Shown here: one piece after another, positions 1-64,000 of the stretch
Layout: every line of letters begins with the position of its first letter
Numbering within the stretch: the first letter of the stretch is position 1
From: Flaccisagitta enflata
Taxonomy: Eukaryota
NCBI GenBank assembly: GCA_965153355.1
Contig: OZ231126.1
Location: 46,314,001 to 46,378,000 of the forward strand
Length of the DNA: 64,000 nucleotides
Direction of reading: 5' to 3'
The notes under the pieces: generated by a model
The model's database searches: none
The model's input: only the letters and a program-made list of their open reading frames with translations
Told to the model about the DNA's origin: nothing
Made by a program: the position numbers and the translations under genes

Positions 1-3000
1 CAAAGTCCCTGCACGCGATACAAAAAAATTTCAAAGTTTTTAAAACTAAATACAAGATTTTGGATCTAGGCAAATCAAACAATTTTTCTATTGTTCTTTT
101 ACTTACAAAAGAAACAACTTTCAAAAAAAATAATTTGATTTTTCTCAGTCCTAGCTCATGACAAGAAATTTTAAATTTTCTGAAAAAATGAAAATGCCAG
201 GATTTGGATTAAACCGTCAACAATTTCCTATTAGTTCTTGCCCACTTTTGAAAATAATTTTTAAAAAAAATATTTACATAGTTTTTAGTCTAGCTTGTGA
301 CATAAAATTTTTCTAAGTTTTTTAGAAAAAGTAATCTAGATTTTGGATCTAGGCAAATCAAACAATTTCCTATTGATTGCACCCCACTTTTTTTTTCAAA
401 AAAAAAAATTCTCAATAAGGGCTTTTTTGGGGGCCCTTAGGGGCCCCTAAGAAGAAAATGATAATGTTTAGTTAAAGCCGACGGCGAGATCAAATCTCAA
501 AACTAAACAAGATAAATTATCTCCAAGATCAGTTTACATTCAGTTCTTTTAGATAATTATGTTCATTAATTTGAAAATTACAAATTATTTTTATTATATT
601 AATCAACTTGTATTCTATTTATTTTCAGAGTACCAGCTCATTCTTAATCCGCCTGCGTTCAGCAGAAAATAGTACAGTTCGCTCCCGACTCATCCTGATG
701 AAAATAAAATTTACAGTTCGCTTGACTCATCCGGTGAGGAATTTTGTTTCCATGCCAATCACGGCACTGTTAGGAGAAAAGTTTCATGCAGGGTACCAAA
801 CGAAAGGTAATGACATGGTTTATCATCTAAGAAGGGCCCAAGCTTGCGTAGCTAAGCAATCCCACAAAAAGCAACAAATGTTGCTCCTGTATGTTTTTGG
901 CGCTCCCAGCGGAAATGCTAAAATTAGAGGAGAAACCATTCTGATCAAGATTCAACGGGTTACTTTTCTTCAGGTCCTAATGTTTTTCTAGAGAGATGAA
1001 CCCCAAGTTGGGCCTTTATCCAGTAGAAAGGGGCGCCGCCGAATTATTTCTTTTTTTTTTATTTTTCCGCTAAAAAGAGACAAAGATAACGACATATGTA
1101 ATAAAGGGGAGACAAAGATAGCGACAAAGAAATAACAACAAGGAAATCCTGAGCCCGCATAGATCATTTCAAATCAAAATACGACAACCAAAAATGGTAA
1201 AAATTGTTACAGTTACCTTCTAACATGTCTCCCACCTTGGCGCTTTGTCCGTCCATCAGTGGTCCGTCTGTCGGTCTGTCGGTCTGTCGATCTGTCGGGT
1301 CGTCGGTCCGTTGGTCCGTCGTCCACGTTAGTCCATCGGTCCGTCGGTCATCGTCCGTCCGTCCGTCTGTCCAGTCCGTGAGCACAAGTCAAAAAGTGTG
1401 AAAACGCGCATTTTCGCCCCTGCCCACCCATCTGCAACTGGTATTAGCCGTGTATCCGGCCTTATTGGGTTACTCCTCTCCTCACTACTCACTAATGAGG
1501 ACTGACAAACGAATAGATGGACAAAGCCAGTTGGAGTTGAAAGTTACGATTTTTTTTGTTGTTTTTCTTGCTCAATTGTCATTGGAGAAGTTAATTTCCT
1601 ATTAAGATACTGTCGTCTGGTGTGGGGAACCGTAAAAAAGACCAAGGGCCCCTGGGAACCTCATTTCGGGAGCCCCAGGGGCCCAAGAGAGCCAAGTTGA
1701 CACCATCAAAAACGCTAAAAATGACCAAAATCATGACTTTTAGATTTCGTTCAGATAAATGAATTTTCCGAAAAGATTCTTTCATCTGGTATGGGGAACA
1801 GACAAACGTAAAGGGCCTATAGGAACCCCATCAAGGGGCCCTAAGGGCTCAGAAAAATATTGACACCATAGAAAAGCTGACAATGACAAGCTTGTTTCTG
1901 TATCATTGTATTTAGTTGTAAATTTTTAGTCGCGTGCACATCTACAACCCTTGTCCATCCAGTCCGGTTGGTTGGTCACACTTTAGTTTTTTATGATTTT
2001 ATTTTCTTTGACCTCACTGCTCCTGCTTAAATGGTCTAGTGACCTCAAATATGGCCCCTGCCCACCCGCACACGACTTCGGAAGGCGTGTATCCGGTCTT
2101 GTTTGTCAAGAGACTGTCATCTAGGCTGAGGGAACAGTAACGGAGGTTAAGAATCCAAAGGGACCCCATGCTGGGCAAGGGCAACATGTGGTCAGCAATA
2201 CCCGTTGCCCTGCTTTACATGATTGTAAATTGGAATGAGAGGAAGCAGGGTAGCGGCCCCGAAGGGGACGAAGTCCTGTCGAACACAGGGGACCGGGGAC
2301 ATTCGTCTGTTTGTTTGTTTGTCTGTCTGTCCGTCTCCCCGGGCCCTCTTAGACCTTAAATCAACCCACTCAGGCCTGAAATTTACCCTTTCAGGCCTGA
2401 AATCTGCTCTCTCAGGCCTTAAATCTGAGAGAGCAGATTTGCAAGCAGGTTAGACTGAAGAATCGTCCATCGAATTTGAAACAAAATTTCTTGTGCTCCC
2501 GGAGGATGTCAGTTAAAACATGGACTGGGAGATCAGTGGCAAATATAATGAATAAATGAAATAAAGATACAGAAAGTAAAAAACTAGTCATGAAAATGGT
2601 AGAATGATGAAATGGCAGATTAAATTTTTTTCAGTAATTGCGTGACTGGGATCCTAGATTGGCCATGGAATGTAATTAAAAGAAGATTATAATAGAGCGA
2701 TTGATTGATAACAGAGAAAAAAAAGAGTAAGGAAAAAGTTGATAAAAAATAAATCTGTTTCACTTTTGTAGTATGAAATTTGAACGCGTTAAGTTACAAA
2801 TTTTATCTTGGTGCCATTTTAAGAAATTCTAAGCTTTTTTTTTTTTTATGTATCTGTTTGCGAGCTGAGAGTTACTCCTAATTAGGAAGCAAGAAATTTA
2901 ATGCGTTTCCTCCACTGACTCAATAAATGTGAAACAGTGATGAATGATGAATGTTGAATGAGCTCGATGAATAACAGATAGACATAGATACGTTTCTCTA

Positions 3001-3035
3001 TCTGTCTGGCTTTTTGTGGGCCTGTTTGTCTGTGC

Positions 3036-3122
<87 letters not shown>

Positions 3123-3210
3123 CTTCGTGATCGTATGGTCAAACGTAAAAAGAAAAAAAAAACATCTGTAAAAGGTTTGCGCCTTTTGGTAGTCTTCATC
3201 TTCGTATCTG

Positions 3211-3332
<122 letters not shown>

Positions 3333-3392
3333 AACAGAACACTGGCGCAATGAATTTCCTTAATTCGGGTTTACATTGAGAATACATATGTA

Positions 3393-3792
3393 CAGATGAA
3401 GGGTTAATACAAGTTGTGAACCCCCTAAAACTGTTGCACCCCCCCTTAATAAATCAATTTATAATAATAAATAGTTTTTATTAGGTTACTATTCCTAGTT
3501 AAAGATTTTACATTTGTGATTTTGCATAAAGTGATTTGCATGAAGTGATTTTGCAATTCCCATTCCAGTCTCAAGTTATGATAGAAAATCCATAATTTTA
3601 TAAATTTTTAAAGAAAATTTATTTTGTTACTAATATAATTTAAATTTTGAGTAATGAGAAAAAAATTCAAAAATAGCTTCAGAGGCGCTTCTTGTATTTG
3701 TAAAGATATTCTTTCTTTCCCTCAAATCTTTCCATAATATATTGATTTAAGGTTGTAGGTGGGGTTCACACCTTGTATTTAGCTTTCCTCTG
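3393..3792. mobile_element. Diverged MITE (TA TSD)
   Basis: TA|CAGAtGAA..AATACAAG.TGTGAACCCC / GGGGTTCACA.CTTGTATT..TTCCTCTG|TA. Confidence 0.65.
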
Positions 3793-4272
3793 TAAATCAG
3801 TTGTCCCACAAGGGAGTCATCAAAGTGAGTGAGCAAACCAGTGAACAGAGCGAGTCAAGAATAAGAGCGGGGCAAGCGAGCGGGGTGAGCAAATGAAAAT
3901 AACAAGCAACCTAGTAACCCGTTCAAAATGGGATTGTCTTGTGTAAAGCCCTCAGTCAAATCGTTTCCAGTTAGAGTAATCACATGCTCCATCAGTCTTT
4001 CCACCCACCCCTTGGTTGGCCAGTCAGTAAAATGGAATATTTTTTGGATTAATATTAGACTTTTCCTTGTCAATAAACATGTTTTAACGAGTAATTCAGC
4101 AAAAAGAATTCTACAAGTTTGAAGCTTAAAAAAACGCGTCGATCTATTTCTCTTTTAGGTCGTGCACCCGCGTCTGTGAAAAAGGATTTGTCCGAGGGTT
4201 CATCCATTGGTCATGCGTCCATCACTTTGTCCATTAGTTGGTTTGACCATCTGTTCATCTAGATAGCCCTTT

Positions 4273-4364
<92 letters not shown>

Positions 4365-5193
4365 GCCCTAATTTGGCCTGGTTTTTCGGCGAATCCTCGT
4401 TACTTGCAAAAATCAAGTAGGTGAACGATTTTTATAGCTTTTATCAAGTTGCTGCAGGAGTTTTTTTGTTTTTGCTGCAATTGCTGCAAGTTGCCCTAAA
4501 TCCCAAAAGTTGCAATGCAGGTGTTATAACTCATTAGGTAAACAAACAATGAATTTCTTGAATTCCTATTACACTACTCGGCCAACAAAAGCGGTACAAG
4601 CTAAAAATACTCAATTTGCGACAAACTTGGGCATTTAATGCTGCAACTTGCTGCAACCTTTCACATTCAACGTAATACAGATCATTTTTCATCATTGCAT
4701 GATATTTAACAAGCCTTAAAGACATGATATGAGATAATTTCTTACTCAAATATGTAAAAGAATTAAAGCGATGTTGGTGACACAATGCTTCTAACGTTGC
4801 TTTTTTAGCTTTTTGCAGCATTTTTGAGTTGCCGCAAAAATGTCGATTGCGGCGCCCCTTTATGGAAATTTTTGGTCTGTTTCTTGTTTCACATTGTTGC
4901 AATATGGTCCATTACGCATTTTGACCGCCCCCAGGATATGGTAGAGAGAATATTTTGCTCTCCAAGCTTAGTTAATTCCCCCACTACTAAAATTTGCTAA
5001 AAAATTTCGAGGGTTATTACGATTCAGGATACTGGTGGGAGTGGCCTGGTACTGTCATTTCCACTCGCGATTACACGCGTTTCGAAAAAAATAGAAACAA
5101 AAAAAATCGTATCCGATTTTTGGCGGGAAAATGACTGGGGACCTAAACATCTTTTCTTGACTCAAGTCATTCAATGCTTATGTTTGTTGTCGC

Positions 5194-5207
5194 GTTACCA
5201 TGGTTAC
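5194..5207. promoter_or_regulatory. Near-palindromic RFX X-box candidate
   Basis: GTTACCATGGTTAC (reverse complement GTAACCATGGTAAC) in non-repetitive sequence ~3 kb downstream of the last identified SAXO exon. Confidence 0.4.
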
Positions 5208-5350
5208 GCCATTCAGAAAATCGTTTTAGTCCTGATTCGTGATTTATGTGTAGTGGAACTATGGCAGTGTTCATTATGCAACGTTTAAACTGTGCTTGCC
5301 GAAGAGATTTTGATCGCTTTTGATGCAGGGAAGAAAAAACAACAACAACC

Positions 5351-5416
<66 letters not shown>

Positions 5417-5438
5417 TCAAAGAACATCATCAATGAAG

Positions 5439-5477
<39 letters not shown>

Positions 5478-6701
5478 TTAACAACAACGACAACGACAAC
5501 AACAACGTAGATTACAGTGAAAACAACAATAACAACAAAAAAAGGCAGCAACAACAAAAGCAACAACAACGGCAATGACAACTACAACAACAGCTACAAT
5601 AACGAAAGCAACAACAACAAAAACAACGACAATTCACTTCAGGATTTTCATATTTTTACTTTGTCGTAATATAGAAACCAAACGCAAAAAAGAAAAAAAT
5701 TTAAGAAATAAGTCACGATATTGTTGCGGATGGGTGGACAGGGGCGTTCAGCCCCCAACCACAACCTAACCCCCCTCTCACACACGAACATACAGAAAGA
5801 GTATAAAAAACTCTTGTTTTCTACTTTTTAAGTGCGTCCTCGCACTTCTTTAAAAGGTCAAGTCTGTCGGTTGGTCGGTCGGTCGGTCGGTCACGCAAAC
5901 GTTTGAAATGTGGAAAACGGCTGATTCTGACGTATTTCTTCATTCCTATCACCTTTTCTGCCTTACCACATTCATTTTCATTCATTCATTTGTTCATTCA
6001 TTCATTCATTCCTCAAAAAAAATCATTCACAAATTCTTAATCAAGCGAGGCGCACCAATTGGCCTCAACTTGGCCTTGTTGACTTATTTATTTGCTGAGT
6101 ACCAGGCCCGAAAACTTTCTCGAGAAAAAAACCTGACGGACACGGTTCATGCGCATTTGGAATCTTCAGATCCTCTCGTTGTATCACGACCACCCCAGTT
6201 GCGTGCGGGTGGGCAGGAGCAGTGCTAGAGAAGGTAACAAGAGCATTTGGGCGATGGGCAGGAGCAGTAGGCTCATGAAGCTAAAAAACGCCGAAAAAGT
6301 TTAAAGGGGACCAACCAACCAACCGACGGACCAACATAGCGGGGTGTAGAGTTGCAAAGCAAGCGACTAAATAGCAGCGACACACTCTCGGTTAAAAAAA
6401 GATAAGTATTTATATCGCTTTGTTTCATTTTTTCCAACATAAGTGGAAGAAGTGATGCGGCGTCACAATATCTTTGTGGACGGGTGGACTGGGGCATCCA
6501 ACCTCCATCCACACCTGAACACCCACCCAAGCACAAACACACACAAAAAGTATTTAAAATGCTCGTTTTTCCACTTTTGCCTTGATCACCTTGGATGGAC
6601 CAATGGACCAACGGAGCAATGGACGGACAAAGCCTCTTATAGAGTTGCGTGTCCGCAACTAAAGATATTCTGAATCATCGACACATTCGCGCATATATAT
6701 A

Positions 6702-6799
<98 letters not shown>

Positions 6800-6829
6800 T
6801 GTGTGTAAGTGTGCCCGTGTCTGTGCGTG

Positions 6830-7750
6830 TGTTTGATCTGAAAATTTACAGGGAGGTACGTTTTGAATTGATACACTTCTGAAGTTTCTGACCACATAAA
6901 AAGGTGTTGCCGTGGTAAAAATGGGCATTGCATTAGTCCCTAAAAACTGCCAAAAATAGGCTTTTTAGCGCTGATGCGGCTTGAAGAAGAGAAGGGCCAA
7001 TCAGAAAATTTACAGGGAGGTACATTTCAATTGATTTACTAATTTCAGGCTGCACAGTAGGATGATATCGTTGTAAAAACGAGCGTTTGACCCTAAAAAC
7101 TGCTCAAAAAGGCCTAAAAACCCTATTGAGGCTTGAAAAAGAGTAGGGCCAATCTGAAAATTTACTGGAAGGTGCAATTTGAACAGATACACTCAATTCT
7201 GGCCTCACCAAAGGGCGTTGTTGTTGAAATTATGAGCATTTGACCCTAAAACCTGCTGAAAAATGGTTTTAAAACACCATTGAGGCTTGAAAAAGAGTAG
7301 GGCCAATTTGAAAATTTACAGGAAGGTGAATTCTGAATAGATACACTTGATTCTGAACTCACAATAGGGCGTTGTTGTTGATAATATGGGCATTTGACCC
7401 TAAAAATTGCTTACAAATGGCTTTAAAACGGCTTTTAAACACCATTGAGGCTTGAAAAAGAGTAGGGCCAATCTGAAAATTTACAGGAAGGTGTATTCTG
7501 AATAGATATACTTGATTTTGGCCTCACACTAGGGTGTTGCCATTGAAAAAATGGGCATTTGACCCTAAAAACTGCTGAAAAATAGCTTTAAAACACCATT
7601 GAGGCTTGAAAAAGAGTAGGGCCAATCTGAAAATTTACAGGAAGGTGCATTCTGAATAGATGCACTCAATTCTGGCCTCACAATAGGGTGTTGTCGTTGA
7701 AAATATGGGCATTTGACCCTAAAAACTGCTGAAAAATGGCTTTAACACGC
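6830..7750. repeat. Tandem repeat, ~153-165 bp unit x~6
   Basis: ATCTGAAAATTTACAGG-like motif recurs near 6836, 6999, 7151, 7304, 7469 and 7623. Confidence 0.9.
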
Positions 7751-8148
7751 CTTTGAGTCCTTGAAATCCTCAACTGAGGTAAAATGACACCTGCTTTCAC
7801 TTATTGCAACCCTTAGGCTACAGTTAGGCTTAACAAATATTTTTTTTTCAAAAAAAATTTTTTTACCTTTTTTCAGGATGCCCTTAAGGCAATTTCCTTA
7901 GGTGAAAGAAAAATTTCAACATCACCATTGGGTTTCCCATGTCTGAAATAGGTCCCAAGGAGAAAATTAGGATTTTAGTGCACTTTTTATTTTTTGGAAC
8001 CACTGTGCGGTGGCGTATAGAGCCTGTAACAACAGTCAACACTTCAGGGGGCGAGTTTTTTTCAAAGCGAGATCCGCTTTCAGCCCTAGAAATTCCAAGT
8101 TGTAGATCAAGGCCTAACTTGGGTCAATCTCTCCTCGTTTTATCTCAC

Positions 8149-8770
8149 CTTGTAACTGGTCTTGTCGGCCATCGGATCCGTTGACGCTCTCGCGCGTTCT
8201 TCGGGTTTCATGGAATTGGCTGGCGTGCCTCTTTTGCCGGTGTAATCGACGCCGACTGTAGTGATACCTTCGAAGGGAGCATCAGAGCGGAACGGCTTCG
8301 GAGGTGGGTGCTTCGCTTTATCAGGGATATCCCATTTCCGATATTCGGCTGAATTAAAAAGACAATATTTTTGTTTTTGTCGTGTAATTATCCCCCGCGA
8401 CGGGGCATCTGTCCTTCTTCCCCGTATAGACAAATGAGGACGCAGCAATTCTTAGAACCCATGACTCTATTTGTAGGGAAACGATTTTGACATGATATAT
8501 CGATAATTGACCAATGACAACATGTCAGAATAATGACACAACATGACAAACCGATTTGTTGGGCGTATGTGGAAAGACGCATCATATTCATAAAGAAAAA
8601 ACCTAAAGAAATAATGAAATACAGGAAACTGTCTACGCGATCCTTGTCGATCTAAGCTTTGAATGTATAGCCGTCATCTACGAGCGTATCTTCTCTACAG
8701 TCGTTGTCATGATCGTCGTCGTAGATCGTTGTTGCTGTTGTTATGGTTGTTGCTGTTGCTGTTGTTATGG

Positions 8771-8841
<71 letters not shown>

Positions 8842-8847
8842 ATTATT

Positions 8848-8886
<39 letters not shown>

Positions 8887-9461
8887 ATTGTTGTTGTCGT
8901 CGATGTTGTTGTTGTCGTTGTTGTTGTTGTTATTGTTGTTGTCGTCGATGTTGTTGTTGTCGTTGTTATTGTTGTCGTCGTTGTTGTCGTTGTTTTTGTC
9001 GTTGTCGTTGTCGTTGTCGTTGTTCTTTTTCTTTTTCTTTTTCTTTTTCTTTTTCTTTTTCTTTTTCTTTTTCTTTTTCTTTTTCTTTTTCTTCTTCTTC
9101 TTCTTCTTCTTCTTCTTTTTCTTTTTCTTCTTCTTCTTCTTCTTCTTCTTCTTCTTTTTCGCTTTTTCTTAGTCGTCTTTCTCTTCCTTTTCCTCACCTC
9201 TGTAGGTGGGTTCTCCCCGGAAGTCTCCAGCCGATCTTCTATTTTCTTTGGGTTTGAATGATTTGACGGGCGGGAGCGACTTGCCGGGATAATCCTTTCG
9301 GTACGTCGTGTCACTGTCCAGGTCCCCATCCGGCAAAGGACGCTCCGCGGGTTTGCAAGAATCCGGCGGCTTAGCGTCGTGGGGAACGTAATCAACGCGG
9401 TTCGTTGTTTTATCGCTAAGAGGATCACCGGATCCTGTGCAGGATATTGAGAAAATAAAGA

Positions 9462-9557
<96 letters not shown>

Positions 9558-10807
9558 TGTAAAAAATTAGAATGGTAAAGAGGAACAAAGGTTGAAAATA
9601 ATGATGCTGGTAAACCGAAGGCAATATTATCCGGAATTTTTTTTTCTCCGCTTACGAATGATTAGCAAGGGGTTGAAAATTCCGAATTATTCGATTGTGA
9701 TTCAAAAAGGTTCTGTGTTAGTTGCGTTAGTGGAGTGTTAAAAGTCCAAACTTGTTTACAGAGTTTCCACTTTCAGGATATCATAATAATAGTGGTTCAT
9801 TCATTAAATAGACCACTTTAATTCATTTATTCCTTGAGCGTGATAGCATTTTTAACGTTTGTGACAGTTTTTCAAGAAATAAGCATCACATGGTGGCACC
9901 GACGGATGTGCCTATTATACAAAAACTCGTCCAAGCAGTTAGCAAGGAAAACAAACAGATAGTTACGAGTGTTTTAATTCCAACGATGGACAAACTATGT
10001 CATGGATTCGCAGAAAAATGGTGATTAATCTCAAATCTGCTCTTTCCGCAATTTGCGTCCTTTTTTTATCTCTACGGCAAGCTCCCATCTTGTTTTCTTT
10101 TCTTTTTTTTCTTTTACCAATGTGATTAAAATTTGGAGTGATTTTTGGAAACATGATCGACAATTAAAGCGTAAACTGGTCAGGCCTCATTCAAAATGGC
10201 GCTTTGATTCCACACACGCAAACCGAAATGAAGAAGAAATGATAAAAGATTAAGTATAATGCTACATTAAATAGCAAAGCAAATAAAAGTTAAAAACCTT
10301 CAGCTCAGTGAATGGCGCAAGGAAGGTGAAGCCAACATATCAATAGTTTCAGATTTCAATAAACATTGTCAAAGCTCACCATGGTTATTCTGTTTGGGTA
10401 CAATGGGTTCTACGGGCTTGACAGGCCGATGGAGAAATTCGTCGCGGTATTCGCTGAGAAGACACGGACCTTGAGGGGACTTGGTCAGGACATTGCTATG
10501 AAGAGGGCAGTGATGACGACCGCAGTTACAAATCTATGTCAGGATGAAAAGAGTAATAGTTGGCAATTCTTCCTGTATGGTTGGAGATTTTCCTATGTTC
10601 GATTGTCTCTCAACCTGTGTGGTGAAAACATGTTCCTGTTGGTCAGTTCTGTGTTTTTCTCTCGGTGTCTTAAAGACTAATAGACTTACATATGAACACA
10701 AACAGTCCTAATATCGATATCATAACTAACAGACGCGCACACAAACAGTCAAACACTCACACAGAGTTGATTACCTGACAAACGCATCCTTTTTTAGGGG
10801 TGACCAT
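8149..10807 (-). CDS. Stabilizer of axonemal microtubules (SAXO/FAM154 family); 3' end unresolved
   Basis: Exons 10807-10775 (MVTPKKGCVCQ), 10533-10380 (ICNCGRHHCPLH...CLLSEYRDEF), 9434-9198 (DKTTNRVDYVPH...DTTYRKDYPG...SFKP) and 8348-8149 (EYRKW...FEGITTVGVDY...KTSYK) are phase-consistent. The CxCxICxCGRHHCP N-terminus and repeated TTYRxDY (Mn) modules are SAXO hallmarks. Confidence 0.88.
8727..9160. repeat. Compound microsatellite (GTT)n-(GTTGTC)n-(CTTTTT)n-(CTT)n in SAXO intron 3
   Basis: Read directly. Other simple repeats: (CT)n 3038-3120, 3212-3328, 15765-15850; (GT)n 4275-4360, 6704-6796; (CAA)n 5338-5505; (GA)n 9465-9555. Confidence 0.95.
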
Positions 10808-10877
10808 GATTATATCTTTTGGACGTGTATATATCAAGCGCCCGCTGATATGAAAAACTTAACAAGAAAGGCAAGCC

Positions 10878-10891
10878 GTTGTCAAGGCTAC
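10878..10891 (-). promoter_or_regulatory. RFX X-box candidate upstream of the SAXO gene
   Basis: GTAGCCTTGACAAC (minus strand) fits RTHNYYWTRRNRAC and lies ~70 nt upstream of the ATG of a ciliary gene. Confidence 0.6.
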
Positions 10892-13800
10892 GATTCCAAT
10901 TCACGCATTTTGGTCGTTTTTTGCTTTTCTCCCTTTTACCAGCTTTTCGTCGTCTCCTACCTCGTATTCTTATCGAGATCGGTTTGAAGGTTTTATACAC
11001 ATCGGTGGTTTCAATGTTTTTTTCTTCTATCCCCTGGGCCCTGGCTATACCAGAAATCGCCGATGGTGCTTTCTGATCGTTTCTTGTTATTCAAGGGGGC
11101 TTTTAACGATCTTTGATAAGGAAATGAGCACTGGTCCTATATTGTTTTCCAATATCCATGCCCCTTCGATGCCTTTTGCGTGTCGTTAAGTTTAAGACCA
11201 TTTGAGAATTGGGTTACCGCGCTGGATGGCGGCAGGGCGGTCAGCACAGGCAGGCAAATCATGGAATTAAGGCACGCGATCGGAACCAGAATCAGAATAA
11301 TCGCAAAAGCGTTAGAAGGTCGGCGGTACCCGAGCCCTGCCTAATTAGGTTGAGATCAAAGTGGAAGGACGGAGAGAACAGGGCAGCGGCCTCGAAGGGG
11401 CCAATAATCTTTGCTTCCACACATGAGGAAATTTCTCCCTCTCCTTCTAGCAGTGGAGATTTGAGCCTTTGGACTGGGTTTTGAGCCTTACACCCTGTCG
11501 TATCTTGATGAAAAGCGTCACCGGGGCTAACTTTGGGGGGTCAAAAATCAAAATTGAGATTTTGGCGTTAATTTTTTTTTTAATGGCCAGGTAAAACGTA
11601 AACTAAGACCAAACTAATGATTTTCAACTTTTTTTCCGACTAACGTGGCGCTACGACCTCCACAATGTTGAAAATCGACTTTTTTGGGGGGTTGAAATTT
11701 CGACCTTTTTCGTCATGAATCGTTGTTACAAAATCGGTCGCTGTGGCTTTAAAAATTGCATTTTGGACATGCGGATTTTTTTGCTGGCTCGGTTTTGAGC
11801 AGCTCCACTGGTATCTGAAAAAAAAATCCCATATAGTCTAGTATCCTAGTCGCGATAAACAAAAAAGTACACTTTTTCATCTTTTTTAACATAGAATACG
11901 CACAAAAATGGACCTGAAACTTATATTACCCCAGAAAACCCCATGAATTTTTTTTCACGATTTGAAAGCCCTATAAGGGTAGTTTCCAGGACCAGTGTCA
12001 AAATACCCGGACTCTGGCGGGCTTTCAGACATTTTTGACCAAATTTGCCAGAATATCAAAAATGACAAAAATGACAAAAATCAAATTTGAATATCTACAA
12101 CCAAAATTTAGATGACTCCATAAATTTTTAGGAGAAATACTACCTTAATATGGTGTTTCCAAAACCAACAGTTGAATTTTTTTTTTAATATGCATACCAG
12201 CCCAACTGACCTATCACTTAAAAATTGAAAAAACGCATTTTTTTTGGCTGTTTTGCTCCTATTGTCTCCAAATTTTGCATGAGGGTTGTCACTGACCCTA
12301 GAGACTATTTGCATACGCTATAGCCGATCGAATCGATGATACTCGCCCAAATACTATACGCAAAAAAACCATGATTTTGGGTGAAATTATCCAAAATTTT
12401 TGGAAAAGTCAAAAATGGCCAATTATCAGTTCAGTTATTTCCATATTGTAAACAAAACAAAAAAACAAAAAAATTCATCTCAAATTTTTTTGTTTATAGC
12501 ACTTTTTAGGTAAAAAAAGCTTATTTTTAGCATTTTTTTTGTTAATAATTGTTTATGTAGCTTCAAAAATCCCCATGAATCCTGGAAATTTGTGGCAATA
12601 GTCTAAACATACACATTTCTACCTGTAACAACAAGTTTTTTTACACATTTATCAGATAAGAGCTTAAAAATAGGCTAAAAATAGCAAAATATTGCTTTTT
12701 TCAGCGTTTTTAAGTTTTTTCATGTTATTGAAGCATAAAAACTCAAAAAAATTCTAGAAATGTATAGTATTAGTCCAAGTATAAATGCTTATGCCCTGAA
12801 TAACCAGTTATTCATGATAGTTTTGGGTTTATAGCCCAAAAATAGCTTAAAAATAACAAAATTATGGCTTTTTTAGCATTTTTGAGCAAAAAACTGTTTA
12901 TGCAGCTGTATTTATCCAGAAAAATCCTTGTAATGTGTAGTCATAGTTTGAGTAAAGATTTTTTTACCCAGAACAACCAGTTGTCGGGGATTTTTTAAAG
13001 TTTAAAGATCAAAATTGCAGAAGAAAACCATATTTTATCATTTTTAAGCTATTTTTAAGCTCTAATTTGTATGTTATCTCAAAAAACATGTTGTGAAGGG
13101 TTAAAATGTGTATATCCAAACTATTGCCTCACATTTTCAGTATTCATTAGAATTTTCAAAGCTGAAAAAAAAATTTTATGCTTAAAAAATGTTAAAAATA
13201 CCTTTTTTCTACCAAAAGAGTTACATAAATGAAAAAATTTAAGATAATTTTTTTTGTTTTTTTTGTTTTTTTAGTATCCCACATGTTCCTGATGACAAAT
13301 GACACAGTGGCAAAAATGGTCTTTTCATACCTCTTGGGGCGTATCCAGAGAGGTGTGATAATCCAATACAATTAATTTTCATTTTTGGAAAAACTAGTCT
13401 ATGTAGCTAGTGTTACAATATCGTCGCGGATGAATGGGTAAGGACTTTCAAATTCCCCCCCCCTCATACACCTCTTCAACAATTGTTTTTCCACTTTCCA
13501 ACTCTTACTCACAAACCAACAGACTGACTGACTAACGGATGAACCAACGGACGGACAAAGCCTCTTATAGATTCGCGAATCCGCGACTAGAAACATGCAA
13601 GTTTGAAAATAGAATGGAATGGATCAGGTAGTAGGTGAATGAGATGATTTTGATTTAACGGACAGACAATAGTAAGGACTGGAGCATGGACAGATCTTCT
13701 CTCATAAAAATATTCAGGGACATATTTGAAAGTCGGAGGAGATTGAGTCTTTTGTTTTCTGGCACATCAACGTGTTGGTTTTACGCATCTCACGAGTTCG

Positions 13801-15432
13801 ACAACCGTCACCAAGAAGGGGTAATAAAATCCACTAAATCAGGTTTTCCTTAGAGCCTGTTTCTATAATCTCTTTTTTGCAAGATGGCGAAAAAGGTCAA
13901 TTTCAAAATTGAGAAAATTTGACAAAAACATTCATAATCAGATAGCTTATGTCAACATAAACATGGTTCAAAAACTGAATTTTGTTACTGATTTTCGATT
14001 TTCATGTAAATTAGGCTGAAATGCAACAAATGATGATCGAAAATAAGCAAAAATTGAGTTGTTATAGTCAGCAAAACCCAAAAAATGTGAATATTTTACT
14101 AAATCACAGTTCAAGCATTCAATCAGACCTGATTCTGCTGAAAAAAAAATTGTGATTTCAATTTTTTTGAAAATTTTCTATAAGCAGCTTTTTTGGCTGG
14201 TTGGGCCAGTTAGCAAAAATTTACTGAATCTTCTTGCAACGATCAATTAAAGAGGACAATCTCTGAAAGAACCACTGTGCAAAATTTCAGCCAAATCGGA
14301 CAAATATTTCAGAACTTATGCCATTTTTAAAATTTTTGGGTGGTAGGCTGGTTGGGCTGGTTGGGTAAGTTAGATGTGTCCGAGATGCACCAAAAGCTCT
14401 GATCGTAATTGTTTCAGTACAACATTGATCCATGCAAAAAATCTTCAGTCTTTCTATAAGGGTTTCAAAGATATGGGCATTTCATGATTTTTTTTAATTA
14501 CCATTTTGTTAGGATTGCATACATGCGCCGATAACAAAGAATTAACTACAAAGACTCATCTTGAAGCGTGATTATTCTGCAACAATTTACCAACCAATCA
14601 CATTCAAAATTTCATTGTGGCTGAATGCCCGGGAGTTAAGACCTGAAATTTTCAGTGTAGATGCAAAATTTCATGCTCTTTCTCATAGTGTCATCCAAAT
14701 TTTCATCAGCAGTTTCACAATGGCGTGACAATGACCGACTTAGTGCGTGACATGAGCATGACAGAAGAGCTGGGGGGGTGTGCGGAATAATCACGCTTGA
14801 AGAAAAGTGTTATTACGCGGGCTTGGATAGTCACAGTGACATGAAATTTGGAGCATATGTCCGACAAGTAGTCCTCTATTAGATAGAAACCTGAGAAGTA
14901 ATTAACTTTAAGAATTAATAGTGTTTTTAAAAAATATAATCGGCATACTCAGGTTTTGCTGTGAAATAGAGAAAAAATTAGGAGGATCAATTTTTGATGA
15001 TAATACAATATTTGAGCAACTTAGCATTTGCGCAGTTGGATGAAATTTTTTGCACATCACATCGGATTGATGATAACTGATTAAAAGCTGAGAAATGATC
15101 AGATAATCTATATTTTTATAGGTTTTGCTTGTTATTTGCTTGCCCGGACAAAATCCGGACATGTCGATGTGGCCATTTTGACCTTATTTTTAGGCCCCCT
15201 AGGGGTAGGGGTGGTCACAAAAAATGGTTTGGCAAGGTAATCCAGGTAGTTAGGCAGGTCATCAAACTATAAAAACTTGTCATTATGCAATACACATAGC
15301 AGTAACACTGTTAACGTGGTGGTAAGTCAGGTTCTTGCGTCAAAAAGAGATTGTGACATTAGCCTAGAATCAAATACATCCGCCCCTTTTCGCTGAAAGA
15401 TCACTTTCATTATCTATTTGCTCACTAACAAG

Positions 15433-15639
15433 ATGGATTGGCAACCAACAGTTATAATTGGAGTTGTGGTTTTCCTTATTTTCCTAAAATTTCTCCTTTG
15501 CCTCTTCAAAAATGGATTTGCACCAGTTGCACACATTTTTTGCTTTTTTTGCTCACTTTTTGACGGGGCTAGGCGGCGTTGCCGTCGCGGAAATCGAAGC
15601 TCAAGAAAAGCTAGAAGGATACACCCACAGAAAGCATTT
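15433..15639 (+). CDS. Putative small single-pass membrane protein, first exon (or a complete 74-aa ORF ending at 15657)
   Basis: ctcactaacaag|ATG; MDWQPT-VIIGVVVFLIFLKFLLCLF (TM-like)...FCFFC...RRRCRRGNRSSRKARR; ends at TTT|gtaagt. Unique sequence between repeats. Confidence 0.4.
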
Positions 15640-15760
15640 GTAAGTAGATATCAGTAATGTAGTCGTATCTGAAAACTGTGCTCGCAATTCTGTAAAAGGT
15701 CATGTCCGTCCGTCAGTTGGTCGGTTCGTCGGTTGGTTGATCACGAAAACATTTTAAATC

Positions 15761-15853
<93 letters not shown>

Positions 15854-15939
15854 GCTCTTCTCTCTCTTCTCGCTCTTCACTCTCTTCTCGCTCTCTCTTC
15901 TCGCTCTCTCTTCTCTCTCTTCTCTCTCTTCTCTCCTTT

Positions 15940-16450
15940 TTGGGCAGCGGCCCCAAAGGGGCCGATGACCTATGCTTTCACACATAGTGGAAATTTCTCC
16001 TTCTTCTTCTCCTTCTCCGCCCCCCCCCCTCAAGGCCCAAATCCTAGACTCGAGACCCAAATCCAAGCTGGCCAAGCCCAGGCTTGAAGCCCAGCCTTGA
16101 GGCCCAAATCTGTCTCCAGGCTAAAATCCCAGCCTCAGGCTCAAAACCCCTGAGGCTTCATGGCTCAAATCCTAGCCTCAAGCAAATCCCAGCTTCCAAG
16201 CTCAAATCCCAGCCTCAAAGCTCAAATCCCAGCCTCAAAGCTCAAATCCCAGCCTCAAAGCTCAAATCCTAGCCTTGAGGCCCTAATCCAAGCCTCAAGG
16301 CCCCAATTCCAGCCTCCAGGCCCTAATTCCATCCTTAAGGCCCAAATAAAAACAGCATAGGTCATTGGACCCTTTGGGGCCGCTGCCCCTCTAACCACCT
16401 CACACCCACATACACTCACATAGGGGCAACGGGTACCGCTGACCATCTAA
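15940..16450 (+). mobile_element. Family B non-autonomous element with subterminal inverted repeats and ~20-bp internal repeats; related copies near 2245-2450, 19875-20300, 22880-23180, 25869-26150 plus 29850-30030, 45815-45950, 52985-53330 and 63557-64000
   Basis: GGGCAGCGGCCCCAAAGGG...GACCTATGCT pairs with AGCATAGGTC...CCCTTTGGGGCCGCTGCCC; internal (CTCAAATCCCAGCCTCAAAG)n; tail GGGCAACGGGTACCGCTGACCAT. Confidence 0.75.
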
Positions 16451-16475
16451 CGCTTTTGCGACTATTCTTCTCTCT

Positions 16476-16543
<68 letters not shown>

Positions 16544-16627
16544 TCTCTCCCCCCCCTCTCTCTCTCTCTCTCCCTCCTTCTCTCCCCCCTCTCTCTCTCT
16601 CTCTCTCTCTCCTTCTCTCCCTCCTTC

Positions 16628-17457
16628 TTTTTGGCAAGAGTATGTTCCAGAGCCAAACCATTAGTATTTGACCCTTTGCCACCTATTACAGCTGTTTTAA
16701 AACATTTACGACATAAAAAAGTGTGAAAATATCCTTTTTTATGGCATTTTACGGCAAAAAATGACACTGAACGACAATGAATTCACACGATTTTTGGTAA
16801 GAATTTGTTCCAGAGCCAAACTATTAGTGTTTGACCCATTGCTACCTTTTAGAGCTGTTTTAAAACATTTACGACTTAAAAAAGTGTGAAAATAACCATT
16901 TTTACAGCATTTTACGGCAAAAAATGACACTGAATGATGACGGCTCCACTCAATTTTTGGCAAGAGTATGTTCCAGAGCCAAATCATTAGTATTTGACCC
17001 TTTGCCACCTATTACAGCTGTTTTAAAACATTTACAACTTAAAAAAGTGTGAAAATAGCCATTTTTACGGTATTTTACGGCAAAAAATGACACTGAATGA
17101 TGACGGCTCCACTCAATTTTTGGCAAGAGTATGTTCCAGAGCCAAACCATTAGTATTTGACCCTTTGCCACCTATTACAGCTGTTTTAAAACATTTACGA
17201 CTTTAAAAAGTGTGAAAATAGCCATTTTTACGGCATTTTACGGCAAAAAATGACACTGAACGACAACGGCTTCACTCGATTTTTGGTAAGAATTTGTTCC
17301 AGAGCCAAACTATTAGTGTTTGACCCTTTGCTACCTGTTAGAGCTGTTTTAAAACATTTACGACTTAAAAAAGTGTGAAAATAGCCATTTTTACGGCATT
17401 TTACGGCAAAAAATGACACTGAACGATGACGGCTCCATTCAATTTTTGGCAAGAGTA
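16628..17457. repeat. Tandem repeat, 163-bp unit x5 with two variants
   Basis: TTTTGG(C/T)AAGA(GTA/ATT)TGTTCCAGAGCC recurs near 16628, 16792, 16955, 17118, 17281, with a partial start at 17444. Confidence 0.92.
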
Positions 17458-17492
17458 ATTATATAAACATATTGAATAATGAAAATTTTGAT

Positions 17493-17691
17493 TAACAAGG
17501 CCGGATACACGGCTACCCCAGTCGCGTGCGGGTGGGCAGGGGCCATATTTGAGGTCAGTGGAGCATTTGGGCAGGGAGCAGATAGTCTAAAACCCATAAA
17601 CGCCAAAAAGTAAAGTGTGACGGACTGACGGACCGACGGACGGACCGACGACCGACAAAGGGTGTAGAGTCGAGGTAGCACGCGACTAAAT
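17493..17691 (+). mobile_element. Family A short element; related copies near 1245-1465, 1926-2103, 6185-6372, 17870-17992, 20490-20760 and 34070-34188
   Basis: AACAAGGCCGGATACACGGC...AGTCGCGTGCGGGTGGGCAGGGGC...(GACG)n...GTAGAGTCGaGTaGCACGCGACTAAA. Confidence 0.75.
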
Positions 17692-18382
17692 ACTTGTTTG
17701 GTGGTACTGGTAAGTATTATTAATAAACAAGGCTAACACTATGTCGAGTGCAGGACAAAAATAACTGAACAGACCTGACTCCTTATTGTATCTTTTTATC
17801 GAAAATCAGACTTAAATGCAACCCAAAAAGACCCACACCCACACTATATATGAATTAAAATGACCAAAGAGTTGAAGTTATAGTACAAAAAAGTAAAGTG
17901 TGACGGACCGACGGACGGACGGACCCACGGACGGACGGACCCACGGACCGACAAAGCGGGTTGTAGAGTTGCGTGCATGCGACTAAAAAAATGTATCCTT
18001 AGGCAACCGTCCATTGCAGACTTTGTCAAGCATCACTGACATGGGTCCTTGATGCTTATATCTAAATCATTAATCTTGTCTATTTATCATTCTCATCATT
18101 ACTGCTAATGCTCATTTCTAATCCCTGTTTTTTTCATGTTAAGGATACATCATGAAGCGTCTTGAATAGATAGTACTCATATAAATAGTGATATTCGGCA
18201 ATAAGGCACCTCGCCTATAAGGCATGAATTTGTCCGGTCCCCTGAGATGCGCTCTAGTGAAGCTCGACTGTATAATCATATAAAAATCGGTGACCATTGG
18301 AAAGAGCTTCAAAGAATCTGCCTGATGCTGCCAAGCTGATTTGTTTAATTCAAACTGTTTAGATTTCATATCAAAATGAATA

Positions 18383-18645
18383 CACTTTTTTTTATAAGAG
18401 ACAACCTTTTTTCAACTCAGCCTGAGTGTTCTTAAATTTCAAGTCATTTTCAGCCTCGAATTCTCTTAATTTGTTCTTATTTTTCCCTGACTTGGTCCGT
18501 TATCACTAATACTATCACTGATACTGATATCACTACTACTGATATTACTACTGTTACTACTACTGTTACTGCTACTGTTACTACTACTGTTACTACTACT
18601 GTTACTACTTCTACTACTACTATTACTACTACTACTACTACTGCG

Positions 18646-18733
<88 letters not shown>

Positions 18734-18984
18734 ATACTACTACAACTACTACTAGTACTTCTCTACAACAACTAAAATTACTGCTACAACTACTACAACT
18801 TTTACTACTACTACTTTTACTACAACTACTACTACTACTTTTACAACTCATACTTGTAATAGACAAAATAAAAATTAGCTGAGGCAAAAGTCAGCCTGAG
18901 CTGTCTCTTATTTTGTTCTTAGATTTTCAGAGAATCTCAACCTCATGTCTCTTTTAAAAAAGTCTCTTACAAAAAAAAAAAGTG
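18383..18984. mobile_element. MITE (TA TSD) containing an (ACT)n expansion
   Basis: TA|CACTTTTTTTTATAAGAGAC / GTCTCTTACAAAAAAAAAAAGTG|TA. Confidence 0.72.
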
Positions 18985-21625
18985 TACGCCTAGCAGTTTT
19001 TTTTTCACCGCTATGTTCAACCTAGGAGAACAGATACTTTCTCTATGGTTTTGGGTAGTCCAGGCCATGTACAATCCATAGCAAAAAGAAGCAAAATCTT
19101 TCCAGGAGCGCCTTTTTTAAAAATTCCATTTTTCTGGGGGCTGTCGGTACAGGTCATTAAATTTTCCCTTTTTTTGAACTCCTCCCTTGTTTTGCTTGTA
19201 ACTTTTACACGAATTGAGCTAGAAATGCCAGATTGAGCTCATTGAGAAGATCTTTTCAAGATCTTTCTAACCGTCACCAATTTTTTGTGATTTCGATGAA
19301 AAATAACCAAGTTATAGGCTGTCAAACATGAGCAATGTTATTGAGATTTTGGACGATTTTCCAGATTGTTATTTTTCTCCTTCTACATTCACAATTTTAC
19401 TTGTTTTGCTTATAACTTTTGAATGGATAAAGCTAGAAATACCAGATTGGTCCCATTTTAAAGATCTTTTCAAGATCTTTCAAGCCGTCACCAATTTCAT
19501 GTCAGTTTCTTGAAAAACAACCAATTTATAGGCTGTCAAACATAGGCATTGTCATGGGGATTTTGGAGGATTTTCTCACCATCTTTTTTTCATGGTCTCA
19601 TCCTGTTTTAAGTTCCATCCTCACATCTCTGTGAGGAGCTGTGTCTTAGTTAGGGCCAGTATGTTGGTTCGTCCAATGGTTTGTCTACCCACTTGTTGGC
19701 CCATTTATCAGGGAGATTTAAAAGAATTGTGTAATGTGAACAATGTTCAATTGAACAGGATGCAAATTGCCCCAGGGGCAATGGAATCATACTTCATATG
19801 AGTTTTGTTTTTCTCAAGTATAGTCAGCCCTTAAAAACAAGTTTGGAGAGGCAGAAAAACAAGAGTGGATATGCAGAGCAGCAGTCCCATAGGGGACGAG
19901 GTGTTGTAGATCTCAAGGGGACTTTGGTCTGTCCATCCATTCATCTGACTAATAAGGACTAATTTGAGGCTTGGGATGGCTGACTGGACGACCGATAAGG
20001 CTGATTAACTGTCAGAGACAATTGATTTGAGGAGTAAAAGGGTGGGTTATGGTGTGGAAAAGCCTAAAAAAGACAAAGTTGTGTAGATTTTAGAATTTTT
20101 GAGGCTGGAGAGGACTGACTGGGGAGGATAGATTTGAGTATTGAGGGGCTATTTTGTGGTTTGGAAGGGCCAATTTGAGGCCCAAAGGGAACTGATAGGG
20201 CCAGTTTACAGCCTCAGTTGGCTGATTTGAGACCTGAGAATGCTGATAAGGGTGGTAAGGGCTTATTTGAGGACTTACAGGGCAGACTTGAGGTTTGGAA
20301 GAGCCTTAAAGGTGACAAAGTCTGGAAGAATACAGGGCTTCTCATGCTTCATTTGGAAAAAAGTTGAAGATTCAAAGAACCTTTGGTTTTTTGAGACCTG
20401 CAGAAAAATCCAGTTTTCCTTTTTTCTAGCGAGTGGTTTGGGCTGAATGGGACTCCGCATGAAATTAATAGCTAAGAAAGAGCGATTTTTTTAGTCGCAT
20501 GCACGCGACTCTACACCCCGCTTTGTTGGTCCGTTGGTCCGTCCGTCCGTCGGTCCATCGGTCTGTCTGTCCGTCCGTCACACTTTACCTTTTTGTAATA
20601 TGACGTCAACGCTTAGGTCATTTTACGTCATTTTAAGTCATTGACAGTCATTCTAAGTCATTTTGAGTCATTTTAAGTCATTTTAAGTCATTTTAAGTTA
20701 TTTTAAGTTATTTTGAGTCATTTTTGGTCATGAGGTTTTTAGTCATTTTAAGTCCTTTTTGCCAAGGCGCCTTGGTCTGAAAATACTAAAGAAAAAGATG
20801 TTAATAAAATCAAAAAAACCTATTGTACAAAACTGTTCAAAAATCCATCATCCATGTCTACCCAAGTGATTACAAATGATATTTGGTATCAAAAAGCTCT
20901 GAACTAAATATTTCTATAGAAAAATTAAATACAGGAAATAACAGCATTAAATAACTATATTGTCTTACTGGGACTTTTATTTTGTCCATGATGGTACTCG
21001 AATTAAAGCTTTGCCCAAACGGGAAAACCCGGTAAAAACAAAAGATCAGTAGCGTCTTCGAAATTTCTTCCTTGTTTTCTTATGGCAGTTTCTCCTATAA
21101 ACCGGGCCGGCAAAAATTGAGTGCCTGATTGAGTTAACATTGAAAAAAATAATATAATTCAATGATAGTTGCATCTATCAGCTTGAAATTTGGGTTCTAG
21201 GCTCAAAATTTGATACTTTTTCAAGTCACACTGAAAAAATCACTTAAAGTAGGCTACTGAAACGCGCCAACTCAGAGAAATTGAGAGAGAGAAAAAAGTT
21301 GTCAGAAATTTTAATGTCCCTCAACCCTAGCATATCTGCTACAAAATCTAAGAAAATATCATTATTTTCATCAGACTTTGCTTGATTAATCACAGAGTCA
21401 GACCACAGTACTTTTTTTGGCGATGAAAATAGTAATACTTAACAGAAATTTAAAAAAGTGCTTAGAAAACCTCGTTTTGAGTGAAATCAGAGAACCGTGT
21501 GGTCATGTTCTCCCATACGCCTTGTATATTAAGCTTTGCTGATTCTAAATCTGTTTTTAAAGATCTCGTGCGATATGGCGGAAAATGGCGAGAGGCGAAA
21601 CCGTGAACCCTTTTTATTAGAGGTA

Positions 21626-22714
21626 CAGTATGATTTTTTTCAAATGAGACAAAAGATGACAACATAAATCATAAACGAATTAACATAATCAAATTCTGAA
21701 AACAACACTTGAAAAAGCAGGTTTTGGCATTTATTCATGCCAAATTTCAGCATTTGGTCTCAAGTAATTTAACTTCAATTTAGATTTGAAGTGAAGATAT
21801 CAATTTCTTTCTGCTCCTATGGCAAAGAAGAAAAGCGAAAACTTTGTTTGCTAATTTTGGCTTAACCATGGACCTGAACTAAAGAAAATCCATGACCGTT
21901 TGAAAGCTCTGCAAAAAATATTCCAAATGCGATGTTGTTGGTAATCGTAGCTTTATTTGTTTTGTAATGGCAAAGGTTTGAGGAAAAAGTGTGCTGATTG
22001 AAAAAAGTGCTCATTTCCATTTTTTCCAATGAGCAATATAATCTTTCTGTTTTTGTCAATGATGCAGCTCAGGATTGTTCTAGCTACTTGTTATCCATGA
22101 GCAAATTAAAGGGCTTTAAATTTGGCACCAAGAACAAATTTCTTACTCAAAGTGTTTGATTTTTATGAAAGTTGGACAACATTACTACTCCACACTATAT
22201 AAAGGACAAGAGCCTTTGGAGCTCTTAATGGTGTTTAATCCGGACCCATCACATTATGTAATATGACCCATCATATTATGTAAGAATAAAGATAACCCAT
22301 GAAAATCACGTAGTTAATTTACAAACTCTTGATTACCTGTCTTCATCCTAATGCCATTTCTAAACGGACAGAGCTAGGACATCCAGCAAGGTCTCATATG
22401 AAAGTTCTTTTGCAGAGCTTCAGAATGGTCATAGATTTTGCTATATTTTTCCCATTGCTTGAATGTTAAACACTGACAAACAAGTAGTTCGCTTTTTTTT
22501 TTTTGCCATAAGAAATGAAAAGGTATTTTGAAAGATTCATAGTTTGGCTTCAAAAAGCGATTGAGGCTAAACTATTTGAGACCGAATGCAAAAATTTGGC
22601 ATGAATAAATGCCTAAACCTACTCTTTCAGGCTATTTTTTCAAAATTTGATTATGTTGATTCGTTAATGATTTATGCCGTCATCTTTTGTCTCATTTAAA
22701 AAAAAATCATACTG
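21626..22714. mobile_element. Tc1/mariner-type non-autonomous element with ~200-bp TIRs (TA TSD)
   Basis: TA|CAGTATGATTTTTTTCAAATGAGACAAAAGATGAC / GTCATCTTTTGTCTCATTTAAAAAAAAATCATACTG|TA. Confidence 0.85.
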
Positions 22715-25346
22715 TAGGAGAATAGATATTGTCATGGAATCGACGTGTAAAACTGACGCAGACGATTCATGCGTCGTGTTCCCGTTGCTACGTAATGCTG
22801 ACCAGGTGTGATACTTGGATGAATTGATGTTCTTCTTCTTCTTCCCTTTCTATTCTAGTTCTTCCTCTTTTTGCTATTTTTGGGCAGCGGCCCCAAAGCG
22901 CCAATGTCCTGCAGAGCATGGGGGAATTTCGAGATGTCCGTCCATCCTGCCCTCCAGCCCTCAAATATGCCTTCAGTGGCCTAAATCAGCCAACTAAAGC
23001 CTGAAATATGCCCCTCAGGACGGACTGAAGGATGGACGGAAGGATGGACGTCGCAAAATTCACCCCTTTGTCCTACAGGACATTGGCCTTTTAGGGCCGC
23101 TGCCCTGCTCTCACTCCATTTTTTAACTGGATCATTCCCAGCAGGGCATTGGGTACTGCTCTAATGTGCGATCCTTGGATGACTTATTGCAGTAATGATT
23201 TTTTTTTCCAATTTTACATATTTCGTGAGGCAAAGTAGAAATTGAAGTGAAGGTACTCTTTCACATACAGCGACGTCTTATTTTCTTTCAGACAGTTACC
23301 GCCCCTGCCCACCCATGACCATATTTGCTGTTTCTTTGGCCCTAATGCAGAGTTTGAATGCGCCCCTATAAAGGGTTCAATTAAGTTTTGGTCAGTGTGT
23401 CTTTTCTGGGTCTCTGTCTGTCTCTGCCTGTCTCTGTCTGTCTCTGTCTGTTTTTGTCTCTCTCATTCTCTCTCTGATGAAGCATGTTTTGACCTATCAA
23501 AAGACGTTTTAGATTTGGTGCAAAATGAGACCATTACACTGATGTTTCGACTCTCTAGCAATCTCACTCATTCCAGCGTGTCAGCCAGTATCAAAATTAG
23601 TCACCTGGCGAGATTTTACTGTGTGGGCGCACATATTAAAGCATTTTGAAACTCGGTATGGCCCAATTTTTTTGAGGAAAAAAAAGTGCCAGAAAACGAT
23701 TGGCGGATTCCACTCACAATCAGTTACATAGGGGCCATGAAAATTATCCAAATTGTCATTGATGGTTCTAATTATCAAAATACAAGTAATTACGAGTCAA
23801 TCCATGTGCGCGTAAGGATTTTTGACCATTTTAGCCGTTTTCGATTGAGTACCCTACTTAAAGTCTTAAACTGTGTTACACCGTCTTTAAATCGAATTGA
23901 GTTATGTTAAACCTTTATAAATCCTCAACTACTTGGCAAAAAGTCTTCAAATTTTCAGAGAATGTTGGTAATGTACTACGGTTTTGTCAAATATAACTTC
24001 AATTTTTGGTCATGGAAAGGTGAGGATCAGCAAATCATTGAAAAAAGTGGATTCTTATGAGCAAAATCACATATTTCATAGGGTTTTTTGAAAGAAGTTG
24101 TTATTATAAACTTACCATTATAAAATACATTGAGCTGGAACCCTGAGACTGGTCTCCAATATAAAAAAAAGATCATATCTTTTAGTTTTGGCAAAATTTT
24201 TGACCATTTTTTACATTTATGAAGATTTTGATCAATCAACCAGAATTTGAAGTCCGCATGACAGCAGAATTTTTTTTTTCAAATCAATTGTAACCTCTTG
24301 AAATATCCAAATTTTCTTAAAAATTTTGACAGAATTGAAATCTATGATATATTGTCAGCCATTTGAGACCTTCCCGGGGCTTTTTCACTTTAGAAATAGC
24401 GTGCAAATAAAGAAAGGTTCTTTGCAGAAGAAAATATGGAAGAAATGTCGCTGCTTCAAAAGTGAATTTTATTTGATGTTTTGCCAATCTTCAACTATCT
24501 TATACTCTAATTTGAGGTTTTGTATAACAAAACCGTAGTATGTTGCCAACATTCTCTGAAAATTTGAAGACTTCTTGCCAAGTAGTTTAGTGTTAACTCG
24601 ATAGGACACTTTTATAAAAAATCAATATCTCCGGCTAGAACAGACATGAAGGTCTGAAATTTGGCATATAACCTGGGTTATGTCTTTACTAAACAGGGGA
24701 AAAAAAGAAATTTTCCATCACACTTAAAAGTATGCTTTTTTGTGCACGGCATATTTCTATATCAAGATTGAATATGTTTTCATATTTGACAAATCAACTA
24801 TGAGAAAACTTTTTCCATAGTAAATGACCACCGATCACCATGAAATTTTTGGTGTTTCTTTAGAGATAGTAATGGTACAAAAATGACCCATAGTTGAATA
24901 GGCTTGACAATTTCTTGGTGTCTTCATCATAGTAGATATGAAGCGTGACACAAGTGTGACAGTGAAAATAGGCTTATTTGGCTCTACTTTTGGCCACCTA
25001 ATCTATCAAAATCTTGATTATGAAGCATGTATGTTAGACACTTGGTCCCAGGGGATGTGTCAGAACAGCTATTATTATCAACAAAATGATTGGTGGGAGA
25101 AAACTGTGTTTTTTTTTTTTGCTTGCCAAATCACTTTATAGGAGAAATTGCCTAATATGGTAAAAAAAAAAACAAGAACTGGGATAAGGACAAGAGTCAC
25201 AGGAGCACTCACTGTTGTTCAATCCAGATCATACACAACTATCCTTAAAGATGATAATCATCCAAAATCCACAACGAACAATACCAAAGTGCTACTCAAG
25301 AGATCCAAATCAGTGAAAATGAAGAAAAAACTGAAGCTCGACTTAC

Positions 25347-25577
25347 CTCCAACGGCAGCACTTATGCCAAAGGTGAAAATTGAAAGAACACCCGTTGAAA
25401 CGCCAACCCCAATTGCCACGTCTCGAGCTGTCTTCAGCTCCTTTTGCTTGGATCGAAGCATATTAAGGGCTTCTCTGCCTTTTTGTTCCCAATGCTCCAT
25501 GCTTTCCCTTGCCCGATCACGATGATTTTGGGCTTCTCGTTTTCTGCGCGTTGCATCACTTCTTTTGATCTTCAAAT
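25347..25577 (-). CDS. Orphan internal exon: charged helix followed by a Gly/Ala-rich hydrophobic segment
   Basis: ttttttctcaatcaag|AT...GGAG|gtaagt; 231 nt, phase 1-1, open: LKIKRSDATRRKREAQNHRDRARESMEHWEQKGREALNMLRSKQKELKTARDVAIGVGVSTGVLSIFTFGISAAVG. Partner exons were not securely found. Confidence 0.6.
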
Positions 25578-26188
25578 CTTGATTGAGAAAAAAGATACAG
25601 TTGAAACCTGATTAGTGACCTGAATAAGGACTAAGGACAGTAAGTTGTTAAATGCAAATGTGGTTTGATTAAATAAAATTTGGTTAGACAGCGCGACGGT
25701 GAGTTTTAATGGAAAGGGTTTGTTTAAACCATTGAGACCAGTGCACTAGGAAATCTGAGGTGAAGTAAACCCCAGGAGTTGAACCCGATTGAACCCAAGG
25801 AAACCCCCAGCAACCCAAAGGTAACCATGAGCTTAGATTGTGCTTGGGGTTGGTTGAGGTTGCCTTTTTGGGCAGCGGCCGCGAAGGGGACGAAGTCCTG
25901 TAGAACACAGGGGGACTTTCTGTCCGTTCATTCGTTCGTTTGTTCATTTGTTCGCCCCCCCCCCCCTTCGTCAAGCCCCTCAGGCCTCAAATCTGGCCTC
26001 TCATGCCCCAAATCTGGCCTCTCGGGTCTCAATTCCAGTCTCTTTGGCCTCAAATCCAGCGCCTCAGGCCTCAAATTGGCGTCTTAGGCCTCCAATTTGG
26101 CCTCTCAGGCCTCAAATCTGGCCTCTCAGGCCTCAAATACTAGGCTTCTTGTAGCTTCAAATCAGCCATTTAAGCTTCACTTCGAGTA

Positions 26189-26765
26189 CAGTGGCCTGTG
26201 GACACAGCCTAAATTGAGGAAGGCATTTAAGTTTCTGGATGCTGACAAACTGATATTTGAAATAAGTTGTGCTCACGGGATGTTTTTTTATCCTGAGTTT
26301 TTCGGTTGTTATATCCAAATTTTTTTGAACATTTATAACGACTAGAATATCAATATTTTGATATATCATCAGGGAACATTGCTCAGAATATTTGTTACAA
26401 TGCTTCCACAGTATGTCCTGCAAGAATATTGCCTGCTGAATGCTGTTAGATCATCATTTGCGGTTGCTAGGTGTGATGCCCCCTAGCAACGGCCAAACGA
26501 GCAATATTCTTACAGAACATACTGTGGGAAAGTTGTAGCAAATTTAATTTTGAGCAATGTTCCCTGACAATATTTCTCAAAATCTTGATATTTTAGTGGT
26601 TTTAAATGTTTGAAAAAATAATTTTGGTTTCCATAGCAACCAAAAAACTCAGGGACAAAAGCATCGAGTGAACAACTTATATTTCAAATATCAAGTTTGT
26701 CAAATGAAATTAAGACACTTAAATACCTTCCTCCAGTTTAGGCTGTTATTCCACGAACCCCACTG
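26189..26765. mobile_element. Tc1/mariner-type MITE (TA TSD)
   Basis: TA|CAGTGG...ACAGCCTAAA / TTTAGGCTGT...CCACTG|TA; the core is similar to that of the 44873 MITE. Confidence 0.8.
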
Positions 26766-27437
26766 TATGCACGAAAATGTCTTGATTTTGATGTCTTAGC
26801 ATGATTTGTCACAACAAAATTTGTCTTAAATTCAATGTCTTAAATATTTAATGTCTTAACAAAAATGTCTTAATCTGGATGTCTTACCAAAAATGTCTTT
26901 TTTCATTTATCCATCTATGTATTTCATCTTTCAATCGTTCGTTTACATGTTCAGCTATTCCTTTTTTCATTTTTGTTGTGCCGTAAGAAGTCATACAAAA
27001 CCAGCCTTCCAACTGCAATGTAAGAAATGAATTGGACGCTAGCAACAGTCTACGCCAGTTACATTTTTGTAAACATCAAGATTGGAAGATAAGTCCCTTA
27101 GATTTTTTTCATAACTGCGCTTTTCAATTCAAGAAGCAGAAAAAAAGAAAAGGTAAAGTTCGTTTTTCGTTTTTCGCGCTTTTTAACTTAGGAATCATTC
27201 TTTAAAGTAAATGTTTTCACCATTCGTTTTTAATTTCTGTGAACATTGCACAAGTACGAAAAATGAAGACATGAAAATTAGGACATTTTTGACCATACTG
27301 ATTTAATAAAACAAAGATTAAGACATTCTTGTCATTCAATTATGCAGAAGTTCTGAAAGGAAAGGCTCATTTGGCAAGGAAAATATCCACGCAGAATGGA
27401 CGATAAGACTGAATAAAGTTAGTATTGAGAAAAGATA

Positions 27438-28213
27438 CAGGGAATATCGCGCCAAATGATACAAAAGAAAACGACATAATTTTGCTTCTAGAGATAGTAG
27501 ATCAATTTTGTAAAAAGATCCAGAGAGCTCTTAAAAAACGATTTTTTACTGTACAGTTCAGAGTCTATGAGGAAGAACTACTTAGTGCTCACATCGTTTT
27601 GAAAAACTACAGCTTTTTTAAATGTTTTAAAGGAATATTGAGGATTTTTGATGGTTTTGAACATAAAATTAGTGGTTCCCATTAGGATATTGAGCAAAAA
27701 TTGTAGGTATTTACCAAACTTGATTCAAATTCAATTTAAATTTTAGATATGCTCACTTTGTTTTAAAAATTAAACATTTAGACTAATGAAGACAACTCAG
27801 AGGATCCATCTTCTTTGAGCAACATATTGGAAGTGGTGAAAAAAAACCAGTTTTCTTGATTTGAAATGTCCCCACTGTATCTGTTACAACAATTTCACAA
27901 ATTTTTTTGAATTATCTTTAATATGAGCCCAATCTCATGTATTTAGCTCAATTTGTTTGGAAATGATACTGAATTGAAGATGAAAGGTTCAGCTGCTTTG
28001 AATGAGAGAAATTTGACAAAATGATCTTTTTCAAAATGAAAGTTTTTAAAACACATTCTATGGAGGGCCAAAACCGTTAGGAGGTTATAATGTATCAGAA
28101 CAGGATAAAATCGTTTTTACAGTGCTTTCTAACATTTTTTTCAGATTTGAAATATCTTTTTCCAATGCAGAATTACATCGTTTCTTTTGTCTCTTTTGGC
28201 GGGGTATTCCCTG
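27438..28213. mobile_element. Tc1/mariner-type non-autonomous element (TA TSD)
   Basis: TA|CAGGGAATA..CGCCAAA..ACAAAAGAAA / TTTCTTTTGT..TTTGGCG..TATTCCCTG|TA. Confidence 0.78.
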
Positions 28214-28379
28214 TAGAAATTAAGACATTTTGTCAAAAAGAAGAAAAAAGAAAAACGAAAAACGAATATCGAGTATGGATAACATCAGAGTAAAGAACCA
28301 AGAAGAAATGAAAAACGAAAAATGAATATCGAATATGGAAAACTTCAGAACGTAAAGAACCAAGTAGAAATGAAAAACG

Positions 28380-28747
28380 AACAAGGCCAACACCTATAAG
28401 TCGCGTGCGAGATTTACAGGGTAAAAATGACTTAGAATGACTTAGAATGACTTAGAATGACTTAGAATGACTTAAAATGACTTAAAATGACCAAAAAGGA
28501 CTTAAAATGACTAAAAAACCTAATGACAAAAAATGACCTAAAATAACTTAAAATGACTCGGAATAACTTAAAATGACTTAGAATGACTCAAAATGACTTA
28601 GAATAACTGTTAATGACTAAAAAAGACCTAAAATTACCTAAGAGTTGCCGTTATATTACAAGAAAAGTAAAGTGTGACGGACTGACGGACCGACGGACCG
28701 ACGGACGGACAAAGCGGGGTGTAGAGTCGCGTGCACGCGACTAAAAA
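28380..28747 (+). mobile_element. Family A Helentron/DINE-like element
   Basis: 5' AACAAGGCC...AGTCGCGTGC, internal (AATGACTTAG)n, (GACG)n, and a perfect 18-bp palindrome AGTCGCGTGCACGCGACT at 28725-28742. Confidence 0.75.
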
Positions 28748-31700
28748 CGAATGTCGAATATTGAAAACTTTAAAGGGTAAATAACTAATTAGACATGATT
28801 GACGAATCTTGATTATCAAATGTTTCAGTCTTTCAGTTGGCAAATAGTCATGGAGAAATGAATCACGAATATTGAATGTCGAAAACAAGATCGTAAATTG
28901 CTATGAAGAAACGAATCACGAATCACAAATCACGAACATTGAAAAATACAGATTGCAAATTGTGAAGGGAAGAAAATAAAACAAGGGAACGAAAGAGCAA
29001 CAAAAAGTGAGTGACAAAATAACCCACATTTTTAACACAAATTAAGACAAGATTAAGACATTTTCGTAAATTAGGACATCATTTTCATGAGACAAATACA
29101 ATTGAGACAAAAAAATTAAGACATTTTCGTAGTCACTCTCAATTTCTTGCTATCAGGCTTCAAGTCAGCCCTCTCAAGCTTACAATGGGCATTCTCAGGC
29201 CTTTTATCAGCCTCCTCAGACCTCAATTTAGGTCATGGTGCAGATCAGCGTCAAATTTTACAAATCGTTCTGTTCTGTGATGGAATATGCTGCTATGCAG
29301 CGGAAATATAACAAAAACTTAAGTCTTATGCATGCTTTATACTCCCTAAATTAACAAAAAAACGGTTAACTGACCAATGGTATTGATCTCGCATCGGTAA
29401 AGTCGCAACATACTCGGTAAAACAACAGAATTCTTTAAAAAGAATTGCACGGAAAACATGAGATTTTGCCACGTAAAAAACCGAATCTGTCTCTTAATGC
29501 AAAATTTTGCATTTCTAAACACATGGCCTGTTTCTTAAAAGTGTTTAGACTGATGCCATGTTTTTCAAAATGCAAAATTTTGAATTCAGAGACAGATTTG
29601 GTTTTTTATGCGAGACATGTCAATGCACAAGAATCAATTTTTATCAAAAATCTATCAATTTCGCATCCTTTTTTCTCACATTTCCTAAGCATATGTTTCA
29701 GAAAAACATTTTTCCATGCAAAAAATTGATGATTACCAACCACAAATCCTTTATCTCAATAAAAAATCTTTGAATATATGAAATAAAAAATATCGTATAA
29801 ATCGTTTTGACTTGTCAAATTTTGTATACGTTTGCACTGTGACTTAGGCTCTTGAAGGCCCTCAGTCAGCCCTCTGTAGCATGTCATCCACTTCTTCAGG
29901 CAGGACGAACAAAAGTTCCCCTGTGTTCTACAGGACTTTGTCCCCTTTGGGGCCGCTGCCCTGCTTCCTCTCTCTCCAATTCATAATCACTCAAAGCAGG
30001 GCAACGGGTACGCGGCACGGACTTCATATTGCCAAGGGGCGACTGTTTCTCATTTTTCATGGCAAAAAGTGGCTCCGAATTCTGAGGTTATAATGATCTA
30101 AAAACAGATTTGGACGTGACCACCTCACTTTACTGGGTATGTGACCGACTAACTAAGGGCCATGGATTGCGCTAGATGGCTCCTTGGGTATTTTGGTGAA
30201 ATTTTTCATCTCTGCTATATGGCTCAAACTAAGTAGAATGGTCATGGTAGCATTTGATCATACATTACCGGTCCATATGACAGGTTTTATGGCAATTCAG
30301 AGTGAAAAAAGGCAACCTAAATGGCCATTACTACGAAAAATGCTAAATTTCAAGAAAAAACAATGAATTTTATGGATTATCTGTTAAGAATACAAAAAGC
30401 TCATGATATCTTTGATATTGGATTGGATTCCTTCATTAATGTTTAAATGTCTGGAAAAATTCAAAAAATCATTATTTTTTTACATTTTTAGCACTATTGA
30501 ATTGGTTTACTATCACTACATATTTGAAGGACGCACAATGAGCCACCTATGCCAAAATGAGGTGTATCAAAATGGCCTCTAGGCCTCAGATCGTCTGTGC
30601 CGCGGTTTTGGGCACGGGGTGGGTGTGGTGGAACACGAAAATACCCTTGGGGGGCTTCCCAAAGTGGTCCTGTGAGTAGTCCACCACTTAAAAGCTTGAA
30701 AAGATGGCCCCAAAATGAGCCAAAGCTGGTGGTGACCTGTCAACTTTAAATTTTTTTTTGCCAGCCTGTTTTTTATGAAAAAGCACATTTTTTGGATTCA
30801 TTGGAAAGCAAAAACCTATAAGAGGGTAGTGGAGTGAGTGGGTGAGGGGGGTGCCCCATGGGGTGGGGGCAAGGGGGTCAAATTGGCCAAAATTCAGGTC
30901 CTGATGGAGGTGGTCGTAAAAAATGACAAAAATTCAAAATATCAATTTTTTTGGTCAAATTATGTTGTAACTTGATGGTTTTAGCCAAAAAACCAAATCT
31001 AAATCAGAATTTTGGTTAAAAAATGCCAAATTACAGTTGTGGTGGTTGTTGGTGATTTTGGGGTTTTAACCATTCAACTTTGAAAGCTCATATCTTTTAC
31101 ACTGTTGGGAGAAAATATTTTTGGCCGGTCTCATTCAAAAAAGCATAAAAAGATCTTTCAGAATATCATAAATTTTGTCCAGTTTCATTCAAAAATGGCG
31201 CTACAGTGATCTCTCAAAGTACAGTGAAAATTGTGAATATCAGGTGTTTGAACAATCTCATTTCGTTGAGCTATTTCTTCCAAGGAAATGGAGATAAAAA
31301 TCGAAATGTCAAATTTTTTGATCAAATTATGTTGCAACTCTATGATAATAGCCAAAAAACCAAAAGTGAATTGGAATTTTGGTGGAAAAATGCCAAATTA
31401 CAGTTGTGGTGGTTGTTGGTGATTTTGGGGTTATAAGCATTCAACTTTGAAAGCTTATATCTTTTACACGGTTGGGAGAAAATGTTTTTGGCCGGTCTCA
31501 TACAAAAAAGCATAAAAAAATCTTTCAGCATCTCATAAATTTTGTCCAGTTTCCTTCAGAAATGGCGCTACAGTATTCTCTCAAAGTACAGTGAAAATTG
31601 TGTATTTCAGGTGTATGAACAATCTCATTTCGTTGAGCTATTTCTTCCAAGGAAATGGAGATAAAAATCGAAATATCAAATTTTTTGATCAAATTATGTT

Positions 31701-32269
31701 GCAACTCAATGATAATAGCCAAAAGACCCAAAGTGAATTGGAATTTTGGTGGAAAAATGCCAATTTACAGTTGTAGTGGTTGTTGGTGATTTTGGGATTT
31801 TAACCATTCAACTTTGAAAGCTCATATCTTTTACACTGTTGGGAGAAAATATTTTTGGCCGGTCTCATTCAAAAAAGCATAAAAAAATCTTTAAGAATCT
31901 CATAAATTTTGTCCAGTTTCATTCAGAAATGGCGCTACAGTGATCTCTCAAAGTACAGTGAAAATTGTCTTTTTGGATGTTTGACTTTGTCAGGCTTTGT
32001 CAAGCTATATGGACTAAGTTAATGGAGATTGAGGTACACGGTTGGTCTCATTTGAAAGATCTTTTTGAATTCTTTCAGAACCTCGTGAATTTGGTCTAGA
32101 CTTATTCAGAAATGGTGCTACAGTGATATCTCAAAGTACAGTGAACATCATTTTTCCATATGTTTGATCCATCCCTTTTTTTGAGGCGCATATCTTTTAA
32201 ACGATTCGGAGAAAATATTTTTGGCTAGTCTCATCGATAAGAGCATTAAAAAATCTGATCAGTATCTGG

Positions 32270-33312
32270 GTCCGCGTCGGAGGGGGGGTTAAAGATCACT
32301 TATTCCATAAGATCGCTATGACCAAAAGATCGCTAACCCTGTAAGTTCGCCAAAACTATAAGTCTTTACATTTAGAGCCGCCATACAAAGCCTTCATGCA
32401 ACCTGTTTAAATGGCAAAGTTTCAATGTTTTTCACTTTTTCATTTTTCACGTTTTTCATGTTTTCACGTTTTCACTTTTCACGTTGTAGGGTGTTGGTGG
32501 TAGAATGGCTTTAGATAAATATGCACATGTTGAGTCTCTTCCACTAGAGACCTATACCCAAGTTTCAACTAAATTGGTTGAAAAATGTCCACCTTATGCC
32601 AGTTTTTCACTTTTTGACCGTGAAGCTGGGTTGGGTGGCAGGTTGGTTTGGCCAGTTAGCATGCTTCAAACATAAATAAATCACACATATGTGTTGAGTC
32701 CCTTCACTTAGAGACTCATATCACCTCAACTAAATTGGCCACAAAACGCCAAAGATATGCATATTTTTATACTGCATGGTAGGCTAAGGTGGTAGACTGT
32801 TTGACAGATAGCAGAGGTATATGTTGAGTTCTTCATTTAGAGACTGCACTAAGTTTCAACCAAATTAGTTGAAAAATGACAGTTATGCAAGTTTTTCACT
32901 CTTTGGCCAGTAGGCTGGTTGGGTGGCAGGTCGGTTTTGCCAGTTAGCATGCTCAAATGCATATAATCACATATATGTGAGTCCCCACCAGAGACTCCAT
33001 ACCACCTCAACCAAATTGCTGAAAATGCCAAAGTTATGCATAAATGCTACCAGCTGGCAGTAGGTTGGCTGGAAGCCATTTGGTTAATGGATCACAAAAC
33101 GGATAGACAAATTATAAAGCGCCCACCTCAGTAATAACTTCCCACCAAATATGAACCAAATCGGTCAAAGCATAAAAAAGTTATCCATTTTTTAAAATCC
33201 GTAACAAAGACAACAACGACAACGACAACAACGACAACGACAACATCGACAACAACACCCACCCGCCTTGAATTATAGTCCGCGTCCGAATGATATTCCG
33301 TCGCGGACAAAA
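32270..33312 (+). mobile_element. Helentron-like element (family D) nested in the foldback centre
   Basis: 5' GTCCGCGTCGGA; 3' ATAGTCCGCG...CGCGGACAAAA hairpin preceded by (ACAACG)n; internal degenerate tandem repeats. Confidence 0.5.
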
Positions 33313-33469
33313 GTCTTTCAGAAGCTTATGAATTTGGTCCATTTCCATTCAATATTGGCAATACAGTGATATCTCAAAGGTACAGTAAAAGTGAATGTTT
33401 TCGGTATTAGACTCATCCCCTTTTGTCCAGCTATATCTTTTGAGACAGAAAAAATCTGTCGGTGTCATT

Positions 33470-33870
33470 TGACAGAGCGACCCATCCTGTTTTTAGAACG
33501 TTTTTGTCCAAATTACGCTAAATGGTTACCCACAAATGCTCCGTGGGATCACTTTCCGGAATTTCAACAGGACAAAGAGCTTGTCGATGCCATTCAAACC
33601 GTCAACAATCCTGCGGAGAATATGTGTTCATTTTCAAAATGTTTTAAGGTGCTATGATTTTAAATCCCAACTAACTCTTTAGGCAGAGATTTTGAAAATT
33701 TTCCCATGTGAACAAATTGATTGATAATTTCAGGATTCCGGCCCTCAACAACCCGAAGCACGGGCAAAGTTTTTTTGCAAACATCTTCGATGCAAAGACC
33801 AGATGTAAAATGCAAGCCAAGAGGCCAAAAGTGGAGCAGCTGAAAGACAATATGGATGAGGATCGTATTT
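33470..33870 (+). pseudogene. Degenerate coding remnant, possibly a transposase C-terminus, in the centre of the foldback element
   Basis: LFLERFCPNYAKWL...WDHFPEFQQDKELVDAIQTVNNPAEN, then an apparent intron (aag|gt...tttcag) and a frameshifted continuation. It resembles, from memory only, the VVNDxAER motif of some invertebrate DNA-transposon proteins. Confidence 0.4.
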
Positions 33871-36800
33871 CATTTTGTATTCTAAGTATTGATCGTTTTA
33901 AGCTGGTTAAGCGCACCTTTCAATTTCTGTTAAAACCTGAATTTTCTTGATATTTGCAAGTGTATATGACATCTAGTGTATTTCTTTAAAAGTACAAAAA
34001 TGGTGACTCAATCTTGTCTTTGATTACTTATGGATCAGTTATAACAGTATTCGTGATTTCTGAGCATAACAGCCCCTGCCCACCCAAAAATTTAGCCCCT
34101 GCCCAAAGACTGACTACCCCTGCCCCTGAGTGTACTGCCCCTACCCACCCACCAGCGACTGCTTATTGGCCGCGTATTCGGCCTTGTTTGAATGAGACTG
34201 ATCAAAAATATTTTCTCCCAACTGTGTAAAAGAGATGAGGTTTCAAAGTTGAATGGTTAAAACCCCAAATCACCAACAACCACCTCAACTGTAATTTGGC
34301 ATTTTTCAACCAAAACTCCAATTCGCTTCTGTTTTTTTTTTTTGGCTATTATCATTAAGTTGCAACTCATTTGACAAAAAAATTTGATATTTCGATTTTT
34401 ATCTCCATTTCCTTAAAAAGAAATAGCTCAACGAAATGAGATTGTTCAAACACCTGAAAAACACAATTTTCACTATACTCTGAGAGATTACTGTAGCGCC
34501 ATTTCTGAAGGTAACTGGAAAAAAATTTATGGGATTCCTAAATATTTTTTTATGCTTTTTTGGATGAGACCGGCCAAGAATATTTTCTCCAAACTGTGTA
34601 AAAGATATAAGCTTTCAAATTTGAATGGCTAAAACCCTAAAATCACCAACAACCACCACAACTGTACTTTGGCATTTTTCCACCAAAATTCCAATTCACT
34701 TTTGGTTTTTTGGCTGTTTTCATTGAGTTGCAACATGATTAGATCAAAAAATTTGATACTTCGATTTTTATCTCCATTTTCTTGGAAGAAATAGCTCAAC
34801 GAAATGAGATTATTCAAACACCTGAAATTCACAATTTTCACTGTACTTTTAGAGATCACTGTAGCGCCATTTCTGAAGGAAACTGGACAAAATTTATGAG
34901 ATTCTGAAAGATTTTTTTATGCTTTTTTGAATGAGATTGGCCAAAAATATTTTCTCCCAACCGTGTAAAAGATATAAGCTTTCAAAGTTGAATGGTTATA
35001 ACCCCAAAATCACCAACAACCACCACAACTGTAATTTGGCATTTTTCCACCAAAATTCCAATTCACTTTTGGTTTTTTGGCTGTTATCATTGAGTTGCAA
35101 CATAATTTGATCAAAAAATTTGACATTTCAATTTTTATCTCCATTTCCTTGGAAGAAATAGCTCAACGAAATGAGATTGTTCAAACACCTGAATACACAA
35201 TTTTCACTGTACTTTGAGAGATCACTGTAGCGCCATTTTTGAATGAAACTGGACAAAATTTATGATATTCTGAAAGATCTTTTTATGCTTTTTTGAATGA
35301 GACCGGCCAAAAATATTTTCTCCCAACAGTGTAAAAGATATGAGCTTTCAAAGTTGAATGGTTAAAACCCCAAAATCACCAACAACCACCACAACTGTAA
35401 TTTGGCATTTTTCAACCAAAATTCCGATTTAGATTTGGTTTTTTGGCTAAAACCATCAAGTTACAACATATTTTGACCAAAAAAATTGATATTTTCAATT
35501 TTTGTCATTTTTTACGACCACCTATCAGACCTAGAATCACACTTGACCCTTGCCCCCCACCCCATGGGGCACCCCCCTCACCCACTCACCCCACTACCCT
35601 CTTATATGTTTTTGCTTTCCAATGAATCCAAAAAATGTGCTTATTCATCAAAAACAGGCTGGTAAAAAAAAATTTAAAGTTGACAGGTCACCACCAGCTT
35701 TGGCTCATTTTGGGGCCATTTTTTCAAGCTTTTAAAAATCATTATTTTTTACATTTTTAGCACTATCAAATTAGTCTATTATTACTACATATTTGACCTA
35801 ATTTGCATGCTTTTATTACCCTATAAATATAAAAAATCGCACAAGGACGCACAATGAGCCACCTATGCCAAAATGTAGTTCAAGGGGTCTTGAATCCAGA
35901 ATGCTATAGCTCAAGCGGGCCTTCAACGTCCAAATTGCGATTTTCTTGGCCTAAAATGGACAGGTAATAATGTGGATAAAAGTAAAAATCTATATTCGAT
36001 TGGAAGAAAAATGGGCAAAATGAGCTAAATGTGCGAAAAAATGATTTCTTTTAAGCACCTTATTAAGGAATCTTATTGAACAAAGACAAAAATCTAATTG
36101 ATTTGGTCAAAACATTAGACTATTTGAATACTAAATATAAGAGAGTTTAGTAGTATTTTTCACTTTATTTTCTCAAATATCTCTTCTTTTGTACTCTAAG
36201 CTCATAAAGCTCTTAATCCAATAGAAATGAGTCAATATTGGATATAAATAGTTTCATTACATCTTAAAATATGCAGAAAAATGTTTTTCACTCTGTATAT
36301 TTCATAGGGAACAATGTAACAGAAAAGATGTAATGTTAATCCCCAATGAGCCACCTAGCGCACAATGCAGCCCACAGTGCACTGCTGCCGCCCAAATGCA
36401 TCACTGATATCCTCCATCACTGCCCCTACCCACCCGCAAGCGACTGGGGTAGCCATGTAACCGGCCATGTTAACGGGCCACTCAGTCGCTCTCTACATTT
36501 GTTCCCTCACTCGCTCCGCAGCGCTCCACTCTGAACGCTCTCTTCCCTTGCTCACTCCATTCACAAGCTATCTCACTCACTTTGCTCACTTCCTTGTGGG
36601 GACAGTTGAAATTCATAAATAAGTGTTTACGCTGAAAACGAGTTTCACGGAATCACTTGACATTTTTGTTGACAATAGAAACACACCCAGTATATGATCT
36701 CATTCGGGCCAAAAACAGCCGAGAAATGCAGACGCATAGATGGATGGACAGATGGACGGACAAATGGATGGACCAACTGACCAATGGATTGACAAGAAGT

Positions 36801-37690
36801 AACCTTTAGAGTCACATGTCCGTAGTTTGAATATAAGGGGCCTTAAAATTTGTAATATAATCGAAGGAGGGATTTTTTTCTTTTTTATGATTTTTGAATC
36901 ATAGTTAATTCATACTAAATAAGGCGCATCAAGATAATTTCTTGATGGTGTTAGCACTATGCCCTTGCGTTTACGATGGTGTAATACTTTTTAGGAATTC
37001 CAATGCAGATCCGACCATGCAAGCTTAACATCAAGAAATTGATTATTTTATTATTAATCATTAATTTCTAAGATTCGACTTAATATATACACATAATCAT
37101 TTTCATCACGTCATGAGCTTTCGAACGATATGCTGCTTTATATACATTGTTGAAAAAGAAAACATTTTATGAACTATTTAGTTTTTTTGCTCGACTTACT
37201 CAATCAGCTACAGCGCGTAAACCTTTTTGCGCACAAGAAAATCAACCACCGCAAAGCAGCCATTTTTCCTGACACAAACTTAACAAATGCACGCATGGTA
37301 GAAGGTGAGCGCATAGACCGATTTTGATGAAATTTGAGATATGGGCCCTTCTTCGTCTCCTCTTTCATATATGTTTGAACCTCGCAGACACACGCATAAT
37401 GAGATCCGTTTCCACTTCGTCAAAGTTGAGGCTCAATTTGAAAGTTTCTTGGGATCACGTTAACCATTTTTCTCCCGGTTTTTTATGATTTCTTGATGCT
37501 ATATGATGTAATCTGACATGCTTTTGCATATTTCGCATTGATAATAGCTTATTGCTTGACAATCAACATTTTTTATCGCATATTCAAGCTATATTTGGCG
37601 CAGAAAGTTCGCGTTTTTCAACGATTATTTTACACGACCTGGCTGAGCGTCGTGACCGGTCGCTACATGAAGTTGCTTGACGACGAAGAC

Positions 37691-40088
37691 TTACCCTAAT
37701 GACTCCCAGGCCTCCTCTGGTTGAGGTTTTTTTGCCGGTTCTTGGTTGGAAAGCGAAGATGACGGTCGGGAATCGCTATCTTTTACGGCCGGCCCACTCG
37801 AGTTGAAAGCAACATCACTGCAAAATATGGAAAATCGAAGATGACTGGTACTACTACTAGAGGTTGAATGAAGATAATCACTCCTTACGAGTGTCTGTTC
37901 AATTGTATGCCGTATAACTAGATCACCGATGGCAGTGCCGTACCTTGGTTCGGCCAACTGTGCAACGTGCTGTTTGTAGTAAGCGTCGGCAGAAGGGGCA
38001 GTTACCCAACCTTGCTGACGAATTTCTAGTAGACGCAGGACTAAGAGACGAATGGCTCGAACCCGGTTCGCCGGAATGTGAGGGGAATGGATGAACCTCC
38101 GCAACGCTCCGAATAACTCGTTCACAATATCTGGGGGGAGGAGGAAAGAGAGAGAGAGAGAGAACAAGGCCAACACCTATAAGTCGCGTGCGAGACTTAA
38201 ATATATAATCGCCTAATTATAGAGATCGTTATTTCCTGTAATGACGATAATGACAATAATTACCTATTGACCTATAATTGCCGATAATGACCTATAATTA
38301 CCTATAATCACCCATAATGAAATAATGACCAATAAGTACCTATGAAGACCTATCATTACCTACAATTACATATGGACCAATGATTACCTATAATGACGTA
38401 TGATTATCCATAATTACTCATAATTACCTATAATAACATAATGACCTATAATTACCTATAATGACCTATGATTACCTATAATTACCTTTAATTACCCATA
38501 ATTAAATAATGAACTATAAGTACCTATAAAGATCTATGATTACCTATTATTAAACATGGACCAATAATTTCCTATACTGACCTATGATTACCCATAATTA
38601 CCCATAATTACCTATTATAACTTAATGACCTATAATTACCTATAATGACCTATGATTGCCTATAATTACCTATAATTGCATAATGACCTATAATTACCTA
38701 TGATTAGCTATAATTACCTATAACTGAATAATGACCTACAATTACCTAAAATTGTCTATTGACATATAATTACCTATAATGACCTATAATTACCCATTAT
38801 TACTAATGATTACATAATGACCTATAATTGCCTTTAATGACCTTCGATTACCTATAATTACCCATAATTGCATAAAGACCTTTAATTACCAATAATAACC
38901 TATAATGACCTATAATGACCTATAATGACCTATAATTACCTATAATTACAAAATGACCTATAATTGCCTATAATTATCTATAATTATCTATAATTACATA
39001 ATGACCCATAATTGCCAATAATGACCTATAATTGCCAATAATGACATGTAATTGCAATAATGACATGTAATTGCAATAATGACATGTAATTGCAATAATG
39101 ACATGTAATTGCATAATGACCTATAATTACTTATTATGAACCATAATTACCTATAATTACAAAATGACCTATAATTACCTATAATTATATATAATGGCCT
39201 ATAATTTCCTATAATTACCTATAATTACCTATGATTACATACTGACCAATAATGACCTATAATTGCATAATAACCTATAATTACCTATAATGACCTTTAT
39301 TTACCTATAATGACCTATAATTGAATAATAACCTATAATTGCATAATAACCTATCATTGCATAATAACCAATAATTACCTATAATTACCTTTAATCACCT
39401 ATAAAGACCTATTATTACCCATAATTACCTATAATTACCCATAATTACCTATAATTACCTATCATGACCTATAATGACCTATAATTGCATAATAACCTAT
39501 AATTACCTATTATGACCTACAATTACCTGTTATTGTATAATGACCTATAATGACCTATAATTACCTATGATTACCCAAAATTGCATTATGACCTGTAATT
39601 ACCTATGATTATGTAAATAAAAATTGACTTATACTGCCTTAAATTGACTTATACTGAGTTAAACTGACTTAAATTGACTTGAATTAACTTAAAATGACTT
39701 AAAATGACCTATATTGACTTAAATTGACTAAAATTCAATAATGACTCAAATGACTTGATTTGACTTAAATTTGACATAAAATGACTTAAATTGACTTATA
39801 CTGCCTTAAATTGACTTATACTGAGTTAAACTGACTTAAATTGACTTGAATTTACTTAAAATGACTCAAAATGACCTAGATTGACTTAAATTGACTAAAA
39901 TTCAATTTTGATTAAAATGACTTAATTTGACTTAAAATGACTCAAAATGACTTAAAATGATCTAATTTGACTCAAAATCAATTGACTTTAAATGACTTGA
40001 TAGGAATAAAACAAATAAAAAAAGTAAAATGGGGACCGACCGACCAACCGACGGACGGACAAAGCGGGGTATAGAGTCGCGTGCACGC

Positions 40089-40140
<52 letters not shown>

Positions 40141-40151
40141 CGAGTGAGCGA

Positions 40152-40207
<56 letters not shown>

Positions 40208-40823
40208 GAGAGCGAGTGAGCGAGTGAGCAAAAGAAAAAGAAAGAACGGAAAGAAGGAAGGACAGAAGCATGGGAGAGCTGAAAAGATGTCAAAGAGCGA
40301 GAGGTAGAGACGACACGACAACACATGAAAACAAGGAAATCCTCCACGAACCTGTATGAGCTTGAGAGGGAATGGGGATTGTGAAAGATCGGTGTAATCA
40401 TGACCAGGAAGAAGATGATCTTACCGGAATGAGAAGCTTCCAAAGCGGCGCCATATGAAAGGAGGAAGGTTGAGAGTTGGAGAAGTTGTTCGATTGTTGC
40501 ACAGCCGGATTTTAATGCTTGTATCACAGATACTGGTAAAGATACGTCAGGACCTGAAAGGGAAAGTGTGAGAGGGAAAGAAGAGTTCAGGATTGACGGA
40601 AATGCGTCTGTAAGTTGATAACCGACAGAAAGCATACGTCCATTGATTATCCACAAAAATTTTATGACTTACCTAAACTGGCGGGAAAGGCCACTTGGGA
40701 AGGTGCCGAGACTGGAGGCGTGGGATTTTGCTTTCTCGCCGTCACCGAGGCAGCGCCAACTCTTCCTACTTTACTGTCCAACTTAACACGTGCCCCTCGG
40801 CCTCGGCCCAACGAAGTGGACAT
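37691..40823 (-). CDS. Small protein with N-terminal GRGRG and a partial MIF4G-like domain (PAIP1/CTIF/MIF4GD-like); 3' end uncertain
   Basis: Exons 40823-40673 (MSTSLGRGRGARV...), 40553-40425 (GPDVSLPVSVIQALK...LSYGAALEASHS) and 38130-37691 (DIVNELFGALRRFI...IRLLVLRLLEIRQQGW...ADAYY) join in phase at GT-AG sites. RxLxLxLxExRxxGW..YY resembles the last MIF4G helix. A probable in-frame intron spans 37943-37818. The gene ends either at TAA 37691 or splices on from GG|gtaagt at 37695. Confidence 0.72.
38164..40090 (+). mobile_element. Non-autonomous Helentron/DINE-like element (family A) containing a ~1.75 kb 10-bp satellite
   Basis: 5' AACAAGGCCAACACCTATAAGTCGCGTGCGA, then (ATAATTACCT/ATAATGACCT)n and (AATTGACTTA)n arrays, GACG/GACC microsatellite, and 3' AGTCGCGTGCACGCGA. 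The ends match the 28380 copy. Confidence 0.75.
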
Positions 40824-41303
40824 GATTAAGGGAAATAAGTTACACACCAACACTTAACCTTGAAAACAAACAAAAACCGATAAACAAAAAGAGGATGCTT
40901 AAAAATAACTGGAGGCACTACTCTAATGTAAGAGAGAAGGTGGGGGGGGGTGTAATAACGGGAGGCACGCGACGAATCAGTTACAAAAGAAAGTTAGGCT
41001 GACGCATGGCACATGATATGAGACCAAAAACAAAACAAAACTAAAACTAACATGTAAAACGAGCAAGGTATGAAAAGAAGCAAAGGCGCGGTTGGTCGAA
41101 TAAAACGGAAAATTTGATTCAACAAAAAAGTTCAATCCGGCTTGGAGCAGAAAGATCGGAAATAACAAGCGACCAACGCGCCTGTAATTGTCCTACGAAG
41201 TACACGTAGAAAAGTAGCAACAATGCTCGACAGCTTGAAAGCCCCATGGCTACAAACAAAACGAATAACTGATAAAGATGCAAAAACAAAGCTTCTTATC
41301 TTT

Positions 41304-44300
41304 CTAAATCAACGACTTCAGAACGTCCATTTTCTTGGCCATTTCTTCGATCTTTTTGGAGGCTTCGGCGTTTTTCTTCTCCATCTCAGCCAATCTTTCC
41401 TTCAGGCTGTGGTTTTCATCCTTCAGGCTTCGATAATCTTCGTTCGTGGCGACAACCGTTTGGTCTTCCACCGGGGCCAGCTTTGGATTCGTAGAGGCAG
41501 CGACGGCCGGATTCGCCTCGACGTTGTTGTTCAAATCCACGACGTTGTTGTTCAAATCCACGACGTTGTTATTCAAATCCACGACGTTGTTATTCAAATC
41601 CAAGACAGTGGCGGAAGTGGATGGCTTGGTAGTCGGCCCCGCGTTCCTAATTTCGTCTTCCGCCAACTCGAGATAGCCATCGTTTCTTAGCGACAAAGCG
41701 ACATCGCTGCCGTCGACTACCAAACTCACGATCATCGTAGGAATGGCGCCCGTGGAATCGATTTCGTGACATCGAACTGCGACTTCCGCGTTGACGATAT
41801 CGCTGAGAATCTGGCTGATGTCGGATCGAGGCCGAACAACCCCTCGGAGGGCGCAAGGAGCGCAGAGAGCCGGCAATTTCAGCAAATCGTTTGGAATGTC
41901 GACGAGATCCGTCGGAAGCAAAACCGCAGAATTGCCGTAGTCCACGAACCAAACTTTGATCTTGTCTGAAAAGGGCGGAAAGGGAAGCGGAAGCGTTTAA
42001 CAATTATGGTAGATCTTTTACAGCGCTCAGCGTATTGTAACGTGAGAGTTGAAATAAGCTGTATACAAGATTCACCATCGCAACTACCTGGTTCCACGTC
42101 TTCAAAAGCTGCAGTTATCACAGCGCGATAGAGCTGTGAAGAGAAAAGAAATTAGAAAATTAGTTTCGTACCTCCGCGTCCCACGATTTTAAGAAAAGAT
42201 TGAGGTGCCTTTCATTTTTAGGGACGGAGGGCAAATTTTTGGTATCGGTGTCATATCTTTATAGATATCTTTTTAAATTTCAAATCTCAGATTATCTGAA
42301 CCAGTTTCCCGCGTTGAGCTCGCATATTCGTAAGTAGCAAGACAAAAAAAATCCACTTCTGGGCACCCGTTTTCATTTTTTTATAACTTTTTGCTTGTAG
42401 AAACCTTTGTCAAAATGATGTAACAATGATGTAACAGATGCTCTTAACGAAGGTATCTCATGTAAATTTCAGAAAAAAGAGAAATTTTTTTCTCTCTAAT
42501 GTTGTCATGGAATGTGTTCTCAAAGGTCAGGAAAGATATGACCGCTCTGCCATCTCATAACTTAATAGGAAATTCTGATATGCCCTCCTTTTCAGATGAG
42601 TCATTTTTTCCACTTTCTTTGGAGAACTTTTGACTATATACAATTCACGTTTATTTTTTTTGTAATGTAACACGTGGAGAGCACAAAATTGGTACATTCT
42701 ACAAGAATAATGCTCGACCTTACCAACAAAATTGATTTTGACCCCTTTCAACGAAAAAGATTTGATTTTTTGAAGCCAAACTGAATTTCGGACAAACGCG
42801 ATTTTCGTATTTATCAACATTTTTTGATTTGTCCCATCCCTGTCTCGTGTCATTAATGATGTTCTTATTTCTTACCAATAAAAGCTGATGACCTCATTCT
42901 TCTCCAGACACTTCCTAATGACGGGGGCTTTCAATCGAAATGAAATTCACCTCTAGTTTCGTTTTTTTCCACCCACTTAAGAGGCCGAGACGGAATTTCG
43001 GACAAATGGCTATTTTCGTATTTATCAACATTTTTACCGCTAGGCCAAGACGTGAGAAATCGTCCACTCTAACGCTCAGAAAACGCTAAGAAACATGTTA
43101 AAGATTCATGAACAGTCACAATTAGTTCTGTAAAGGCTTCAGGATGTTATTTTTGCATGCTGCTGTTTGTTGCAGCACAGTTGCAGCACTTTTGCAGCAC
43201 AATTTAAGACATTTCCGCAAATAGTATTTTTCTGTCAAAGATTGGTCTCTTCCGTTGGTCTTGGAGCATATAAGCATTTAAGTATAATGCTTGTTGGTCA
43301 TGTGCGGGCTTACAGTAACACATGCAGTACAATTGCAGCACAATTGCAGCATATTTGCTGCACATTTGCGAAAATCTTTTTTTCGAATTCATCTTTTCCC
43401 GTTGGCCTTTGAGTTCTGAAATACATTTGGGAATTGATAGTCATGTTGAAGACTAGAACAATAAGTTATCACACGCAGCATGATTGCAGCACATTTGCTG
43501 CATATTTGCTGCACACACTGAAAATTGCCGTTTACAAATTAGTTCTTTATGTATATGGTGCCTTCTATTTCTAGGGCAAATTTCTGTGATTTGTGTCATA
43601 TTTTTGTTGAAAATTTGTCAAATTTCCTATGTCCTATTTTCTGAGCCAACTTCTCACTTTGAGCTCGAATAAATGTGAGTAGTAAGACGAGATAATTCCA
43701 CTTCTGAACCCCAATTTTCAATTTTTTATGTATTTTTGCTTATACGATCATGCGTCAAAATGATGTGACAATAATGTAGCAAATGCTGATTACGAAGATA
43801 TCTAGAAAGAGGGGCTATTTTCTTTCCTAATATCATCATAGGATGTTACCTCAAAGATCTGCCTGCTTTCCCAACTGATAACCCTTTTAAAAATCACGAT
43901 GCGCCCTCTTCACCAAAATGAAGACTTTTTCCGTACTTTTCGGACAACTTTTGACTAAGCTCATACTACGATAATTTTAACAAAAATGCCACTTTCTCCC
44001 CAAAAGCTTTGTAATTACGAGGGCTTTCAATCGATATCAAAATAGCCATGAGCTTCCTTTTTTTTCTCCCTCTGTATAGACTGAAACTGAATTTCGGACA
44101 AATGCGATTTTCGTATTTGTCGACAATTTTACCGCAAAACCCGGAAAAAAGAAATGCTCCACTCTTTGAGGTTCAAAAGACACAACGGAACGAACTTGAG
44201 ACTCCTGAATAGTCACCATCAGTTGTGAGAAGGCTTCAAGATGTAATTCTATGCGTGCAACTGCATGCTGCAGCACAGTTGCAGCACATTTGTCGCAAAT

Positions 44301-47300
44301 CTACAGCATAGTTTAAGATATAATTTTTTTTCTTCAAAAGTAGTTCGCGATGGTCCGTAAGTATGTAAGAGGGGTTGGAGGCTTGTTATGCACGTGTAAG
44401 CCTAAAAACCCATGTGCAGCACATTTGCAGCATCAATGCAGCATACACTGAAAATCTTAATTCATCAATTCTATCTTTTCCCATTGGTCTCTCAGAGGTT
44501 TAGAAAGACGTTTGGGGATTGGATTTCATTTTGAAGACTAGAATGACATATATTGCATGATTGCAGCAAATAATGCATTTGGGTGTGTCAATATGCAAAA
44601 GTATTTTTGATCAGATCATCAACATTAGGGAATGTAAACAAAAGAATTCTAAGATATTTAGCATTTTTGTTTTTTCAAATTTCATTCATCTTCCTTTTTT
44701 TAGCGCAAGAAAAGATTGACAAAAATATATATACTTCCAGTATCTGCACCTAGATTTGGTGAAAATAAGACACATGATTTATGCAGAAAAGATAAGTTTT
44801 TATCTTTTTTTATAGATTTTGTGATAAATGAACAATATTTATTCGGTAAAAACTAGAATTAGCACTAAGATATAGTAGATCTCGTCTAGACTTGAGATAA
44901 CGGGGGCAAGCATTGTGGAAAGACAAATGAAGGCAGGGGAGCGATATTTGGATCATAGAATAATCAAAGGATGATTAATTCCCCATGATAGCTGGTTGCC
45001 ATGGAAACACATTTCCATGTATTCTCGCTGAAGTATCAATATTTTGAGAGATTTTTTTAGGGAACATTGCTTAAAATAACTTTCCCACAGTATGTTCTGT
45101 AAGAATGTCGCTCGTTTGGCCGTTGCTAGGGAGCGTATCCATGTGTGACAACCCCTAGCAACCGCTAAATGAGCAATATTCTTACAGAACATACTGTGGG
45201 AAAGTTGTAGCAAATTTTATTTTAAGCAATGTTCCCTAAAAAAATCTCTCAAAATATTGATACTTAAGCGAGAATACATAAAAATGTGTTTCCATAGCAA
45301 CCAGCTATCATAGGCAATAAAGCATCCTATTATTAGTCTATGTTTGAAATATCACTCCCCTGGCTTCATTTGTTTTCCTACAATACTTGCCCCCGTTATC
45401 TCAAGTCTAGACGAGATCTACTGTATTTATATATATAAACTTGATTATATTCCTGAGCAATAATGCTGATACAGAATCATTAACACAGCAATATACAAAT
45501 TAGCGGCTAAAAAGAGGTATTGAAAAAAACAGAAGATGAATGAAATTTGATAAAATAAAAACGCAAACGGTTTTAATATTTACTAATTAATGCTGTCTAA
45601 TGTTGATGGTCTCATCATAAAACCTTTTGCATATTGACACACCCAAATGCTGCATACACTGAAAATTACTGTTCAAAAATAATGTCTTTTCCCTATTAGT
45701 TTTTTTTCCAGGATCATCAATTCAAATCATTTTTGTGTGGTCAATAGAGTTGATAGTCGAAAAAGCGCCAGATAGTCTGTGGTATCAATTGTCTAAAAAT
45801 TGATATATGAATAGCGGTCAGCGGTACCCGTGCCCTGCTTCAGTGGTTTGTGATCAAAGTTGAGGGACGAACAGGGCAGCCATCCCAAAGGGGATGAAAT
45901 CCTGTTGAACAGAGAGAATCCGTCCATCCATCTGTGTCTGTCTGTCTGTCCATCAAATGATGAAATAATGCAAAATTCCCATTGAATATCACGCAAAGTT
46001 GAGGAAAAAATGAAATAATGCGAATTTACATGGAAAATGGAAAGTTTGAGGAAAATGAAAAAATAAGGAATTCTCAATAACATAGGAAATTGATGAAACA
46101 AGTAACGCAGGGTCGCACTAGTGTTGAAGACGGGTGGTCAGGGGCATCCAACCCTAATCCAATCTCCAACTTTTACGCCTAACACAGAAATTATCCAAAA
46201 CGCTTGTTTTTCCACTTTTTTATTCAATCATCACAGAAGGACCAATGGACCAACAGACCGACACCCAATGGAGTTGCGTGTTCACAAATAAAAATGAGAT
46301 TAGACCGTACAGCAGTGATAAATTAGGTTAACTCTAGCATTTAGGCAGGAGCAGTAAAGCAAAAACTACCGTTAATGCCAAACAACATCTCTCGCTATAC
46401 CCAAACTAAAATAAATGGAAAGGGCCTTGTGAGCCCTCACTGACTAGCTACTACGCGCATCACTCCCAGTTTTACATAAAACAGAATCTAAATAATATTT
46501 TTTTTTCAATCTAACCCAAAAGAAAACTGTTTACTAAAACTAGTTAAGAGTAAATGACACGTCACACGTCACACTGCAGTGACTACGGCTACTATAATCG
46601 AGTGAACAGTTAGAGCTTATATACATGTATAATTAGGCATGTGAGTGCATATATATTGATCTTTCGTACCAAAGACATGGAGCAAGGGTTGCTTATCAAT
46701 AGTCATGGACGTTGTTTCCACAATTGAACAAAGGATAAGTTATCTTTGCGGTCACAAACGCGAAAGGACTGATTCTGACGAGAATAGCCTAATTTGTATA
46801 GTCCGTCAGAAAAACTCGTCTTACGCGAGAAAAAGAGCCCATTAAGAAAATCGGATTGTGAATTTTATTAGCTCAAACATCATATTAACTGAAAATAAAA
46901 AGAAATCCAAGGATTTCTCGTTTCTAATTTTGCCGAATTTTTTACCTGGGTTCCACCCCTATTCATGAAAGGCACCTTGATCTCTCAAGATCATATGCAG
47001 AAATTTTAATAATTTCACCTGTCCCTCGAAAAGAGCCAAAACGGCTGCGCCGCGTCGTAACTGGCGTTTTTGATCTTCGAATATGCCTCTCCTGGTCATC
47101 AGCTCTTGGGTGGCCCCGAGTATGACCTCTTCCATTCCGGCGTAGTTGGGCAGATCGCTTGACGGTTGCATCAAGAGAGCGATATCTTTGACACTGGCGA
47201 CGTTCATGACGACGTTGTTGCTCTCTGCGCCGACTTGCAAATAATTCACGACGATTTTCTTCTCGGGACCAGCTGGCAAGATCGTCGACGCTGGAGGGGT

Positions 47301-50300
47301 GGGTGATCGGACGACGGATCGTGGGATCATCGAAAGGGGCGAGGTGATCGCGGAAGGCGACGGATTGTTTTTCGCGATGACGGCAACGGAACGCGAGGCG
47401 GACTCGGGGACTGCAACCGTTGGCGAGGGAGCTATTGACGTGACCTCCACTGGTGCAACGACTGGAGACGCCGCGACAGCAGCCGCTGGTGGCGCGGAAG
47501 TAGGCGTCGGGGCAGCCGCGGCGTTGTCTGCAGTTGCCCGAGAAGGCGCCGCTGAAGGGGTGGCCCTGGGAGCTGAAGCGGGTGCACCCCCAATTTTCGC
47601 GGCCAAGCGTTTCTCAACGAGGGTCTTCTGAAGCGCGACGTCGTTGAGAAGTAATATAACGAGAAAAACCTTGGACTCGGCGCTGTACTTGCGAACTTTG
47701 CAAGTGGAAACGGCTTCGGCGATCATAGCCTCCTAAAAAGGAGAAAATTGGAGTAAATTCTTCATAAGCATTCGTTGCTAACTCCAGGCGAATGTCATGG
47801 TATGCTCATCGAGAGATAGGCAGGAACCTGCAACAAGGTCTGAGCATCGGGAGACCAATCAGACATTCCGGAGGGCAGGGTAAGCCCGGAGAGCCGGCAA
47901 CGAAGAGACTGCAGAGGCACGTCGTAGTGTTTGCGAAGGATCTGTCGCACGTCTTTTAACGCCACCTGGACGATAAGACGATGTGCGTGATTAACTGTTC
48001 AAAACGATAGAAGATTCTAACTTGATGACAGTTTACATGAAAATAAAACAAGGGATAACCTGGTCGCAGTTGCCGTAATCAATAAATCGCAAGTTGACGA
48101 CAGTTTCCGGTTTGGGCTCCGCGACATCCTCCAACAACGCCGCTCGATACCATCCTTCGCTCCAAAGCGCCACCACCACCGTACCACATTTCAAAACGGA
48201 AGTCGTTGGGGACAGCGCATCAAGAAGAGGCGGCGTAGCCGGACCGTAAGCATTGAGATCCTGAGCCAGGGCCAACATGTCGAAAGCCTCTTCTTTCAAC
48301 GAGAGGTGGAAATCGACGGGGCTGATAAATTCGTTGATGTCGCAACTGACTGCCGCTCCCTCAACGAGAGACATGTGGCCTGAACATGCGAGAAAAAAGC
48401 TTAAAAACAACAGTCCTCGACTGTAGTCTTTTTGGTGTCTGACCCGGCTACTCAGTCTGACCCGGCTACTCAGTCTGACCCAGCTACTCAGTCTGACCCG
48501 GCTACTCAGTCTGACCCGGCTACTCAGTCTGACCCGGCTACTCAGTCTGACCCGGCTACTCAGTCTGACCCGGCTACTCAGTCTGACCCGGCTACTCAGT
48601 CTGACCCGGCTACCGATTGCATACCTTGTAGTCCATGGTGGCATACCTTGCAGCCTATGATGGCATACCTTGAAGTCCATGATGGCATTCTTTCAAGTCC
48701 ATGAAATGAATTTTTTTCAAAAAAAATTTTTTTTTTTTTTTTTTAAATTTTTTTTCAAAAAAAAAAATTTTTTTTCAAAAAAAAAAATTAAAAATTTTTT
48801 TTTCAAAAAAAAAATTTATAAGTCCAGGAAATAATGTTACTAGATACACCATAAATACCCTTATATTTTCTTAACCAATACTCAGAATTATCTGAAATAT
48901 TGCAGGGGAGCTTTAATTGATACAATGAACCTTCACAACAAGTTTGAACAACATTGGTGAACCTTTACTACCCTTCCCCTATGTAAAATGCACAAGTCCA
49001 GGAATTAATGCTACTAGCTAAATACCCTAATATCTTCTAAACCAATACTCAGATTTATCTGAAATCTTGCAGGGGAGCTTAAATTGATGCAAGTAACCTT
49101 CACAACAAGTTTGAACAACATTGGTGAACCTTTGCTACCCTTCCCCTATGTAAATTGCACAAGTCCAGGAATTAATATTACTACAAAAATAATAGGCAAA
49201 GGGTATTAAATATTTATGAATGTTGTTGAAAGTTGGTACACAGGATAGTAATGCTGTAAAAATAACACTGACCAAGTTTCATCAACATCTGAGTACTGGT
49301 TCCCAAGTTTTTAAGGGTTGACACAACAAACAACAGACGGCTTACTACACGATCAGTGCTATGTTATAGTCCTCGACGTAAACTGATCGTCGAGGACAAA
49401 AAAAGTTCCCAAGGAAATCAAGCGATTCCATCAAACGATTCTGTTCTGATAACTCTGAGCAAGGGACTTAAGTTCTGATAACTCTGAGCAAGGGACTTAC
49501 CTTGCGCCATGTCGGATAAGTTAAGCAACGAGTCGGCCGTGACGACAGGAGAAGTGGGTGTCGACGCAATGGCGGTGTCATTAGCACCAGTCTCAGCCGG
49601 AGTGGGAGCGACGGCGGCGGCTTGGGTGGAATATTTGGCGACGACCGCGTCGAAATCAGCCCTTGATTCGACGGGGGCGACCAAGTGCCTTTTATCAGGC
49701 AACTGCCGAATTTTGTCGACAGAGAAAAAGCAGCCCTCCGGAAAGAGGTTGCGAATGGAAGAAACGTCGTCTTCACTCCATCCACTGACGTCGCCTAACG
49801 ATGACAAAGTAAAGAAAATGGCGCTTTTGAGAGACAGGACAAAAAGACTAGGCCAATAAATGCGTCCTACTTGAATGTAAAATATTAACATTCAAAGATA
49901 CTTCGATAAAAACATCTCGATATTAAGACGTAAAGATATTCAGATATCCCCCACAGTGACAGACGGATCTAAAAAAGTCATTCCAACGAGACAGTAAGAA
50001 CAGTCATTACAGTGAAACACTAAGAACAGTCATTCCAACGAGGCAGAAAGAAATGAACGCAAAGGGAACGTATTTTATATTAAGAAAGGCACGGTGTTGA
50101 TCGAAATAATAAAATATGCTTAGAACTGCAGTGAATCCAAATTTACAATTCAGACTACCTTCTGCAGCGGTGCATCGAAAGCAAAGTCTTGGGACGTTCC
50201 TTATATCGTCGGATGATGGATAAATGGCCGAAGTTGGCGATTTGGCTTCGTTGCCGTAATCGACGAAATGAAGATCAACGTCGCCTTCTTTGATAGAGAG

Positions 50301-50513
50301 GACGACGGCGCGATAAAACACCCCCTCAAATTGGCTCAGGACCAGGGCGCCTGTTGGGATATTGTTTAAGAGATTCAGGGCAGAAGGTGGGAAAAAGTTT
50401 GGAAAACAGAAGAGAGCATTTTTCATTTGAGAAAAGAATGAAGGAGAGAGGAAAGAAAAGAGAGAAAAGCAAGAAAAAAGAGAAACACAAAGAGGGAAGA
50501 TAGGAAAGAAGGA

Positions 50514-50557
<44 letters not shown>

Positions 50558-50715
50558 AAAAGAGAGAAAAAGAAAGAACGAAAGAGGGACAGACATAGAA
50601 AGACAGAGAAAGAAAGAAAAAAAGAAAGGAAGAAAGGAAGAAAGAAATGAAAGAAAAGAAAAAGAGAGAAAAGAAAGAAAAGAGAGAAAAGAAAGAACCA
50701 GAGCAAAAAAGAATG

Positions 50716-50758
<43 letters not shown>

Positions 50759-50778
50759 AAAAAAGAAAAAAAGAAAAA

Positions 50779-50824
<46 letters not shown>

Positions 50825-53800
50825 AAGAAAACAAAAGACAACACTATTAGGTCCATCTTATAGTCCCACGGATCTGATTGCCGTGGGACAAAAAGAAACA
50901 AAGAAACACTGAGGAAGAAACAAATAAACAAAAGGAAAGAAAGAGAAAGAACGAAACGAAGAGAAAGAGACAAATAAAAACAAGGAAAGAAACGAGTAAA
51001 AATAGAAAGAAAGAAAGAAAGAAAGAAAGACAGAAAAAAAGAAAGAAAGAAAGAAAGAAGCACGCGATAATCATGGATAATAGACAAAATGTTTTCTTCT
51101 TCGTCTTTTATTGCTTGATATTCCCTAAAAAACCATACCTGGCTCCGGTTTGCTGGCAGATTCAGCAAAGGACTTGGCCTTTTCCACTTGGGTATCTACG
51201 ACGGTTTGTAATTTCACGGCCGCGACGATACAATCCTCGTTCTGGAGGTAAAATTCGCCGGGAGTGTTAAAATGCGACAGCAGAAATTCTCCACGATCTG
51301 GGAACGGAAATTCGGCCAATTCAACCACAGCCAAATCTTTGGCTGGGGCAGCCGAGGCAACTGGGACGGTAGGTTCGGCTGGAGCCGATGGGGCCGGATC
51401 TTGAGCAGCCACTGGTTGGGACGCCGCTGGCTTTGTTGCCGGCGTCGGGCTGGCTAAAACTGTTTCGGATGGCGACGCAGATTTCGCTTTTAAATAACCG
51501 GCGTCACCCAAGCAATCGATCACAGACACCCCGTTTACGTCAACGATCTTCGCAGCGAGAGGAGTGGACTGAGTAGTAACAAAATAAAGATTTTATGTTA
51601 GCCATGAGCTGTCGTCTGTGAAAATCGGCAATTAACACACTCATTTGTCAAAAACAGAGCAGCTCGGCTCAGCTCCGTGCCAAACAATGCGAACAACATC
51701 TTAATGAAGGGTAGAGGTTTTCCCCACTGAAGAGTAATTGATCTTTTAATTTTTCATTAGTACCTGGTTCTTAGGGTTGATGATGCTCAAATCGAAGGAA
51801 GGTGCAGGGTTCTTCATCCAACTTAGGATACTGTCATCCATTTCGCATGAACTGACGCTATACTTGCTCGACGAAGACAACTGCATCAAAAGGGCGAAAA
51901 GGTTACATAAAATAAAATAGCATCGTAGAATAGGATATGGAAGATAAAAGCGGAAATTCAAAAATGTGGATAAATGAGGTTGCGGAAAATGGGGAGGACC
52001 TGGAGAATAAGGAGGAAGAGAATGATGCAATGAGGAAAACGAAAATTTGGGAGGTAAAAAATGAAGTTTGATGAGAAAGTGGGTTGAGGAGCAACTGGAT
52101 TGAGGAGGAACACTAACGGGAAGAGAGTAAATGTCAGGAGAAACAATAATATCAGGACAGAGGAAAATCAGAACAGAAGAGAGTGAAACAACGAAAAAGG
52201 TAGAAAACAGGGGGGGGGAAGGCTAAAATCTTTTTAGCACATTTTAGCAAATTTTAGCACATTTTAGCATATTTTAGCAGATTTTAGCATGATTTTGAGA
52301 TAAGGGGATCCCTGCCACCAGCTAAAATTTGCTAAAATGTGTGAAAATTTGCTAAAATCTGCTAAAATCTGCTAAAATGTGCTAAAAGTTAAAGAAATCT
52401 TATCACCAGCCTTCAACCACAATAAAGGCTGAAATATGCTAAAATATGCTAAAATATGCTAAAATTCAGTAAAAATCTTGAGAATTTCTTAAAAATCAAT
52501 GTGCTAAAATCTGCTAAAACCTTTTCATCCTGTCAACCAACTAGCAATATAAAAATGCTCCCAGGTACTACAATTTTAGCATATTTTAGCATATTTTAGC
52601 ACATTTTAGCACATTTTAGCATTTCGGTGGTAATTTTCTTTTTGAATATTTTAGCAAATTCTAGCACCTTTTAGCATGACAATTAAATACATAAAAATGG
52701 TCCATTTTTTTGCAATTTTTGCACTTTAGGCCATTTTCCACTCATCATTTCATCAAAAAAAGCAAATTCTGCGCAGATTTTTAAAAGAACATTTTAGCAC
52801 ATTTTAGCACATTTTAGCACGGGAGATAAGGGGATCCAATGCTAAAATGTGCTAAAATGTGCTAAAATGTGCTAAAATGTGCTAAAATATGCTAAAATGT
52901 GCTAAAAAGATTTTAGCCTTCCCCCCCTGAGAAAAGGAAGAACAAGGAAAAATGGAACAAGTCAGTCATCCTATTATCAAATATGGTCAGCGGTGCCCGT
53001 TTCCCTGCTCTGCTGCTGTTTCAAAGTAGGGTGGTTGTCCTGTAGAACACGGCCCGGGTTGAATTTCTATACATCCAAAGAAGAAGTAAGTGGGTCGGGG
53101 AGGGTCTGATTGTGCCCCAGAGTAGACCTAAGACGGCTGGTCTCAGGCCTGAGAGGATTTCAGGCCTGTAAGCCTGTGAGGACCAATTTTAGGCCAGTTA
53201 GGATTGATTTCAGGCCTGTGAGCTGATTTCAGGCGTAAGAGTGTAAGGGATGGAAAACTGTAAAAGCAGCATAACGGAAGAATGTGATGATTTTAGGTTC
53301 CAGAGGCTAGATTTGGGCTTTGGGCCTCGGGGAAAAAGGGGGGGGCGCTATCCAAAAAAGTAGGAACGGGAAAAGAAGGACAAGGTAGAACAAAACGGAG
53401 GAAATGAGAAAGGATATGCGAACTGAGGGAGCTAGGAAAAGAAGGAAGATGAAAAGGAGAAACGGAGTTGAAATGGAGAAAAAGAAGGAAATTGAAAAGG
53501 AGAAAAAGAAGGAAGTTGAAAAGGAGAAATCAGAGAATGAGGAAGAAATAAATTGGGGAGAATGAAAGGTGTAGAAAGATGACCAGATATGAGTGAGACA
53601 AATTTCTGCAAATCATAACTCACCTTCACTGAGAAACAGAGGCGAGGATATTGAGCAAGTTTCTCAGATAGACGTTTCAACTGCGACTTTGACACGGTGA
53701 CAAAGTTTCCGTAGTCGATGAAGTGCACTTTGAAGTTTCCGTCCACGATCTCCAAAATTTCTGACAAAGGATCAAACAATAAGTCGGGACAACATCAGGG

Positions 53801-56800
53801 TAAACCAATATTGAGCAGGTTAAATCATAACCATGAACTATAAGTTGCTGCCTAATTAGTACCTGCCCTATAGTAGGCGCCATCTTCGAAAAGGGCGAGA
53901 ACCAAGTCTCCAACCTCAACAACTTCCGGTTGCAGATTTTCCATCTCTAAAATGCTGGCCTCCACGGCGCTCAGAACGTCCAAAAACTCGGGGATGACAA
54001 CCTGATTGAAGCATTGAAAAAGTGAGATTCCAAGGTAGACACAATATGGATTCTGAGATTCCACCCAAACAGTTCTGCTTTACGTTCCCTACCATACCAG
54101 TCACACTACTGAAATAATGAACGTGTGTGATTGCGGTATTCAATGTTTTTAACTATTACTCATGCACCCTTTACATCATTGTAATTGGCTTGATTTTCAC
54201 ATGCATCGATCACCATGAGCCTTCAAAAGACGAAAGCCGAATTGAGAAAGAAACCTGAACGTAGATTTGCGTGAGAGAAATAACTTCCGTGATAACGATT
54301 TTCTTCGATTCGCCCACCTCGGGCACGTAAGGACATGGAGGAATTGCTTCGGCGCGAAATGTGGTCGAGGGAGGTGGTACGGACGATGCCGTGGCAGGGG
54401 ATTTGGTAGCCGCTGTGGGAGCCGACGGCGACTGAACGGTACGGAGTTTGACGATACCGGAGGCGGCGAGAACGTCCAGAACGTTGAGCGTCTTGGCGCT
54501 GTCTTTGATGACGGCGTTGATGGACGGCCGCTTGGAAGGCGCCAGAGGCGCGGAAACGTCGTTGACGGGTTGGGTTTTGGAAATGGAGATGTCAAAGGTG
54601 GGAGTTTCAACAGTGAGTTGAGCAACGGTGGTGGCGTCGAGGGTCCCAGTCGGAATGATGTACGCTTCATCGTTAAGCGATACGGGGAAGGACAAAGGGG
54701 GAATTTCTGTGGCACGCGCTGGTAAAGCCAAGGCGGAGGAGCCGGGAGCGACGTAGCAATTACCGTAGTCCACAAAATGAACCGCGATTTTACCACCATC
54801 CTGATAATGCAAATGAACGTAGATTTTCTTTCTCATCTCATTGAACCCTCCCAAACAAATTGAGCAATCAAGCTAAACAAAGGGGGGGGGGGGGCAAGCT
54901 AAAAATGTTTTTAGCAGTTTTAAGCCATTTTTAGCAAGAAATTTTTTAAAAGAGGACCCCCTTTTTTTAAGGGTCATACTGCTAAAAATTTGCGGAAAAT
55001 TTGCTAAAAACATGCTAAAATGTTTATGTACCCTTTAAATTTTAGCGACTGCTAAAATGTTGCTATAATATTGCTAAAATGGGTCGCTCTTCTTGAGTTT
55101 CGTTTTAGCAACATTTTAGCATAACTTTAGCAACATTTTATCATAATTTTAGCAACATTTTATCATAATTTTAGCAACATTTCAGCAACATTTCAGCAAA
55201 TTTTCATCATTATCATAGCATCATTCCATAATCCTCAAGTAAGTTTTTACCAACTTTTTCGCAAATGTCACAAAACTTTTAGCAAGTTTTTAGTAACTAA
55301 TATCACAATTTCATAAGCCTTTGAGCAAGTTTTAAGTGACTCTTTAGCAGACTTATAAAAGCCTTTTAGCAAGAAAATTCTTTTTTTTTTCTATGTCATG
55401 GCTTTTTAGCGGGATTTTCAGCAACTAAGAAATTTATGTCTTTAGCAGCCATTTTCTTAAAAAGGGAACCCCATTGAAAAAAAGAATTTAGCAACTTCTT
55501 AGCACGTCAAAAAAGGGGACCCCGTTGCTAAAAACTGCTAAAAACATTTTTAGCTTTCCCCCCTGTAAACACGATCACACACCTGTAAACTCAATACTTC
55601 AGCGCGATACAGGCATCCGTCGATGAAAGGAACAGCCAAAAGGTCACCGGCCTGAATCTCCGACTGGACTGGGTCCAGCGTCGCACCCATAAGCAAGGCC
55701 AAAGCCTCGCTGGCCGCCGCGAAGTCGTCCGTCAGACACTGCACATAGACTCTTTGCAAGCTCTGCACGTCGGTAATCAGAATCACGGCAGGCTGTGGAG
55801 CATCAGGTGCGGGTACGAACGCACATAAAGGCAACTTGTCAGCTCGAGGATTGACAGCCTTGGGGGCCGACTTTTTGTTGGGAAGATTCAGAGCTTTGAG
55901 CAAGTCTTGTCCATCCGCCGTGAGGACCTCGACGACTCCGGCATTAGCCGACAGTCGAATCACCACCTCGGGCTGGGATGTGATAGCCGCAATCACTTCG
56001 GGACTCGCGGCGCCGGTCGTGTCATAGGGAAGTTCCTCATCCAAGGGCGCCCAGAATCCCAACGTCGGCAGACGAGCGATGTCCGATGAAGCCGGGAGGC
56101 AATTGGCTTTCTCGACGCTGTTTGTGTTGCCGAAATCGAGGAATCGGACGCCAACTGCGCCGGAAGTGGCGTCAATAGATTCCACCACGGCGCGATAATA
56201 TGCGCCATCGACATCTGTAGCCAACAGCAACTCACCAACGCCGGGATTCGCGGCTGAGGTTGTTCGTCCTTGCCACGCCTGGATTTAGGTGATTAGGGGC
56301 GGAGTGAGTTAGTCACTTATTGAAATAATCAGAAATAGAGAAGAAAGAAGGAAAGATGGCAAAAAGGAAAGAAAGAGGGAAAGAAGGAAAGAAAGAGGGA
56401 AATAAGGAGAGAAAGAGGGAATAAAGGAAAGAAAGAAGGCAATAAAGAAAGAATGGAAGAAAGAAGGCAAGAAAGAAGGAAAGAAGGCAATAAAGAAGGA
56501 AAGAAAGAAGGCAATAAAGAAGGAAAGAAAGAATAAAGAGAGAAGGATAGAAAGGGATGAAAGAAGGGGGAAGATGAGAAGAAAGAAAAGAAGATGAGAA
56601 AGGAGGAAAGAAAGGAGGCAAGAACGAAGGATTGAAAGAAAGAAAGAAAAAAAGGAAAGAAAGAAGGAAAGAAGGAAAGAAAGAAGGAAAGAAGGAGGAA
56701 AGACAGAAGGATAGAAAGAAGGAAGGAAAGACAGAAGGATAGAAAGAAGGAAAGAAGGAAGGAAAGAAAAAAGAAAGAAGGAAAGAAAGAAGGCAATAAA

Positions 56801-59800
56801 TAAGGAAAGAAAGAAGAAAAGAGAGAAGGATATAAAGAGATGAAAGAAGGGGGAAGATGGGAAGAAAGAAGGGAAGAAAGAAAAAAAAAAGATGAGAAAG
56901 GAGAAAAGGAAGGAGGCAAGAACGAAGGATTGAAAGAAAGAAAGAAAAAAAGGAAAGAGAAGGAAAGAAGGAAAGAAAGAAGGAAAGACAGAAGGAAAGA
57001 AGGAAGGAAAGAAAGAAGGATAGAAAGAAAGAAGGAGGAAAGAAAGAAGGAAAGAAGGAAAGAAAGAAAGAAGGAAAGACAGAAAGAAAGAAAGAAGGAA
57101 AGAAAGAAGGAAAGAAAGGAGAGAAAGAAGGAAAGAAAGAGTGAAAAAAAGAAGGAAAGAGAGAAGGAAAGAAAGAAGGAAAGAGAGAAGGTAAGAAAGA
57201 AGGTAAGAAAAAAGGAAAGACAGTTAAGAAGGAAAGACAGAAGTTAATAAAGAAGGAAAGAAGGAAGGTAAGAGAGAAAGAAGGAAAGACAGAGAGAAGG
57301 AATGAAGAACAGAAAGAAGGAACGAAAAACAGAAAGAAGGAATGAAGAACAGAAAGAAGGGAAGAAAGTAAGGAGGAAAGAAAGAAGAAGTCCTGAGAGA
57401 AAGAGTGACGGAAAGAAAGAGAGATGGAAAGAAAAAAAGATGGAAAGAAAGCAAGCTGGAAAGAAAGTAAGCTGGAAAGAAAGTATGATGGAAAGAAAGT
57501 ATGATGGAAAGAAAGTATGATGGAAAGAATGTATGATGGAAAGAAAGTATGATGGAAAGAAAGAAGGAAAGAAAGAAAGATGGAAAGAGAATGATGGAAA
57601 GAGAATGATGGAAAGAGAATGATGGAAAGAAAGAAAGATGGAAAGAAAGGTGGAAAGAAAGAAAGAAGGAAAGAGAGAGAAGAGAAAATCTGAAAGAAAG
57701 AAAAGAAAAAAAAGACAGAATGGGAGAAAAAAAAACTATTTTAAAATGAGCAGGCTCCCTTACCTTCGTTATCTCATCGTTTACATTGACCATGAGCGCC
57801 TTGTTGTCATCCGTGAGTGGTTGCACGAAGACATTCTGCCAATCTTCAATATGAGGAATCAAGGCTGGAAAACTTTTGACGCTGCTCAATTGTTCTACGG
57901 CGAAGAGAGGGACGGACTCGGCCATAATCTTTGGTGGCGGTGCGACTTGAACGGTGGGAACTGGAGCTTGGGTCGTGGCGTGTCCAGAGGACACCAACAA
58001 GTCGGCAAGAGAGACACCATCTCCTCGCTTGGCGATGACGGAAACGACGCCATCGGTAGATTTTCCTACGACTTGAACGGACACGGGTCCGAAAATGGGA
58101 AATTGCTCCTCCACATAAGCCGATGATTCCGGCGCCCATTCCAAAGCGCCTTCCGGCAGCGGATACAGAGGCGGAGACGTCTCGCAGCAAATGGCGAGTG
58201 AGGGTAAATTGGAGTGGAGCGAAGTTGCCGTCATGGGTCGTAACTGAGCGGGATTAAGCATCGCGTCTTCGCCGTAATCGAGGTATCGGATGGAGACGAG
58301 TCCCGATGAGTCGACGGGTGAAGTGACTCGAGCGCGAGACCACTGACCATCGGCGACCACCCAAGCGGCAACAAAATCGCCTGAACAGATAAGAGGATTA
58401 AACAGAAAATCATCAAATTACGTTCATTTGTTATTTTGTGTTTTCATTGATTAACCAACCAAATCATCATACCGACGGCAGGGGCGAAGTTTGGATTCGG
58501 TGGTGAACCGGCATAAATACGATTCAACTCCTCGCTCACGCCGGCGAATCTTCCTATGACTTCGTCATCTACTTTCCAAATGGAAAAGCGACCGGGCTTG
58601 GCGTGATAGACGATCGTGGCTTCGATCATGTCGCCGATGTTTACGTCATCGCCGGCGGAAGAAAGATGAAGAGGAGGTGGCGATGGTTCTTTAGGGGGCC
58701 GCTGAGCATCGACGGGTTCGGACTTGGCCGATATCTCCGGTGGACGAATCCAATCGGCGTATCCAGCGTTGACGAAGACGGTCGCCAAATCGTCGTCGCC
58801 ACATCTGATGTCGACCTGAAAGAGACGAATATTAAGGAAAAGTGGGAATACATGAAGCTGAATTAAAAACTATGTTCTTGACGTGAAACCACTTGATATC
58901 TGATCAACTCATTCCCTCGTTATCATTTAACAAAACAGATATCAGGTTTAAAGTTACTTCGTCATTACCCGTCATTACGAGGTTCAACCATGTTTCGTAC
59001 CTTGTGTCTCGGAAAAAGAGAGTCCGCCGCTTGATTTTCTCTGACGACAATTTTCAATTCCTTGAGCAGCAATTGTTTGAACAACGCCTGAACGTCGGCG
59101 GGCCAAACCAGCGCCCCATTCTTGGGAACAACGTTGGCCAAGGCGCAAGGAACAACTCTCGAGGGCAATTCGGCGAATTCCGCCGGCAAAGGGCGAATGT
59201 CGGACAACTGCGTCGAGGCCGAGTTACCGTAATCGGTGAACCACAAAATCGGGTTGCCATCGACCGTTTGCGAGCCCGGTTTAATTACGATGGCGCGAGA
59301 AAACTGCTCCTCGAAAAACGCCAGTACGGCGCGACCAAGGCCACAAACGTCGTCGTCGTTACCACCTGCTGCAGTGATAGCCGGCATTTGCCGTAAAGAC
59401 GTCGTCAAACCGGCTAGAGTGGACTCCATGGAAATATAGCGCACGTCGTCGGCCGACTCGAGAACGGCGAAATCTCCCGGGCCGGTGGCGTCAAAAACGG
59501 ACAGAGAAGCTGAGGAACCCACTTTCAAGGTGCGGACTTCAACACGCGGCGAAGACGTCGCGGACGCGGCAACTGACAGAGGGGAAAATGGCCGAACGGT
59601 AGAAGGAATCGAATAATAATTCACAGTAACGAGCGATACGTCGATTCAGTTCTTGAGAAGAGCGATGTGAGACAATCCAGACCAGAGTCGAAAGTTGTAA
59701 AATGAAAGCAAAGTGAAAAAGATAGACGTGGAAGAACGCCAAAATTTTGAGAATCATACCGGGACCTTCCCTGGAATCCTTGACCGATTGGAGTTTCTTC

Positions 59801-61309
59801 TTTGCGCAGACGTTGCGATGAACGGGCCAATCTTCAGTTTGACACTCTCGAGAGCAGTAAGGCTCTTTGCACGATCCACACTGTTGTCCCGCTTGCTTAC
59901 CACATCCGACGCAAATGCGTTGACTCCTGAGTCTCGGAGAAGCGGATCGCTGCCGATGGCAAAGAGAGAGGGAAGGGTACATGACAAATTTGAGGGGATT
60001 ATTTCATATGTTCCAAGAATACAGTTCATATGTTTTAAAATGGTATGAAATGGTTTAAAATGGTTTAAAATGGTTTGAAAGGTTTTGAAATGCTTCCAAA
60101 TGTTTTCAAATATTTTCGAATGTAATAAAATTTCATACGTTCCAGGAATTCAGTTCAAATTTATCATGAGAGACAGTAAGTCTAGTCAATTTAGGATAAA
60201 TATTGTACAAAGATGAGGACAAGGAACAATTACGATAATAGATGAACAAGGGCAGCACCTATAACATGCTTTAAGTCGCGTGCGGGACATAAACAACTTC
60301 AGATGACTTAAATTGACTTTAAATGACTCAAGATGACCTGAATTGACTTAGAATGACTTAAATGACTAAATTGACCTCATTGACTCAAGTGACATAACAT
60401 AACATAATATGACTTAAAATGACTTAGAATGATTTTGAGTCACTTATAATGACTTCAAGTCACTTATGACTATGGCATTTGGGAAGGAGCTGTGAGCCCA
60501 AAAGACTTAAAAACGCCAAAAAGTAAAAAGGGGACCGACTGACCAACCAACCGACAAAGCGGGGTGTAGAGTCGTGTTGCACGCGACTAAAAAGGAGGAA
60601 ACGCGCAAAAGCAAGAATCGAGAAGAGCAATAAACAGATGAATGCATAAAGAGATGAAATCATTGAGTCGAGAGAACGTCACAAAAACTAAGAAGTACGA
60701 AACCTGAGCTTGAGACATCTCGGTAGCAAAGGCTTCTTCCTCCATCTTTTGTTGCTTCCTTTTGGCAAGCTCCTCGTCGGACAGCGCAATGGCGACTTTA
60801 ATTTGATGAGCTTCGTCAATTTTGGTTCCATTGAGCGCCTCGATGGCGGCGCTGGCTTCTCGAAAACTGCCGTATGTGACCCACAGACGGGACAACTGTG
60901 GATTCGTCGCGTCGGAACTGCGACTGATCTCATTAACTTCTCCATATTTGGCAAACATTTCTTCCAGTGAAGTTGTGGTGCAGCGGCGTGGAATACCTAC
61001 GGAAAGCAGAGGTGTACTCAATGTTAACCGTAACAGGAAAAAATATGAAGTGGTAGCATTGAACCATCACATCACATCCACGGCAAAAATACCGGTTATG
61101 TACAGCTTGGTGATCCTCTTTTCAGCCGCGTCCCTCCGCATTATCTGCACTTGACGAGCATCACCATTAGCGACGACGCCATTCAACCTTTGCTGCTGCG
61201 CGTGGAGATCCGCGCCGATCCCGCGTTGATACGAGTTGAAGTTGGCATTGACGTGGGCATCCGCACTCGGATCCCACGTGTCCAAACGGACGGAGCCACA
61301 CACGGACAT
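41304..61309 (-). CDS. Multi-Tudor protein: RRM + MYND zinc finger + 8 extended Tudor domains + C-terminal coiled coil (Vreteno/TDRD1-like), ~2220 aa
   Basis: 19 phase-consistent GT-AG exons: 61309-61093, 60996-60704 (RRM), 59949-59760 ([30 protein letters not shown]), 59572-59001, 58815-58473, 58380-57764, 56278-55583, 54800-54255, 54001-53863, 53760-53624, 51880-51764, 51568-51139, 50350-50159, 49794-49501, 48379-48060, 47965-47828, 47732-47019, 42133-42088, 41965-41304. Eight [FY]xD[YF]G[NE] Tudor signatures, each preceded by an xxRA strand. Kozak-like CCACCGCCATG start. Confidence 0.92.
44873..45423. mobile_element. Near-fully palindromic Tc1/mariner-type MITE (TA TSD), nested in a TIR element at ~44575-45650
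   Basis: TA|TAGTAGATCTCGTCTAGACTTGAGATAACGGGGGCAAG...CTTGCCCCCGTTATCTCAAGTCTAGACGAGATCTACTG|TA. The outer element has TIR GCATTTGGGTGTGTCAATATGCAAAA / TTTTGCATATTGACACACCCAAATGC. Confidence 0.88.
48405..49403 (+). mobile_element. Helentron-like element (family C) in intron 14 of the Tudor gene
   Basis: 5' AACAACAGTCCTCGAC; 3' hairpin GTCCTCGACG-taaactgat-CGTCGAGGAC followed by an A run; internal 18-bp and ~165-bp tandem repeats. Confidence 0.6.
48437..48613. repeat. 18-bp minisatellite (GTCTGACCCGGCTACTCA) x~10
   Basis: Near-perfect tandem copies with no spacers. Confidence 0.95.
52208..52929. mobile_element. MITE with CAGGGG termini and a 6-bp TSD (AGAAAA)
   Basis: CAGGGGGGGGGAAGGCTAAAATCTTTTTAGCAC / GTGCTAAAAAGATTTTAGCCTTCCCCCCCTG; AGAAAA at 52202-52207 and 52930-52935; many TTTTAGCA repeats. 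Confidence 0.88.
54880..55565. mobile_element. Related MITE with a 6-bp TSD (TAAACA)
   Basis: (A)AGGGG...AAGCTAAAAATGTTTTTAGCAG / CTGCTAAAAACATTTTTAGCTTTCCCCCCTG; TAAACA at 54874-54879 and 55566-55571. Confidence 0.82.
56335..57720. repeat. ~1.4 kb purine-rich (GAAA/GGAA) low-complexity tract in Tudor intron 6; a similar tract lies at 50430-51060
   Basis: The plus strand is overwhelmingly A/G. Confidence 0.95.
60246..60592 (+). mobile_element. Family A element in intron 2 of the Tudor gene
   Basis: AACAAGG...AGTCGCGTGCGGG, (AATGACTTA)n array, GACC microsatellite, AGTCGTGTTGCACGCGACTAAAA. Confidence 0.7.
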
Positions 61310-61646
61310 GGCGGTGGAAGATGTGGATTAATCGCGTATGGTTGTAACGTGTAAGCGTTTCTACTTATTATGTTGATGCCCTTAAATGGGTATAGGTTAG
61401 AACTCTGCAAAGACACCAAGCCGTAAATTTATGAGGCATAGTTGTGAACGGAAAATCGTGAGTGCGCGTGTTACGAAATACTACCAGTCACGTTAACAAT
61501 AACAAGCGACTGATGAATAAATATTCCAACAAAAACAAAGATAGAATTTGTAGCATGGAGTACAAAGTGATTGACAAGCAGGTATTTGGAAGAATGGCAC
61601 TTGAATGAATAAGAACAACGTTACTTCAACTGATCAGTTCCACGCG

Positions 61647-62717
61647 TCATAACATTTCCGCCAGGTCCATAATGGAACCGACGTAAAAATCAGGCAAAAG
61701 AGAACGTAACGGCATTCCGTGGTGGGTTCCACCTTCATTAGACTGAACAATCTGCATGATGTCGACTGACGTGACGCCCGAGAGTACGGCGATGGACGCG
61801 ATGCCATTTCTTCTGGCGAACCCCACATCTGACCTCAAACTGTCGCCGACCATGCAGGCCCTCGTGGCGTCGAAATCCGGCACATTTGCGCAAATCGCCT
61901 CCAAGATGGCGGGGCCGGGTTTCCCGATGTAGGTCGGCTGTCTATCCGAGCAAGTGGCTATGCATTGTGCCAGACTCCCGGCTATAGGTTGAACGCGTCC
62001 CGGGGAGAACTCATAACCAGTTTCCCACGAAGTAGCGAGAAAGTGACACCGCCAATCACCGACATCGTCGCATCTCTTTAAATAACTCGCGGCTTTCGTC
62101 AGCTTCATGAAATTAAAATGCTCGTCCTGGCCGACCACAACGACTTTGACATCGTCAACCAGCGGAATAGCGAGAATGTCTGCCAACTCGTAAGAAGGCG
62201 GAGTGTTATCCGCGCCATTACCAAAATGATTGATTCCATGAGTTGTGAGTTCTTCCTCCAACCCTTTGGATCCCATCAAATACACCGAGTCGTTCGGCTT
62301 CTCCAAAAGCTGCTCCAACTTAAAGCGCATGACTCGATTGACGCTGAAATTTTCGTTTGGAGAGCAAACGTAACCCGTCATCCGATGAATTTTGTCGTTG
62401 AGCGCTTGCGTCGAGGGAATGCTGTTATTGGAGGCGAACAAGATGGCTTTCCCTTTGTCTCTTAACTTGCCCAGTGCGTGCTGCACGCGATCAAACCTTT
62501 GAGCGTGATCAACGTGCCAAATCACGCCGTCGCAATCCAAAATGAGGGTGTCGAAACGATCTAATATCTCCAGCGCGTTTCTTTTCGTGATTTCAACCGG
62601 CCATGAAGATGAGTGAGAAGAAAAGTTTTTGACTAGAGTTGCGGACAATGCATGGAAGGCACATCGGAATGGCGCATTCACAAGTGTCATGTTAGGTTTT
62701 GCTAAAAAAGCTGCCAT
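61647..62717 (-). CDS. HAD-superfamily subfamily IIA phosphatase (PGP/G3PP- or pyridoxal phosphatase-like), intronless, 356 aa
   Basis: Uninterrupted ORF with HAD motifs I (LILDCDGVIW), II (ASNNS), III (IGKPG) and IV (MVGDSLRSDV, followed by VLSGVT). The N-terminal ~40 aa lack acidic residues, so a targeting peptide is possible. Confidence 0.93.
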   Translation of the reverse strand: MAAFLAKPNMTLVNAPFRCAFHALSATLVKNFSSHSSSWPVEITKRNALEILDRFDTLILDCDGVIWHVDHAQRFDRVQHALGKLRDKGKAILFASNNSIPSTQALNDKIHRMTGYVCSPNENFSVNRVMRFKLEQLLEKPNDSVYLMGSKGLEEELTTHGINHFGNGADNTPPSYELADILAIPLVDDVKVVVVGQDEHFNFMKLTKAASYLKRCDDVGDWRCHFLATSWETGYEFSPGRVQPIAGSLAQCIATCSDRQPTYIGKPGPAILEAICANVPDFDATRACMVGDSLRSDVGFARRNGIASIAVLSGVTSVDIMQIVQSNEGGTHHGMPLRSLLPDFYVGSIMDLAEML

Positions 62718-62775
62718 TCTAAAAAAAGTGTATTTCTGGCGAGGGGAGAAACTGGGGGTGCATGAACATTAACAA

Positions 62776-62855
62776 CTTCATTTGAAATATATTATCCGTT
62801 TGACAACGAGCTCCTATGAAAAGCCTTTCATCATCAAACATCATGCCAAATGAAG
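62776..62855 (-). promoter_or_regulatory. SECIS element (type II) in the SPS 3' UTR
   Basis: Sense strand: CUUCAUUUG-gc-AUGA-UGUUUGAUGAUG-AAA-GGCUUUU-cau-AGGAGCU-CGUUGUCAAACG-GA-uaauauauuu-CAAAUGAAG. It shows a 9-bp helix I, AUGA/GA core, 12-bp helix II, unpaired AAA and an apical mini-stem, and lies ~220 nt after the SPS stop. Confidence 0.92.
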
Positions 62856-63075
62856 ATGAAGTTGAATCAAGCATTCTGGTGTACATCATGAACCATTATT
62901 CCATTAACAATTGCAATTCCAATCTACTGACCAACCATGATCAATATAAAAAGTTTCATTTGAATTAAATCAAAAAAATTGAGACCAATAAAGTAAAATC
63001 AAACGACTAGCGGTTGGCTCATTGAACAAGAAACAGGAGCGCACAAAAACTGGAAATGTGAACGCCGAAAGTCCT

Positions 63076-63528
63076 CTACCACAACTCATCTTCCCTCTCG
63101 ACTGAAGGAACTTCCGTGATTCGCGGATTGTCAATGATTCGCGCAGTTCTTCCACCACACACAACCTCGCCAACGACCCTGATAGTGATAGACGATCAAG
63201 TTTCAGAGATCAGCAAATTATACTGTACACCGCGCATTTTCTTGATGATAAAACAGTCGCCACAATGACCCAGCTTTTCTATGAGAACCTCAAAGCTTTA
63301 AGAAATACACAAAAATCCTCACCAAGCCGGCAATCCTTCCTCCTCACAAATATCTTTCACAAAAGCATCCGCGGCTTCCTTTGGTATGCAGAGGAGCAGC
63401 CCTCCACTGGTCTCCGCAGAATATCCTTGCAGCAACCCAAATGCGATGCCACAAGTTTTGGCGACCGGAACCATTTTAGCGATGATCGGAAGATTATCAA
63501 TCACAAACTCAACTTCGTTTTTCTGAAC
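63076..63528 (-). CDS. SEPHS2: Selenophosphate synthetase (selenide, water dikinase), last two coding exons; the 5' part lies beyond the window
   Basis: Exon 63528-63323 (tttcag|[19 protein letters not shown]...[17 protein letters not shown]...EEGLPA-TG|gtgag) splices in phase to exon 63178-63076 (tatcag|[37 protein letters not shown]). ETSGGLL and RTARIIDxPRIxEV are SelD/SPS C-terminal motifs. The SPS2 (Sec) call rests on the downstream SECIS; the Sec UGA itself is outside the window. Confidence 0.93.
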
Positions 63529-64000
63529 CTGAAATTGATGTAGTAAATAAAGAGCAAAAGTCCTGTAGAACACAGGGGGAATCTGTCCATCCGTCCGTCC
63601 GTACGTCCCCCCCCTTCCCGCCTCACCCTCGGCTTCGTCTCCTTTGGGGCCCAAATCCAAACTGTATGGCCCAAATCCGAGCAAAATGGTCCAAATCCGC
63701 CCAAAATTGGCCAAATCTAGGCAAAATGGCCTGAGACCAGGTAAAATGGGCCTTAACTGGCTAAAAAACCTGAATTCTGGCCTGAGTTCTATCATCTTGG
63801 CCCCTTAAACTTAGATTCTGGCTCCAAAAACCCACATCCAAGCCTTAGAGACCCAGATCCTGACCTTTGGGACCCAGATTCTGACCTCCAAGACCTAGGT
63901 GCTAGCCTAAAAGACCTAAATCCTAGCCTCAGAGGACCAAATCCTGACCTCAGAAACTGAAATCCTTGCCTCTGAGACCAAGAATTTGGTCTCTGAGATC

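Follow-up and report, generated by a model that had tools for sequence, protein, structure and literature searches.

Four co-oriented genes on the minus strand

The window – the 64-kb stretch of Flaccisagitta enflata DNA analysed here – carries four neighbouring genes in the order SPS (C-terminus only), a HAD-superfamily phosphatase, a gene encoding RRM, MYND and eight Tudor domains, and a small gene termed gene D. A first-pass annotation made from the sequence alone had proposed that they form a single spliced-leader (SL) trans-spliced operon, and much of the layout on which it drew is confirmed. All four CDSs lie on the minus strand; the stop-to-ATG gaps of 358, 337 and 480 nt are exact, as judged from the stop and ATG coordinates; the spacers are free of repeats (all 51 tandem-repeat rows fall in introns) and contain neither AATAAA nor ATTAAA; and the three AG motifs put forward as acceptors are present, the last two being followed by in-frame stops (TAA at 61330-61328 and TAA at 40856-40854). 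The T-richness of the spacers is weaker than claimed: T makes up 39%, 34% and 43% of the three, against 33.5% of the minus strand over 36000-64000.

The last two exons of SPS lie inside the window, the upstream exons being past its end. The penultimate coding exon (63323 to 63530) yields an AIRS_C match (Pfam, E 1.5e-4) whose 22.4 bits fall slightly below the 23.1 cut-off, and three contigs (X2 rec13, X3 rec21 and X1 rec5) fit the exon to 63530 and continue beyond it into sequence outside the stretch. It is joined across the last intron (63179 to 63322; 144 nt, GT..AG), which was placed by contig joints with the frame checked against the sequence; one contig each in X1, X2 and X3 gives the joint as 63177/63322 (cut +1). 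The last coding exon (63076 to 63178) includes the TAG stop at 63078-63076, and a relative, P0044, aligns through it; the 3′ UTR follows, from 63075 down to 62733. A search for an SPS representative returned fragments or remoter proteins only. The earlier label of SPS2 selenoprotein finds no support within the window: the exon that would carry Sec (UGA) lies outside it, SECIS searches of 28 kb (E <= 1) and of 62700-63100 (E <= 10) returned no match, and a crude AUGA/GA helix scan of the SPS 3′ UTR gave no candidates, bearing in mind that divergent SECIS elements can escape such scans.

The HAD gene is a single exon encoding 356 aa (61647 to 62717; ATG 62717-62715, stop 61649-61647) with Pfam matches to Hydrolase_6 (E 2.2e-15), Hydrolase_like (E 2.6e-13) and Hydrolase. 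Judged by these domains its product is PGP/PDXP/4-nitrophenylphosphatase-like, and the named proteins among its 39 homologues are phosphoglycolate or 4-nitrophenyl phosphatases. Its seven nearest relatives (57-92% identity) are all marine records, while the best named match shares 35% identity: a pattern that fits a phylum missing from named protein sets. Within the CDS lies an optional in-frame intron, or exitron (62093 to 62221; 129 nt, GT..AG), whose joint at 62092/62222 is seen in X2 rec12; its 43 residues are absent from one environmental homologue (P0002) and present in another (P0001). Contigs cover the HAD 3′ UTR from 61646 to 61477 (X1 rec2 to 61477; X2 rec11 and X3 rec14 to 61501). 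The P0002 contig is 1252 nt long with an ORF of 1014 nt, so that no more than 238 nt can lie outside the ORF, and the 3′ end is bounded between 61477 and about 61409.

Beyond the second spacer lies a multi-exon gene (41304 to 61309; ATG 61309-61307, stop 41306-41304) that is, on its Pfam content, a multi-Tudor (TDRD-like) protein with RRM and MYND domains: RRM_1 (1.5e-9), zf-MYND (4.3e-9) and TUDOR matches in 8 of its 16 ORF pieces (E 2.8e-12 to 1.4e-5). One exon joint, 60717/59952, is seen in a contig (X1 rec1). A candidate acceptor AG at 61406-61405, read from sequence, lies in an interval (61010-61462) where depth is zero in all runs; the bounds on the HAD poly(A) site place that site 4-72 nt before this AG and no more than 168 nt from the Tudor ATG.

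The third spacer (40824 to 41303; 480 nt) holds a candidate acceptor AG at 40860-40859 and precedes gene D (37691 to 40823), with its ATG at 40823-40821 and likely exons at 40823-40673, 40553-40425 and 38130-37691, the splice sites being read from the letters themselves. The end at 37691 is uncertain, a relative (P0040) diverging at a possible donor near 37945. The product had been called MIF4G-like. All three exons gave no Pfam family at E <= 10, and thus no match to the MIF4G profile; the leads that point this way are weak, namely that the best PDB sequence matches are the MIF4G-domain proteins 4jhj and 2i2o (E 1.1 over 31 residues) and that an atlas cluster was returned at a score of 0.81. 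Gene D is possibly SLIP1/MIF4GD-like.

A spliced leader on the HAD mRNA within the SPS 3′ UTR

Evidence for trans-splicing came from P0002, an ORF from a metatranscriptome that shares 96% identity with the HAD gene of the window and begins MGEANFYYFTCLNFSPHQKYTFYRMAAF. When the chaetognath leaders SL3.1 and SL3.2, taken from Table 3 of Marletaz et al. 2008 (PMC2481426), where an SL3 form is listed for Flaccisagitta enflata, are joined to the window at 62751 and translated, the result is EANFYYFTCLNFSPRQKYTFFRMAAF. The start of P0002, EANFYYFTCLN, is the exact translation of SL3.1/3.2, all 11 leader-derived residues agreeing; this one short peptide is enough to place the DNA in Chaetognatha. 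Two Logan contigs from two studies (X3 rec17, 1139 nt, and X1 rec3, 256 nt) cease to fit at the same base, 62751, and run on into 20 and 21 unlike letters respectively. The leader is not encoded in the window: its 64 kb, which extend 1.25 kb upstream of the acceptor, contain no match at <=3 mismatches, and the leader peptide has no match in the window either. The HAD mRNA thus receives a published chaetognath spliced leader at AG 62753-62752, inside the SPS 3′ UTR, and starts with a 5′ UTR of 34 nt (62751 to 62718). At this junction the trans-spliced operon of the first-pass annotation gains RNA evidence; the acceptor it had chosen, at 62719, was misplaced, the leader being joined 32 nt further upstream.

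The upstream mRNA ends close by. A contig of depth 69.5 (X3 rec18) fits the window from 63070 to 62743, then passes through an allelic variant and closes with 21 untemplated A, placing the SPS poly(A) site at 62736-62733, right behind an AG (62737-62736) of which 13 of the 15 preceding bases are pyrimidines. Poly(A) follows one AG, and the leader was seen joined at another that precedes the poly(A) site by 16-19 nt. With the HAD acceptor ahead of the point where SPS is polyadenylated, the two mature mRNAs overlap: the SPS mRNA closes with the same 16-19 nt with which the HAD 5′ UTR opens, leaving no space between them for an intergenic promoter. The RNA in question is not that of the sequenced individual; it belongs to environmental relatives or alleles that share 94-98% identity with the window, and the one raw-read run (X9) returned no matching reads.

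It might be asked whether the P0002 leader and the breaks at 62751 are chimeric assemblies or clipped divergent alleles, given that the RNA evidence comes entirely from assembled environmental contigs and that the P0001 allele diverges immediately upstream of the HAD acceptor, but we think this very improbable indeed, for the full agreement with a published leader falls precisely at the AG boundary, the two further contigs, from other studies, break at one and the same base, and a contig reading through an allele should go on matching for 4 bases or more upstream of the acceptor. The P0001 contig itself (1702 nt with an ORF of 1125 nt; RNA or DNA) is collinear across the acceptor.

Extent of the transcription unit

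A central issue is the nature of the unit from which these mRNAs are drawn. We consider it likely that SPS and HAD form an SL-resolved transcription unit without an intercistronic region. RNA polymerase II would read through from SPS into HAD, a single promoter presumably lying upstream of SPS, and the precursor could then follow either of two routes: cleavage and polyadenylation just after AG 62737-62736, giving the SPS mRNA, or addition of the leader of about 33 nt at AG 62753-62752, giving a capped HAD mRNA. Since the acceptor comes 16-19 nt before the poly(A) site, one precursor probably yields one of the two mRNAs only; processing of SPS and HAD would thus be mutually exclusive. Trans-splicing by itself is no proof of an operon, given that it affects about half of the genes in chaetognaths. 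At the first junction the mRNAs overlap, by 16-19 nt, and no AATAAA lies within 40 nt of the point where the SPS mRNA is polyadenylated; at the second at most 168 nt separate the HAD 3′ end from the next ATG; at the third the gap between CDSs is 480 nt. Two accounts of the remaining genes have to be weighed.

According to the first, only SPS and HAD are operonic; the Tudor gene and gene D would each be transcribed from a promoter of its own, in the 337- and the 480-nt spacer, whether trans-spliced or not. In Paraspadella gotoi most trans-spliced genes are reported to lie outside operons (10,197 genes trans-spliced, about 18% of all genes operonic; PMC12460157), and RNA from the present locus points the same way: each of the three runs covers SPS and HAD, but the first Tudor exon has zero depth in every one, while the 24 contig pieces listed of 332 include a single piece of the Tudor gene (X1 rec1, joining RRM and MYND exons). 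Depth is nonetheless a poor measure here, the runs having been chosen by one gene, and a promoter would have scant room in the short interval between the end of HAD and the Tudor ATG. We judge this account to fall only just short of an even chance.

The second account holds that one polycistronic precursor serves all four genes, with leader acceptors near 61405 and 40859. What suggests this extent is the spacing: four co-oriented genes whose spacers lack repeats and AATAAA though neighbouring introns are filled with repeats, and a HAD poly(A) site close enough to the Tudor ATG to come within the P. gotoi rule of <250 bp (PMC12460157). The enrichment of germline markers that the same work reports among operonic genes would also fit a Tudor scaffold. 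Set against this, RNA depth is zero at the second junction, a compact promoter can fit in a spacer of 100-480 nt, and the 480 nt of the third spacer contain 8 AG sites with at least 11 of 15 upstream pyrimidines, so that any choice of acceptor there is a guess. We put the four-gene precursor somewhat short of an even chance.

A further reading dispenses with polycistronic RNA altogether: HAD would have its own promoter, inside the last SPS intron or 3′ UTR, and the leader would trim an outron from a unit that overlaps SPS. Monocistronic genes are commonly trans-spliced in chaetognaths, on the evidence given for P. gotoi (PMC12460157), and among the 24 listed of 332 contig pieces there is no RNA demonstrably spanning SPS and HAD. 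Yet SPS transcription must in any case cross the HAD acceptor, because this sits in the mature SPS 3′ UTR, and a like boundary has been accepted as operonic in Spadella and Ciona, as described in the reports concerned (PMC2481426, PMC1488885). We regard a separate HAD promoter as improbable.

Returning to the shared SPS-HAD unit, its boldest extension would combine an either-or switch between SPS and HAD on each precursor with continuation of the unit to the Tudor gene and gene D, processing rather than promoters setting the ratio of the four unrelated products. This is speculative and, in our view, unlikely; if true, SPS and HAD would share a post-transcriptional switch inherent in the layout, and a scaffold of the germline piRNA pathway would depend on a housekeeping promoter. 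There is no support for the functional link that the first-pass annotation had drawn from its operon between selenium metabolism, the phosphatase and a piRNA scaffold, and the selenoprotein label is itself unverified. Genes sharing an operon in chaetognaths, Ciona and nematodes often have unrelated functions.

Relation to known operons

The SPS-HAD pair is an ordinary case of an arrangement already published for chaetognaths and calls for no new mechanism. The nearest parallel is the RPS14-PCNA operon of Spadella cephaloptera, for which Marletaz et al. 2008 (PMC2481426) give a poly(A) site and an acceptor 3 nt apart: the phylum and leader family are the same, the downstream gene is trans-spliced, and poly(A) site and acceptor nearly coincide. 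The genes differ, the leader form here is SL3, and in F. enflata the acceptor precedes the poly(A) site by 16-19 nt, giving overlapping mRNAs, whereas those of S. cephaloptera are described as abutting. In P. gotoi, the account by Piovani et al. 2025 (PMC12460157) puts 18% of genes in operons – defined as same-strand genes <250 bp apart of which at least one bears a leader – and about half of genes as trans-spliced, and in what it says of operons gives an operon-specific leader as absent and germline marker genes as enriched. The present pair shares that layout in a different species.

Similarities extend to Ciona intestinalis, where Satou et al. 2006 (PMC1488885) described operons without intercistronic DNA, with an '...AG-poly(A)' boundary and no AATAAA within 40 nt, and where, according to the same report, one leader serves mono- and polycistronic genes and mutually exclusive processing was proposed. 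In both animals the upstream mRNA ends in AG followed by poly(A), and AATAAA is lacking within 40 nt. The tunicate, as described there, has an unrelated leader of 16 nt and polyadenylates the upstream mRNA at the very acceptor that is used; in F. enflata the acceptor used is a second AG, 16 nt farther upstream. The SL1-type operons of C. elegans are another known system; the characterised nematode cases in the sources cited have AATAAA, and phylum and leader are both different (PMC1488885, PMC7986045).

The locus thus provides a chaetognath operon boundary, resolved to the base, with overlap between a trans-splice acceptor and the poly(A) site of the gene upstream. This favours a picture of chaetognath operons as similar to those of Ciona that lack intercistronic regions, and the overlap raises the question of mutually exclusive processing. 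A practical observation also emerges from P0002: open-ended metatranscriptome ORFs can expose spliced leaders.

Gene order and spacers

The minus strand carries four genes at 37691-63530, and the first-pass description of their layout – short gaps, free of repeats and of AATAAA – proved correct. First comes the 3' part of a gene resembling selenophosphate synthetase (SPS), whose last two coding exons (63530-63323 and 63178-63076; Pfam AIRS_C, E 1.5e-4) are separated by a 144-nt intron seen in one contig in each of three metatranscriptome runs. It is followed by a single-exon HAD-superfamily phosphatase of 356 aa (62717-61647; Pfam Hydrolase_6 and Hydrolase_like) and by a long, multi-exon Tudor gene (ATG at 61309, stop at 41304) that matches RRM_1, zf-MYND and, eight times, TUDOR; the last was found by Pfam in 8 of the 16 ORF pieces tested. 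The fourth gene, here gene D, is small (ATG at 40823), and the splice sites read in it give likely exons at 40823-40673, 40553-40425 and 38130-37691. From stop to ATG the gaps measure exactly 358, 337 and 480 nt, with a T content of 39%, 34% and 43% against a background of 33.5%. AATAAA and ATTAAA are absent from every gap, and none of the 51 rows of a tandem-repeat scan falls in the three gaps, all being in introns.

The spliced leader on the HAD mRNA

Evidence that the HAD mRNA begins with a spliced leader (SL) came from P0002, an environmental ORF 96% identical to the window HAD, whose N-terminus reads MGEANFYYFTCLNFSPHQKYTFYRMAAF. Marletaz et al. 2008 (PMC2481426, Table 3) list the chaetognath leader forms SL3.1 and SL3.2 for Flaccisagitta enflata. 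With these forms placed in front of window position 62751 the translation is EANFYYFTCLNFSPRQKYTFFRMAAF, in which 11 of 11 leader-derived residues agree with P0002. When the forms SL1, SL2.0, SL3.3 and SL4.2 were translated, none yielded the N-terminal peptide of P0002. The leader thereby identifies the window as DNA of a chaetognath, probably a sagittid. The residues MG that precede the leader in this ORF are probably a trace of a cDNA-synthesis adaptor.

The same position is marked by RNA data, which consist of assembled contigs (the raw poly(A) RNA-seq run X9 contributed 0 reads) compared over 59500-64000. The stretch is represented in part in eight runs, drawn from three studies and all of them metatranscriptomes of marine or seawater samples. 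Two contigs, X3 rec17 (1139 nt) and X1 rec3 (256 nt), match the HAD gene as far as 62751, a position that directly follows the AG at 62753-62752; beyond it stand 20 and 21 letters, respectively, that are unlike the window and known by count only. The shared break at an AG argues for a splice junction, because allelic read-through – as in P0001, a second environmental relative whose 1702-nt contig, of RNA or DNA origin, is collinear across the HAD acceptor and some 370 nt longer than the mature HAD mRNA – would fit at least 4 bases further upstream. That the sequence joined at 62751 derives instead from a 5' exon spliced in cis was considered and rejected: it is identical to a published leader, and the 64-kb window contains neither the leader (0 matches with as many as 3 mismatches allowed) nor a match to its peptide. 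The HAD acceptor in use is the AG at 62753-62752, where leader and contig breaks coincide, and not 62720-62719 as first proposed. The leader that the first-pass annotation led us to expect is thus present on the HAD mRNA, in P0002, but joined at 62751 rather than at 62718 or 62735.

Wider searches were less productive. Among metagenome contigs, a scan with alignment A1 for those that encode P0002 and P0007 gave 317 pattern matches, none confirmed, and the exact SL3.1 pattern had 0 matches there. A query with residues 1-40 of P0002 for other proteins bearing the leader peptide returned only P0002; since P0001, which shares words there, was not collected either, the outcome carries no weight.

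The HAD protein itself has 39 homologous matches among 3389 candidates. Its seven closest relatives (57-92% identity) are all marine records, and the best named match, a Capitella teleta protein, reaches only 35%. Within the coding exon lies an in-frame 129-nt GT..AG intron (62093-62221, minus strand) that is removed in X2 rec12 and in P0002, with the loss of 43 cap-region residues, and kept in X3 rec17 and P0001; this pattern suggests an alternative 'exitron'. Environmental contigs also show indel polymorphisms in the 3' UTRs of HAD and SPS (at 61618-61642 and 62908), of 23, 1 and 6 nt, and differ from the window at 2-6% of bases; variation of this kind fits the high heterogeneity of populations that has been reported for chaetognaths.

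The boundary between SPS and HAD

X3 rec18, a contig of the SPS 3' UTR with a depth of 69.5, spans 63070 down to 62743, past which it carries an allelic version of the following bases and then 21 untemplated A. Since the genome has only AAA at this place, followed by T, the SPS poly(A) site is at 62736-62733, immediately following a second AG (62737-62736, minus strand) with pyrimidines at 13 of the 15 positions upstream. With the HAD exon starting at 62751, the mature SPS and HAD mRNAs have 16-19 nt in common, an overlap that leaves no intergenic DNA to house a promoter. Transcription of SPS has to pass through the HAD acceptor. Among the contig pieces listed, none provably covers both SPS and HAD.

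Trans-splicing of leaders and operons have both been reported in chaetognaths (Marletaz et al. 2008, PMC2481426). In Paraspadella gotoi, according to the account of Piovani et al. 2025 (PMC12460157), 10,197 of 21,072 genes are trans-spliced and 18% of genes are operonic; the operonic genes are enriched among germline markers, and there is reported to be no operon-specific leader. For Ciona (PMC1488885), the upstream mRNA is described as ending in '...AG' followed by poly(A), with no AATAAA, and mutually exclusive processing is proposed. The SPS-HAD boundary resembles the Ciona operons as there described, with an AG, then poly(A), and no AATAAA; it is also close to the published Spadella RPS14-PCNA operon, in which 3 nt lie between poly(A) site and acceptor. 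The sole slightly unusual feature is that the SPS-HAD acceptor is placed upstream of the poly(A) site and does not adjoin it. In each respect tested the SPS-HAD pair has the features of a chaetognath operon, an arrangement already published for the phylum. The AG at 62737-62736 could serve as an alternative, Ciona-type acceptor for the leader; its use as an acceptor was not seen.

Downstream junctions, gene labels and repeats

Coverage of the HAD 3' UTR extends to 61477, and depth is zero in all runs at 61010-61462, a range that takes in Tudor exon 1 and the candidate acceptor at 61405. The P0002 contig measures 1252 nt and its ORF 1014 nt, leaving at most 238 nt of UTR; together these values would place HAD poly(A) between 61477 and ~61409, give or take the 23-nt indel. 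A site so bounded would fall 4-72 nt before that acceptor, and no more than 168 nt would separate it from the Tudor ATG, a predicted spacing that satisfies the <250 bp rule for P. gotoi operons (PMC12460157), although spacing is not proof. In the third spacer eight AG sites have at least 11 pyrimidines in the 15 positions upstream, so the earlier choice of 40859 is arbitrary. An operon of all four genes we regard as possible, at somewhat less than an even chance; nothing supports the suggestion that the four products are functionally coupled.

'MIF4G-like', as applied to gene D, is a weak lead: Pfam gives no family at E <= 10, the two best PDB sequence matches, both zebrafish MIF4G-domain proteins, reach E 1.1 over 31 residues, and the atlas cluster named MIF4G scores 0.81, under the 0.9 level above which a match counts as more than a lead. 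The 3' end of this gene is uncertain within 37691-37950; its TAA (37693-37691) sits within GG|GTAAGT, and there are possible donors at ~37945 and ~37888 (minus strand), at the first of which the relative P0040 diverges. A search for proteins related to gene D whose N-terminus derives from a leader gave one 82-aa fragment only. The 'selenoprotein' label for SPS is not supported: the Sec position lies beyond the window, and neither Rfam nor a crude core-motif scan found a SECIS. A search for SPS representatives gave 317 matches; of the best 150, six were read – four short fragments and two longer, more distant proteins – and none of these six settles Sec/Cys status.

In the Tudor gene, a 21-nt tandem repeat (41519-41606, minus strand; 4.2 copies, 97% matches) within the final coding exon encodes a repeated NNNVVDL heptad. 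A further repeat, in an intron of this gene at ~60400-60700, occurs with many different flanks in three marine metatranscriptome runs, where its summed contig depth is ~200-1900; it is a transcribed, widespread repeat family. The miRNA-like Rfam matches at 52787-52892 and 63937-63989 lie within repeats, far under gathering scores, and were rejected; those to mir-96 and mir-3804 at 52787-52892 (32 and 29 bits, where gathering requires 65 and 90) fall on inverted arrays of 10-nt TTTTAGCACA-type repeats and are not credible miRNA genes. The region 1-37000 holds no convincing long coding ORFs and is mostly repeats, among them a recurring element that translates as ...VFYRTSSP.../...GRSVGPS....

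What the first reader, a model, noticed from the sequence alone, without database searches (positions are those of the whole stretch)
41104..61510. Same bipartite motif in two different intergenic spacers
Seen: sense GUCGCUUGUUAUU (13 nt) is identical in the HAD-Tudor spacer (61498-61510) and the Tudor-MIF4G spacer (41161-41173). It is followed in both by AUUUUCCGUU (61447-61456 and 41104-41113) at similar offsets (51 vs 57 nt). A 10/13 match, GUCGUUUGAUUUU, lies in the SPS spacer (62995-63007). A rough equal-base estimate for a shared 13-mer between two such spacers is ~0.002, somewhat higher with AT bias. Inference: a shared intercistronic processing signal (analogous to the nematode Ur element) or a common 3' UTR protein/miRNA site.
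Basis: partly seen in the sequence, partly recalled or inferred. Interest (0 to 1): 0.7.

Follow-up and report, generated by a model that had tools for sequence, protein, structure and literature searches.

The report
Shared words in arrow-worm operon spacers
Two neighbouring gene spacers in an arrow-worm operon do share a 13-letter and a 10-letter word, but the pair occurs nowhere else in the genome, so it is most likely a coincidence between two UUGUU-rich 3' UTRs and not a general operon-processing signal.

Summary
The match is real: both words lie on the minus strand as stated. The genome is a chaetognath's (217 spliced-leader SL3 matches), and the locus is an LSm-SPS-HAD-Tudor-(MIF4G-like) operon. 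The pair is rare under shuffling (5 of 117,792) and sits 136/130 and 190/190 nt after the two stop codons. But genome-wide it occurs only here and in a ~95% identical duplicate; a looser pattern is not enriched (17 vs 75 control). In 44 other hand-picked spacers neither word is enriched, while the same set detects the miR-2 K box (18 of 44). No flanking homology, shared fold, SL 5'-splice-site complement or exceptional SL3 pairing was found. What the spacers share more widely is UUGUU density, ranks 1 and 2 of 47; word 1 holds UUGUUAU, a Brat/NCL-1-type core. Best reading (0.55): UUGUU-rich 3' UTRs plus chance. A locus-specific selected module is not excluded (0.2). An Ur-like signal is not supported.

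The parts
61498..61510 (-). Word 1 (13 nt, core UUGUUAU) in the HAD 3' UTR, 136 nt after the stop
   Evidence: RNA contigs from HAD reach 61501 (X1, X3; one sample) and 61477 (X2)
61447..61456 (-). Word 2 (10 nt), 190 nt after the HAD stop; beyond the ends of the HAD contigs, 42 nt before a candidate acceptor AG at 61406-61405
   Evidence: the acceptor is inferred from sequence only
41161..41173 (-). Word 1, 130 nt after the Tudor stop; its last base differs in the duplicate operon copy
41104..41113 (-). Word 2, 190 nt after the Tudor stop; candidate AGs 57 and 63 nt downstream
61310..61646 (-). Spacer S1 (HAD stop to Tudor ATG), 337 nt, 5 UUGUU
40824..41303 (-). Spacer S2 (Tudor stop to next ATG), 480 nt, 10 UUGUU
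41085..41182 (-). Predicted long-range stem enclosing both words in S2 only; no counterpart in S1
   Evidence: (z -2.68 for 41075-41195; z -0.70 for the S1 stretch)
62718..63077 (-). Spacer S0: SPS 3' UTR with poly(A) near 62735 and HAD acceptor AG at 62753-62752; holds the 10/13 match at 62995-63007
63078..63530 (-). Last two exons of the selenophosphate-synthetase-like (AIRS/AIRS_C) gene; intron 63178-63321
61647..62717 (-). HAD-family hydrolase ORF (Hydrolase_6, Hydrolase_like)
41304..61309 (-). RRM + MYND finger + multi-Tudor gene
37925..40823 (-). Start of the downstream gene; MIF4G label only weakly supported
   Evidence: (E 0.27 to a MIF4G-domain protein), no Pfam hit

Best explanation
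The two spacers are the 3' UTRs and acceptor regions of consecutive genes in a chaetognath operon. Both are rich in UUGUU, the short 3' UTR element bound by TRIM-NHL proteins (Brat, NCL-1) in flies and worms. Word 1 is one such site (core UUGUUAU) whose flanks happen to match, and word 2 is a chance U-rich match. There is no bipartite signal as such. Shown: operon layout, word 1 inside the HAD 3' UTR, UUGUU excess, absence of the pair elsewhere. Inferred: protein binding, and that the flank identity and word 2 are coincidence.
For: Pair found only in this operon and its recent duplicate (4 hits each); looser pair 17 vs 75 control. In 44 control spacers word 1 (up to 2 mismatches) is in 1 (shuffle mean 0.4) and word 2 exact in 1 (0.12; reached in 21 of 200 shuffles). 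The same set detects the K box, 18 of 44 vs 6.85, 0 of 500 shuffles. No similarity outside the words: 734, 1972 and 1177 of 2000 shuffles score as well upstream, between and downstream. UUGUU: S2 10 (p 0.005) and S1 5 (p 0.006), ranks 1 and 2 of 47. UUGUUAU is a conserved worm 3' UTR heptamer (PMC1309705); UUGUU is bound by Brat/NCL-1 (PMC5784609). One substitution falls in word 1 in the duplicate.
Against: The exact arrangement is rare under every null tried (5 of 117,792; 0 of 57,784; 4 of 46,276), so UUGUU richness does not by itself make it likely. S1-S2 has the longest shared word of 23 same-locus spacer pairs (13 nt; next 10 nt). Word 2 lies 190 nt after both stops. The UUGUU test was post hoc and each count includes the site in word 1. 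UUGUU is not enriched in the control spacers overall (32 of 44 vs 29.9). The number of spacer pairs in this genome, needed for the multiple-testing argument, was not counted.
Confidence: 0.55

Rival explanations
1. A locus-specific, selected bipartite module: two RNA-binding proteins (a TRIM-NHL protein on word 1, a second factor on word 2) co-regulate 3'-end formation or stability of the HAD and Tudor mRNAs, or read-through to the next gene.
For: Rare arrangement; near-equal distance from the stops; HAD contigs end in or within 24 nt of word 1, so the two words may straddle the 3' end; two control spacers (L138, L153) hold CCGTT and CTTGTTAT close together.
Confidence: 0.2
2. Relic of an old local duplication: the two spacers descend from one ancestral UTR copied when a gene entered the operon, and the words are the last surviving identity.
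For: Colinear words on nearly the same diagonal from the stop codon; the operon has duplicated recently; HAD is largely a single-exon ORF.
Against: Flanks align no better than shuffles; 101 of 1,081 spacer pairs reach the S1-S2 local alignment score; no older paralogue of HAD or of the Tudor last exon.
Confidence: 0.1
3. General Ur-like intercistronic signal that recruits the SL snRNP; word 1 pairs with the second stem-loop of SL3 RNA.
For: Word 1 can pair 12 of its 13 bases with SL3 RNA just 3' of the splice donor (-11.3 kcal/mol; 23 of 2000 motif shuffles do as well); word 2 lies 42-63 nt before candidate AGs.
Against: 18 of 44 control spacers hold a 15-mer that pairs with that segment as well; 4-6% of all 13-mers of the three window spacers pair with SL3 as well; no pairing with SL1 or for word 2; not the splice-site complement; absent from other operons; distances to the ATG differ (-201 vs -350).
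Confidence: 0.07
4. DNA promoter elements for internal promoters of the Tudor and downstream genes, or paralogous small RNAs (snoRNA-like) hosted in the spacers.
For: Both words lie upstream of genes; Tudor coverage is far below HAD in the RNA contigs; S2 folds into a stem around both words.
Against: No Rfam match at either site; consensus fold -0.2 kcal/mol; no H/ACA or C/D box layout by inspection; no multi-copy target for a pseudouridylation pocket (20 scattered hits vs 11 control); unequal distance to the ATG.
Confidence: 0.08

Closest known systems
UUGUU / UUGUUAU 3' UTR element (Brat, C. elegans NCL-1; PMC5784609, PMC1309705)
   Same: Core of word 1 is UUGUUAU; several UUGUU copies per UTR; lies in a 3' UTR of a protostome.
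   Different: The known element is a 5-7 nt repeated site with no GUCG extension and no fixed partner word; binding was not tested here.
Nematode Ur element (TAYYTT about 50 nt upstream of SL2 acceptors; PMC7668243)
   Same: Operon spacer; word 2 is U-rich and 42-63 nt before candidate acceptors.
   Different: Ur-type matches are reported within 100 bp upstream of 48-65% of downstream operon genes in T. spiralis; these words occur in one operon and do not match TAYYTT or the chaetognath SL donor complement.
Chaetognath operons resolved by SL trans-splicing (PMC2481426, PMC12460157)
   Same: Short co-oriented spacers, SL1 and SL3 genes in the genome, poly(A) site next to the following acceptor (3 nt in Spadella; overlapping at SPS-HAD here).
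   Different: No intercistronic RNA motif is described in the passages read; P. gotoi is reported to lack operon-specific leaders.
K box (UGUGAU, miR-2 family site; PMC1309705)
   Same: It is the one strand-specific shared word recovered from the control spacers.
   Different: It is absent from S0, S1 and S2; word 1 breaks the seed match.

Membership tests
Ur-like intercistronic trans-splicing element | Present upstream of a large share of downstream operon genes | tested here: not met
   1 of 44 control spacers for each word; pair only in this operon and its duplicate
Ur-like intercistronic trans-splicing element | Matches TAYYTT or is complementary to the SL RNA 5' splice site (the complementarity is recalled from Lasda et al. 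2010, not read) | tested here: not met
   Neither word matches; YACTTT in 11 of 44 controls vs 14.1 expected, TAYYTT 29 vs 26.7
Ur-like intercistronic trans-splicing element | About 50 nt upstream of a mapped trans-splice acceptor | tested here: inconclusive
   Candidate AGs 42 nt (S1) and 57/63 nt (S2) after word 2; neither acceptor mapped by reads
Ur-like intercistronic trans-splicing element | Preceded by a short stem-loop (recalled) | tested here: inconclusive
   Folds of S1 and S2 differ; no common structure
Brat/NCL-1-type UUGUU 3' UTR element | UUGUU core in the sense strand of a 3' UTR | tested here: met
   Word 1 covered by HAD RNA contigs; for Tudor the UTR location is inferred from the stop codon
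Brat/NCL-1-type UUGUU 3' UTR element | Several copies per UTR, above composition | tested here: met
   5 and 10 copies, p 0.006 and 0.005, post hoc
Brat/NCL-1-type UUGUU 3' UTR element | Bound by a TRIM-NHL protein and represses the mRNA | not testable with these tools
   needs CLIP or a reporter; a Brat orthologue was not searched for
miR-2 site (K box) | Perfect UGUGAU seed match | tested here: not met
   No TGTGAT in S0, S1, S2; weak duplexes with miR-2, -6 to -11 kcal/mol
snoRNA or other Rfam family | Covariance-model match, boxes, shared fold | tested here: not met
   target search uninformative if rRNA arrays are missing from the assembly
Repeat fragment | Flanks shared with other genomic copies | tested here: not met
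   The two sites have unique flanks, although 16 of the first 30 of 63 genomic 13-mer hits fall in repeats

The most novel reading that the evidence does not exclude
Word 1 base-pairs with the second stem-loop of SL3 RNA and, with word 2, forms a gene-specific element that couples 3'-end formation to leader addition on both sides of a germline Tudor gene: an RNA-RNA signal for operon resolution in a phylum where none is described.
Probability: 0.05. Interest if true: 0.75.

Novelty: not a real feature. Interest (0 to 1): 0.2.

Why it matters
How chaetognath operons are cut into single mRNAs without operon-specific leaders is open, so a real spacer signal would be a handle on an independently evolved trans-splicing system. 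This pair of words does not provide it. The by-products are of modest use: a UUGUU-rich UTR on a Tudor mRNA, an SPS poly(A) site that overlaps the next acceptor, and frequent K-box-like sites in housekeeping operons.

Tried and rejected
Rfam scan of 40,000-64,000: nothing at either site. Alignment and consensus fold of the spacers: no homology or shared structure. L009, with word 1 followed by a 9/10 word 2, has no gene context in 3 kb. Of the 13 other loose-pattern loci, nine distinct ones were printed; those visible were intergenic, intronic or repeat, the output for L059-L061 was largely cut, and L064, L065, L068 were not printed (same match as L056). Raw-read run X9 laid 0 reads, so acceptors and 3' ends were not mapped at read level. 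No older paralogues. JGI metagenomes gave 71 loci at 24-46% identity, none a close orthologue. Branch-point reading of TGTGAT: no position near acceptors in 95 predicted introns. H/ACA target pattern: 20 vs 11 control, no array. Earlier scan notes: nothing in three look-ups. A second large set of spacers for replication could not be obtained, so replication rests on 23 short held-out flanks. The 12/13 match at 3898-3910 lies in no tandem repeat; whether it belongs to an interspersed repeat was not tested.

Full report
Observation. Counting from the base after each stop codon, word 1 begins at 136 (S1, HAD-Tudor) and 130 (S2, Tudor-next gene), and word 2 at 190 in both. A shared word of 13 nt or more appears in 875 of 117,792 dinucleotide-shuffled pairs; a colinear pair totalling 23 nt or more in 17, and the 13+10 form in 5. 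Preserving 3-mers or 4-mers gives 0 of 57,784 and 4 of 46,276 for 13+10. The 10/13 match in the SPS spacer is unremarkable: 7 of 44 control spacers have one as good, and RNA contigs show a substitution inside it at 63002.

Organism and locus. The genome is 794 Mb in 9 contigs. A pattern built from the SL3 leaders reported for Flaccisagitta enflata (PMC2481426 Table 3; passages read) matches 217 times against 0 for the control, and SL3 and SL1 genes alternate in tandem units of about 730 bp. The animal is therefore a chaetognath; I did not determine the species. A copy about 95% identical lies 190 kb away. Marine metatranscriptome contigs (3 runs, 2 samples) show the SPS poly(A) tail added near 62735, while HAD contigs stop aligning at 62751, just after an AG, with 20-21 extra letters that I infer to be a leader (letters not shown). 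HAD contigs end at 61501 (X1, X3) and 61477 (X2), so word 1 is 3' UTR and word 2 probably lies beyond the 3' end.

Genome-wide test. The exact 13-mer has 63 hits against 18 for the reversed control; of the first 30, 16 fall in repeats by my rules, 3 are this operon and its duplicate, and several of the rest are simple GTT/GTC arrays by eye. Two versions of the bipartite pattern each give 4 hits, all in this operon and its duplicate. A looser version gives 17 against 75.

Other operons. I fetched 40 stretches of 10 kb around proteasome and LSm hits, trained a codon model, and hand-picked 44 stop-to-ATG spacers: 40 of the 83 candidates, 1 and 3 located by eye; the rest were dropped as apparent introns, duplicates, window spacers or uncertain calls. 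At least three kept spacers probably include some coding sequence. Word 1 (up to 2 mismatches) is in 1 of 44 and word 2 exactly in 1 of 44, neither above shuffles. Among all 1,081 pairs of the 47 spacers, 8 share 13 nt or more and 3 have colinear pairs of 10 nt or more, two of them simple repeats and one S1-S2. The set has power: it recovers TGTGAT in 18 of 44 spacers (6.85 expected; 21 sense vs 1 antisense sites), with 10 vs 2 in 23 held-out flanks. This is the K box core (PMC1309705, passages), and the genome has 7 miR-2 hairpin matches with the matching seed. It is absent from S0, S1 and S2.

Ur-like and SL pairing. The Ur motif is TAYYTT about 50 nt before the acceptor (PMC7668243, passages). 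Neither word fits it, and neither it nor the complement of the chaetognath SL donor is enriched in the controls. Word 1 can pair with SL3 RNA stem II (-11.3 kcal/mol, 23 of 2000 shuffles), but 54 of the 1,111 13-mers of the three window spacers pair with SL3 as well and 18 of 44 controls match that segment as well. It is a lead, not evidence.

Common origin or small RNA. Outside the words the spacers align no better than shuffles, share no fold and have no Rfam match. There is no older paralogue or close orthologue to test conservation. In the duplicate, 1 of the 46 word positions differs, against 21 differing columns in 817 for the two spacers overall, which is uninformative.

What the spacers do share. 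Word 1 contains UUGUUAU, one of three heptamers conserved in worm growth-gene 3' UTRs (PMC1309705); UUGUU is the Brat/NCL-1 site (PMC5784609, passages). S2 and S1 have the highest UUGUU densities of 47 spacers (20.8 and 14.8 per kb; p 0.005 and 0.006). This test was post hoc and includes the site in word 1; without it S2 stays first and S1 drops to about sixth. UUGUU is not enriched across the controls, and TTGTTAT only marginally (6 of 44 vs 3.1, p 0.075).

Verdict. Most likely (0.55) these are two UUGUU-rich 3' UTRs whose extra identity is coincidence. A related genome is reported to have 2,151 candidate operons with 5,061 genes (PMC12460157, passages); if this genome is similar, a few thousand neighbouring spacer pairs at 1-2 in 10,000 would give a few tenths to about one such case per genome. 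That is an estimate, not a count. A locus-specific selected module (0.2), a duplication relic (0.1), a promoter or small RNA (0.08) and a general Ur-like or SL3-pairing signal (0.07) remain.

Literature. Six searches showed no description of an intercistronic RNA motif in chaetognaths; only the five papers cited were opened, as passages. PMC12460157 reports motifs enriched in operon-related open chromatin (Fig. 5i), which I could not see; its three text supplements were searched without finding the sequence and its spreadsheet could not be read, so a match to either word is not excluded. Gene names of the control operons, other than the Pfam families, are my recalled labels.

Noticed in passing
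44 control spacers in L125-L164, L180, L181, L049: TGTGAT is strongly sense-biased (21 vs 1 sites; 18 of 44 spacers) in housekeeping operon spacers. It fits the miR-2 K box, but 12 of 21 sites have A, not the C expected from miR-2, in front, and predicted introns are biased too (27 vs 11); the same hexamer is complementary to SL3 stem II.
   Followed up: partly
window 62735-62753 (minus): The SPS poly(A) site lies about 16 nt downstream of the inferred HAD acceptor and directly after a second AG, so the SPS 3' end and HAD 5' end overlap and may be mutually exclusive from one precursor.
   Followed up: partly
G000:C1:46.53-46.58 Mb (L043-L048): Tandem duplicate of the whole operon at about 95% identity, with an insertion of about 1.3 kb in the SPS 3' UTR at window 62974-62979 and an insertion of about 17 kb in the Tudor gene; real duplication or uncollapsed haplotype not resolved.
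   Followed up: no
L041, L042 (G000:C4:23.12 Mb; C3:89.82 Mb): SL3 and SL1 genes alternate in 730-bp tandem units; both have the same third stem-loop sequence and no obvious AU-rich Sm site by inspection.
   Followed up: partly
L035-L040 and other dispersed hits: Many dispersed leader copies are followed by unrelated sequence and look like retrocopies of trans-spliced mRNAs; they could be used to map acceptors.
   Followed up: no
window 62093-62221 (minus): A 129-nt in-frame GT-AG intron in the HAD ORF is skipped in one contig (X1) and retained in another run of the same sample (X3).
   Followed up: no
window 63078-63530 and L049: The SPS-like gene has a short N-terminus (MEQGTFSPS...); whether it carries Sec, Cys or neither at the active site, and whether a SECIS exists, was not examined.
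   Followed up: no
L271-L277: Seven miR-2 family hairpin matches in three places, two clusters duplicated.
   Followed up: partly
L150 (two spacers flanking an Sm gene); L138, L153: The two L150 spacers share TTTCCGTTAC, overlapping word 2; CCGTTA is in 9 of 44 spacers vs 3.2 expected, not significant after picking from all hexamers.
   Followed up: partly
window 41519-41606 and 48437-48613: A 21-nt repeat encodes (VVDLNNN) x4 in the last Tudor exon; an 18-nt repeat array lies in or beside another Tudor exon.
   Followed up: no
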